Source of the DNA: Phoronis australis | Taxonomy: Eukaryota; Animalia; Phoronida | Direction: 5' to 3' | Assembly (NCBI GenBank): GCA_002633005.1 | Contig: NMRA01000511.1 | Coordinates: 66,147-130,146, forward strand | Length of the DNA stretch: 64,000 nucleotides | Shown: positions 1 through 64,000 of the stretch, one piece after another | How the letters are laid out: each line of letters begins with the position of its first letter | Numbering within the stretch: the stretch's first letter is position 1 | The notes under the pieces: model-generated | The model's input: the letters and a program-made list of their open reading frames with translations, nothing else | Told to the model about the DNA's origin: nothing | The model's database searches: none | Translations under genes and position numbers: made by a program

Positions 1-946
1 TCAGATGTCTCTCCTAGACACGGCAGTAAATAAGACGGACGCGTTCTTCAGTAGGTTCTGTGGTGACGCATGCACAATCACCAACGCACAGCGGCTGTTT
101 ACCAAATTAAAGATGCAGTGATCTTCACACGTGCACGAAGCACCGATGCATATTTTGGTTGTTTTCCTAGTTCAATTCGAGAATTTTAATTAATATTCAC
201 TCACGTTCTTACATTTCGGCAGCTTTATTGTTCTAGCTGGCTACAATATTATCACTACGTCAGTATAGCACCAATGCAACTAACAAAAATGCACCAAGAC
301 AATTAAAGATGAAATTACATCAAATCAAAGAATTTCAGTTTTCAACAGTTGATGCGACCTTGTTATTAGGTCTAAACTTCACATTCGCACCAGGACCTAA
401 CTGAATCGGTTTTGTCGACGGACTTTAGTTTTATACCTCAACTGCCACCACGTTCTTGACAAAGAGACTTTCAAGAATACCAGAAACTTTTAATTAACAT
501 ACAGCGCAAAATAAGGAGTTTTCAACGCTAATCCATAACATTACCATTTAAATATTATTGAAAAGAGATGTTTCGAAAAACTCTGACATTCTCACTGCAG
601 ACAGAAGAATCATCAGCAAAGAATGGCCGAACAAAAGGAGCAAAATAAAAAGTACCTCAAGTAATTTGTGAATGATTTATTTCTTAATAAGCGCAGTGGC
701 TCTCGTGTAACACATCCTCCAGTTTCAAAAACCAAGTGGAAATTGAGGACACAATGTTGTAACCCATTTATGAAAACCAAAGGCAGGTTCGCCAAGAGGT
801 GTGTGGACAAGAATGACGGGACCGTGGTCAACGTCGTCATCAATCTGGCACAATACTATCATTTCAACGCTATGTGTAGGTCAGCAACACAGATCCACTG
901 GTGAAATGAAAATGATGTTCGACATAAGAGAACATGCACTGTTCAC

Positions 947-1149
947 CTAAAGCTTAAATTGATTAATTTGGCGATCGACATCCGCCTTTCCCTTGCACGT
1001 ATCCATGTGTCGCCTTACGAGACAAGGTCGCTTGAACCCCGTAAGGCAATAGGGGCAGTAAAACTCTTTCATCCCTAGGTGGCGCCGTATGTGCTCTTTA
1101 ACGTTCTGCGCTCGTTTAATAGACACCCCACATAGTTGACAGAGAAAGC
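947..1149 (-). CDS. Variable terminal zinc-finger cassette V1 (C2H2 + C2HC)
   Basis: Acceptor ttttctgtcatttgtag| then phase-1 frame (G)FLCQLCGVSIKRAQNVKEHIRRHLGMKEFYCPYCLTGFKRPCLVRRHMDTCKGKADVDRQINQFKL*; not in the ORF track; translated by hand. Confidence 0.85.
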
Positions 1150-2018
1150 CTACAAATGACAGAAAACTCTGATTGGAGAAGCGGTAAACGAGGAAAACTG
1201 AAACGCAAGCTGAAGTTAACCTCAGTGTAGGAAGTCAGTGTAAAGGGACAGACTTAAAGCATGGGACGTGTCAACATTTTAGTGAAACCCCAGACAAAAT
1301 TCTTGACTTAAACCCATACACTGAAGTAGCTTATCCCGAAATCACCAGGACTAAAAAGGAGATGACGCCACCGAACATTAGCGAAGCTTGTTTGCCAAGA
1401 AGCACGAGCGCTCGTTATGGCGAACAAAATGGGCAGACAAAGCCCACTGACATCGAAATAAGACAATTCGACACTATGTACCAAAGGACTTCCTCACTGC
1501 TGACAACTAATGGATAATAAAACCTGGCAAACATACTACAGGTAGACCGGACTAGAACTCAATCGGAGAACATGCGAATACATTGATAGAAAAAGTAGTC
1601 AGTTACTCAGTTGTAGTGCTCAGTTTACAACAGGGACGGATCTACTCCACTAAATCTAAGCTATAATTACTAAGCTAATTACAAAGGACAGTACGATTTA
1701 CACTTAATTATAACTTTAGGCACAGAACTAAGAGTATCAAAATAAAAAAGGTCTACAATAAACCACTCGATGTGTTCAAGCCTGTCGTCAAGGCAACGTC
1801 GGAGCGATATGCCACCTGAATCGTTTAGTCCACTAAGTCAAACAGGACCGAAATTCAAAATGCCCCAATTACAACTCCAGTTCTGAATACGACGATGATC
1901 GGTAGAGTTCACCAGAACAAACATACTACAGCCCCGTGAGAAACTTCAGCATGGATAAAATTTCTGTGGCGACGGCTTTCCTCAACAACCCTCAATGTGC
2001 ACACTGTTGGTCTTACAG

Positions 2019-2197
2019 CTAAACAGTGTGCTCCATTCCGTGGATCTTTTTGACGTGCTCGGCCAGGCGACAAGGTCTCCCAAACCCCTTGAGGCAGATT
2101 TTACAATAATGCTCCTTCAGCCCTAGGTGGCGCCGTATGTGCTCCTTAGCGTTCTGGACATATTTTAGCTGAGCCCCACAAAGTCTGCATAGGAAGC
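2019..2197 (-). CDS. Variable terminal zinc-finger cassette V2 (C2H2 + C2H2), paralogue of V1
   Basis: Acceptor ttttctccaattctag|, phase 1, (G)FLCRLCGAQLKYVQNAKEHIRRHLGLKEHYCKICLKGFGRPCRLAEHVKKIHGMEHTV*; not in the ORF track. Confidence 0.85.
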
Positions 2198-2288
2198 CTA
2201 GAATTGGAGAAAACTACTTCAGATTCGTGCCGCTTCTGTTGACTACACTCAGTATCAGAAATATTAACATGTTCTTCAATCAACCGAT

Positions 2289-2442
2289 GTGTAGCTGGGT
2301 CCACCCAACCCCAACCATAGTGTAGCTGGGTCCACCCAACCCCAACCATAGTGTAGCTGGGTCCACCCAACCCCAACCATAGCGTAGCTGGGTCCACCCA
2401 ACCCCAACCATAGCGTAGCTGGGTCCACCCAACCCCAACCAT
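2289..2442. repeat. 31-bp minisatellite, about 5 copies
   Basis: Unit gYgtagctgggtccacccaaccccaaccata repeated at 31-nt period. Confidence 0.95.
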
Positions 2443-3913
2443 CTCCACTACTCATTAATAAGATGATTTCTGCTAAATAAATGTACAAAAAAATGGTCTC
2501 CTAACATTTTTCACGTTGTACTTTTATTCACTAAAAACACAAAAAAAACACGTAAAGTGACCAAATTCAACTTGTATTCTTAACAAAAATGATTACAACT
2601 GCGCATTAAAACAGCCACGTTTATAAAAGACTGCAAGTCCTAACACCAAAAAAACACTTGTGATACAAACATCTTAACACACTAACAGCAACCAACACCA
2701 GCTGGCTTAAACCTAAAACCTACAAGTGTTCGCTCATTGTTACACGCCACTTGCGGCAGCGTCTCGTACTTGTAGAACGAATATGCCTTGACGAATAAAC
2801 GAACCTCATTGTAACAGCACACTATTCAGGTACGACTACTCTTCAATGATTACATTGACAGAGAGGGAGAAACGACCAACAGTCAGAATCTGGACAAGTT
2901 TAAACGTGTCAACTGAGAATTCTGTATCAATTGCAGCTCGACTAACACCCTACAAACTCCGTTATAGCTGACAGTTAAAGGTAAATATATTACAGCATAT
3001 ATTCAGGAATAACAGAAGAATTACTGTAAGAAGATTCTCTCAGGGAGAAATAACAGACTACTTTACTTCAAAAGGTTTACATGGTGTACATATGTTAACG
3101 AGACAGGCAAACTTCGTCACAGGCGCTAAGGAGCACAGAAAGGTTTCACGGCGATTCAGTTGTGATCTACGTTTGTATAATTCTAGATACGCACTTGTAT
3201 TATAATGTGTGTGTGTTATCAAATTTATGTGATGGGGGACGGAGACAAGATTATAAAATTACAAAGATGTATAATTTGATATCAGTTTACACTTTCTAAC
3301 ACCTCGTCTTCACCTAACACTATATCAATATAGAAACGACGCTGATTGCTTTGATAACCAACGGCCCGTAGACAGACCATTTGCATCAACTAACTGCGTA
3401 AATCCGGGCACATAATCCACTTATTTGCCAATAAGCAAAGAGTACAGTTTACAAGAAATAACTACCCATCTGTTTCGCCCAAGGTCCATAAATCCCACCT
3501 CACCTGAGCTAGTTACAATTTGAGACCAATATTAAAGGGACATTTCTTTCCGTCGACATATTTTCATGTTTGCCTCAAACTATGCGCTCTTTTGCATATT
3601 AAAAAATTCACAGTGACGGTGGCGCTTTTACGAATACTGTCAACATTTCATCAACTGACAACCCAACCTAACAGTAACTAACCATAACTTTCCTAAAGTT
3701 GAAAAGCCTAAAAACTATGACAAGAGTCGCATCCGTACAAACAATTGAACGATTGGGAACACGTTGCTTTCATATAACCACTGACATCGTGGAACGGCCA
3801 AAAAACAATCAAGGAATAATACTGTCACCCGGACACCACTACAGGTGCCAAGACGCGTAGGTGTGTCTCAGTTTATAACAGATCTACAATACCGAAGGCT
3901 ACATGGCAACTCC

Positions 3914-4080
3914 TCAGTGGTGATTCTTCATGTGCAGCGTCAGCTGACTCCTGCGCGGATATCCGGCCAGACAGATGGAGCAGCGGTAATTTTTGATCCC
4001 CAGGTGTTGAGCTTTGAAGTGCTCGCGCATGTTACCCTTCCGCCGGATGATTGTGCCACAGATTTTGCAGCAAAACTCTC
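3914..4080 (-). CDS. Variable terminal zinc-finger cassette V3 (C2H2 + C2H2)
   Basis: Acceptor ctttctttttag|, phase 1, (G)EFCCKICGTIIRRKGNMREHFKAQHLGIKNYRCSICLAGYPRRSQLTLHMKNHH*. Confidence 0.88.
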
Positions 4081-4233
4081 CTAAAAAGAAAGCGATAGAA
4101 CACCTCAGTCTTCCCAAGAAACCCTCGACTGGGCAAAAAACGCACTAAGCTGCCAAAGACACACGATCAAAATGGGTGTAAAATGGCGCGTTAATCCGAC
4201 TTGGTAGTTCAAATAAACGGGACGATTGAACTC

Positions 4234-4409
4234 TCAGCTCATGTCCCAGGCGTTATGCGAACTTCGGAGGTGAGCCTTGATCTGGTATCTCCGTTTACAT
4301 ATGTAAGGACAGAGCGGGCACTTGTGACCGATTCCCAAGTGGATTCGCACGTGACGGTGAGCGTCGCCGCGACGTTTTATCTCGGCTCCACACTCCTTAC
4401 ACATGTAGC
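4234..4409 (-). CDS. Variable terminal zinc-finger cassette V4 (C2H2 + C2H2)
   Basis: Acceptor tttctgttgcag|, phase 1, (G)YMCKECGAEIKRRGDAHRHVRIHLGIGHKCPLCPYICKRRYQIKAHLRSSHNAWDMS*; not in the ORF track. Confidence 0.88.
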
Positions 4410-5182
4410 CTGCAACAGAAATTGAAGCCTGCTTCAGCCACCGTGGTCGCCAAATTTACGAACAGGCTACTACCAAAAAACCAAAAGCAAAACAAAACAT
4501 CATAACTCTGTCATACCAAATGGTGATTGTAAAACTTGCCATACACTGGACTCACGCAGAAGATCGACTCGAGTCGACAGAAGGTAGTTACGGATGCATT
4601 TTAAGGACCCACAGCAAATACCATGTGAGACAAAAGACTCAGAAAGTCCCAATAATTAACACACGAGTAACACAAGCCTCGTTTTAAGCATAGCAACATA
4701 GCTAAGGTGTGTGGAGGTAATTACTGCAAGTACGTACGGATTTAACAGTGGTGACTTGATTGCTGCTCGCTAAGTTACCATAATACGATACCGAGTGCAC
4801 GCAAAACAAGTCTTCACAGATCCGGAACACTTCGGGCACTGTCGTTATCCCATGCTTTATTTCTGCGCAATAGCCTGGTCCCAGCATTAAGCGGGCAGTC
4901 GGCTTCGTGCAAGCCCAAAATAAAAGTTCCCAACCGAGTTGCCTTCCGTAGTTGGAAAGTCGCGTGAATTGTTTATCCTGATAGGTGTCGCATAACTGCT
5001 GTGCAATTACTACGAAAAATAACATCAGCGCAGGTACTGTAACACACGGAGTGAGATTATAGGTGTGTTGTCGTAACCCTGATGACATCAACATGGGATT
5101 AAATGTAAAGGAGAATTATTGTTATGAAGAACCAATCTGGGCACTCGTCGCCAAATTTTCTGGAGGGGCCAGTCTCCGTTGC

Positions 5183-5318
5183 TCACGGGCGGAGCACCAT
5201 AGGGGGCTGGGGGGCTATAGCCCCATTCTTTTCAATGCTGCGCCTCCCAAGGTACACCATAGGGGGGTGGAATGCGAGGGGAGCTATAGCCTCTTATTTC
5301 AGTGCCGCGCTGCCCATG
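5183..5318. repeat. Short dispersed repeat (GGGGCTATAGCCCC family)
   Basis: ggggctatagcccc and ccatagggg motifs shared, in inverted orientation, with about 29210-29278 and 31068-31198. Confidence 0.55.
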
Positions 5319-6089
5319 TAGCTACGTCACTCTACGTCATTTCTATGACCAATCATGAGCTAAAATCAATGTGCGCCACCTTCATCCAGTACAGCAAATA
5401 ATGTGACTCTCAATATGGAAAGCACCACCGAATGTGCAGGGATTAACGTGTGATAACTGGTTTGAACGAGAGTTCAGGCTGTGCAGGCCCAGACTGACAA
5501 TGTACGTTGTAGGCCGCATGTCTACAAAACAGGGCTTGGAATGACAAAGGATAAAATAGGAAAATTTCAAGGTCATGTATCGATCCAAAATAAATAGGCT
5601 TGTGTGACAAAAATATTTTTTGTGTTGTAAAATGTAACTGAAATTAATGTTTTGCACGAATAAAGTCAAAGTAATGAATAAAAGAAGAAATTGGAAATCA
5701 AATGAGAGGAAATTCAAAATCAAAAAAGAGGAAATCCGTATAAAAGAGGAACAAAACTATAAACGTGAACTCAGTAAAATAATACATTTTCTGAAAGTAA
5801 AAAGCACCTCCCCAGGCAAAAGTGGAGATTTTTGAAAACTAATGTTGGCAGCGGTTTGGAGCGCAGTGCATAATCCATACTATCTGAAAGTTTCATACGC
5901 ATCTGGGTCATGATGTTCCCGAGTTAGTCAAATTTGGACATCTTTCTAAGGTGCAACACAAGTACATCAGAAAACAGACTTTTACGACTACATAACCCCT
6001 CTGTCTGGTGATTAGCGTAATATAAGGAGTTTAGACGATAAATGGCAGAAGAGAAGGTAGACAGTGACCACCGTCTCTATCGGGCCAGA

Positions 6090-6356
6090 AGCTCTCCGGC
6101 GAATTATGGTCACACTGATTAGAAAATCAAAGTCATTTTGTTATAAATACCTTTTGCGCATAGAGGGACACCTTAGGAGACTGTTGATGTCCTTAATTCC
6201 TCCCAACTCAAATACTCCCGAAAAAGTTTGATAACAAGAGTATTTATTCGAGTTGGAATGAAGTAAAGATATCGACGGCCTCCTAAGGTCTCATTCTGTA
6301 CGCAAAAAGTATTTATAACAACGTGACTTTGATGTGAGGCATAATTCGCCAGCTGA
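6090..6356. mobile_element. Foldback / MITE-like palindromic element
   Basis: Left arm (aaagtcattttgttataaatac...ccttaggag) is the imperfect reverse complement of the right arm (ctcctaagg...gtatttataacaacgtgacttt); a single arm recurs at about 54160-54290. Confidence 0.7.
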
Positions 6357-8064
6357 GTCAGCTATAGACGTTGGTCACAGTCTAAAGGCAAGGCCACTAT
6401 TGCTGGTACGTCACGGCCTACATTCCTACCATTCCACGTGGGCACGCGCCAAATTTGAGAGGCGGTGGTTGGCCCGCAATATAAGGAGTTAAAGGCAGCG
6501 TCCAGGAAGAAGTGCTTAAAATCACCAAATTCAGACCAAGACACCAAACAACACCACCACCAATCGATCCGCTGTCACAGTAGCACACTCGCGATCATTA
6601 TCTGACATGTTAGTAATCTAATCTCGAGCATTTAATGTTCGATACATGAGTAGAATAGGGACAACCAATCACGTCTTAGTGTTTAGTAGCAAAAGTAGTC
6701 AGACGCTATGGCACATTTCACTTTCTTGAGCGGCACCAGAGCGCGGACATGGCACAAGCTGGTACAAGAAACTCGCGTGTTTATGGGCAAATCATTTTTT
6801 TGGTCTGGGTACGTTCATACGTCACACTAGTGTCCGAAGAGCTCCCAAACTTTCAGTTGAAGTGTTTTGCTCTATTTTCTCGTTTTTGAGATAGTTGATA
6901 TGCAGTGCTATGAAGGAAGATTTTAGATGCGGACAATGTAGTCACATGCCAAAACAAGGCGAATTGTAGTTTTAAGCACTTTAAGCGGACAGGGCACATC
7001 ATAGAACGAAAATACGATCGGTTAAGGCCTCCATTACGAGCCTACCAACATACTAGATGCACGCTTGTTCCGCACCTAACTGCACACAGGGCATAACACC
7101 CGGATGTAAAAGCTTGTATTCCCTTCAAGGGTTTATCCTTTTATTAAATACTCATGTAGGCAAATACAACTGACTATCAGTTCAATAATCTAGAAGAACC
7201 TCAAGACACAGAAACAACAGCTAACCAGTTACATTTCGCTCTCTTTAGCTGGGTAAAATCGAAAATTGAATAAAGCAGTTTACTCTCATAAATTCGGCCT
7301 CTCAGTTTTCCTTAACACCATAGAATTCAATCTACATTGCAAGTAATAGCCAAGAAACCATCTGCAACTCAAGAAAATGCTTAACAGTTGGCTGTGTGCC
7401 AATTCGGAAATAGCGCACGTTCGAAATGGGTGTGTGACTTGAATTTGTTAGGAGCACAGCTCCCTATCACAGCAAAGAATATCATGAGACTAGTTTATTT
7501 GCTTTAGCCCATTAACAGGAAAGAATACATAAACACCTTTAATTACAAACAGAACTTCTACATCTCCAGCACAAAATGTTCAAAGGAAACATCCAGTTTC
7601 AAACGTGTTAGCATCAGAAATACAAGTGAACAAACAGTAGCCACAACTGAAAAAAATAAAACTAAAATGCAATGCCCTAGACATAAAGCATACAGATGGC
7701 CCAATGACTTGTGAGTGAGTGGGAGAATCCATGATTGACAAAGAGTGCACCAGTTCAATTTATTTTAAAGTAGAAAACAAGTCTTTGCCAGCTACCGAAA
7801 TTACCATTTTCAAAAGTTCCTTCATAAAAATAAGTCATACATGTTGACACAAGCCAACGGTGTCCAAAGCAAGCACAGAGTTCTATGTACACTGCACAGT
7901 TGAAGCAACCAGAATTTTCCACAACATATTTGACAACAAAGAGACAACCACTGTCCTTCTGGCACCAACCAAACAAACTTTGTGTCCTTATCTCCAGCAA
8001 AATCTGACAAATGCTGAGTGTGATACATGTAGAATGTCCCAAAACAGACCAACAAGACAGGAGA

Positions 8065-8252
8065 TCATGGGCCAACGTAATGATGAACAGATTGCATGTG
8101 GCGCCGACAGGTCTCTGAACGTGTGAACGACTTGCCACAAATCCGGCAGGTGGCACGCATCGACATGATACCCAGATGCTTCTCGCGGAAGTGACGCTTC
8201 ATCGTATTGCGGTGCGTGGTGCAGGTCCCGCAGACGCCGCACATCAATTGGC
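8065..8252 (-). CDS. Variable terminal zinc-finger cassette V5 (C2H2 + C2H2)
   Basis: Acceptor ttccttcttttgcag|, phase 1, (G)QLMCGVCGTCTTHRNTMKRHFREKHLGIMSMRATCRICGKSFTRSETCRRHMQSVHHYVGP*. Confidence 0.88.
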
Positions 8253-8702
8253 CTGCAAAAGAAGGAACCGCGCATCACACACCGCACCGGTGAATTACAC
8301 AACGATCAGCAGATGGCGCTGTGGCACACAAACACACACACACACCCGCCAAATTCACCTACACTTATTTATGGACAGCTTAGTGTATATACCCAATACT
8401 TCCTGCTCTGGAAAACCAGAAAGATGAAAATTATCACCAAAAACAATTTAGGGAGCACTGACGGAATGGAAGACCACCCAGCAAGCACTTAGGTTGTGAA
8501 GGTAGACCAGTAGCACAGGACCGCCTTAAGAGTTAAAAACCATAAAGCATTGAAAATGGCCAACCACACAATTTTGTATCTGTACAATACTCAAACTGGA
8601 GCAAAACTGAGAACAGGTGAGATGAATAGAGAGCATTCCATATGCGAGACTGGACAGTACGTGCAGACGTGAGACCCACAGCAACTCAGCTGCAGTGGAT
8701 TA

Positions 8703-8884
8703 TCAGATCATCATCTGTAGATGACATCGCCACTCGTGTGTTTTTGCCACTTCCGCCCGCTTGAACACTTTCAGACAACATCGACACTGGTAGACTGGAC
8801 ACAGGTCCAGGTGTCGCTCCTTCATGTGACGCGCTACGTTTTTCCGGTGCTTAATGACAAGGTTGCACAAGCAACAGAGCACGC
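8703..8884 (-). CDS. Variable terminal zinc-finger cassette V6 (C2H2 + C2HC)
   Basis: Acceptor tcttcctttgtag|, phase 1, (G)VLCCLCNLVIKHRKNVARHMKERHLDLCPVYQCRCCLKVFKRAEVAKTHEWRCHLQMMI*. Confidence 0.87.
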
Positions 8885-9565
8885 CTACAAAGGAAGACAA
8901 AGGCAGGGTGAAGTGAGAGGCACCAAGCTTAGAGGCTAGTGGGGGCAGCAAGTGACAGAATCACTAGAAAAATGCCAACCTACACTCAGCTTCTCCTAAT
9001 GCTGATACAGAGTCGTATTGCAGCAAAACTACCAACATCCAGAGTGATACAGTGACCTGTTGCAGCAAAACTACCAACACACAGTGGCTGATAGGGGGGA
9101 AATTACACAGCAACAGATTTCCAACAGAGAAGAAAGTGGACTTAACCTACAGGAAAGTAAACTGTTGTACAAAAGAGATGCAAAGAGTACCTTTTACAAA
9201 TTCACCTGCTACAAAACACTTACAGCAAACAACAGCTTACAAAGTCTATGGACTTCTAATTGTTCTAAAATTCACAAAGCACTTCTGTACACTTCATAAT
9301 ATACAGGGTATCATGGCCCATACTCTAATGGTAGTAAATGAGAATGCCTACACACCACAAGCAGATCACTAATGTAACGTTCATACCACCATATGCCAAT
9401 GGCTTAGAGCTACAGAAACTGCTGTCATAACTCAAATTTTCGACTACACATTACATAAAAAACATAAATTGATGCACATCAGGGACATAAAAAACAGGAT
9501 TTACGCAACAGCGAAAGAAACAAGATAGGGACAGAAGGCTGGAATCAGTAAAGCACCCCATACTG

Positions 9566-9741
9566 TCAGAAGTGGATTGATTTGGCACACTTTGCAGCGT
9601 GTAATCGCATCCGGTCACCGCGGTTGAACGTGCGCCTGCAGAAGATGCAGCGGTAGGCCATGTCTGTGTGTTGCTGCTTCATGTGTGCCCTAAGATTACT
9701 CCGACTGCGAATGACCGAGTGGCACAGCATACAACGGAAGC
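9566..9741 (-). CDS. Variable terminal zinc-finger cassette V7a (C2H2 + C2HC)
   Basis: Acceptor cttgctgtgttgtag|, phase 1, (G)FRCMLCHSVIRSRSNLRAHMKQQHTDMAYRCIFCRRTFNRGDRMRLHAAKCAKSIHF*. Confidence 0.87.
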
Positions 9742-10421
9742 CTACAACACAGCAAGAACCATGTCTTAAACCAGCTGCAACGACCATGAGACAGAAGGTG
9801 TAAGCCAGCAAACCAACACGCTCAACACAAAAGACCAAACAACATTATTTGGTCCCGCTGGTAAAGCAAACTCAACGTTACAGCTTGTCTACATTGTTTT
9901 CTCAATCTTATAGGGTCTCATTCTGCCAACACTATCTGATGAAAGCAGAGCAAGCCCTTTCACAGATATTGAAGAGGGGACTCTTTGACAAGTCAATTAC
10001 ACACTTTTCTGTAGCCACAGGAGGACGTTCTGAGAACACAACAACATGCACTCATCTACAAACTTGTCATATCATGACCTGAATCACTATTCAGATGTAA
10101 TCTAACAAGACATCATTGAAGGATCACTGCACAGGTGCCCTAGTTGTTAATTAGGTCAACAAAGATCACAGCTGATCACCCAACAGTCCCTTAACAGTGG
10201 TTGAACAATAAACAGACTGAGAATGGATGTCTACATGTATAAAGCAAGTACAACAAGCAGTCCAGACCTGCCTACACCAAGGCTCAAACAACTAGAAGCA
10301 ACATAAACCATAGATGTTACTACGTATTTCAACTTTCTCTCTAGAGGGTGTCACAATTCGCACGAGAGTGAGAGACCGGTGGACGGGAAAAAACGTGGAA
10401 CCAGCCAAGAACTGCGTACCG

Positions 10422-10597
10422 TCAAAAGGGGATGAATGCAGAGCACTTGACGGAGTGTGCTCGCATGCGATCGGCTCGTGTGAACATGCGCTTGCAGTAG
10501 ATGCACCTGTAAGCTGTGTCTGTATGCTGTTGCTTCATATGAGTGCGGGTGTTGTTCCAACTGCGAATCACTGTGTTGCACAGCGTACAACGGAAGC
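10422..10597 (-). CDS. Variable terminal zinc-finger cassette V8a (C2H2 + C2HC), paralogue of V7
   Basis: Acceptor ttgatgtcttgcag|, phase 1, (G)FRCTLCNTVIRSWNNTRTHMKQQHTDTAYRCIYCKRMFTRADRMRAHSVKCSAFIPF*; this frame is not in the ORF track. Confidence 0.85.
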
Positions 10598-10787
10598 CTG
10601 CAAGACATCAACAAGCACGTCTTAGACCAGTAACAACGGCCATCGGACAGGACGTGCATGCAAGCAACTCTAAACAAGAAGACCAGATCCTTCACAATGC
10701 TGTCCTACAGTACATGTATGNTTTACGCAACAGTGAGAGAAACAAGAAAGGGACAGAAGGCCGGAATCAGCAAAGCACCCCATGCTG

Positions 10788-10963
10788 TCAGAAGTGGACT
10801 GATTTGGCACACTTTGCAGCGTGTAATCGCATCCGGTCACCACGGTTGAATGTGCGCCTGCAGAAGATGCAGCGGTAGGCCATGTCTGTGTGTTGCTGCT
10901 TCATGTGTGCCCTAAGATTACTCCGACTGCGAATGACTGAGTGGCACAGCATACAACGGAAGC
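10788..10963 (-). CDS. Cassette V7b (second copy or allele of V7; I>V near the C-terminus)
   Basis: Same acceptor and frame as 9566-9741, ends AKSVHF*. Confidence 0.8.
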
Positions 10964-11657
10964 CTACAACACAGCAAGAACCATGTCTTAGACCAGCTAC
11001 AACGGCCATGAGACAGAAGGCGTAAGCCAGCAAACCAACACGCTCAACACAAAAGACCAAACAACATTATTTCACAGTCCCGCTTGTTAAGCAAACTCAA
11101 CGTTACAGCTTGTCTAAATCATTTTCTCTTTCTTATAGGGTCTCATTCTGCCAACACTGACTGATGAAAGCCCAGCAAGCCCTTTCACAGTTATTGAAGA
11201 GGTGACTCTTTGAAAAGTCAATTACACACCATTCTGTAGCCACAGGAGTAAGTTCTGAGAACACAACAACCAGCACTCATCTACAAACTTGTCATATCAT
11301 GACCTGAATCGATGAATTTTTTCTATTCAGATGTAATCTAACAAGACATCATTGAAGAATCACTGCACAGTTGCCTTAGTTGTTAATTAGGTCACCAAAG
11401 GTCACAGCTGATCACCCAACAGTCCCTTAACAGTGGTTGAACAATAAACAGACTGAGAATGGATGTCTACATGTATAAAGCAAGTACAACAAGCAGTCCA
11501 GACCTGCCTACACCAAGGCTCAAACAACTAGAAGCAACATAAACCATAGATGTTACTACGTATTTCAACTTTCTCTCTAGAGGGTGTCACAATTCGCACG
11601 AGAGTGAGAGACCGGTGGACGGGAAAAAACGTGGAACCAGCGAAGAACTGCGTACCG

Positions 11658-11833
11658 TCAAAAGGGGATGAATGCAGAGCACTTGACGGAGTGTGCTCGC
11701 ATGCGATCGGCTCGTGTGAACATGCGCTTGCAGTAGATGCACCTGTAAGCTGTGTCTGTATGCTGTTGCTTCATATGAGTGCGGGTGTTGTTCCAACTGC
11801 GAATCACTGTGTTGCACAGCGTACAACGGAAGC
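11658..11833 (-). CDS. Cassette V8b (second copy or allele of V8)
   Basis: Same acceptor, length (176 nt) and translation as 10422-10597. Confidence 0.8.
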
Positions 11834-13376
11834 CTGCAAGACATCAACAAGCACGTCTTAGACCAGTAACAACGGCCATCGGACAGGACGTGCATGCAAG
11901 CAACTCTAAACAAGAAGACCAGATCCTTCACAATGCTGTCCTACAGTACATGTATGTTAACAGACCACTTGCGGTTTTCCGTCGCAATAACGATAATAAG
12001 TTTTCATGATTTTAGTGAAGAAAACAAGACACTGGTTTGAATACAATCCCCATTTCAGACAACTGACAGTACACTGCCGACTACAAAAATGAAATAGATG
12101 AAAAAAAAAATAAAATAATACTCATAACCCCACCCCACACCTTTCTGGGTGGAGCTACTCTTGACAAAAAACAGAACTTAATCACTAATTCGCTATATCA
12201 GATATCACTGAGTAAGATAAGGAGAAAGCACTGCCAAAACAGAACGTATCAGTTACCAGAAACCCAAGTCTGCACTCCTCTTCATGGAGGTAGAAAACCA
12301 CATTGTATGACAGACTTAATATCCACACTTCTGAGCAGAGGAAGGCTGTAGAAGACTGAAACACCACGGCCCACACACATGTTCAAACACTTTATGTCCG
12401 CACTGAACTTAACTATGGTCTTTCACTATATTAGAATGGTATTTGAATACAAATTCATTTGATAAAAAACAAGGATTACCACTACTGCAGCAGAATGAGT
12501 CATTTATGTTGGAGTCAGCACTAGTGCGTATAATCTCACTAACATACAGTCAGACCATGTCCATAGGTATGCATTATAATCAGTTGAAGAATAACATGAC
12601 ATTATGTTGTAACACTGAGCATCAACAACACTGAAATGTGACCACTTCTACATTTGGCAACTCTTAAGCCCCTTTCTCTTAAATTTTCCGGTCGCTAAAC
12701 AGTTTTTGAACAGGCTCACGAAATGCCGCAATGCACAACATGTTATTTGGCAGTTCTAGGTTAACAGAGTCGTGAACCAGATAGTTTCGCCACCTGGTGA
12801 TTGTGAGACAAGTCCCATAGTCCTACTGACATGCTACATAGTGGGTAAATACCGCATACTGTCCATTGCTTAATATCTAAGCAGAGAGAGAATATATTAA
12901 CATGTATAAAATGCAGAATCATAGAGGGCGTTGTTGGTATGTCAGAAAGTGACCATTCTACACAAACACCATTCCCTGCTACAAGTGTTAAACATGGAAG
13001 ACAATATGAACCACAACACAGACAGTGCTTGCTATCAACCTTCACTTCATCACACGACTTGACGTCAGAGGGAACAAGTGTTGAACACAAGAGAACGACC
13101 ATTTCATGTGAGCCAGTAACATCAACCAAGAGTCCATAGCAGCAGGCTTGGTATGCATTATGCAACCATTCAAGGTAAGGTCGCTGACATTACTATATCA
13201 TGTGTGCAGTAAAAAGGTGCCCTGTGAACAAGTGACTCCTGGCTCGTTTTCAACTACCTGACCATACAGTTCAATTGTAACTAGCTGTAGACTACCATGA
13301 CCACTTCGACTTGACAACATCCACACTTTCTGTCAATAAGAATTAAATCCATCAAGTGGAGACAACTCCTCAAGTG

Positions 13377-13693
13377 TCACTGGAAGTGCAACTCCGGATT
13401 ATGAGGACACTTTTTCTCATGAGTCTTGGCATTGTCCGGCCGGCTAAACACCTTGCGACAATGGCGGCACTGATACACATGTCGCACGTCCACTGGCCGT
13501 GCGTCGCAATACTTTTCATGACGCACGTGAGAGTCACGCCGGGTGAACCGTGCTGCGCAGTACCGGCACGACACGTTCCGACCACATACTCCCTCGTGCT
13601 TGGTGAGGCTGGCTGCATTGTGGAACTTATTGCCACAGTTTGGACATTGGAATCCAGTGCCTAGTAAGCCTCTGTCAGACATGTACGCCAACC
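13377..13693 (-). CDS. Variable terminal cassette V9 with three C2HC (Cx2Cx12Hx3C) fingers
   Basis: Acceptor cttatttctgttgtag|, phase 1, fingers CPNC..HEGVC, CRYC..HEKYC, CRHC..HEKKC. Confidence 0.88.
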
Positions 13694-16600
13694 CTACAAC
13701 AGAAATAAGCCGTCGTCACCGCGCACCGCCTCACCAGACCCGATGACTGCATCAGAACAGACACACATCACGAGAGTCTTGACAACCCCAACACACTTGA
13801 GTCAACTGGCAATCACTGGTAGGCATGCTCTTCTTCAGTAGTTTCTCAAATGAGGCGGTGACCATGAGAGTTTTAATCTTAGCAATGTTTCTATTTTGTT
13901 TCAATATACTTATGATCATAGGAAGAGATATTTAAGCATTTTGATGTAGTAAGACTACCTTGCTGATATTTAAAAGGCTACTCAACTATAACAGTGTTAG
14001 AATCATTATGCCTCAAGGCATGATATCCCAGGACATCACCCATTTGTAGCTATTTATGACCCAGTCATATTCAATATTTATGCATATAATTGTCAAGGTA
14101 TCACACACAGTTTGTTTATATCTCATGTTCACACACTCTATTGGGCTATTTACACGTTCGTTCTAAACCTCAATTACTTGGACCCTGTTTTGGAAGCCAA
14201 CAAGTCTATCATTGGTAACCCGTAAATTATGCTTGTAAACTACAGGCATACTTTTCACAAAGCGTTTTACGAGCGTAACCACACTTCCCAATGAGACATT
14301 TGGTTGTAGGTCACGTGAGCCCTAAAGAACTTGAGCGCTCGTAAAATTACGTTCAAAAAGACAACCACCAATTACAATAGCCTAACTCATAACTGTGAAA
14401 ATGGCCAAACTTGGCTACAGTGGGATCATCATATCTCAGATATGGCTGAATGGAGTCATGAAAAACTTTCAGACACCGTGCTTCGTGCACTGTTCTCAAA
14501 AACAATTAGGTATTGTTTTCAAAGTGTTTCACTTTTGCTTGAGATGCTATCAAAAATAAGGCTTTGATGACATTCCAGAAAAACATCGAAAGTTGAATAA
14601 AACGAAAACAAAGTCATAATTTAGAAAACTATCATGCTGACACTCTTGGTTTTAAGAGCATGATACAGCAGCGTAATTTATGTGCATAATTGACAGGTGA
14701 CATTTTCCTCCAAGTGGCCAATGATACAGTCAGAGCAACCCTTCTCTCTCCAGCCTGTTCCACACTATCCACTCAATACACTAAGTGTGTCATATACAGC
14801 CATAATGTGAAGTATGTTGCATCACATGCCTACCAATATAGCACATCAAGTGAAGTTTGTTGCATCGCACGTCAATCAGCTCAGGCATTGACACTTCAAC
14901 ACAAAGCAAAGGTATGAACTCTGTGATTAATGAGCCCTGTTCGGCTACGACTAGTAGGGGTTATACAAGGAACTGCTGTCAAAATACACCGCGACCAAGC
15001 AAAACTTGTTTCATAAGGGGCTCACAGTGCTGCCTCGGCTGAAAAGCAAGCGTTCTTGTGTCAAGGATGACAACGGGGAGACATAGCAATTTAGGGAGTA
15101 GCAAACAACAGATGTATTCCCACGGGCACTAGAGGTCTCCTCCTTCCACACTCAACAAGTTGAACATGACACAGAAAGTTTCAACACACAACACGTGCAA
15201 AACGTGCCACTTCTGTTTCACTGATGCCTTTGTGTTTGATGAATTACCCAATAATGTGAAGCAATTTGACTGTCAGGCACGGACACAGCACAATAGTACT
15301 GTGTGCGCCCGTCCTAGTGTGGTCAAAGAAGCTATAAACCTACGTTCCTGCAAAGATTTAGCTTTTAATTCCGACCAATTAAAACTATAAAATTGATCTC
15401 AACTTGTTTCTACCTCAGATGTGAAGTGCCTTGGTTATAATTGCTAAAGACCATGCTCAGCTGACTACTGACACGCCCCCTAGCGGAGCCTGATCTTAAA
15501 CAACTACAAGAAACCAACTTTGAGACCAATTTTATAATGGCAAATTGTGTTAATCAAAAGTTTCTGCAAATGAAGGCCAATTTGTAGCTGCATCAACGGA
15601 CTGTCACACACGAATCACTCAAGCCACAGTGTATATGTATGAGGTCAGTGGTCAGATTAACACAAACGGGTATTGATGGTACACTAATGGTACACTACCA
15701 GCATACAGGAGGCAAGGTGTGACCAAAGCTCATCAACAGTCCGTGACCACATATTTACACAACCTTGGTCTTGCATGATAAATTGTTAACGCACAGAGAG
15801 TGAATTCAAACTAAGAGAGGGGTTTACAATAAATGACTGCAGACAGACTGCGGGCCTAATTACAAATTCAAGTACAATAAACTTCGCACAAGTCAGAAAC
15901 AACCACATAAAGAGTTATTCTTCAAGTGAAATACAACTCAACCTATCAGAAGAGACTAGAACACACAAGAACAACGGAACTTTGTCCGTGTCAAGCAAAG
16001 ATATGACTCAGGCACCAGTGCTTTCTACAACCTGACTCGACTTGTAGTAATAACAAGTTTGGATTTTGCAGTAGTGAGTTCAGCTTTCCCGCCAGCATAT
16101 CCAAAAAAAAAGCGAGTAAGAACAAAATAGATTATCCCTTTCTTCAGACACATTTTAAAAAAAATTGGCGACCATTCAGTGTTCAATTATCCCGAGGCCT
16201 CACATACGTTGAAACGTCTCACAAGTGGACATGTCAATAGACTTTGTAATTTCCAATGAAAATGCGTTTTCTGTAGTGGAGAACACAGTGCTGAGTACAT
16301 CTACGCCAGCTTCATTGCATGCATGATATGTAATGAAGAATACAACTCAACCTGACATGTCAAGTGCTTCTTGTGTACAAGTGCGCATATCTGGAAATCA
16401 TCATTTGGTGATCAGTTTCACCAAGGGTCCATTCAGGAATAAAGTAATGGATACAGTGGCGTTCAAGAAAACAGTCAAAAGTACAAATTCCAAGTTTCAG
16501 TATGCGTTGACCTTGAAGACACCCTAGTTTACCCATTTTTAAAAACAAAGAATTTTATTCCCCAACATAAAATTCTGTTTCGTAAATTGTCAAATTCAGT

Positions 16601-17334
16601 TTTACTGTTATGAAATGGTACACGACAAAAAAGATTCGAGAATTCCCTAACTATTACCACTGAGAAGGGTCCCAAGTCAGTTTCTCCAATGCCATGTTGC
16701 ACGCCATGTATATTGTTTCTCAAAATTGGAAAAGAAAAAGCAGCAACAGAAACAAAGAGTAGCTAAATAGCTGGATTATGTAGAATTAGATAGATCGCAT
16801 TCATAGTTTTGGGTTATTGTTAGACAAACATATTAGAACTCTGGTACCCTTTATTGAAACATGGAAATTCCGCTTGAAATGTCAACTGAACCTCTTCAAA
16901 TTTTAAGATCATTTTCCAAACACGAAAAACAAGGTATAAAGTACTAAGAATGCACAGGCAGTAGACAAAATAATCACAATCTTTTTCTCAAAAAAAAAAA
17001 ATGAAATACTAAGCTGACAATGAAAAGTAAAATAGATAAATCAAATTCTTCAGTTTTATTTCTCAAAACATTGGTTCCAAAATGGCACTATCATGAAGTC
17101 AATGTCCATCTTTGAGGCCAAAGACTGTGGACTTGAAGTGAACACAGGGACAGTGGTATCAAGTTGACAACTACTCAAACCTAGCAGAGGTCTTTGTTTT
17201 TTATTTTAGTGGCAATACATTCAAAACTTATGTCAATATAGAAAGCATATGTGGTCTTTGGCAGAAAAATTGTCATCTCACGCCCGGAAAGTAGAATAGG
17301 TAACTATTTTCAAAAAAGGCATACCAACCCTTAA

Positions 17335-17404
17335 CACACACACACACACACACCTGAAGTTGTGACAGCAACACCAAAAAAAAAAAAAAAAAAAAAAAAA
17401 AAAN
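17335..17404. repeat. (CA)n microsatellite and poly(A) run ending at an N
   Basis: Direct reading. Confidence 0.9.
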
Positions 17405-18027
17405 GATTACTGAATGCAATGGTGCAAGCAGTTAATCTCTAAGGAAAAGGAACTTTGCACAGTTGATTCAGTAAGAGGTGCATATGCAAGCCTAACATGG
17501 CCATACAAGTAAGTTTGAAGACACTTGGCGAGTCAGGTCAAGTATAGAAACACCAGAACAGCACAGTATCCATGTTGACGCTACAGAAGACAGTGCCCCC
17601 TACCTGTTCACAATCAAACCAGGTTTCTGGGTGCACTATTGACTTGTAAACAAATACTGTTAAAAATAAGAAATTGTGGCTCAGGACCAGGGGTACTTAA
17701 TTGGCTGGGACTGCAAGGTTCCAGGTTTAGTTGGAACAGAGGACAACAACAGTGAGGTCATGAAGATGTCATCCACTGGGTCAGCTTCCAGATCAAGATT
17801 GAAACTGTCTTCATGAAGATTACTGCATTGTGAGAGTGTAATGTCAAGACAAAAGGACATGATATTAGGCTCATGACAAAAAATGGTACAATTGTTTCTA
17901 TGCACCAACCTTCCAACTTCTTTCCTGCACCTTTTCTCATATTAACCTGTCTGCAAGTGGTTGAGGAAGCGACATGCAGATACTGTACTGTTCTGCCATC
18001 TAGTGGTGAAAGCAAATGAGTGCTTAC

Positions 18028-18119
18028 CTGAATCCGTTTGAACAGTGTGTGTTTCCAAAAGTTCTGTAACTGAGTCGCGTGCACCGGGTGTACGTTTCGC
18101 TGACAATGGAGATGGGCCG
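18028..18119 (-). CDS. Constant exon 4 (last common exon, 92 nt) of the variable zinc-finger gene
   Basis: Acceptor acatttccttgcag|, phase 2 in, GPSPLSAKRTPGARDSVTELLETHTVQTDS, strong donor CAG|GTAAGC in phase 1, matching all cassettes. Confidence 0.8.
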
Positions 18120-18775
18120 CTGCAAGGAAATGTAAAGCTTAGCACCACTTGTACCAGAAGGCTGCCCTAAGCCCAACATCTGCAGCCGAAAGGATAGCAC
18201 TTTGTGGCGCTTAGGAAAACATTCACAATGATTTTCAGGGCATCAAAATAAAATTGAAAATTTAGACTTTGCCATCAAGTGCAAATTGAGTGAATCTCAC
18301 TGCATACTATTATTAACAATACAATTCACATGTGTAAATATTAGATTAAGTTTCTAAAATTAAGTCAGATTTATGTGATACCGTGATAAGGCCCAATTCG
18401 AATTCTTTGAGGCTAAATGGTTCACATGACATCACCCAACTGACGGGCAAAGTAATCTCCTTTAACAACAAGCCAAGTAAATGTACCTGGCGTGTGGGAG
18501 GAAGCAATACAAAACCCTTTTCTATGGCAACACACAACTGGGCTGTGTGTTGGTGTATCAACTAAATGGACGGAACTTCCCAGTGCAGAGACCACGGTGA
18601 AGAAACTTAAAGTCCCTGATAATTGTCCACTATGGGAGAATTGCGAGACTGCTTACGCGTGGAATACTCGGGCGATTAAGTACAGTATCACTGGTGCACT
18701 TTAAACCCACCATACCTAGATATAGTGCTAATGAATACCTAGGGCAAGGATATTAGTTAAAAAGTGCATAATTAC

Positions 18776-19511
18776 GTGGATGGTCCGGCGCGTGGAGTTG
18801 TGGGTGTGAGCATGGGTTTATGAACTGGTCTTGCAACTTGTGGTGACATCATGTGAGGAACAGGCATGCCTGGAACCAAGTGCGACACACTGGTCACAGG
18901 TTCCCCTGCTGATACGCTGGCGCCACCACCATACCTATCCAATGTACCGGCGGACTCACTGAGCCACAAACTACTGTCACCGGCCTCGCTCACTGCTGGC
19001 TTCACATCCTCTCCCTCAGAGTCTGAATCTAACATAACAATGTTTTGGTCCTGCTCCATTTTTATTGCCACTGCTGACTGTTCTGCAGAGCTGGCATCAG
19101 CCACAGCCACAGTCGCCACCGTTGTGTTCAAAGCAGAGTCAGATGCTGAGGTTGTTAGTGGACTAGATTCCATCTGTTGCGAAGTCGCTATGCTTGCCGA
19201 AGGTGTCGGCGGCAATGCAGGTGTCCTCACACTACGTGATATGGCATTTTTTAATATATTAGCCACGACACTCTTGGGTCGCGCTGGTCGGGCCCTATTA
19301 ACCCCGCCACGACCCCGTCTAGCGGCTGTCCCGTGATTACCACGCCTGTTGAACGAGAGTCCAGAGTAGCTCCTAGGCTGACTAGCACCAACAGTGGAAT
19401 TATGTTGAGAAAGAAACGCTGCACTTCCCAACTGCACATTGCCGCCCTCCTTGCTCCGTGGCCATTGTGACGGATCATTGCCTGCTGACCACGATGCTGA
19501 GTTTTCATCAC
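18776..19511 (-). CDS. Constant exon 3 (736 nt), low-complexity S/T/A/P linker with basic and acidic patches
   Basis: Longest ORF in the window; acceptor gttatcttcag| phase 1, donor AC|GTAATT phase 2, matching the 18119 exon. Confidence 0.82.
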
Positions 19512-20572
19512 CTGAAGATAACACCATGTTAGAACACAACAAATATACCCAACGCAGCAAACAACTGCAGCGGGGAATGTAAAAGCAGATGTCAACCAAA
19601 TGTGAATGAAATCAAACACAGCAGTGTAACATGGATGGGCCCAGAAAGTGTAAGTACTCCACAAACCTTCTAATCAATGCACACAAATAACCTCAAGCTC
19701 TTAACACATCGCATTAACAACATTAAACTTCACCCAATGAGTTTGGATCACTTGAGTGGAGTTTGATAACTATTGTAAGAATGTTTAAAAATCAATGCTT
19801 CAGCAGATCAGAATCTTGTGGAGTTGACAAAATCAACCTAACTAGAAATGGACCTCATGTCACGGGGCATTCTGCTATAGGGCAACAGTCGGATATGACG
19901 CGTCCACAATTTGAGAACCAATTTCCTCAACTGAATAATGGACTGGTTCTCAAAACACGGGCACTTCATATCCCGCTGTTACCTGTTGCATTGCTTTATT
20001 GCTGTCTTTGTGGGATGTTGAATCACTACTGTGAAGCAGGTGAAACTAGTAAGACTGTGTGTTCCTCAGCCTACAGGCAGTTTGGTAGGCTTGAAGAGCG
20101 CAAGTAAATGGCATGCCTTCATTTGAAACTGAGATATAATGATGCTGACCAGCCACTGAATTGTCTCTGTTCAGGTGAAAACTGTGATGGTGTTCACACT
20201 GTGTTACACATGTACAATTGACCTCATAATGTTCCTTGTCCATATGACTTCATTTCTGTTGCCAAACAAAAACATTGAAACTATCAGCGACACCAGAAAA
20301 GGCTTCAAAGTTAACTGGGGTTAGCCAAGCCTGGGTTAGCCAAGCCGACATTGCCCATTTGAAAATGGTGCATGTGCGCATTGCCTCCTCTTACTCGAGT
20401 TATTAGTTCATGTGCCAGTAATTTAAGATCGATGAGCTTGGCAATTTTCTAACCTCAAAGGGTTTCGCTCAAGAATTCAACACTGACAGCGTAACAGGGG
20501 CAAAATGCAACTAATGCACATGGCCTTCCAAGAAATGCATGTGAAAGCTGCAAATATCATCAAGGATAACCC

Positions 20573-20702
20573 CTTACTGTCTGTTAAGAGTCATGTGACC
20601 ATACGCACAAATGACTAACCACTTATTGTCTGTTAAAGAGCCATGTGACCATACACACATAAAGGCTAACCACTCACTGTCTGTTAGAATCATGTGACCA
20701 TA
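20573..20702. repeat. About 50-bp tandem repeat (2.5 copies) spanning the exon-2 splice donor
   Basis: catgtgacca at 20592, 20642 and 20691; each unit carries aacagaca followed by a donor-like hexamer on the minus strand. Confidence 0.8.
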
Positions 20703-20816
20703 TACTTTATACTCTGCCACCTTCAGGTCTAACCAGGCCACAAAATGAGATATAGTGTCGCCTTTGGCTTGTAGAATCATGGAGCAGAAGTTGACGCGAA
20801 GCCTGTCTGCATCCAT
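20678..20816 (-). CDS. Constant exon 2, coding part: start codon and 46-aa N-terminal domain (exon begins at 20862)
   Basis: Acceptor cttgtgctttgcag| at 20862; in-frame TGA just upstream of caagATGg (good Kozak context); MDADRLRVNFCSMILQAKGDTISHFVAWLDLKVAEYKVYGHMILTD; donor A|GTGAGT phase 1 matches the 19511 acceptor. Confidence 0.75.
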
Positions 20817-21391
20817 CTTGAATGTTCACCACACTGTTGAAGTCACCCAGGGGTAGCAGAGTCTGCAAAGCACAAGACTACACTTTGGTTTGAGTAACAC
20901 ATAACCTCGGATTCAATAACGTTATGCCAATACATAGCAGGCCTTGACAACAAGCAGCAGCTTGTATTCATAACCTGAAATTTGGAAATAAGAGCTGCGA
21001 TTCTGACAGACTCACATTAGTCGTATATTAGCCAAATATGCTACTTTCTGAAGGTGCAACACACACACTCGCTATGCCATGAAAATATCCTTCCTCATAT
21101 GACACACAGCGAAGTTGACTTAAGATCATACATCACAGCTATACTGCAAGAGTAACAAAAAAAAAACAAAAAAAAAACGTGGCGCGTGAGTACACATTTT
21201 CATGTGTTTTCTCTAAGGCAACACTATTCAAAAGCCCAGGAAAGTCTATGTTTTTATACATTGCAGGGTTTCCCGTGTGTAAACTTCTGGGAGGCCCGCC
21301 ACGCTCCTGTTTGGCCACACCACTCGTAAATCATACTCAAATTGACCGCCACACACCTAATCATGACGGGTAAACTTCACTGCCACGCAAA

Positions 21392-21535
21392 AATCGCTAG
21401 TAAAAATGATCGCTAGTGATCGCTAGTAAAAATGATCGCTAGTTAAAAATGATCGCTAGTAAAAATGATCGCGAGTAAAATGATCGAGAGTAAAATGAAT
21501 CGCAAGTAAAAAAATGATTGCTAGTAATAATGAAT
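21392..21535. repeat. 16-bp degenerate tandem repeat
   Basis: Unit aaaaatgatcgctagt, about 8 decaying copies. Confidence 0.9.
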
Positions 21536-23019
21536 AAGTACAAGTCACAAGGCACCTTTCGCTGTTTGTGGATCGAAAGGTAAAAATAATAATTTTACAT
21601 TGGGATCTTGAATTGTGCCCCAGTTAAACACAATCATCCAATCCCCAATCCCTTTTTGTACCTCGTTTCTGCCTGGTTATCTGACAATGCATATAAACTT
21701 AATACAGCCGGGGACCAGGCAACGACCTCGATACGAATTTTCTAACATGTGCCAGGGCTGGCTAATGAAGTAAGAAACAGTATGATTTCTGCTTCATTAA
21801 TTTTATTGTGTCCGAGTTTACAAAAGACATTATGAATTATACTGCAGGGCATGACATCCAACTGTTCAATCAACAATAGCCCCGCGCCAAAATGGCAATA
21901 TTGAAGGTATTCTCAAACTCGTCTGCATCATGTGGACTGGATTATACATCGTCTGCTACGCCGGCCAACGCCATTCCACTATCGTTGATTTATGTTTAGG
22001 TGTATTCCACAGTATTCGTTTTGTTACAGATGTGACATTCAGACACTTTAAATTCCAATATAAAATTAGTGAAACATCACAGTAGTAAGAAATTTTAAGT
22101 ACACATTACACACTTGATGGAAGCACTTCAGGTATCAAAAGTTTTTAATTCTGCACATTATAAGTGTACTAAAATTTACTTTTAATTAGTGTTACAGATG
22201 TGACCGAAAATGCCATGGTTAATATGCTAATGGTGGTTTGTCTAAAAACTCTGTTCTGTCTTTCATATTATGGAACTAGTTTCCCTATAGATAATTTAAC
22301 TATTTATTTGGCTATAACATGAAGAAAAGGTTTTTGAACTAAAATCAAGTCTTTGTATAATTATGAGCAATTTAAAAAAACCACGTGCGTTACAGATGTG
22401 ACTGTTACAGATGTGACTATTTGGCACTTGCACTATACAGAGTTGTAGAATGCAATTTTAATGAAAACAAAGCTAATAAAATCACATTAAGTGTATGTAA
22501 GGGTTGTGGGTAAACTATTTTAGTGTTTTTGATAGATGGAGTCTTAAAATTTACTTTGCTTGTTTGCGTGCACCTGTGTTTTGAGCTTCATTATGAAATT
22601 GTGGTCACTGAGAGAAAAATACAACAACTATACCAAGTAAGTCCTTAAACCACCTTGAAAAAGTTGAGTTTAGTAACAGGAGTAAATCAGGTACAACTAA
22701 CTAAGACCAACATAAACACTCATGCAGGTATAATTACGAAGTGACGTGAAATGCTGACATCACGTACTGAGCTAAAATCTTAGGATTAAATTTTGTTTAG
22801 GCTGCGACAGTTGGTTGTCCTTGTAAATTATTCTGAGCAATGATTGATATGCAGAACAGGCAGTTTTTTGATTATTTGGTCCAAGTCGATCCATGTGGTG
22901 TCGTCTTGTGCTGGTAAACTGAACGCAGTCTTGTTACTATCTGTTTTTCTCATGACAGTGACTTTGATACCATCTCTTTCAACCATCATGATCTATGCAA
23001 CGTTTGAGCTCCTAGGACA

Positions 23020-23862
23020 CAATTGTTCCATCAAAATTGGAATCCTAGCGTGAAACAAATATCCCGGAGTCTAAACAGCTAACCAGCCCGAAAAACAAAC
23101 CCGGCTTTTAAAACGCGAACCCCAGTGATCAAATAGGGAACCTTGACAATTTTTCAAATTTTCTAAGACAACGTCAATAGCCTCAAACTGAGCATTTTCT
23201 AGTACTTTCCATTTGTTTTCTGAATTTGTTAAAGATTAGCATTAATAAAACGTAACTTACGTTATGTTGAATTGTTGCTTAAACTCGTGCAATTTGTGGT
23301 CACCAACTCTTCTGTTCTTGTCTTCAAGAAGAGTTACTTCAACTTCTCAATGATCACTAAATTTGGAATCGGAATTTCTGAACTCCACGCATTCACATGC
23401 TTTTTTGGTAGATAATCCCTCAGAATTCTGTGACCATTGTGGCATCCACCACTCAAGCACATGCCATTTTTCATTGTGCACCCTGTCTAGTACACTGTAC
23501 ACATCCTCGATTTAAGAATGAACACTTTTTGCTACAGATCAGTCCTAAGTTGTTTAAAACAACATATCACATCAACTATTTAAAATAGGAAGATTTATTG
23601 TTTCATCAAAATGTGAAATTGATACAAGTCGTATGAACACAGAGTGCTAATAAAGGCACTATTTTCTTGCGATAAACAATGTTGGAAAGCAAGTACAGGA
23701 GTGGTGTTTCGGTCCGGGGTGTCCTGTCTGATCCCCAGGGTTTCTGTTTTAGAGGTCGGGGTTTGTGTTTTTCGGGCTGGTAAGCTGTTTTGAAGGTGCG
23801 GTAGTACGTTTTTGACTCTGGCCTATCTGCTTAACACCGTAATACCAGTTTTGATGGAACAT
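23020..23862. mobile_element. Decayed TIR DNA-transposon-like element in intron 1
   Basis: 23024-23125 (tgttccatcaaaa...aaacagctaaccagcccgaaaaac) is the imperfect reverse complement of 23730-23862. Confidence 0.55.
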
Positions 23863-24845
23863 CTTGCTTGAAACGAATACCTCGGAACTCANTGCCTTGC
23901 CTAGACGTCATCTTGAGTCATTGAGCATTCAGTGCCATAAGTTGATGTCAACAGTTAAACTAATGACCTAGTTTGTACTTGAATGCCACTGGTTGATTTA
24001 GAAATGAGACTGAACCCCGAGATCTTAATGTGGAGGATGCAGATGTCGAACTCGCCAATTTCACTCATACCTTCCACCCCTACATATTTCTAGATCACGT
24101 AATTCCCACTCTCATACCTTTGAGAGATCATACATTCGCACTGCGTACTATGCTAACTCTTTCTTCCCATCTACCATTCACAATTCATCATCTCGTCAGA
24201 AACAATAGAGATGTTCTCAGGTCACATCTTGAGCATCAATCTTACACAGTAAACAATAAAACCTGTTTTTATCCAGGCTCTGTTGTTATTTCCACAGTCA
24301 TGCACAGTTCAGTTTATTATTAACATGCGCCAAAATGTAAGGATCGATATTACAATTGTAAATGGAAAGAAGAAGCAAATTCTTGTGCAGAAAACGTGAA
24401 ACGAACAGAGGATGATCAATTTAAACTCCAGGTATGTTTTTGAACTATTGTGAACGTCACACATTTCACAAAATTTCTTTGACAACCGCCGCTTGCAAAA
24501 ACTGCAAGCAAAGCCAGCACTTTTGCAATGTTGTGTGATTACATAACCTCGGTAATTACAATAGTGTACTGCTTATGCAAGTACAAAATAATGTCAAAAG
24601 GTGTCGAATATGGGTACATTAAAGTATTCATGCTGTTTCTGGCACACTGTTTTTCACATTTTATTCTATCAATAATGAAGTCCCAGGCCAGGGTTAGTGG
24701 CCTCGCCCTCGCTCGCCTGTGCTTTGTTTGCCAAGGTTTTCTCGCAAGAATGAATTTTTATTTTCCGCTACGATACAAATATCCACATAGTTTGTACTTT
24801 AGATTAGGCACTTAGAATGACATTTTCAGAAAATAGTTTACTCAC

Positions 24846-24920
24846 CTGCGAAGAATGAAAGGGCACGAAACGTGGTTAACATTCACCTTCTTGAAACATA
24901 AAGAATAAAATGGCGGCCCT
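24846..24920 (-). promoter_or_regulatory. Probable non-coding exon 1 / TSS region of the variable zinc-finger gene
   Basis: Consensus donor CAG|GTGAGT at 24846/24845; YY1-type motif GCCGCCATTTT at 24907-24917, commonly found just downstream of a TSS; 5' end approximate. Confidence 0.55.
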
Positions 24921-27789
24921 TCCCAGAGTTCATTGCGCGGCGTCTCTAAAAAGAAGTTTTAATAATTATCCAGTTTGTATACAACAAAGTTACTCCTTGA
25001 TATCAATGTAGTAAACATTTAACATTAATATGCTTTTGATTTTCACTGATCTAGACATTTTCCAGTTTGTAACTATCACGGCACCACAGAACAGGTGAAG
25101 TCACAATCAATTTAAATAGACCTGTAGCGATGAAGTGGTTCTCGAGAGACAAAATCATCTACATATGACCGACGCTCATCGGACTGAAAAAATGTCGATT
25201 TTCCCGCCGTTGAACTTTTGCTAGTTTGGCATTTAGTAACACGACCTGACATTAAAATATATGTTGTAAATGGCGTCATACTAGACAATAGGCATTTTCA
25301 AGTGCAGCCAGAGGTGTGACTTGATTAGAACGGCAATTTTGAATTTATTTAGAGACAAAACTCCTATTTTACTCAGGCTGGCCATCCTTTTGAAATGGCG
25401 GCTTATTGGTGAAGTGCAGGGGCTGTAATCAGGATTTTAAAACTGACTTGTATCTGAAGAGATCAAAGGATTTTTGAGCTAAGATGAAAACGACTGAAGT
25501 CGGAGACCGCTAAATATGTTGCTCATGAAAAACACGATGTTCAGCCTCAGTAACAGGCTAAAAACTGGTCATGTGAAAGATTCCTGGATCCCTCTCAGTG
25601 TTCAGCTCTATTAATGGTCTCTTCAAGTTCACCAGTGTTTATATACCAGGACACTGTGGCATCTCAGTCAACGTCAAGGCGGATGAGCTTGCAGGCATCG
25701 CAGAACCGATTGCCAACCTGCTCCTCACACCACGGCAGCAGATGTAATCTCCAGAGTGCGTGAATCGCTTGCAGATGCCAAGATTGTACGACAGCAGGAG
25801 AGATGGGCAACAAAGCGCCTCATAGAGCGAGGATGGCAATACGGAGATGCAGCAAAAACTCGTATCAGGGGAAAAGCGGTCGAAGAGTGTGTAACCAGCA
25901 CGAGCTTGTTTGCATCTCCAAATTTACATTGCGTGCGATCACTGGAAGGAGGAGGGCCAGAGACTATCCCGATGCCTACCCTCTGACGTCAGTCACCACA
26001 GAAACAGAAACAGAAACATTGAAATATAATAACACAAATTTGAAAGTAAAACGTGTGATAGTGTGGACTTGAAATACGGGTAGTATAGTGAGATTTAATA
26101 TGGAATGACGGAATTACTTTTCTTTTTTCAACGCGGGTTAAATACGGTTGCCTTATTTCTCGCCAAAATTCCCACCTAAGGACACAATACACTACAACTA
26201 GTAGAAACATGATTATATATATAGCATCAGTTTGGGTTCAGCTCCGTGAGCAATATTTTCTGATGCCAATACTATGATACGAGTACTGGAAACTAAACGA
26301 TAAAGTGAAATAAAAATATTGTTGTCAATGGTTCTTAATAGATCTGAAATTTTGTTCCCGATTAGAACACTTGAATCACAAAAAGTCTCTAACTTGCTAC
26401 AATATATTTGGGATTAGGAAAGCAATATACATGTACATTACAAATGCATGCCTCCTTTTGGTCACCGGTTGCACTACACCAGTTGATATTCTTTACGGTC
26501 AAATACGAGTCAATTTTTAAATTCGTTCTCAAAACATTCAAAATACGCCGAGCCCAAAAGCAAAACCGCAAGTTCTTTAAACACTGTACTTTTGTCAATT
26601 TACGATAAACTTCGGAATACTTTCTACCTAAAAATAATAAGAACGTACCGCGCGCAAGGAGCATTTGTAAAAAGCGTCTGAACGTGCATCAGCCACAACC
26701 GTTTGGACCGTGGTCCTGCACAGATATTACTCAACGAAGTCAAGAAAAATCGTCAGAACAGGAAGCAAACTTTAACTAAGAAATAAGATTTAGCTCAAAC
26801 TCTGACGAAAATAACGAAAATAGCAGATATGCACCCCAAGCCTGTAGCTGCTGTAAAATACAACTTGAACTGTCGTCTCATGCAGGCAGCAAAAAAAAAC
26901 TCCATTCATGAAAATAGGCCTATTGCTTCGCCCTCGTTCAAATACTTTTGCACATCACGAATCTTGATATAATAACCACTGGTACAAACACGTACGTTGT
27001 ATAACCTATATTTAAAAATAATGGTGTAATTTCTGTTCAACAGCCAAAAACATTAAAATAAGAGATATTCATAATCCAGAAACACACATTTACTTGCGAT
27101 GACGTAAGATTGAAAATCAGTAACCGCAAAATATATATATAAATACTAAAGCCGAGGTCAAAACAATTAAGTCTAAGAACTGTCGGACATCGTACAACAA
27201 AACTAGTCAGTGGATTTTCGTCAACCCATGAAAATTACATTACGTCAGTGGCGCTTTGATTGTTTAGGCAGTTGTAAATAATTAAACGTTTCTCAGTCGT
27301 AATTTTCAAAGTAGACTTCGAGTTCTGATTGGCGTAAATGCGTGGTTATCATTCCTTACAATGTGTTGCAGCCCAGTATCATGGCGGGCATTTATTTGGT
27401 GTTACAACTTCTGGTGCCAAGTGTCCAGATGGTGGGGAGTTTATTCAGAAAATTTCCTCTTAAAAGTCCACTTTTAGCCACAAATACTCTTTTGAGAAGC
27501 ATTTATCGTGTATAAAAATGAGAAGTGTTTGCATTGGCGTAGCCAAAACTATGACTTTCCGAAGAAAACCATTTAAAGACTATTAAGGAAAGATACATAC
27601 GAGTACGGTCTAAACTTCATGCATAAACCTACGTGTCGTAGTACTCTATCTGGGCCGCGGTCGAGGATCTGGCATCACTCGCTTTAGAACGGAAGCAGTT
27701 TGTTCGATATTTATAAAATTTGCAAATATACTTATAAGGTGGTGAGTCCTTCATTGTAACACTGCTGTTGTGTGTAGTCGAAAAAAATA

Positions 27790-27979
27790 CTTCGAAATGG
27801 GCCGAAAAAAGTGTGGCATCCGACTGAATCGCATGTTCCACGCTGACATCCCACACTCTCATGCAGCGCACAAACCGATGCCATTTCTGTGCAGCTTTCG
27901 CATAATTACAAAATTTGAACACAGATACGTTCTTAGTCAAGTTGTTGTTACCACAGTCTCCACAAACCCACCTGTTCAT
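27790..27979 (-). pseudogene. Degenerate THAP domain (P/Harbinger-type transposon remnant)
   Basis: MNRWVCGDCGN..VSVFKFC..QKWHRFV..LFSAHFE follows the THAP pattern Cx2-4C..FP..W..CxxHF with two Cys ligands and the Pro substituted. Confidence 0.65.
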
Positions 27980-30900
27980 GTCTGAAAGAAGTCGGCTCTC
28001 CACGGGCTTTCCTCACAACTCCGCACTGGTAAAAACAACGGCAGAGACCGTCTTCCATCCGTTGCTTACAAACCCGATAACATAAAAAAAATACATTTTT
28101 TTAATTTTTGTTTTTTTTTTCTTAGGAACAGATGTACTAAAGGCTGTCAAATCTCTCAAGATACGTTAATAGAATTTCTTTTGAGACACAGGGTCATAGT
28201 GGTCCTTTTGCGACATATCGCGTTACTGAAAAAATGGAAATGTCACAGTCGGAAAACTGATTTCGAACTTCCGCGTTAGGTCACGACTTCGACATGCGTC
28301 ACTCCCCATCTCACCGTGGTTGAAAACTTGCCAGCTCGTTGAAAACAAAGTGGGTAAGGGGGTCATTTTCCACGGCTCTCTATTACTGCTAAATCAGGGC
28401 GTTTCCAGATGGTCCTGGCTGTTCTCAAGATCATCGTGTAATAGATAAACATGTAACGTTGGACATGCTCTTCCGTGTGTGTTTTTTCGGGTTTAAATTT
28501 CAATTTGCCTGTCCGTAGGACAACTGCGCACGCTCCGTTACTTTTGAAAACGCTTGTTTCAATCATTCTGATATTTTTGCTGGTGCACTCGTCACTATCA
28601 GATGGGACCGCAAGAAAATAAATAAGCTGTATTTAAAATACATGTATAATTAGAAAGATGCCCAGAAGCGACTTCCAGTAACCGTATGTATTATTCTCCT
28701 TCAATCAAGAGTTTCCAGGATAAACGGCAGTTTTTGTATAAATGGCGCAGGCTTGCATCCAGAGGAGGGGTTGGAGGAGGTGGAATCTCTTGCTCAGCTA
28801 ATTTCGTATTTTTATTGATGGAAGAAACAAACCGGCATCTGGTCCTTACTATTCCTTACTGTTGCCATGTTGATGATTGGTTTCCACAAAATAATTTCAA
28901 TCAATCAATCGATCAGCTTTATTTATGATTTTCGTTCAAGGAAATCGCCACGACTGGCACGTATTTGTTTTTGAGTGTTTCATGAATCAGTTTCGCGCAG
29001 TAAGCGATCACGTGATGCCTATGGCGTCGGTTCCTAATAAACACGTGACGAGTAGGCAGAGGAGGTAGTCCCTTCACCTGCGGTACCTGAAAACATAAAA
29101 TCGACGCTTAAAGTGATGATAATTTTAAAGTGATTTTTGTAGGGTATGACGTCCATATACAAGACCAAGTATAAGCTCGATATAGATGCACCTTTATTTG
29201 AGCCCAAAGACCATGGGTGGTGCAGCACTGAACAAAATGGCAGTATAGCCCCCAGCCCCCTATGGTGCACCGCCTATGATATTACTACAGAGAGAACTAC
29301 TTCATACACAGAGGGTGTTGTTACCACGGTGGATAATGATAGGATACTACCACAAATTTCTCAAAACAACATATATAAAATGGAGTTCAAGGTACCGCGT
29401 GTGCATTACATCTAACAGAAATTGTAAACGTGTTATAAACCCCTACTTTGTAAGAATAATTATTAAGGAATGTAGGTCACCCTTTTGGTCATTTTACGAT
29501 ACCAGTTGTCAACCAAATTGGTCTGATTTTTTTACTAATAATAGAAAATCGATGATTTCCTTTGAGGAGTTATCCATATTTTTATTTGTCAACAAAATGC
29601 CCCAATCATAGAAATACTTGTCAAAGCAATGATTAAAATACAGACAGGCCAACAAACTTATTCTTTTCTGAATGCTCGAATAAGCTATAAATGGAATACT
29701 TTTTCTTCGCTGTTGCATGCAGCCAACTTTGTAGCGGTAAACTGGTCGAAATTAAACTTCCGTTTTGTAGCCGCTTTTCAATGACATCTAGCGCAATGTT
29801 ACTGTAACGTATGCGCACGCATGAGGCTGAAGGCATCTACATTTGTGTATATGTACGTACATTTTTACAAGAAGCTGTGCCTATATCCAGACATAAGTGC
29901 ATCAGCCTATATGCTAAACGTTTGAGTAAAATCGAGGTACAGTTTTTAAAACAAGCTTTAATTAAAATCAAAATTAACTTCTGCGTTGAAAACGAGTGCA
30001 GATGTTGAAAGGAACCTAACTCGCCATGTTTCAGAAGAATAAACAGTACTAAAACGTACAAAAGCACCCGGTGTAAGACCTACACGTTAACAACACACTG
30101 TGTCCAAGTGGGCCTACTACGAGGCGTACACAGTCAAAGTGTGATGAAACTGACTTGTTTAAAATAATGCAGAAACATTCAGACATTTCTAAGGTTGCCC
30201 AAAGACGACATCGCGCTTTTCTTTTTTAATTATCTCAGGATCTCGAGATCCCGGGATGAACAGGAGGGCCCACAACGCGGGGGCCCGTGGCAGTTAAGGG
30301 GGCCTGTCGGTGAAGGAAAAAACACAAAAAAAACGGCAAAACAAAAAACAAAAGTTCCAAAGGTTTGGGCCGGTCGGCCTCAGTTGGAGAAGGATAATAA
30401 CACAGAAACCCACGAGGGGCCTTCAAAATTTGACAGCAATGACAACTTTTACGTTTAGAACTTCCATCTGTCAACAGTCCAGATAACATGAACTTAGATT
30501 TATCACTCCACAACAGATTTACGTGTCTGATGGGAAAATTCTAAAGATACTTTTCCGCTTAAAACTGCAGTACTACTAGTTTTGGTGGCTGAAAAAATAG
30601 AGCTCTTACTGCTATAAATTTTCCAACAATTATTCAGACATCGATGATGTGATTGATTTCATTGACTGACAAATATCGATGTCAGTGGCCGGTTGCATGA
30701 AACAATCCCAAATAGGGACTCAACTAAATATTTTTGAGTATTTGTGTCTTTATGGACGCACAGATGCAATATTTTTCTATCATTTCTTTTTTATTATGAA
30801 CTCCTCTTAGATTAATGACATCTTATAATAATAATAATACTAAAAATTGAGCCCGGATTTCATTGAAATAAATAGGGTGTTGCATGAAAAGAGCGATAAT

Positions 30901-33376
30901 TGTTTTCGATAATATTGACAATTCAAAGTAGAATATACTCTCGATTTGTGTCAAAGTCAAAAGTTGACTTGACTTAATGATGAAGATAAAATAATACAAG
31001 AAAGGGCAATCGATGAATTCATAAGTTCAAAAATACGCAGTAGATTTAGGTAACTTTGTTGAGTCCCTATGGGCGGCGCATCAATGAAAAAGTGGGGGAC
31101 TAAAACCCCTCAGCGACCTGTGGTAAACCGCCCATAAACCATGGGTGGCGCAACACTAAAAAAGAGGGGCTATAGCCCCCTATGGTGCGCCGCCCATGCC
31201 TGCGCGAGATTCGCAACAAAGTACATAAGAATGTAGTCGTTGCTTTACATTACGATGTAATTTGGAAGATTACCGTTTTGATTGCTATCGATACGTACTT
31301 CTGTCGTCATCCGATTCCGAATACGAGTCGTAAAATCGGTAGCTTCTAAACACTGCAAATAAATGAAACCCGATGATTTACTCGATGGATGAACACAGAC
31401 AAACGAAAGTCTGTAGACCCACTTGCGTTTATTGTAGGATTGCTAAGGCTTGAAATTTAGAAAACGATATTAGAAGAACGACCTGTTTACATTTGAAACT
31501 CTTTTTTGCGTTCACCTAGCTCTAAGTCAAGGATAGACAACTACCTGTTTAACGTCTTACACACTTATTCAACAATGATACACACTTATTCAACAATGAC
31601 TTTCAAAATAGGCTTGGCACTTGTCATGTGCAAAATACGAAAAATGAAAGATTATCTCATCAAAGATCAAAAGTAGACAATCGGAAGAAGCAGCTGCGTC
31701 CCAGTGTGTCGGCATAAAATGAGCTTCAAAGTATTGGCGGGATATACAGATACACATCCTGTTGTTCAAAGGTTGTAGAATTGTTTCAGTACATTGGACC
31801 TTGGCGCGTGAAGTTGTAACAAAAAGCGGCAATAAACAAGCATTCAACCGAGGAAGCTAACTTTGTACTTACACAATTCGTTACGCTAAATATGGGTCTT
31901 AACTTGGTTCTTACTTAGATAAGAACTTATTTTTGGTCTTGCTGACTGTTCGCCATTGTTCGAGACCATGATCGATAAAAAAGACGGCGTGGCAAGTCAA
32001 CTTACTAAATCAATGTTTCAAGTAACAATGAGCTGTCAGTTCTTTGTGAGACCGGAAATGACACCTATTTTGACAAAGGAACAATCTGAGACGAGTTTGA
32101 TAACAATAAGCGGTCTTTGTCACAAATGTTTAGTTTATTATATTTTAAATAGATTAAATAAGCTTTTGTACCACAAGATGGCGCTCGAGAGTTTTTAGTG
32201 GTTTTGGACATGGACGACAGGTTCACTCGGCACCGACAATCCAAACTTTGTAGATTGCAACATGGAAATATGAAGAATATGTTTTGACAGAAACTCTGTT
32301 GACGTCAAAACGAATTGATTTCTAAGTGAAAGTCACATCTGTTACCAAAGGTAAGACTGACCGCTGCAAATACACAAACGTGGAAATTTCCGTTAACCAC
32401 GATACATAAGCGGAAACGACAGCCATTACCGAGAGGCGTGCTCGTACACTACACTTCTCAAAATGGGTGGTCATTCCCGAGTTCCATCCCAGTAGCAGCC
32501 ATAACGGGTGGGCACATATACATTATAATCAATTGCTGCATTACCCAAATATTTAGTGCGCACGTTTTAAAAATCGTCAAATAATCAGTGGAAGCGTCTC
32601 ACATCCGTGATTGCATGGCCACGTCCATCTGGAATACCTCGGGTATTTCCGTAACGTCAGTTTCAACCTAGGAGGTGTTTCATGTCTGTGCAGGGTGCAA
32701 ACTTTAACCAAACAGCAAATAGACCAAGAAACGGTCAAAAGCCATGACTTAGAGTACGACGTCTTTCTCAACCGCCCCGATCGCCTCCTTAAACGTAAAT
32801 ATTGTTAATTTTTGTTATTTTTGAGGGGGGATTAAAGCTGAAGCCTTCTAAAAACCTTCCTTCAATCACCACTTGCCCTTAGGAGATTAGTCTCAAGTTG
32901 TTCTTTTCTCAAACTGGAAGTAATGTTATCGTTCCAAAACACTAACCAGGTTCCGCAGACCGGCTCACTCATGGCCTTGTCATTGAATGCTTCTAATCAT
33001 TTCTTGAGTCCACTGCCAGTTCGCTATGATAGCGAACTGGCAGTTATTTGTACATCCATAACGCACTTCTAACTTGAATAAGGAACAAGGTGGGGCCACT
33101 TCAATAGCGGAAAGTGTTCTAAATTACAGATTCGGAGACAACGAGATAAATGTAGCTCACGGTTTGGAGCTTCCTTAACGGAACCCGTGTTTATGTTACG
33201 TCAGCCATTTTGTAAGTCACGTGACTTGCTGAGAGGAGTAGAGTTAGAACATATGCAGATATGAAACACTTCCGAGGGGGATTTTAGGTTACGAACATAC
33301 AAGAGAAGTTCCGGATGGGTCTTGTCTGGTTTCTTCAAGCTCGCGAGAAACTAACGGAAATGTCCGCAGTTCCCAT

Positions 33377-34042
33377 AAGGTGGCACTGAACAGTTAGACT
33401 GCGGCCGCGGCCAATTTGCACTCCCCAAAATATTAAAATCTAGGGGTACGCCAGGCTTGGGGGCATTTTTTAGTTAGGTATTGTATGTAGGCAAAGTGAA
33501 TTTGGTTTGTTTGTATTTGTGAACATGCTGAGAATTAAAAAAAGGCCACTTTCTTGGCTGTAGTTGCACTCTTCTTCAAGATGGTGGCCCCCTGTTGCAG
33601 TTGTGCATTGCTGTGTATCAACTGAGAAATTGGCCGCGATTTCAGGTAGTCCTCTAACAAGCCAGATTTGCAAAAAAACTAGTTGGTTGACAATACTTTT
33701 GGACCACATTTTTGGAATTGGTAGGAAATTTGCTTTCGGAATCTAATGTTGGCTTTAGTCGATCATCGGCAGAGAAGTGGTGGTTTTGGGGTGAAATGTG
33801 CCGATTTTGTATTTTTTGTCCTTATTTTTCTTAGTCTAGCTTGGTTTCCACTGGGAGTGAAAGGGTCAAAAATACAAGAGAGAACAAAGATTTTGTGCTC
33901 ATCTGTAGGGATTGTGATGTGAAATGACTCAAAACGTTTCTTTATTTGCATGCAGTTTTTGACAGAGTGAAGAAAGGGTGAAGAGTACATTGACGTGTGT
34001 TCTGATAGGCAAATCCCTGTGTGAACTGTTCAGTCCCTCCTA
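33377..34042. mobile_element. Non-autonomous TIR element
   Basis: Ends taaggtggcactgaacagtt / aactgttcagtccctcctaa are imperfect inverted repeats; the interior is similar to about 56335-56850. Confidence 0.6.
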
Positions 34043-34280
34043 AGCCATTTTACGGATAAACGAAAACAGGCGCGTACGCATCCCATGATAGATATTTTAA
34101 TGATATGGTTACTTTTCACCATCTGTTTCAGGATAATGGGAAAGTTTGGCGTTTCATCTTTTAATCAGATGCAGCTGTGACACCTCTCTCATATCGAGGT
34201 CAAACCTTCCCACATAGCGGTCCCAACGCCACATCGGCCCCCGGATTAACAGAAATGACTGTCAAAATGAACACAATTAC

Positions 34281-34469
34281 CTTCGGGGACTGGTCCAAAG
34301 ATCCAACACATCGAAGACAAGATGAAGAAGAAGAGAAGAGCGGAAGAAATTGCTATGGACAAAATCTGAATGTCGGAACCATCAAAGACTTTCACTTCTA
34401 CTTTCACGCTTTCCACTGGAAACAACGAGTCAAACATGGCAGCTATAGGGTTCACTTTCAGAACGAGCT
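34281..34469 (-). CDS. Exon with transmembrane segment of an EGF-domain membrane protein
   Basis: Acceptor atttttag| phase 1; ...ILSIAISSALLFFFILSSMCWIFGPVPE; donor G|GTAATT. Confidence 0.6.
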
Positions 34470-34691
34470 CTAAAAATCCTGACCGTGCATTGCGAATACT
34501 AGGCACATACATGTATGCATGTAAAATTGAATCGAGCAGCGTTTTTCTAAAATAAACCAAGGAATTGTTAGACGCTACCTGTTCAATTTGCTTAAAAATG
34601 ACCTGGTTTATTGTATTGTTCTTAGGTCAACATTTATAAGAAATGACAATATGATAATCATATGATAATTATAAGACTGTCAAACAGTTAC

Positions 34692-34782
34692 CAGATTCCT
34701 GAAGCGTGAGCACATCCGCTAATTGCGTCTTAATGTCGCATAATTTTCCTTCATACCCGTCGGGGCACCAACATGAAAAACT
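34692..34782 (-). CDS. EGF-like domain second-half exon
   Basis: ttctcactgcag|SFSCWCPDGYEGKLCDIKTQLADVLTLQES G|gtaact; phase 0 in matches the 36097 donor. Confidence 0.75.
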
Positions 34783-36096
34783 CTGCAGTGAGAAATTAAA
34801 ACGGTTAAAATAACAATTTGACAGAACGAACGAAAAAGACGTGCTTACAGAATGCATACATGTACCATAGACGCCGAATGACGTACGGCGCTGCTGATGC
34901 TTGTGATATGCATTGTAAGACAGTTTTCGGTTCATAAACATCCGGTGACATCGTTTAAGTAACTTGCATATCCCGAATCTTGATATAATAGCCCACAACG
35001 TATTTGTTTCGTTCTTTATTCACAAATGTAATATTTTTCTATCATTCTATCTTTGTAATGAGCTTGTCTTTGACTAATAGAGTTTTCTAATAGTATAAGT
35101 AAATACTAAGCTCTTAATTATGTCAAAATAATTAGGGACTTAGTTCTTAAATTAGGGGCGGGGCATCAAAATATCCCAACTTATTTTCAATAGTGAGTTC
35201 AACGTACATGTATATTTAGAATTCACTTTCGTTGTCTTAGTAATGGTACTAAAATTGCGCAAGAATAGACAATCGGTTTTCTCACAAGCCCGAGACAAAT
35301 ACGCAGTAGATTTAAGGAACTCGGTTGAGACCCTATTTGGAACTGTTTCATGCAAGCGAGCACACTCTCCCTCAGACGGAATCCACACAATTTTCATGAG
35401 AATTAGCGTACATGTATGCGCAAAAGCAAAATCGATGTTCAAAGCTGTAAAGAGCGCCAAGAATCAGATGGCCTGGAAGTGGCCGATAAAGCTTTACCTT
35501 ATGTGATTCAAATCAATTAAAGTCGTCCTAAACAACTTCCACATTTAGCAGTTACACAGATGCATTTAAAGTAACGTTACATATAATGAAAAACTCAAAA
35601 TACGCAATATTGTCCAAAATGTGAATATTACAGTTATGAAGAAGAAAAAATCAAGAAAACAGTCATCTTAAGTTTGCCAACCAAGTGCATTTACTCGGCG
35701 ATTATAGTCCAGCTACAGGTGTTGTAACCTAGCACTTTCCAAAAACCAGACTACTTCCATGTACCACATGAATCTGAACTTTGCCACCGTAATTGAAACA
35801 CAAGTTTCCCGCATGGACTTATAATACGGAAAAGATGTTTAATTTTACCAAGAGGCCTGAACTACTGGTACAGGTACAGTATGCACGTTCAGTCTCCAGG
35901 GTAAGTGTTGTTGGGGAGTACTTAAACATGTCAGAAACTAGGTATTCAGTATTCCTGCAGTGCGTGGTAAGTGTTCGTGGACAGCGGAAAGGATCGCCAC
36001 CTCGTGGTAAGTGTCCCGTTCCACGTGTTCTGCAGCCTGTAGCAAGGGATCAATTGGTTACCCTAAGGTTCACCTATGGTACAGTGTTGTACGTAC

Positions 36097-36211
36097 CTTA
36101 AACCAATCCGTGCACAGTGCCTGGTGCTTGCACGGTGACGATTTGCACTCATCGATGTCCACTTCACATCGTGGTCCCTCGTATCCCGTAGCAGTGCAGT
36201 CACATGTAAAC
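36097..36211 (-). CDS. Calcium-binding EGF exon
   Basis: Hand translation [38 protein letters not shown] with the DIDEC motif; acceptor ctgcag|, donor AAG|GTACGT; not in the ORF track. Confidence 0.8.
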
Positions 36212-37959
36212 CTGCAGTATACAACAATGGACAGCGGGTTTTGAGTCAGAGAACATTTCTATGGGAGCACTCTCACCTGGCAGTTTACGTCCTGGCTCCT
36301 TGGCGAGATACACGATGCAAAAAGTTCTTACTTTTTCAAATGCCTATTTTCTTTCCCAAACAGGTTTTCATACATTAAACACATCAAATTGAAGAACATG
36401 TGCACAAGCACGCGATGACGTTGCACTACAGTAGCAAACAGGTCTTGGAACAAAGCTGTTTATAACACCATGCTGTACAACGTTCGTAGTGACTTAAGGG
36501 TAATGCATAAAAAGTTGCTTTCTATTTCTTATAGTGGTCGGTGATAGAGGCAGCAGTCTTTAAACTTTGACAAGTTGTTCGTAGAAACGCAAACGACTAC
36601 AAAACTGTCTCATTTTATCAATATCTTCCAATGAGTAAATTATATTGGTGAAAACCAAGTAAACCTTACTTTTAATATAGATTTTCAAATGTCTGACTAC
36701 GCTCGTGAAGAGAAATTTCTGCCTACGAGTGTTTACATTACTTGGTTTGCCCAAGTACGTGTGCAACAGGTTTGGTAAGGCTTTGTGAAAAATGAAGAGA
36801 ATCTGCTTCGTCAGAATGCCGGATCACATATGTACAGATGAGCTACATGGTAAGTGCCTCACACAATTGATCGGCAACACATCATAGCCACAGGGGCTGC
36901 GCTTGTTTAACATGGAAAAAAGTATGGCGTCCCCATTGGAGGAGAACAGTTTTGACGACCAGAGTACCCTCAAACGTAGTAACTTTTGGAGTGTAAAAAT
37001 TGTACGTGGCGAACAGGGGAATGCTTCAATTACTAGGTGACCCAAACTTATTATATATTGAGGCTGGAACATTTAGATTGTAAATGTAAGTAGTAAAACA
37101 GGTCATCAGGAATATGCGCAGGCTTTGCTTCCGGTTCTTACCCGTCTTCATTCTCTTTACATCGACCTTTGTTCTTACACGGGTTGGGCTGGCATCCGCG
37201 TACAGCTGGTGCATGTCCACTTATATCTGAAATAGACGAACTGGTTGGTTCACGGACCTCAGGTTATACCGTCTACACACTTTGCAATAACTAGTGGTGC
37301 TTTTATAACTAATACCTCCGTATAAGGGAGGCCTCTCTGTCGATGATAGTTGCACTCGACCAGTCAATGATGAGGTTTTCTTAGAGTTGATACACATCAG
37401 AAAAACGATGTCACCCATGAAACGTGAAGAGGGCGGATATAAACTCGACGCAACATAAAACAACTGCATGTCCACCAAGGGGTAGAAGATACGCCGGTAT
37501 CACTCACCAGCATAAGTTTTATCACTGGTTGATGTAACCTCGGCAGTCATTAGTTAGCTTTTCAACAGAGAAAGGAAATGGCAGAGTGTGAACTATTTTG
37601 CTAACAAAGTTTTCTCCCTTCCGCAAATATTTCGTTTCTGCAGTTATGTTCAATAGCCGCGTGACTGATTTAATCGGTGTGATATTCATACTTTGTAAAA
37701 ATAGGGCAGTAACTTAAGCAAAAGTCAGCAACAGTAGAAAGATGCACACCGAAAAGGCGCAACCACAACTTCCCGATACACATTTCTTGAAGATATCCCA
37801 ATTAAGCATCAATTTGTCTGCACAGAAGACACCTCATTGTTCTGGGAAAAATTGTGTGGTGGAATCTTTATTATTGCTAAAGCTTGACACATATTTGTTA
37901 AGACTCCTATCAGACAACTGGAGAAAATATTTTTTTTTCAGTTCATTAGGTGTAACAGA

Positions 37960-39258
37960 AAGATAGAATAGACAATGCTTCAGAATTATAAAAGTTGTCT
38001 CAACATAATTCATCTATTTTCATTTGTTAACGCTCTTAAAGCAAAATGGCTAAAAAAGATTGTAGATGGACAAATTAATTTGGCCTGGATAGAAGTTATA
38101 GATGTTTTGCAGAATTAAAGTCAAACTGACGTTGAAAAAATGTTCAACGGAGGAAAAATGTTAGCTCAGTCCACAGGGAATCCGTTTTGGAAGGATATGT
38201 TTGTTTCAAAATATGAGTTGTTAAACGAAATCAAAGAAGAGGACAGGATACCGTCCCTTCCTTTATGGCATAACAAAAGTTCAAATTGGAGGAAACCTAA
38301 TATATTACCCTACTTCGAATGAAAACGGTGTGATATTCTTAGGTGATTTATTTGACGAAAACGGAAATTTCTTGTCACACAACAGTTTTCTAGACAAATT
38401 TGGGTTTAAACCCTTTTTACACTCTATTGAAGATTGAAAAATTGCTTGAAATCAACTTTCAGAAGTATAACGTTTTCAAGTGCAAAAGTGTCTCAACCAG
38501 TTATCCCACAACTTTATTCGCAAATTTGGTGAAAAATTCGAAAGGTAATCGTGATATATACGATATTTTTGACAACTTTGTTTCAAAAAACAAAAGGATT
38601 AGAAAAACTGGAAAATACTCTTGCTTTTGCAAGATTAATGACCGTATGGAATTTATGTTTTCAATCTTCTGTTTTTGTACTTCAGACGGTTTCAAATGAG
38701 AATTGTACACAGAATTTTAGCAACAAATAACTGTTTAACGCGAAGTGGTATTTCTACAACTGACCATGTACCTTTTGTACGAATGAAAGTTTAGAACATT
38801 TGTTTTAGGAGTGCACTTTTGTTAAGTCTTTTTGGAAAAGATTAGCTGAATATTACTGTATATCAATGCAAAACGTTCATGTATCCATAGATTTTCAAGC
38901 TGTTGTATTTGGCAAAACTGGAAAAGCGAATGGATGTTGAATCTTTTCATTCTCTTTGCCAAAAAGCATACTGTAGAAAGCTGAAAGTAGAACCTCCATC
39001 TACAGTCTGTATAATGCTTTTCACATTTCGAAAAAATATAACTATAATAAAAATGGATTAGGAGACCTATTTTTCCAAAGGTGGTCTGGTATTTTCACTT
39101 TTTAAAAAGTAATACTGATTAGAAAAGTACATTTGTTTTTTTGGTTTGTAAAATTGAGATTTCTGTGAAATCTGTTCTTGTGCGAGTGTGTGTGCGTGTG
39201 ATGTGTGTTTAGTCATTTGTGTCCTTGTACAGTGTTGCAATAAATGTTGTAAAAAGAT
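37960..39258 (+). mobile_element. 5'-truncated, frameshifted L1/Tx1-like non-LTR retrotransposon (ORF2 C-terminus)
   Basis: Fragments ALKAKWLKKI, NPFWKD, PLWHNK, LGDLFDENGNF, HRILATN, LEHLF*ECTFVKSFW (zf-RVT-like region); aataaa plus A-rich end near 39240. Confidence 0.75.
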
Positions 39259-39527
39259 TGGTCAGCACATCAAACTACAAACTGTATCCACACTTACTTT
39301 TCCTCCATCAATCATGCCAGTTTGTTTACGTAAAGCGCTACCTGTTGACAATTTGAACAGATGGTTTAAAAAATCCCGAGGAAAATTAAATGATACCTGC
39401 GTGTCCTCTACCACCTAGCGGACACGCAGAGAATCAGCGAGAATAAAACAACATCCTGTGTAAAGCACCACCTAGTATACACTGAAGAAGACACCAGGAA
39501 TGGCAGATGTCGAAAACAAGTTATGTA

Positions 39528-40043
39528 CTACGTTTTGGATGGAAATGAATTTCCTTGTATCAATATTGTTTGAAGAAATGGGTATTTAGTTGCAGTGTTG
39601 TGCAGCGAAAAATTATCAATGTTCGATGTCGTCCAATTTCTTTTGAAAACTGTTGTACTATGAGTCACCATATATATGAGTGACGTCAATCCCAAGCTAA
39701 TAAGTCCGCTATTACCTGACGTTGTCGATCCACCAATCATCATGGATCTTACTTTAGTACCAACTGTTACACCTGCCGCTTGTGATAATGTTGCATTTCT
39801 TAAGGACCTCGTGGCAGTTTCGGATGACCCTGAAGTACCAACTGTTACATCTTCCGCTTGTGATAATGTCGTATTTCTTAAGGACCTCGTCGCAGTTTCG
39901 GATGACCCTGAAGTCAATGTTGTGGGACTGGGGATCGCAACTGCTTCCATTGTGGATAGTTTGGTCGTCGTTGCTACAGAGACTGATGCCGTTCCTAAGG
40001 ATGCTAAAACAGTTATAAAGGAACTGGAAATTACTGGCTGCAC
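39528..40043 (-). CDS. Ser/Thr-rich mucin-like coding segment with a 26-aa internal duplication (boundaries uncertain)
   Basis: 171-codon S/T-rich frame, TSGSSETATRSLRN.TLSQA..VTVG twice, several N-x-T sequons; same strand as the flanking EGF exons; no clear splice sites found. Confidence 0.45.
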   Translation of the reverse strand: MQPVISSSFITVLASLGTASVSVATTTKLSTMEAVAIPSPTTLTSGSSETATRSLRNTTLSQAEDVTVGTSGSSETATRSLRNATLSQAAGVTVGTKVRSMMIGGSTTSGNSGLISLGLTSLIYMVTHSTTVFKRNWTTSNIDNFSLHNTATKYPFLQTILIQGNSFPSKT

Positions 40044-40074
40044 TAGACTGACGTGCGTTCGGTAGACGCTACTA

Positions 40075-40192
40075 CCTACGCTAGGACCTAGTCAAAGTCA
40101 CGTGTTCTTTAAAATACACGACAATATCTCATGTAATCTCGCGAAGTCTTGCTTTTTAGCGAGGTCCTAGCGTTACTGAACGGGAGGCTACC
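40075..40192. repeat. Short dispersed repeat
   Basis: Similar to the reverse complement of about 56860-56965 (cacgtg..atctcatg..cttgcttt..tagcgag). Confidence 0.55.
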
Positions 40193-42578
40193 TACCGGTC
40201 AAGCGGCTAAGACATCTGATTGGTCTGTAATCCGGAAGTTGTCATCAAGAACCACTCAGACTTCTTAGCCACTCATGACCCAGCGGAGTCAATCAAGTAC
40301 ATCCACTGCTTAGTTTGCTGCATTTACTGTGATTTGTGGGCCTGCACTTTGACGCCTTTGGAAAGAGCATCGTCTGTTCTGAGCTATTATGACCTCTAGA
40401 TTGTTCTCACAGAGAAAATACATTAGAAGATCTGCACATAAAACCAAAGTTCTTCCATCCCACAACTCGAGTGACTTCATGCCAGCCGGATGTCCAGTGA
40501 CCATTAAGGTGAAATCATCGCCGATGCATCGTTGGGTTTTGTTACTTGACAGCAAATACCTTAGTTAAGGAGCCAAGTAGTAAACAGGGTTTTTCTTCTC
40601 TACAAATGTCAGTAAAATAACACGTGCTTATTGCAGCATTCTAAGGACACTGCTCTATGCTTTATTTATGTCAATCGGTTAGACCATTCTATCACGAAAT
40701 GTTTGCAAAAAGCTTGGTTGAAAGTTTGTATATAGAGGACAATCTTGTCCAGGAGTTGTGCTTGGCTGAAACGTTACCTTTTTAACCTTTAAGGTTGTCA
40801 ATTATCATCTTGAACCTTTGTAAGTTGTTTGGTTTCTGTCATCATTACAAAATTAACCTCCAATCTGGGTTAATGTCCTGGTCGACTTTATAAAACGTAT
40901 CCTGGACATATGCAAACCATTTTAATGATAAATTTAGGCGATTTCTTTATGCCGCTGAACTGCCAAACTCTTCAGTTAGACGTAACAAGGAAAACAGAGG
41001 ACATCAAGAAGAAAGCCATGGGCTATACTACGGAATTAAAGCTTCAGTCAAGGGTACCAGAGTGCTTGTGTGGAAACCACAGGGACCATACAGTAGCTTT
41101 AAGTGTTTCATGGTACACGTACATGTATGGTATTAGTTTTGATACTGGTTAACTTCATCTGGAATTACAATATCACTTTATCTTGAATACTCTGTATTGT
41201 AATACTGGTTAGTAAAGGTGATTGTTATGCAACGGTCATACACAAATGTGTATTTAATGAGAAATTAGATGGTGCATTACACTATTATTAGACTTGAGTT
41301 AGCAATTCATTATGAATTGTAGATTCACAGTGAAATTAGTCATATTGGAAATAATCTATCAGCAGCAGTGAATGAATGGTTATACTACAGTGATGTCTTT
41401 ATTTCGCATAAGCACTATTACCTATAATAAGTGAAAACATTGTAGCTATTGTTTTATTACACTAAGTTGCCATCCTTGCAGATCTCCGTCACGAACATCA
41501 TAACCATGTACATGTGTACATGTCGTACAAGTACTCTTCGTATCCAAGTGAAGCTCAATGGTTCGTTGGAACACGTTTCTCAGCCAGGGTCGACCGCCCA
41601 CCATGTTAAAGATGAAATGAACAACAATCACACACCAATGCCATTTTACACGTATATGCCCTGGCACTTAACTTTCTCATAATTTCCGATATTCTCGTTA
41701 AAAGTTTCATTAGCCCTGTTTTGGTGATTTCAACACATTCCCATTCTGCCACCAGATTATGGGTCATGCATGGGCGTCTTACATGAACAATAAAAACAGG
41801 ATTCGGTTAAAGTGTCATAATCGCCGTGCCACAGATTTTACATTATGATTCTTTGTGGGTGTTCTCAGTACTCTACAATATTTCGCTTAAAACACGGGTC
41901 ACGTCTGCCTGTCGAGCAAATATGAAAGGAGATTCAAATTTTGTTTAAAACTTTTGAGGGTTGTGAATATGTGACACACACACANGTCAGCTACTACACG
42001 CACCCGCGTTCTTCGATTTTTGTCTTTGTAATAACATTTGTGTGTCTCGTCGCACCTACATGTACCTCGGCCATATTGCCTAAGATATTGTTAGTTCGCT
42101 CAAAGACAACGCAAATGTCCCTAACAAGTGATTATATTCGCCAGCACAATAAACGTGAACAGTCCACCAATATGGACGCTCTGGAACGCACCTCCAGCCA
42201 GTGGGGAGAGGTTAAACACCAGAGACGCCTGGCGGCTAATACAAAGCTTAACACCAACAGGTATTAACTTATGTGTATGAAATTCACATGCATGTTGCAA
42301 TGCAATGTATTGACGGGAGTAGTTTGGTTGGTAGGCTTGTGGTCGTATCTGCAGTACTTCATTAATCACAAAGTTGTCGTCACCAAACAGCATGGTCCAC
42401 TCGAATCTTCAAATCTCGAAGTCAGACAAAAATTAAAAAATGAATTTTCGAGTTTTGAAAGAGCAAAGCAATCAACATACCACTGACGCCAAAATACTAA
42501 GAGTAATACAGGCAAGGATCACAAAAACACACTTATGGCTGGTAAACAGGCTGATAGGGTAAATTATAGGCTGCATAC

Positions 42579-42787
42579 CTTCACAATTCGGAATCTTGAC
42601 AACTTCTGATTGGTTTCCAGGACGACCAATAATTTTCTTGTCGTCCTCTTCCCTGTTAGCCACCACACGAAACACCAGTGACGTCATTTCCGGTATGTTC
42701 GTCACTGTATAAGAGTATTGATCCTGTGAACCTCTTTGGGTTATATCAATGATATCACGCCATTGGCTTGTGTCGTTTTGTTGCAGC
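42579..42787 (-). CDS. Fibronectin type III domain, second-half exon
   Basis: cacttttgtag| phase 2, ...YSYTVTNIPEMTSLVFRVVANRE...GRPG..SEVV; donor G|GTATGC. Confidence 0.75.
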
Positions 42788-43976
42788 CTACAAAAGTGCT
42801 GTATTTTGTCACAGCTGATGCGTTGCAAAAATCGACTTAGACCTGTTACGGTATTGAAACTTTGACCCAACACGGTCCTTACTTGGATTGAAGCAATTTC
42901 ATGGCTTACAAAGAACTAACAATCGAATAGCAAGCACTAGTATGTTATCGGTGCGATCCAAGTCCAGAAACACCTTCCATTCTCAATAAGGAATTTTATG
43001 ACCTCAAGTGATGTCCTAAAATAGAAGGCGATTTTATGGTATATCTAATACTAAAATATCTCTCACATTCTCAAACATTTCTACCACAATGCCTTACAAC
43101 CAACCTGCAGGGACAGTGCACTGAAACACACTATCTTTTTTCGTACCATAACACCCTCTATCGACATTCTGGTAACAACGTTAACAACAATTCTTGAGTT
43201 CAGTTACCAAGGGAATTAAACAAGGCAAATCGGCGAATAACATGAGTCACACGGGTAGGTATCGTGAGCAGATACATTCTAGTCAAGTGAAATAAAAAAT
43301 AACATACGTGACATTTTTAAGATGGTCTTTCTGATTCGTTTTAGTTGAAACCATCATGTAACGGATTTTAACGTAATACAGTCCAGTCAAAACTTAATGC
43401 TCATCTAACACAACTTCCAATATTTTAAAGCTTAATATGAATTTTAGGCCAATTTTCATGTTTAGTGGTGCACGCTGACTCGTGCATTATGGGTACTCAC
43501 TCAGCTGATGCCATATGAACTGAGGTTTCCGCGGAAACTACACTCAACAAAAAAAAAAAAATATTAAAAAGGCAAGCGCAAACAGGGCAGCTACGAAATT
43601 TATAAATTTTAGTGATACCTTTCGACTGACGATACTCAGCTTGTGTTCTAAGTTGGAGACTGTGAAGGAAAGGGTATACTTAAAACTACCAGTTATTTTA
43701 GACAGTGTCAGTTCAGGCTACCAAAAAACACGGCTCACGCGCTCATGAATCTAGCCCCGGACTTACGAACACTACTCACGAACCTATAAACTCAGTTCGG
43801 TAAAATAATAACTTCAGTTTGTAGTAGGAACTGTACGCCTAGGTTTGGAATTTTGTTAAGAGATGTAGTGCACGTATGTGTGATGTGCACCATAGTCATT
43901 GGGCATAACCCGACTCTATAAATACATTAATTTGAATTCAGTTATAGTTTTCTACTTTTGGTCTTCCTGTACGTAC

Positions 43977-44097
43977 GTGTATCCATGCAACGGGGGGTCT
44001 CCAATATCGATCTGATATCTCCAAGCCAGCCACGTGACAATGACTGAAGAGCACGTGACGTTGGACACAAGCGGCGCAGAAAGTAGTCTTGGAAGAC
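43977..44097 (-). CDS. Fibronectin type III domain, first-half exon
   Basis: ctcattcggtttag| phase 1, LPRLLSAPLVSNVTCSSVIVTWLAWRYQIDIGDPPLHGY, donor AC|GTACGT phase 2 matches 42787; frame not in the ORF track. Confidence 0.75.
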
Positions 44098-44875
44098 CTA
44101 AACCGAATGAGAAGAATTACCAATAACAGTAGCATTGAGACCACTGTACTTACGTTCACTCATTACTATATTCCTGTGTGCTGTAAATCCGCATTAGGTC
44201 AAAAACGGGCATTAAATTCAGGTTACTTCCCGTTGTTTAAAGCTATTTTAAACAAATACAATGCTTCAGAAACCTTTAGATGTGTTTTTAAACATGGGTA
44301 AATTAGGTACATGTTCAAATTGAGCCAATTTTTGAAAGATTAAAAGATAACGTTTGAAAGAGGCAGATTCATAGATGCTCCAAGCACTTAACAGACCCTC
44401 CAATACGTATCTGTAACGCCCTTCCATTGGGAATGTATTTTGATTCTAAAACAAGCACGAGGTTGAAACACGCACGTGCTCAACCCAGCAGATGCCTTAT
44501 TCAACTGAAATAAACGTTTACCAACATGTTCTCGTTACATGTTCGCGAGTGTGTACAATGCCACTCTTTACGAAACATGGACACACCAAAAGCATTAGTG
44601 CATACACTCTACAAATATATAGAATCTTTTCTAGCCATTTATTGACATATAACAAAGGGACTTCAGTGTTTGTAATTCCTTAATATACGGCGACTATCAG
44701 CTCATAGTCGCCAAAATAACAATTTTTCATTTCTCAAATGCCGAATGTAAATGCTATTAATAACAGAAACTTTACCAGTTCTGCCTAATCTGCTCAGAAC
44801 AAGCCATGCTCGTGACAAACCAAACTGTTCAAAAGTTTCACACTGAAATTTAAGCAAAAAATCGAAGCTTTTGTA

Positions 44876-45398
44876 CTACAAAATAGGCCCGCAGTAGCAC
44901 CGAGCAAGAACCTCAGTGGAAATGCCATTGCCGACAAGCACCTCAATAACACCGCCAAATTTTCTAGAATTGCTCCCTGGCTCCGCAGTGCTCCTTTGGT
45001 AGTGCAGTGGTATCATCGTCATAAACGCAGTAGAACCGTAGGGTCGCCAGTCTACGTTTTCGGTGATTGCACGACGGTTGTACTGCGGAAGCACGGCGGT
45101 GATTGAAATGCTTGTGCGGTCCTTGTACGGTGCCTGGCGGCCATGACGGTGTCGTGGCGATCCCACTGCGGATTGGCCCAACCCGCGGTGTCACTGCGGA
45201 AATTTTGAACATGTTCAAAGTTTCCGCTGTGCCACTGCGGAGGTCCGCGGTTTTCACAGTTTTCCACGGTGCTACGGCGATCAATGGCGGAACCATTGCG
45301 GAACCATTGCGGAACCAAGGCGATCATGGAGGTGCCATAGCGCTTTATGTCGTACAAGCACCGCAGTGGCATCGCACCTCTGATGTGACGGGGGTATG
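44876..45398. mobile_element. GC-rich intronic insertion, probably one arm of a non-autonomous DNA transposon
   Basis: Abrupt GC-rich block of short cgg/ccg motifs ending tgtgacgggggta, a terminus resembling PIF/Harbinger-type elements; multiple overlapping spurious ORFs. Confidence 0.45.
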
Positions 45399-45809
45399 AA
45401 GTTTAGCACTATATCTGTGTGAAGTGGTCTAAGCGGTATTTATTCGTGTGCAACACGTGCAAAAATCTTTTCATTCAATGCATGTGCTTCCTGATTCACC
45501 GGAGGTCCATTTGCACAGGCTTTGACACAGAGATGGCATGTACATGGTGATCTGTACAACCAAAATTGCAATTATTCAACCAGGTCCACCAACTCCACTG
45601 TTTCCAATTTGACATCCACACAAAACTATGTACGACAGGAGTTGACACAGTTATCAGATTTGTGCCTCTGGTAGGGAACTACCAGTTCCTAGAATTAGGT
45701 AAATAGACCAATTCTTAATTTTAAGGTAAGCAATAAAACAGCTCCCTTACTATATAGAATTTGAGAAGTTGAGCAATTACTTGAGTATCAGCGCGAAAGC
45801 AACTCTTAC

Positions 45810-45944
45810 GTGTCTGGCAACCGGATCCGGTCCAGTCTACGTGACATGCGCCGTCGCACTGGCCGTTGATGTGGATGCAAGTGAGACTGGACTGACAATG
45901 ACACAGAAATTTGCAGTTCAGTCCGAAGGTGCCGGGAGCACATT
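45810..45944 (-). CDS. Laminin-type/MEGF-like EGF exon
   Basis: tttccttcag|ECAPGTFGLNCKFLCHCQSSLTCIHINGQCDGACHVDWTGSGCQT|gtaaga, phase 1-1. Confidence 0.85.
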
Positions 45945-46490
45945 CTGAAGGAAACAATAAACGCTACACAAACGTAACAAGTATTCGTCAAAGTTACACA
46001 TTAACTAGTATCAGACTTATAAGCCAAACAGGGCTGGGGCTGTATTGCATAAAAGGTAATAATTGTTTTTGTATTGCATGCTGTGAGGTTTCCATGCCGC
46101 TATAAATAATAAATATATTATCTAAGAGAATCAAGTCATCTGAGCTTGTCCGTCAACAGCAAAAAAATTAACTTATTGACACATTTTCCGTACACCATTT
46201 CCAACAAATGCTTATGATTTAAAACACTATCAACATGAAGAAAACAACACGCAAGTCGGTTGAAATTAGAACGTATCCTAATATTGGTTCTTAAGATCTT
46301 TTAAGCTATAAATCAAGCATTTGGTTTGCGGTATTAGTAACAACATAAACGATATAAAACATATATTACGAAAAATTATAATCTTAGTCTTGAATTAACC
46401 TTTTATGATGCACTAAGCGGAACACCTGTACATGTATGCTTGTAACTGTGAAAATGTAAAGAAAACAAGAAACTATTTGAAAAGACACAC

Positions 46491-46622
46491 TAGTTTGACA
46501 CTGCGGTGGACTTATGTATCCCGCGGCGCAAAGCATGTCTGTACATCCGGTGGCGCTGCAAGCACCCTTATTGAAGCAATGGCAAGGTTTACACGGAGAC
46601 CCGAAGAATCCGGCATCGCACA
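46491..46622 (-). CDS. Laminin-type/MEGF-like EGF exon
   Basis: aatttcag|VCDAGFFGSPCKPCHCFNKGACSATGCTDMLCAAGYISPPQCQT|gtgtgt, phase 1-1. Confidence 0.82.
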
Positions 46623-47979
46623 CTGAAATTAACAACACAAGGAATATTTAAATACCTAGGTCACACAAAAGTATCATTGTGTTGGTGTAGTTTTTGGTAA
46701 GATCTCCCTTGAATTCGCTCTGTTAAACGGTGAGTTATCGCCTTTCTTTACACAAATGTATGGAAATATAGTGTTGAGTGTTTCAAAGGGCAAAGCCATG
46801 TTCACTGCCTCTACATTTCATTGATTTATTACATTTTGATATCTTCTATGTTAGCTGAAGCCTTGACCTATTCAACGATCTGTGGGACTTTAAAAATATA
46901 TAGCTAGTTTTCCTAGTAGAAATACATGTGCATGAACATTCAGTTATGTGAAAAATATTGAATGTGGACCTTTTACTAAAAACGTGCACCTTTTACAAAA
47001 ATGGCTCAGAGCTGTGACTTATGCACTCGCCAAATTTTGGTAGTTTCTGCCTTTTTAGTAGATCTTTTTTCGTTTTCACGGGAGGAGCAAACTGGAGGAA
47101 GGTCTTTTGTTGAGAATGGCGGCCGAGTTTTCGATTTTTCAGTAGAACCATTACAACTAATACACTTTTCTCGGGGATCACATAGAACAATAAAGTTGCA
47201 GCAACAACGCAGCGCCATGTTGTTGTCTTGTCGCGTGTCAAAAGATTGAAATTATATGGAGCGTACGCATTGCCGTTACGGTGCTCACGATTGTTCGCCA
47301 ACGGGAATAGGAAAACAAGTTCCGTGAACATAGGACATTGCAATCAAAGTGCTGGGAATGTGTTTTTCTATACCATCATTCCTAGAAGTTGGTGCGGTAT
47401 TGGTTACGATGTGTTGTTGAGAATTTGGCGTTCATTATAAGTTAAATTGACGTGCTGCCAATAATTTTAATAAAGTTGTTACTTTTACAACACTGTCTTC
47501 CTCATCACAAGCCTGTCCTTTCCATTTCGTATCCGCCTTTCCTATTTTGGGACCGTCTTTCCATTTGAAGTCCCCTCCTTTCACCCAAGGTCCCTGCATG
47601 GCCAGTCGCGTTTTCCGTAGACATGAAACCCACGCGAAAATGCAAGGCTTCGCGAGATACCGCTTTATCATTACACGAAAAGCACGTGATCATACTACTG
47701 CCCTCGCGAGATTCTTCTTCTGTTAGCCTGAACTCAACCAAGGGTCCCGTTTAATAAATTTTTGTCTGTTCAAATGTAAACCAAAATCGCCGGGAATAAC
47801 TCCAATTGCAGAATACACGGGCAATGAATTGCAACTACGTGTACTCTGACCCAAAAAATGCAATTGGTCCAATCCCAAGCTCACTGGAAGCGCTGGGTTA
47901 TCATAAATCCGCCATTGTGGGGGGTTATAATATAGTAAATTCGCCATTGATGGGTTGGATAATAATGATTCTGCAGTGG

Positions 47980-48260
47980 ACTGTCCTTGGCCATCTTGCA
48001 GTTACCACTAGACTTACCTATAGGTGTCTTTGTTGGTTGTGATGATGCATTTCTTAAGGACCTCCTGACAATTGCGAAGGAGTCTGCGGAAGTTAACGTT
48101 GAGTGACTGTGCATCTCACCTGCTTTCGCTGTTGATAACTTGATTGCCGTTGTCAAAGAGCCTATCGCAGTTTGGAATGTCACTGAAACAGTTATTCAGG
48201 AACTGGGCCTCAATGCTGATGTTGAATTCCCTGCGGTTAACTTAGTTGGCACCATAGACA
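47980..48260 (-). pseudogene. Diverged paralogue of the mucin-like segment, with an in-frame stop
   Basis: SS*ITVSVTFQTAIGSLTTAIKLSTAKA..RSLRNASSQ aligns with SSFITVLASLGTASVSVATTTKLSTMEA..RSLRNATLSQ of 39528-40043. Confidence 0.45.
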
Positions 48261-50784
48261 TCTGAATACTATGGTTAGCGCTATGTATTGACCGTTACTA
48301 CTTTCGTCTGTTTCCGTACTGTACGGTTCCGTGCAAACCAAATTTGTAATGGATGAACTGTTTTGGTGACCCGCCAACTTTTAAAGCCCCGTACTACTCA
48401 CTGTCATTTTGGTAATCTTCGCTATTGCATTTCCGTTCATTTCCTTCACAACATATTCCGCGTTTACGTTTAAGTTTATGTTTGGCTCAGGCGTATTATG
48501 TACAGCCTAAGAAATGGCATACACTGTATTATGAATCCGTGGTACATCATATAATAGTTATAAACACATTCGTTTCTTGGTATACACACAGACAATGCAA
48601 GACAAAGGTAACATGCGCACGTAAATCTAAACATGTTACGGGCGATGTCCTCAAAGAATCGGGTCCAAGCATGCGCCAAGTTCGGCTTTTAATGGTTGTA
48701 GTTCACTTACAATATGACAACAGAATGTGAGGTGAAATAAGACAGCTCATAACTGCAGGTAGGCTACGCCTTTAACTGTCCGTGTGTCTTCATAGCTAGA
48801 GTACCAGTACGCCTTCATTGCTGTCGGTGCTTCTTCGCCAGCGCACTTCGTATATCGCAAATGTGAAATCACGTGAAAACTGAGATGATTTCCCAAATCT
48901 CTGGATACATGTACAAAACGTTCCGAGAGTGGCGTACATGAAGTAATATCCCACGAGACATTATTCCGCGTATCGACCGAGACAACAAAAACCAAACTGA
49001 CAAAGCTATTGGTAACACAAAATGTAACAAATCTAGATGCAAAATGTGTAACTTTATCAACAACAATGCTTTCTTCCAGTCTTCTCAAACCAATGAACAC
49101 TTCGAAATAAAACATTATTCTGACTGGACACCAACAATACCATTTACCTAATAAAATGTAGAAAATGTCCCATTCAGTAAATAGGACAACTCAACATAAT
49201 CGACAAACTCGGTTTCCCAATCATAGGTTTAACTAGCCTGCCAGCTAGCGGTATGAAGACTTGTCTATATATCGTCAAAATACAGCCAGGTGCTAGTGTG
49301 TGTGTTACAGTCAAGTGACCTAATTATCGGACGTTTTGGCACATTTTGCATTATATTTAAATGAAAATACTACGGATTGTTGTAAATTCTTTGCTGAAAT
49401 AAAGACTTATCTTTACGAAATTGTTCTGTTACTATATCTTGTCACCGAAGGCCACATTTATGTCTCGGCTGATCTTAAAAAAAAACTAGCTAACCTTCGG
49501 AGACCCTAAATATCGGACACCATGTTTCCCCATACGCCACACCACGGAAAACTGACTAACCAAGTAATGGCCGCGGGCAGCTTGTAGCCAAATTTCAGCT
49601 CGAGTGTTTTGACATATATTCTGCTAGAACACAGCTCCATTCGCAACAAAATTATCCAAAAAATGAAATCTGATGAGAGCGCCAAGACCTTCCGATGAAT
49701 CAGTGCAGACGACTAAAGCCCGTGCAAACTCACTTCAGTTTTTAGTATCTCTTTGCCTTCTTGATATGAGTTTAAGAACAAATAAAAAAAAGAAACAGTG
49801 ACATATTGTCAGTTCAACGAGATGATTTCATTGTGGAAAAAGATATTGTTTTCGACATTTGTAAACGATTTATACGATCGTCCATTTTAGGCCGACTTGG
49901 GGATCTAAATTGCACCCTCTCTCGGTGAAATCAAAACGAGGCAGCGCTAGAAAAAACGAGACAGTGCCGGATACTGAATGCATTACAGCGGAACAAAAAT
50001 TGGTGTCTTTTATTTCTCAGATTATGCTTCAAGTAAGATTTTATGTAACGTCCGGTACTTAGGATCCGTCCGATAATTAGGTACAATATGCGTAATCTTC
50101 CATAGACCCCGAAATTGCACACAGCCAGGGTACTTCTGCGCGTCATCTCGCGGTGAAACTTGTGATAGCATGTAGAGCTCAACTGACAGGGTGCATGCAA
50201 AATCTGGAAATCAACCGACACTCAACTTGCCCGTTACAGCTGTTTAAGTGAAAAACAATATAATAAACGTCATTTTCTGGCGCAATTCTTCGCCTTTTGT
50301 AACAAAGATGAGCCTGTCTTCGTTTTGAAAACATTTCGCTCGTGACACGCACACGCAGCATTTCCAACATCTCTCGGCAGATAACGACAGCTTCGCAACA
50401 GAAAAAATGTGTTCTGAAATCTGGTTTGCTGGTATTAAAATACTGAAAGCTTGTAACGAAATGAAACCACTTTCACTAATTTGTTGTGGCATGTACGCAA
50501 GCTCGTGGAATACGAACTTTTGAATGAAGAATGTACAAAACAAAAAAAAAATGGCCAATAGGTGACGCAATATTTCATGGTGTCGAAAGCCGACGCATTA
50601 GATCGCCCCACAACTTAAGCTGCAGAATAACGATAAAAAGCTAATTTTCAAACACCGGTAAATAATTTAGTGTACTCATGGTGGGGTGTAGTTTTTAGTG
50701 ACATTAGTTTTGTGTCAGATTTATCTGGTCAGTTTTTACCAACATCGACGAAAAGCTGTATGTTTAGTACACAGCTTTACGCCA

Positions 50785-50985
50785 AGGCTAAGGCTTAACA
50801 TAATACATAAAAACACTTCTGATGCTATAGGTAATCATTTCAATTCCAAAAGCCATAATCTACAAGATCTCTTTGTACAAATAATAGAGAAAATCCAATA
50901 CCCTAGTACCCTCAGACTCAATAGAGAACAATTTTGGATAAATAAGCTTAACACACTTGAACTCAACGGATTAAACATAGAGTTC
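50785..50985 (+). mobile_element. Penelope-like element fragment (C-terminal part of GIY-YIG endonuclease)
   Basis: IGNHFNSKSHNLQDLFVQIIEKI...RLNREQFWINKLNTLELNGLN is the characteristic PLE endonuclease tail (HFN..H, RE..WI..L.T..GLN). Confidence 0.8.
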
Positions 50986-51111
50986 TTAAATCATATCCTT
51001 TACTTTTTCCGCAACAAACTATCATGCTCATTACGCCATATATCAGATGACATTTGTCATATCATGTTTGATTTTACTTTATTTCTACTGCTGTTGACAA
51101 AGGATATATAG

Positions 51112-51268
51112 ATTATTACATGACGAAGTCGTTATCTCCCGTTATCTAGAGCCCGAGTGGATTTTGGAGAATTATCACCTGAGGGGCGTTAGCCCCGAGG
51201 GTGATAATTCTTCAAAATCCACGAGGGCTCTAGATAAGGGGGATAACGACTGAGAACATGTAATAATC
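51112..51268. repeat. About 155-bp near-perfect hairpin (foldback element)
   Basis: attattacatg..gtcgttatc..ttatctagagccc..gtggatttt..gaattatcacc mirrored around the centre near 51190. Confidence 0.85.
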
Positions 51269-51818
51269 CATTTATACCACATACTGAACGAGAAACATTA
51301 CAATGAATCGATCTACCTTTCTCGACTCGCCTCAGCTTTGTAACTACTTTCTATGTCAGAGGCCCGGGTCGAAGGTCATGACCTTTTAAGAAAAGCCGAG
51401 CTAGTTTTGTCAAATAATGCTTTTACTCAAAACCAATTGAAAATTTAAACAAAATAGAAATAAAATGAATTTATAAACTAAGGTTTAGCAACTATTATAG
51501 CTTACTACACATTTTATCACGCTAATCTTCGACCGGGAAAATATCGTCTGCTAAAGTAGGTTAACAATAGTAACTGAGTATAATGCTCAAGTAAAAGGAT
51601 CCTGACGACACTATACCCGCATTCAAATTGGAAATCGGTGATTCACAAGTGAGAGAACTCTAGAGAAAAATTTCCCTGAATTAAAATATCGTTTTTATGG
51701 AAATTATGCGTCTTATGTTTCGTAGCGTATAAATGTCGGTGCAATGCCCTTTGCTGGACATGCGAATGTTGCGCGTGCTCATTTAAGTATTCTATTTTCA
51801 CGTTCCATGACGTCAGCG

Positions 51819-51887
51819 GCTGAGTGGTGTAGTGGTAAAGTCGGCGACTCGAAACTCTTGATACCCGGGTTCGAATCCGGACTCGGT
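51819..51887 (+). pseudogene. tRNA-derived sequence (pseudo-tRNA or SINE head)
   Basis: A box TGGTGTAGTGG and B box GGTTCGAATCC with partial acceptor-stem pairing, but the anticodon stem around CTCGAAA does not pair. Confidence 0.6.
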
Positions 51888-53286
51888 TTCCCGCCAAAAT
51901 GTTATCTCAGTGAAATAACATTGTGGGTTATTACACAGTTGTATCTGTCATTCGAGGCTAAAACTGTGGTTTAAGTGATTATATCCGAAAATTTCAGTTG
52001 ATTTCAGTTCATTATTGTTGTTTTATTTCAATATATATATTCTACATTTCGCCAAGCAATAGTATCACTTTAGGGGATTTGGATCACCTCTTTTAGTTTA
52101 AGATTAATTTTCTTTGTTATGTATATGTATATATTGACAAATAGCACTTATACATGTAGATGTTGTGTAGATTTCACTTTGTCATTGGATTCTCAATAAT
52201 ATAAACTGTATAAACTGTATGATCAGACGTATTGCTGATCTTCTGTACTCAGTGACCCTACAGCTAGGATGATGACGTACTTACTATTCCATGTATCTCA
52301 TGGTACTTTCATTTCATTACATGGATGTGACTTGAATGGTATTCAGCACTTGCTTTTTTAATGTATATATTATCCTGATAATGTCTTCTGAATAGACCTG
52401 ACGACACGTTGAGTGAACATGAACTTTTTTTTCGGCGATTGTCCGTTTTTTAATATTTTGTATGGCCAAAAATGAAGTAATTAACTACTGTTATACTATT
52501 GTATTTCATCTAAAATAACTGTAGCGTATATACAACCAGGTTACAGGGATGTGTCATTTTAACAAAATTTGTTCGAATCAATGTAACTACGGTATAGGAG
52601 ATTTCTGACTGTCTTCCGTACAAAAATCGGGGTCAAAAGGAAGGTTACAAGTAGTTCTATTCAGCTTGAGAATGTTACGATGCCTTATTAACTGAGGCAT
52701 TCCAGCCAGCTGACTCTCTATTGTGTTGGCATGGAATATGGTAATTGAAACTTGCACTTGAGTTAACAAATCTAGTTGAGTTTTGGCTTGAATTTTCACC
52801 AGTACTAGGTTCGTCATGTGAAATACGCATAAACACAGATCTTTGCACAATATGATAAAAATTTGACCAAATGGTCTTGTTTTCGAGATGTTCAACAAAC
52901 TGTAATGGTGCTTGAGCGCAGATGCGAGGCTGTCATTCCTCAACATCAACCAATCAGAGTGTCCGAATGTTACATGTATTTTCCCGCCAATTAGAAAGTC
53001 TATGTCTGTTTATTCGTTCACTTAACCAATGATACCCAGTCACGTGATCGTTTCACTGTGCTATCCCTGACACTGGGAAGGAATGTGCATAACATAAATG
53101 AAGCCTTGAAATATACGCAGTGTGACTTTGTAAGGTTTGGCGTGAATGGAATGCAATGCTATTGCCTGCTGATTTACCGCTCGGCGGACAGAAAAGTAAT
53201 ATACTCTAACCCAAGTTGAGGACACCTCGTCGTCCTCAAATTTTCAGTTAGGGTTTTCTACATTGTTTCAACCTTGACCAAGTAGA

Positions 53287-53709
53287 ATGAATGTTGAGGA
53301 ATTTTTCAAAATAACTGGGGGATTTGGAAAATTCCAGAAACTACATTACAGTCTGGTGTCTGTATGTGGGCTTCTGGGAGCATTTTCTACGATGTCTTAC
53401 GTCTTTGTGGCCGCCGTTCCCGATTACTGGTGCGCTTCTCCGGTAGAATTCACGAACCTAACACTTGAAGAGAGAAAAGCTCTAACCATACCAGTCGATA
53501 ACTCGAACGAATACAGCAAATGCACCGTGTTTAACTGGTCCGGAGTGAATATCAACTCTACACAATACAGTAGATCGTCGTCGCTTGGGTTGAATCTAAC
53601 AAAGTACGACGTGTTGGCAAACTTGGTAAATGTCTCGTCCTTACCGATTGAGAAGTGTTCTTCGTGGGAATACGACAGATCACAATATACGAATACAGTT
53701 GTTATGGAG
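53287..53709 (+). CDS. SLC22 family (organic cation transporter-like), exon 1
   Basis: GGFGKFQ..., VPDYWC, CSSWEYDRSQYTNTVVME motifs; donor GAG|GTAAGG phase 0. Confidence 0.93.
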
Positions 53710-53954
53710 GTAAGGCCACATTAAACTGCAAACTTATTGATTTGCGCGGGTTTTTTAGCTACGGAATCGAGCTCCATCACGTGCATATACGAACCATGCT
53801 GGAATCTCGCCTAAACGTCCGTTTGTTATCTTTTTCGGTGAATATGGTGCATAGCATGACGGCATCAGAGTACCTTATGTGTATACTTGTCATGGAACTC
53901 ATCCTGTCTACAAGTGTGCATTTACGCTGCATATGAAGCGCCAAATGATTCCTA

Positions 53955-54530
53955 ACCGAGTACGCGTAGACATGTGCTTAATCTACGCATACTTTTGCTT
54001 AATCTACGCGTACTTTTGCTTAGCTACGTGTACTTTTAGTTCTTAAACGATCAACGTTCTGCTCTTAATCAACTCGTATACTTTAGACAGTGCCACCGTT
54101 TCAACTGGCCCTAGTAAAGACGGTGTAGCTCCTATAGCAGCTTTATACGCGGAAACGTTTCGGTGAATTATGCCCCACACTGCTTAGAACATCTAAGTCA
54201 CGTTGTTATAAATATCTTTTGCGCAAAGAAGGACACCTTAGGAGGCCGTCGATGACTTTCATTCCTTCCTACTCCAACAAAGTCCCATTATTTCGAGCAG
54301 TCTATCATTCAGTTGACCAAACCGGCAACTGACCATTTTTGACAATGGACGCGCGTGATTGAACAATAATGAACTGATTAAAAGTACGCGTTGATTAGAT
54401 AAAACTACGCGTATAATAAGCAAAAGACTGTGTTGAATAAGAGAAGGACGATGATCGGTTAAGAACTAAAAGTACGCGTATAGTGAGTAAAAGTACGCGT
54501 AAATATGGATTGAGCAGATTTCTACGCGCA
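53955..54530. mobile_element. MITE-like element with TACGCGTA-rich inverted arms, containing an arm of the 6090 foldback family
   Basis: tacgcgtacttttgc..gtacttttagttctta versus taagaactaaaagtacgcgta. Confidence 0.6.
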
Positions 54531-57500
54531 GAAAGATACTTTAAAAAACCCTTTGGCACTTCGTCGTATATTGCACAGCCATCACCGGCTTCACCACTGC
54601 GAAATCTTTCTACAGTTGTACAGGGAAATACTTGTATCCCGTTTTCTTTCAGGTCACAAAGACCGTAAGTTTAATCTGCGCTCTTGTGACCTGATGGTGG
54701 TTTTCAGTAGAAAGTTCGTTGACTTTATGGAAGTTGTGCAACATGGCTCCTTTGTGTAAGGGAAGTTTTGTGAGATATTGCCAAGTATTATAAAGCGAAC
54801 CACGAGATCAGACTAATTTCACTAGCGCGTTTCATAACGCACCCCATGGTAGACGGACTTATTAGCTGGTCGGGTTAAGGTACTTGTAGCACTTCGCATG
54901 GACCTAATTCACGCCGACATGAGGCGAGTTCCAATACGAGGCTCGCTACGATAGCTGTATTCCGCGTTGTTCGAACGGCTAGGAAAAATACGGACATTCA
55001 ACTGTCTGTTTTACAATCTCTGGCTAAGTACGCTGAGATTCGGAAGCGTTGGGTCGTTGCCATACGACGCGACGAAAGGAAATATGTCCGTGTAAAGTTT
55101 ATAAATGTTTTCGAAAAGTTAGATCATATTTGATAGCATCTCGTTGCCGAGTAATGACGAACGGAGAATCTTCGGCCAGTCAGGCTCAGTGTGTTTTCAT
55201 GATGCATTTTTTCTTTCCAAAAAGGACAAGCCCCTCAATCCCTCTCTTTGGGGGTCTAATATCGGCTCTATTCCGCTCTAAAAATATTAAAAATCACACC
55301 AGGCCTAAAAAGTGATTGGGAATTTCTCTTCGAAGTTCAAATCACCTGGAGTGTAACCACACAGGTGACAATTTGAAAGAGCACAAAATGCTATTTGATT
55401 CATAGCCTATTAGAGCTTGCAACAGGGCGGGGGTCCTACTGATGGTGATCGGGAACTAGATTTTTCCGGCTACTCGGCGAAAAATCCCCCTCTTGAAGGC
55501 ACAGGCATCTTTCCCCTCGGATGAACGAACGAGGCCCCTGAAGAAACATGATAACTATGCTTGCTCTGTCCAGTTAACTGAAATTGAGCTCTAAAACGAG
55601 GTTATGCTTTAAACGAATGAGTTAGGCACGTGTTTTATTTTTAAAATTCAACTTGGTACAGATTGATATTTGAAACTTAACACATGCAATAGACGTAAGA
55701 ATTATTAAAACCAAGAAAGCAGAATTGATGGTCAAATATTTTTTATTTTCAATTACGAGCCAGCTTTTTATTTTAGTAAAAATATTACATTAATTATTCT
55801 TTCAGATCAACGACAAATCAATTGTTAGTCCCGGTAGTCCCTACCTCACCAGGACCTATGCTATGCTTGATGTTAATATTCTTGATTAACAAATTAAGCC
55901 AGATGCACATGACAGCAAAATGCTGTCGAATATTTCATCAACTCGTCAACAATAAGAGCAGACGAACTGGTTCGTGTAGAAATCAGCATTTTTATCAACA
56001 AATTACAAGAAGAAACGTAACCCTGCATTCAGCATAGTACCTAGTAGCCGTAACACGTCAATCGCCGCAATTTGGTCATATTTACTTTTCATGTTTTGAA
56101 CCTAGTTTTCCGAAAAAAACTTATGCCCTTTCGCCAGACAACTCTTTGGTGCGTTGACTTGTTCTCTAATATATTTTCCACGTCTCTGTGGTTAATTATC
56201 GACACATTTTTAAGATTTAATATCCAGGTTGGACTCGAAAGACCGGCAATGTCAACTTCGGCTTTGTTTATCGCAGTGAGCCTCACTTTGGATTTTAATG
56301 TCTGCCGCGTGAATTGGGTCTATAGTTAGTCTGTATATAGCCGCGGCCATATTAATATATTTAGGGTAGGCCAGGTTTAGAGGCGATTTTGAGGTAGGCA
56401 TCACAACCAGTACGTTCAAAGATCCGGTTTATTTGTATGTGTTATCATTTTGGGAATGAGAAAAAAATTCTATAGTTCGGCTACATATACGTTTTAATTT
56501 ACAATGGTGGCCCCTAACAGAGTTATTGCTTTTCTGCGTAGTGACTAACAAAACTGCTGCGGCCTCAAAATAACTTAGACTTTTGAACCATATTTTTTGG
56601 AACCTGAATTAAATTTTCTGTCAGAATCTTAGTCTTATGCAGGGAAGTGGTGATGTTGGGCTGAAGACTGCCTGTCTTCCTAGTTGTTTCGGTAAAAGTG
56701 AAAGGGTCAAAGCTATGAGGCAGAAAGACGTTCCTGTGGTCATGTGTAGCAGTTTTGATGTGAAACGAAGCTAAACTTTTCATTTTGTTGATAGAACTTT
56801 TGGCAGACTAGACGACTCAGTGGTGTGTGCACAGCCAGGCAAAACCCAGTGAGATCAGAGTCTCGTCCAATACCGTTAGTGTCTCGCTAGAAAAGCAAGG
56901 TCTCGCAGGATTTCATGAGATAGCGACGTGTGTTTTCGAAGGGAGCACGTGATTTTGGCTAGATTTTCTCGCCGTGAGACACTTGATTAAACCCGACCCT
57001 CCTAAATTGCCTCTTAAGTGATGTAGAGCAGACGAAAACATGTGTCATGTTGCTGTTGAAGAACAGTACAGATGAGGTTATGGAATTTAACAAAATATCG
57101 GTTCTTCCTAAACTCAGAAATGACGTCTTTATCTGAGGAAGAAACAGACTGAGAGGCAGACGCTTAGACTTTTAAATGGAAGTTTATTTGTAGCGATAGA
57201 ATGTGTCCGGGCTCATGTAGCAGCTTATAGATCTGTGACTGAAATAGCAAGTTGTCGTCAATATAAATTGGCCAGGAGACTGGCTTAGACATAAAAAATA
57301 TACCAAAAATATATGCACTGAAAAGACGAGATGACAGCGTGCTGACGTCACATCTGGTGTTAACGTTTGGACTCCTTTCTATCTACAGACCATCATGACA
57401 CCAAGTATAATTACGTATTTGCCTTTAAAGGAACATTTGTGAAGTGTTGTTGGGAGAAAATTGGCTCTTTGGACACCTATAAGATAGTTGGGCGTCAGCG

Positions 57501-58068
57501 GAATTCCTTGATATCCCTGGCACTCCACTAACACCTTACTTTATTTAATTAGCAAAGCTTATTTTTTGCACTTTGTGAGGAAATTAACGGCTCTCAGGGA
57601 GTCTCCATCTCTGTCGGCAAATATGTATTTGACCTGTAGCAGCTCGAGTAGACTTGAAGCCCTGTTTCGTGAACGGCTATGCAATGTGTGGAATGTCTTA
57701 TGGACATCAATGCTATGATAACTTGCCCTGTAGCCGACAGGTGTTATAGAGTGATGCAGCTGTACTCAGACTGTGACACCACTGACCATAGGCAACTATT
57801 ATTGGATGTCTCCGCCACTAACGCTCTGATAATAGTCTAAGCCGATTGGCAGACTTCAGTTACTGCGAATCGGAGTACTCGTTTTTCTTGCACCAAATGA
57901 CTGTTTTTTAAGGTAAAAGAAACTAAATACGCAACATATTTAATCCTGAAAATTACGCATAGTTTGAGAAAAGCAAATGTGCAGTCGTAAGCGAAAAGAA
58001 ATTATATACATGTATATAACTATAATACCGTTATATTTGGGTTTACATGAAACACACGTCTGTTGCAG

Positions 58069-58175
58069 TGGGACCTCGTATGTGGGAGAGAGTGGATAAT
58101 CGCTTCTTCCGTAGGTGCCGGTATGGGAGTAGGCAAGATGATGTGCGCCATTGTTGTTGGGGTGTTGAGTGACAG
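58069..58175 (+). CDS. SLC22 family, exon 2
   Basis: tgttgcag|WDLVCGREW...GVLSD AG|gtaaac; hallmark WDLVC; not in the ORF track. Confidence 0.92.
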
Positions 58176-59743
58176 GTAAACAAAACTAAAAATCACCATT
58201 TAGGTGTAGCAATAAATGAAATCAGGGGTATTTGGTAGATCAACGTCACCGGGACCACGAGCTTATTGATGTACTTCCGCAGAACAACACCGACAACGCG
58301 CGATTATTTGGACAATTTCTTGTTTAGTATACACTGGGCCATAAGAAAAACATCCATGACAATTATAATTTATATTTTTTAATTTTCAAAGAGATTCCAT
58401 ACGGTCGTATTGAGCGAAGGTTTTTTTTTTTGCTGTGCTTATTGCTTTTTTGACCAGGGCTGGTTTTAACCTCAGCTGCTTACATGTATCAGAACTATAA
58501 AACAACGTTTAAGCACAGTCTTGTACAGCAGCTGTATTCAAAGCACGGCTCGCTTCGGTTTGGTTACATCTATTTATTGATGGAGACGCCAAGTTCGGAT
58601 TCGCCATTCAAAATGTTACACAGGTGCTTTTGTGAGCAAATGCAGGAGTTTAACTATTGTTTCCTTTCTGGAATATTAACCCTCAAAGTTGTTTGAATGA
58701 ACTTTTACTTGACCCTGTGCTTGAGAGTGTTGGGGATTGGTCACAGTATCGCAAAGAAACAATCAAAACTGACCACAATAATAATGAGAAGTTTGACATA
58801 AAAAGGGACGAAACCTGGTACAAACACAGGTTTCATAAAATATTTATACCAGGATTTGATACAACACTACGTTTCGTTCTCGTCCCTTTTAAGTCAGTTT
58901 TCTGTTTACCCAGTTACGGCAGCTCTGTTTTAATTAATTTTTATCTAATCTAAAAGGTGCTCTTTTCTAAAAATGTTGTCCGTATCGTACGCTTCTAAAG
59001 AAAAAAATCGTCGTATTTAATTTTTTCCTCAAAGTGATCGTATTGCGGGTCAGACGTACTCTCTGGTACTTTCCACAGTCGTGTGCAATAAAATAATATT
59101 GTATATATTTTCTACAGAGAAATCATCGCTCGACGCTTAGCTTAACGCCTAGTCACATTTGGCGACTTGGGCAAAATCTGGGGCCTCCAAAACTGAAAGT
59201 TCCAGGTCAGCAAATGAAATATGAGTTCGCCAAAAATATATAAAGGTCGTACCGCACTTTGTGCTCAGAATCTAACTCGTACCTCTGCAATTCCCTCACT
59301 CTCAATGTACATTCGTTCGTCATTCCCTAACTCAATTATTCCGGCCAACGAACGGACATATAATGCAGAAGATCGCATCCACTCGTTGCGTGTGCCCGAT
59401 TTTTTTCCGAACAATTCCGACTTCCGTCCGTTCACTTCCTGCTGTAATTTGAGTGTGCTTCATGTCTGCTGACTGCTGTGGTGGCAAATGAACTGATTTC
59501 ACGAAATAAATGGAACAACTGTGAACCGGAGGTAATAAAGTTAAATTGTTAGTGATTTAAAGTTCGGAAAACAACACAAATTTTGAAACGAATTTAGGGG
59601 GAAAGGGGAATTATTGTCTTACTTTGATACTCGCAGTGGCGACTTTGTGGCGACTTGAGATGTTTCCCAAACACGCACTGAGGTCGCAATGGCCAGATCG
59701 AGCGCTGGGAATGCTTGAAGTCAAATCTTACATATTCGTTTAG

Positions 59744-59898
59744 GTTTGGCCGGAAAAGGACACTGGTTGGCTTCTTGCTAGTGCAATGCTTGTCTGGTGT
59801 ACTGAGTGCTGTGTCTGTCAATCCGACAATGTTTATCATTTCCTATGCCTTTTTGGGCGGTGCGTCTATGGGTAGCTATGCTATAGCCTTCGTTCTCG
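59744..59898 (+). CDS. SLC22 family, exon 3
   Basis: Completes the MFS motif SDRFGRK; phase 2 in, phase 1 out (G|GTAAGT). Confidence 0.92.
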
Positions 59899-62800
59899 GT
59901 AAGTCGTTTAGTGTCTCTATTACATGTATGTAAGTGCATACCGACCTCAGAGCTTAGAAAATAATTTGCAAGTATGAATGATGATAAAGATTAATACGCA
60001 TGTTCATCTTGCTTTGACAGTTTTGTTTCAAAGTTGTTAAACAACCAAAACCAAGCGACTGCCCAGTATTAGACTACCTCTAGTCACGTGACTATCCAGT
60101 ATCAGAATGCCCTCTTGCCACGTTGAAAGAAATGCAACTGTGACCATAAAATACGCCTCGTTACTTTTTTAAATTTCCCACTTCTACCCTCTGATGCTAT
60201 CTACTAACTGAAAATTTCCTATGATGTACACCAATATGTCGAAATGACACTATAACTGGTTGGGACTTAACATGCCATGTCGAAAAATCTCGTTGTGACA
60301 CAACACCATAAAGCTTAACTTCAACAGAATTTTTGTTATTTTAGGTGTATTGAGCTAACCAGGTAATCCTAGCAAAACCTTAGAAAAATAAGAAAACGCG
60401 AGTTTAATCACGCAAATGTATGCCCGTCAAACGATAGGCGAAGCTGTCTTTTCGCGCCGCATTGCGTCACGGCGAGATCCCTGCACAAACAACAAAAGGT
60501 CAGTAACAGTTATGTGGAATAGGGGTCGATCTGGGTAGAACACCGTTGCGTGCGGATGTTATTCGCAGCCGTTTGAATCAAAAGGTGATTCTCGCGGTGA
60601 CGTAGACAAGACAAAACCTAACAATTCGTTACATTTTACAATTTATGGAACTACAAGTGGGCTCAGAGCGATGCTCATAATATACTGTAGGCCGCAACCA
60701 AATTTACAAGTGTTACCGTTCAATATAGGCTTGAATATGAGAAAGTCATATGACGTAAATGCGACATAATGCGGCGGATGGCCACCGCACTTTGTCGCAA
60801 AACACATTGCGATTGATCGTGGTCCAACTTGGCTGCAAAATTATTTGACTCTTAGCGGGAGAGTTTTGGGTGAACTCATTTGGAGATACTTAGGTCACGC
60901 GAATCTATATTTTAACAACAGTTTGTATTTTCGTTTTATATTAAATGCTACCAAAAACAGATGGATGCGTTTCTAGATACGACGTCAATGTGCAATTGCG
61001 TGCATGTACTTGACAACACCAAAATTTCACCGGACAATGACAATTGTCTTCGTTTTAATCAGTATCATCTGATCAGTACTTGTGGGAACCCTACACAAAC
61101 TACTCATCAGTTTCACTGGCACGTGTATTTCTGGTATGAACATCACGTACACCAGGAGAGCCTGAAGCAAAAGTCTAAAATACATTTTTATGAAATCACA
61201 TTTACGACACCTTAGTTGGCTAGGACGGTTATTACCACCATTGTATTGAGTTCACTGGTGTGTCAGTCCAGACCTAAAATATGTCTAGAAAACTATTTTT
61301 AAAGGCCTAGTAGCACCCGTTTTTAACCCTACTTAAATGGTTCGAACACGTTGTAATTAACGAAGCCTTCTGTACCTACAGGTTAATCCTAACGAAATAA
61401 CTCATAAAACTCCCCACTTGTCATGAACTAAAGCCGGGTGACACTCCACCATTTTAGATTATGCACTAAGTCGGAAGTGAGATTCATTAAAGAGGCATGG
61501 ATCGCGAAAACTCGTAAAAACTACATTTTAAACAGATCGTGGCGAATCTATTTATCGGGAATCCAAAACTGAGAGATATTTACTTTGAATAGTGTAACAA
61601 TTTCTAGAAAAAATCGTCAGCTTCACTATTTTTGCAACACAGAGGAAAAAAAACTCTTTCAATACCTGTGATGCCTGTAATACCTGTCACGGACAGGATC
61701 ATTGGGGATATGCTGGTGCATTAATCGCCTCCCCAGACCATCCCCGTAACAGCAGAAGGCGCAGAACTCCAGGGCTGACGTTGCCTGTCAACATCTGATT
61801 TGACAACACTCGGGCACGACTCTTTTTGTGACTATTAGCAGCATGGCCATAAATAATACCGGCTTCGAGCAGTCGGCTACCGTCATTGAACTCAGCCAGT
61901 TGGGACGAAGTTTGAATGAGGATGCGTTAGTGAGCCAGCACCTTAACATCAGCAGAGGGGTTGGTTGGTGGTACATGAGCCAGGGAGGTAATCTGCACGC
62001 TCATTAATCAATACACCGGCGTGGCCAGGTACGAAAGACCAGATCACTGTATGGTGAGGGTGGCGTGATCGGAAGACACCCCAGTTGGCTGGGAGATTTC
62101 CAGACTCAACTTTCATCAACAAAACCCTTTCATCTCTATGCAGACTTCATATTTTCCGCCCCTAATGATGTATGTGGGCGTATGCAATCAAAGAGGACAA
62201 CCTGCTGTTAGAAGTTGCTAGTTTTGTTTACATCAAAGTTCAAAGGTCATACTTTACATACGCCAGTAAATAAGCAGAGGTGATATGCCAAGTGACAACG
62301 TGACGAACAGTTGACATCGTTTTCTTGAATTTTTTGAAAGGGAAAATGCTTTGACATATGCAAAAACTTACAAGCTTTACGAAAAAACCGTGAATTTGCC
62401 TGTCCGAACAGTTTGATTTCGGTTTCAGTGGCAGAGAGTCACTTTAAATAAAGCAATTTAGTCTGTTTTTCACGTTCTATGCCACTTTAAGGAACGATTG
62501 AATAACAAGACCGTCTATTCGACTGTGCTAAGCGTGTTCTATAGGGAGTGATGAACTCTTGTGAACAGTACAAACATAACAACGAACATGCTATATCAGA
62601 ATAATTAAGTAAAATTGCTTTACAGTAAGATTATTCTGACCACTTCAGAAAATGTTGAAAATAAATTTAGACAGGGAAATTTTAAAGTACAGGTGGACTT
62701 CGGCGATTTTGTTAGGCGGCCGACGGCCAGAATTCTTATAGAATAGCAACTGGTGGTCATAATAATCCTTACAGTGATAGGATTGTATTTCTATTGCCAA

Positions 62801-63258
62801 CAAGAACACCAAAACCATCAGCGCCTGCAGAGTGTATTGAGGTTGACCAACAGATTCGAAAGTGGCGCATGTAGCCATTCTTGCTACCGGAGTTGTCTGC
62901 CTATTCGGTAACAATCCAAAGTCAAACGAGCGTGGTTATGTTTTAAATCCAAAGACAATTCGGTAAATAATTCAACATTGACAAATAATCAGCGTCCATC
63001 ATTGGGATCAGTAGTGGGGCGTGTGATGACGCTCAAACATATGTTCACATATTTGTAACATCTCCGAGAGATAGCTTGCGGAAGCCAAAGCACCCGAGAT
63101 TTTCCGAATGGTCATCGGAGTTGTTTCAAAGTATCTGCGCTTTCTACAAAGCTGTGCTGTTTCCTTCACTTTATTTCTACCCTTGCACTATTACTCTGCG
63201 ACTGATTGTTTTGTAGTCTACTGCACTGCTGTGCAAGTTGATTCTTTACTCGTTACAG

Positions 63259-63430
63259 GTCTTGAACTAGTTGGCGTGACACACCGGGCTGAGGCAGGCC
63301 TTGGAATATACTATGTTTGGAGCGCAGGACACCTGTTGGTGGCTTTAGTAGCCTACTTCATCAGGGATTGGGTTACTTTGCAACTGTCACTCCATCTGCC
63401 GATTTTGGTTTTCGTAGCTCTTTACGCCTG
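63259..63430 (+). CDS. SLC22 family, exon 4 (gene continues beyond the window)
   Basis: gttacag|GLELVGVTHRA...AYFIRDWVTLQL...; donor TG|GTTTGT. Confidence 0.9.
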
Positions 63431-64000
63431 GTTTGTAAACGTTTGTATAAATGCATGCAAAACCTCTACAGATATGACATGATCTTTCAGATTTGGATTT
63501 ATTCAAAAAGCATTGGGACTAAGGAAAATATTATATTGGTTAAATATCTCGTTCAAATTAACTATTTATGCAAGTTTCAGTAACGCGGTTGAGCCCTACG
63601 TCATCAGTTTTCGACCGGTATTAGGTAACCAATTCATCAATTGCAGCGGCACTCCCTGCTGTAAGTGGAAAGTTGGGCATGGATAACGCTTTAAACTGTG
63701 ATTTCGACAGTAACCAGCTGTACCTCCGCGCGAACTTTTGTCAATTTTGTCAAGAGTTTGGAATAGAGTTAATACAGCAAGTTAGTATTCACATTTTCAT
63801 ACAATTACTCTATTACGCAAATGATAGTCTTTAAGTTGAAGCTGGACATTTTGAATTGCTCTTTGAGAGTTACAGGAAGATGAGAACACGTCTATTACGT
63901 AGAAAACCTTATCATTTTGAGCAATATTCAATTCACGATAACCACAAGAGAAACTTATCTGTACTGCTAAATATTGAAAATTGATAAAAATGTTCATTAC

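Follow-up and report, generated by a model that had tools for sequence, protein, structure and literature searches.

Organization of the locus

The window, the whole stretch of 64,000 nucleotides that was analysed, carries on its minus strand what is very probably one gene, in which a single shared donor is joined to alternative zinc-finger last exons to give putative transcription factors, each predicted to recognise a different DNA site. Its features are given below, where read counts refer to junctions from the donor at 18028 and cassettes 2, 7 and 8 are recognised from sequence only.

24846..24920, minus strand: non-coding first exon with donor 24846; the 5' end is an estimate of the earlier note
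20678..20862, minus strand: constant exon 1, with a 46-nt leader, ATG at 20816, a 46-aa N-terminal domain and a phase-1 donor
18776..19511, minus strand: constant exon 2, a linker of low complexity (S/A/P/G) that contains an Arg/Gly-rich patch; RNA joints on both sides
19054..19065, minus strand: IKME motif (psi-K-x-E) at residue 196, followed by an acidic stretch
18028..18119, minus strand: last constant exon, with the common phase-1 donor CAG|GTAAGC at 18028
13377..13693, minus strand: cassette 1, three C2HC fingers, 427-aa isoform, 8 reads
11658..11833, minus strand: cassette 2, C2H2 and C2HC
10422..10963, minus strand: second copies of cassette 3 (10788-10963) and cassette 2 (10422-10597), one on either side of the N at 10721
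9566..9741, minus strand: cassette 3, C2H2 and C2HC, 17 reads
8703..8884, minus strand: cassette 4, C2H2 and C2HC, 19 reads
8065..8252, minus strand: cassette 5, two C2H2, 16 reads
7140..7764, minus strand: AATAAA signals at 7764, 7499 and 7145, putative common 3' end of cassettes 1-5
4234..4409, minus strand: cassette 6, two C2H2, 8 reads
3914..4080, minus strand: cassette 7, two C2H2
2019..2197, minus strand: cassette 8, two C2H2
947..1149, minus strand: cassette 9, C2H2 and C2HC, 13 reads

The three constant exons were found to chain in phase, as had been proposed, into a 322-codon open frame that is completed by the junction Gly, with both joints present in RNA. The computed isoforms have 377-427 aa (about 380-430 aa in the earlier note). 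Six of the nine variants listed in exon 18776..19511 are synonymous. Some RNA reads end loosely at 20870 (X2, 27 reads; X3, 45), and these ends match 24854-24883 in the first exon. The leader upstream of the ATG contains an in-frame stop, which excludes further coding sequence reaching upstream unseen by way of the observed 5' exon.

All eleven minus-strand cassettes claimed by the earlier note are present, with ends at 13377, 11658, 10788, 10422, 9566, 8703, 8065, 4234, 3914, 2019 and 947, and their phase-1 YAG|G acceptors were confirmed at 13693, 11833, 10963, 10597, 9741, 8884, 8252, 4409, 4080, 2197 and 1149. The proximity of the first finger to the acceptor in ten of them also stands, the first Cys codon being 8-11 nt away; the exception is acceptor 13693, where this distance is 47 nt. 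An acceptor of the cassette type was found ahead of 70 of 17,937 positions in the region (0.4%), a background that includes the real sites and depends on a 13/20 pyrimidine cut-off set after viewing those sites.

Two of the eleven, with acceptors 10963 and 10597, probably represent the other haplotype, placed in tandem by the assembly, and hence a false duplication. The segments 10722-11956 and 9500-10720 are 95.5% identical and abut exactly at the N at 10721, and RNA depth (X2/X3/X4) is 0.23/0.14/0 on 10905-11571 versus 8.3/7.7/4.5 on 9571-10237. On this reading there are nine real cassettes and not eleven. The probable assembly duplicate had been overlooked before.

In all nine cassettes the Cys/His ligands and reading frames are intact, and the finger helix positions -1/2/3/6 vary among them. 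The cassette at acceptor 8884 has the ligand pattern with weak Pfam scores. No FLYWCH domain was present among the Pfam matches listed for the nine cassettes scanned, all of which are Cys/His finger pairs or triples. Two paralog pairs were observed, cassettes 2/3 and cassettes 8/9, each with 73% nucleotide identity, and the differences between cassettes 2 and 3 are concentrated in third codon positions (11/14/25).

Splicing from the shared donor

RNA reads were taken from runs X2, X3 and X4 (about 18-19% of each), which are three samples from a single study, plus one contig set. Joints from 18028 were observed to acceptors 1149 (6/6/1 reads in X2/X3/X4), 4409 (4/1/3), 8252 (8/4/4), 8884 (6/10/3), 9741 (6/4/7) and 13693 (3/2/3). 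All six are CT..AC joints found in three of three samples, with 81 reads in total, and the cassettes are used at comparable levels of 8-19 reads each. The upstream constant joint was covered by 48/59/45 reads and the other by 33/45/31; set against 152 reads at the upstream joint, the 81 cassette reads leave about half of the transcripts unaccounted for. Joints to 11833/10597, 10963, 4080 and 2197 were not among the 15 joints listed out of 19. First mates of the junction reads all map to the plus strand, which corresponds to minus-strand RNA if the library is of the usual stranded type.

These reads link 18028 directly to six cassettes and so bear out the proposed constant-plus-variable 3' exon design, for which junctions to more than one acceptor had been named as the check. 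The suspicion that the N at 17404 is a mis-join is not borne out since junction reads from 18028 span it. We conclude that the shared donor is spliced to at least six zinc-finger last exons and likely to nine.

Signals of the AATAAA type were found only after cassettes 5, 7 and 9, and depth rises stepwise. Depth reaches 23-30 at 7570-8236 but is down to 1.7 at 6236-6902; the next AATAAA after cassette 7 is at 2528 and after cassette 9 at 681, the putative common ends of cassettes 6-7 and 8-9 respectively. The signal placement together with the stepwise depth suggests that blocks of cassettes share 3' ends. As to the depth staircase itself, part of it could reflect the 3' bias of poly(A) libraries.

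The gene is likely expressed as a single long cis transcript in which the 3' splice sites would compete for donor 18028. The three cassette blocks (1-5, 6-7 and 8-9) would each use one poly(A) site, and the downstream cassettes of a block would be carried as untranslated 3' UTR. It is unlikely that the same products arise partly or wholly by trans-splicing, with each block transcribed separately in the manner of mod(mdg4). The cassettes here too fall into three blocks, cis and trans joints are indistinguishable with short junction reads and, in the available text of PMC13490949, the variable exons of mod(mdg4) form clusters that have promoters of their own, and lola combines cis- with trans-splicing. 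However, every cassette lies on the same strand downstream of donor 18028, and the same-strand depth of 1-5 across intron 14240-17574 (X2 and X3; 0-0.8 in X4) is what read-through pre-mRNA would give.

The predicted N-terminal hairpin domain and its bivalve relatives

The first coding exon encodes an unnamed conserved domain of about 45-46 aa. A search with exon 1 returned 29 representatives and a domain profile search returned 110 proteins, of which 81 are named and all 81 come from molluscs; matches between the window domain and the family are reciprocal. In all but one of 245 stored proteins (244) the domain begins no later than residue 65. Ten invariant alignment columns (F10, F25, W28-L-D30, K32, E35, K37, G40 and M42) all include the window sequence, which forms a long, unplaced branch with at most 55% identity to its relatives. 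The AlphaFold2 model has helices at 3-16 and 19-39 (mean pLDDT 90.8), and the domain is predicted to be a two-helix hairpin. This conserved N-terminal family, known from molluscs and carrying similar arrays on other domains, was overlooked by the earlier note.

Of 40 family representatives, 36 carry in their linker a psi-K-x-E motif, the SUMO consensus, compared with 11.4 expected from shuffles, and this conserved motif is likely sumoylated. The hairpin probably provides self-association or cofactor docking in place of a BTB domain, in which case isoforms could combine.

The claim that the locus has no BTB domain holds, as the constant exons give no BTB match and none of 16 aligned domain members matches BTB at E<=1. 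KRAB, SCAN and ZAD likewise gave no Pfam match at E<=1. A reduced BTB, or another known effector, in the role of the front domain is highly unlikely, with the locus then descending from an old BTB-ZF or BTB-BEN design and not being an independent invention. Such an origin would fit the partner domains (C2H2/C2HC, Psq and BEN-like), which accompany BTB in flies and NACC1. Against it, the domain has 46 aa, a PDB sequence search with it gave no match at E<=10, the FxLRWN motif is absent from the 322-aa constant region and, according to the accessible part of PMC11426971, neither Mollusca nor Annelida yielded a Tramtrack-type BTB.

Relatives of the locus were observed in Mizuhopecten (LOC110460779), Pecten (LOC117322409) and Mytilus (LOC127730005, LOC134708014 and LOC143063003), with 13-16 annotated isoforms per locus. 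The expectation that annotation pipelines would miss such loci fails for these relatives, for which RefSeq lists isoforms X1-X16 of 'uncharacterized' proteins. Their exon structure was deduced from these protein isoforms, which are database models, and not from DNA. All 15 tails are distinct past 492 common aa in Mizuhopecten and all 15 past 485 in Pecten, and two Mytilus species each have 13 of 13 distinct tails past 556 and 555 common aa. Reciprocal best tail pairs number 14 of 15 between the scallops and 12 of 13 between the mussels, and mean tail identity within the Mizuhopecten locus is 34%.

In the scallop model the divergence point falls exactly ahead of the final helix (493-514) of a C-terminal domain predicted to contain a beta hairpin and four helices. 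Mussel protein P0108 had only two PDB matches, both to the BEN domain of NACC1 (E 0.21 and 0.27); the variable tail there lines up with alpha5, which is the base-reading helix of NACC1 BEN in the available passages of PMC11472053. Pfam BEN matches at E<=0.5 were found in 12 of 30 mussel isoforms (best 0.0091, all below the cut-off), and UniRef labels also point to BEN for mussel 'IIEAIL' relatives; the NACC1 match was lost in the mussel profile search. The scallop-type ('GPNPW') domain matched nothing in Pfam or among PDB sequences, searches by fold with the full-length model were uninformative and the scallop-type and mussel-type domains do not align (hhalign probability 0.2%). In the bivalve relatives only the region of the final helix in the C-terminal domain is swapped, likely its DNA-reading helix.

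These relatives also bear on whether the array is a by-product of tandem duplication of the last exon, with isoforms mostly neutral or redundant, or with fingers that bind RNA or protein instead of distinct DNA sites. In favour of a by-product, the two paralog pairs are recent, C2HC fingers are able to bind non-DNA partners (PMC1947980, in the portion available) and no ortholog of the zinc-finger array in the window was found that would show conservation. We consider this reading improbable: all nine frames and metal-ligand sets are intact, cassettes 2 and 3 differ mostly at third positions, six cassettes are used comparably and bivalve relatives keep their tails one-to-one across species, often with 100% identity over the helix. 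The isoforms are likely transcription factors.

Comparison with known systems and origin

The locus works like lola and mod(mdg4) and is not a member of either. Drosophila lola has 20 last exons, 17 of them with fingers, in the accessible texts of PMC1947980, PMC10551640 and PMC11426971. As far as the available descriptions go, lola, broad, fruitless and tramtrack splice constant N-terminal exons to a last exon chosen from many, mostly C2H2/C2HC, and one to three such fingers per last exon are found at the locus as in Tramtrack-group genes. Unlike lola, it has no BTB and carries the predicted 46-aa hairpin, which we know only from molluscs; in addition, the last exons of lola have separate 3' UTRs in the text available from PMC10551640, whereas common block ends are likely at the locus. 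A constant core with a clustered array of 3' variable exons is shared with mod(mdg4) as described in part of PMC13490949. In contrast to the C2H2/C2HC ends here, mod(mdg4) has BTB and mostly FLYWCH ends (PMC11426971, in the sections accessible), and trans-splicing is obligatory there but cis-splicing is likely at the locus.

The bivalve loci share the common N-terminal domain, the long low-complexity linker and the single C-terminal divergence point, but the last 25-70 aa of a helical domain (BEN-like in mussels) are swapped there and whole finger pairs are swapped here. [quoted passage not shown] NACC1/NACC2 have BTB instead of the hairpin, and the available text of PMC11472053 mentions no array of alternative alpha5 exons.

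The design of lola and mod(mdg4) is tied to arthropod-specific Tramtrack BTB proteins in the accessible part of PMC11426971, and a lola-type constant-plus-variable system likely arose independently here, in a mollusc-type family. We lean slightly towards a broader reading in which molluscs possess a family of cassette transcription factors that is peculiar to them and undescribed, with the hairpin as a stand-in for BTB and last-exon arrays recruited repeatedly on unrelated DNA-binding modules. That reading, with the same slight preference, has whole zinc-finger pairs exchanged here and, in the mussel and scallop loci, single recognition helices. Our literature search found no description of such loci or of the mussel and scallop relatives.

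The RNA-supported design on an unrelated front domain indicates that such a system can arise again, and its drivers are testable by comparison. The relatives add conserved arrays that exchange the last helix only, which are absent from the available passages of the fly-gene descriptions. If true, a constant DNA-binding fold that takes up one of 13-16 conserved helices would switch specificity in a way for which the literature searched gave no example, and the bivalve helix arrays would form a natural library for deciphering the helix-to-DNA code. Such loci occur in farmed mussels and scallops, as well as in cephalopods, as 'uncharacterized' proteins, where possible roles of the isoforms in development or the nervous system are directly testable.

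Splice joints between the constant exons and the cassettes

A six-frame scan located 11 sites with zinc-finger pairs or triples, all on the minus strand and within 947-13693, and, together with a frame check, matched the stop coordinates of the earlier note at every site. All 11 cassettes open at a phase-1 YAG/G acceptor and continue as an open frame of 54-104 codons to a stop. The first finger had been described as lying near the acceptor in ten cassettes, and its first cysteine was indeed found 8-11 nt away in 10 of the 11; a comparable acceptor occurs upstream of just 70 of the 17,937 positions in the region, a count that includes the real acceptors and uses a cut-off set post hoc. The constant exons (20816-20678, 19511-18776 and 18119-18028) form a 322-codon open frame, and the frame check agreed with the earlier note that their one leftover base forms an in-frame glycine at the junction with every cassette. 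The predicted isoforms are 377-427 aa long. A short tandem repeat, its unit about 31 nt long, was also observed at 2281-2442, directly upstream of cassette 2197.

RNA data under the same species label, namely a contig set and the raw runs X2, X3 and X4 (three samples from one study, about 18-19% of each run sampled), were mapped to 900-20899. First mates map to the plus strand, which means RNA from the minus strand provided that the library follows the common stranded protocol. Junctions from the shared donor at 18028 were counted, as the earlier note had proposed, and six different cassette acceptors were found to be joined to it.

Reads on joints from donor 18028 (X2/X3/X4)
18028 to 1149, minus strand: 6/6/1
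18028 to 4409, minus strand: 4/1/3
18028 to 8252, minus strand: 8/4/4
18028 to 8884, minus strand: 6/10/3
18028 to 9741, minus strand: 6/4/7
18028 to 13693, minus strand: 3/2/3

The two constant-exon joints carry 48/59/45 and 33/45/31 reads. Joints to 11833, 4080 and 2197 and cassette-to-cassette joints were absent from the joints listed (15 of 19). Since the six cassette joints hold 81 reads in total versus 152 upstream, the remainder may sit in these three cassettes, in short overhangs or in cassettes beyond the window. The gene joins one donor to several acceptors with differing finger sets, and the cassette-swapping locus is real and supported by RNA. Unplaced read ends at 20870 match an exon that ends at 24846 and whose leader has an in-frame stop upstream of the ATG. 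Two upstream ATGs are present in the spliced leader (24846-24920 plus 20817-20862) and may dampen translation.

Probable haplotype copies and proposed cassette blocks

All 11 cassette sites of the earlier note are present, but two are probably haplotype copies. Segments 9500-10720 and 10722-11956 are 1.2-kb tandem copies with 95.5% identity adjoining at a single N, 10721; the coding sequence of cassette 10597 is identical to that of 11833, and cassettes 9741 and 10963 differ in four codons. RNA depth was 0.23/0.14/0 over 10905-11571, lower than the intron level in X2 and X3, versus 8.3/7.7/4.5 over the equivalent 9571-10237. The tandem copy is probably two haplotypes assembled in tandem, with a duplication peculiar to the individual that was sequenced as a possible alternative; haplotype copies would leave nine cassettes. 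Other single Ns at 17404, 23892 and 41985 may be similar contig joins.

The signals AATAAA or ATTAAA were found solely after cassettes 8252, 4080 and 1149. Depth in X2 and X3 is about 5 at 13.6-14.2 kb and up to 30 at 7570-8236, then 1.7 at 6236-6902 and again 12-14 at 2901-3567. Signal placement and depth steps fit three cassette blocks, each with a common poly(A) site, and 3' bias may contribute to the steps. Acceptor choice would then fix the protein, with cassettes further downstream becoming 3' UTR. In lola, each last exon has its own UTR (PMC10551640), whereas the cassettes of one block here probably share a poly(A) site. Dispersed repeats between blocks (4900-6900) attract reads of both strands, and an element at 6126-6333 has 89-nt inverted arms and a relative near 54161-54281.

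Other features were observed elsewhere in the window.

34669-46647 (-): segments that by eye look EGF-like and rich in Cys, FN3-like, or rich in Ser/Thr, with no Pfam match at E<=0.01; may be parts of one surface-protein gene
50692-51111 (+): fragment resembling an endonuclease by eye, presumably the GIY-YIG type of a retroelement; no match in a Pfam search
53287-63482 (+): MFS transporter exons, one matching MFS_1 (E 0.004); by eye we take the transporter to be SLC22-like

The front domain and its molluscan relatives

Coding exon 1, which encodes the 46-aa N-terminal front domain, had no match in a Pfam search, and the domain had none in a PDB sequence search. AlphaFold2 predicts a two-helix hairpin (pLDDT 90.8) for which fold searches yield generic matches. 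A full HMMER search with exon 1 gave 29 representatives, 22 with a single N-terminal match, and a 16-sequence profile matched at least 110 proteins among 7,993 scored candidates. The 110 listed comprise 81 named proteins, all bivalve, abalone or cephalopod, and 29 without a name; oysters and several annotated snails were not among the matches listed. BTB, KRAB, SCAN and ZAD were not matched in any front-domain member checked, in keeping with the earlier proposal of a shared N-terminus lacking BTB. The window's domain shares no more than 55% identity with any of 39 selected relatives and forms a long, unplaced branch in the tree. By this position the gene likely comes from a mollusc that lacks closely related annotated species, or from a lophotrochozoan near the molluscs. 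The linker of the window gene is of low complexity. The motif psi-K-x-E, presumably the SUMO consensus, is present in 36 of 40 non-redundant relatives (11.4 expected) and the narrower [IV]K[ILM]E in 23 of the 40 (1.1 expected), with IKME as the window gene's version.

The relatives, known here from database isoform models, end in C2H2 fingers, two or three helical-domain classes, Psq or DUF3504. Mizuhopecten LOC110460779 has 492 residues in common followed by 15 different tails in 15 isoforms (those listed out of 16 cluster members), and Pecten LOC117322409 has 485 followed by 15 tails in 15 isoforms (of 16). A Mytilus trossulus locus has 556 common residues and 13 different tails in 13 isoforms, after exclusion from its cluster of one record without a name and of three M. 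galloprovincialis models that are fusions; the M. californianus counterpart has 555 and 13 in 13. Reciprocal tail pairs number 14 of 15 in scallop and 12 of 13 in mussel, often with 100% identity, and mean tail identity inside the Mizuhopecten locus is 34%. M. californianus LOC127730005 (proteins P0108 and P0100) branches in two tiers: after residue 419 either of two helical domain cores, unrelated to each other, can follow, and each core then takes one of several terminal helices. In Octopus the alternatives are two finger triples, whereas the ends of a Potamilus gene model are fingers or Psq. A third helical-domain class with two alternative last helices was seen in M. californianus LOC127729511 (P0032 and P0033). 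Ten Solemya family members were among the profile matches listed, and Solemya velum P0137 has DUF3504/QRICH1 attached to the front domain.

The break in the scallop model (mean pLDDT 46; domain about 59-88) falls after W492, directly before the last helix, 493-514. For mussel P0108 the sole PDB matches are NACC1 BEN (E 0.21 and 0.27), in an alignment that covers the whole domain and places the variable tail on alpha5, the helix making base contacts in BEN (PMC11472053, PMC8887127). The BEN identity is weakened because Pfam BEN at E<=0.5 appears in 12 of 30 mussel isoforms with all scores below cut-off, the mussel-domain profile search did not recover NACC1, and the scallop-type domain matched nothing known by Pfam, PDB sequence, profile comparison or fold search.

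Proposed mechanism and known systems

Finger positions -1, 2, 3 and 6 are the recognition residues, and because they vary across all nine cassettes, the cassettes would be predicted to have different DNA targets. Acceptors on one transcript would compete in cis for donor 18028; trans-splicing from block promoters, as described for mod(mdg4) (PMC13490949), is a possible alternative. By analogy with the BTB of lola (PMC1947980), the hairpin would serve self-association or cofactor docking. SUMO-linked regulation would act on the gene products.

The window gene operates like lola but lacks its defining feature, BTB, and the Tramtrack-type BTB is reportedly absent in Mollusca and Annelida (PMC11426971). 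The literature searched, mostly open papers without supplements, yielded no description of the front domain or of such mollusc arrays. The locus shows a variant of a known swapping design, here on an undescribed protein family.
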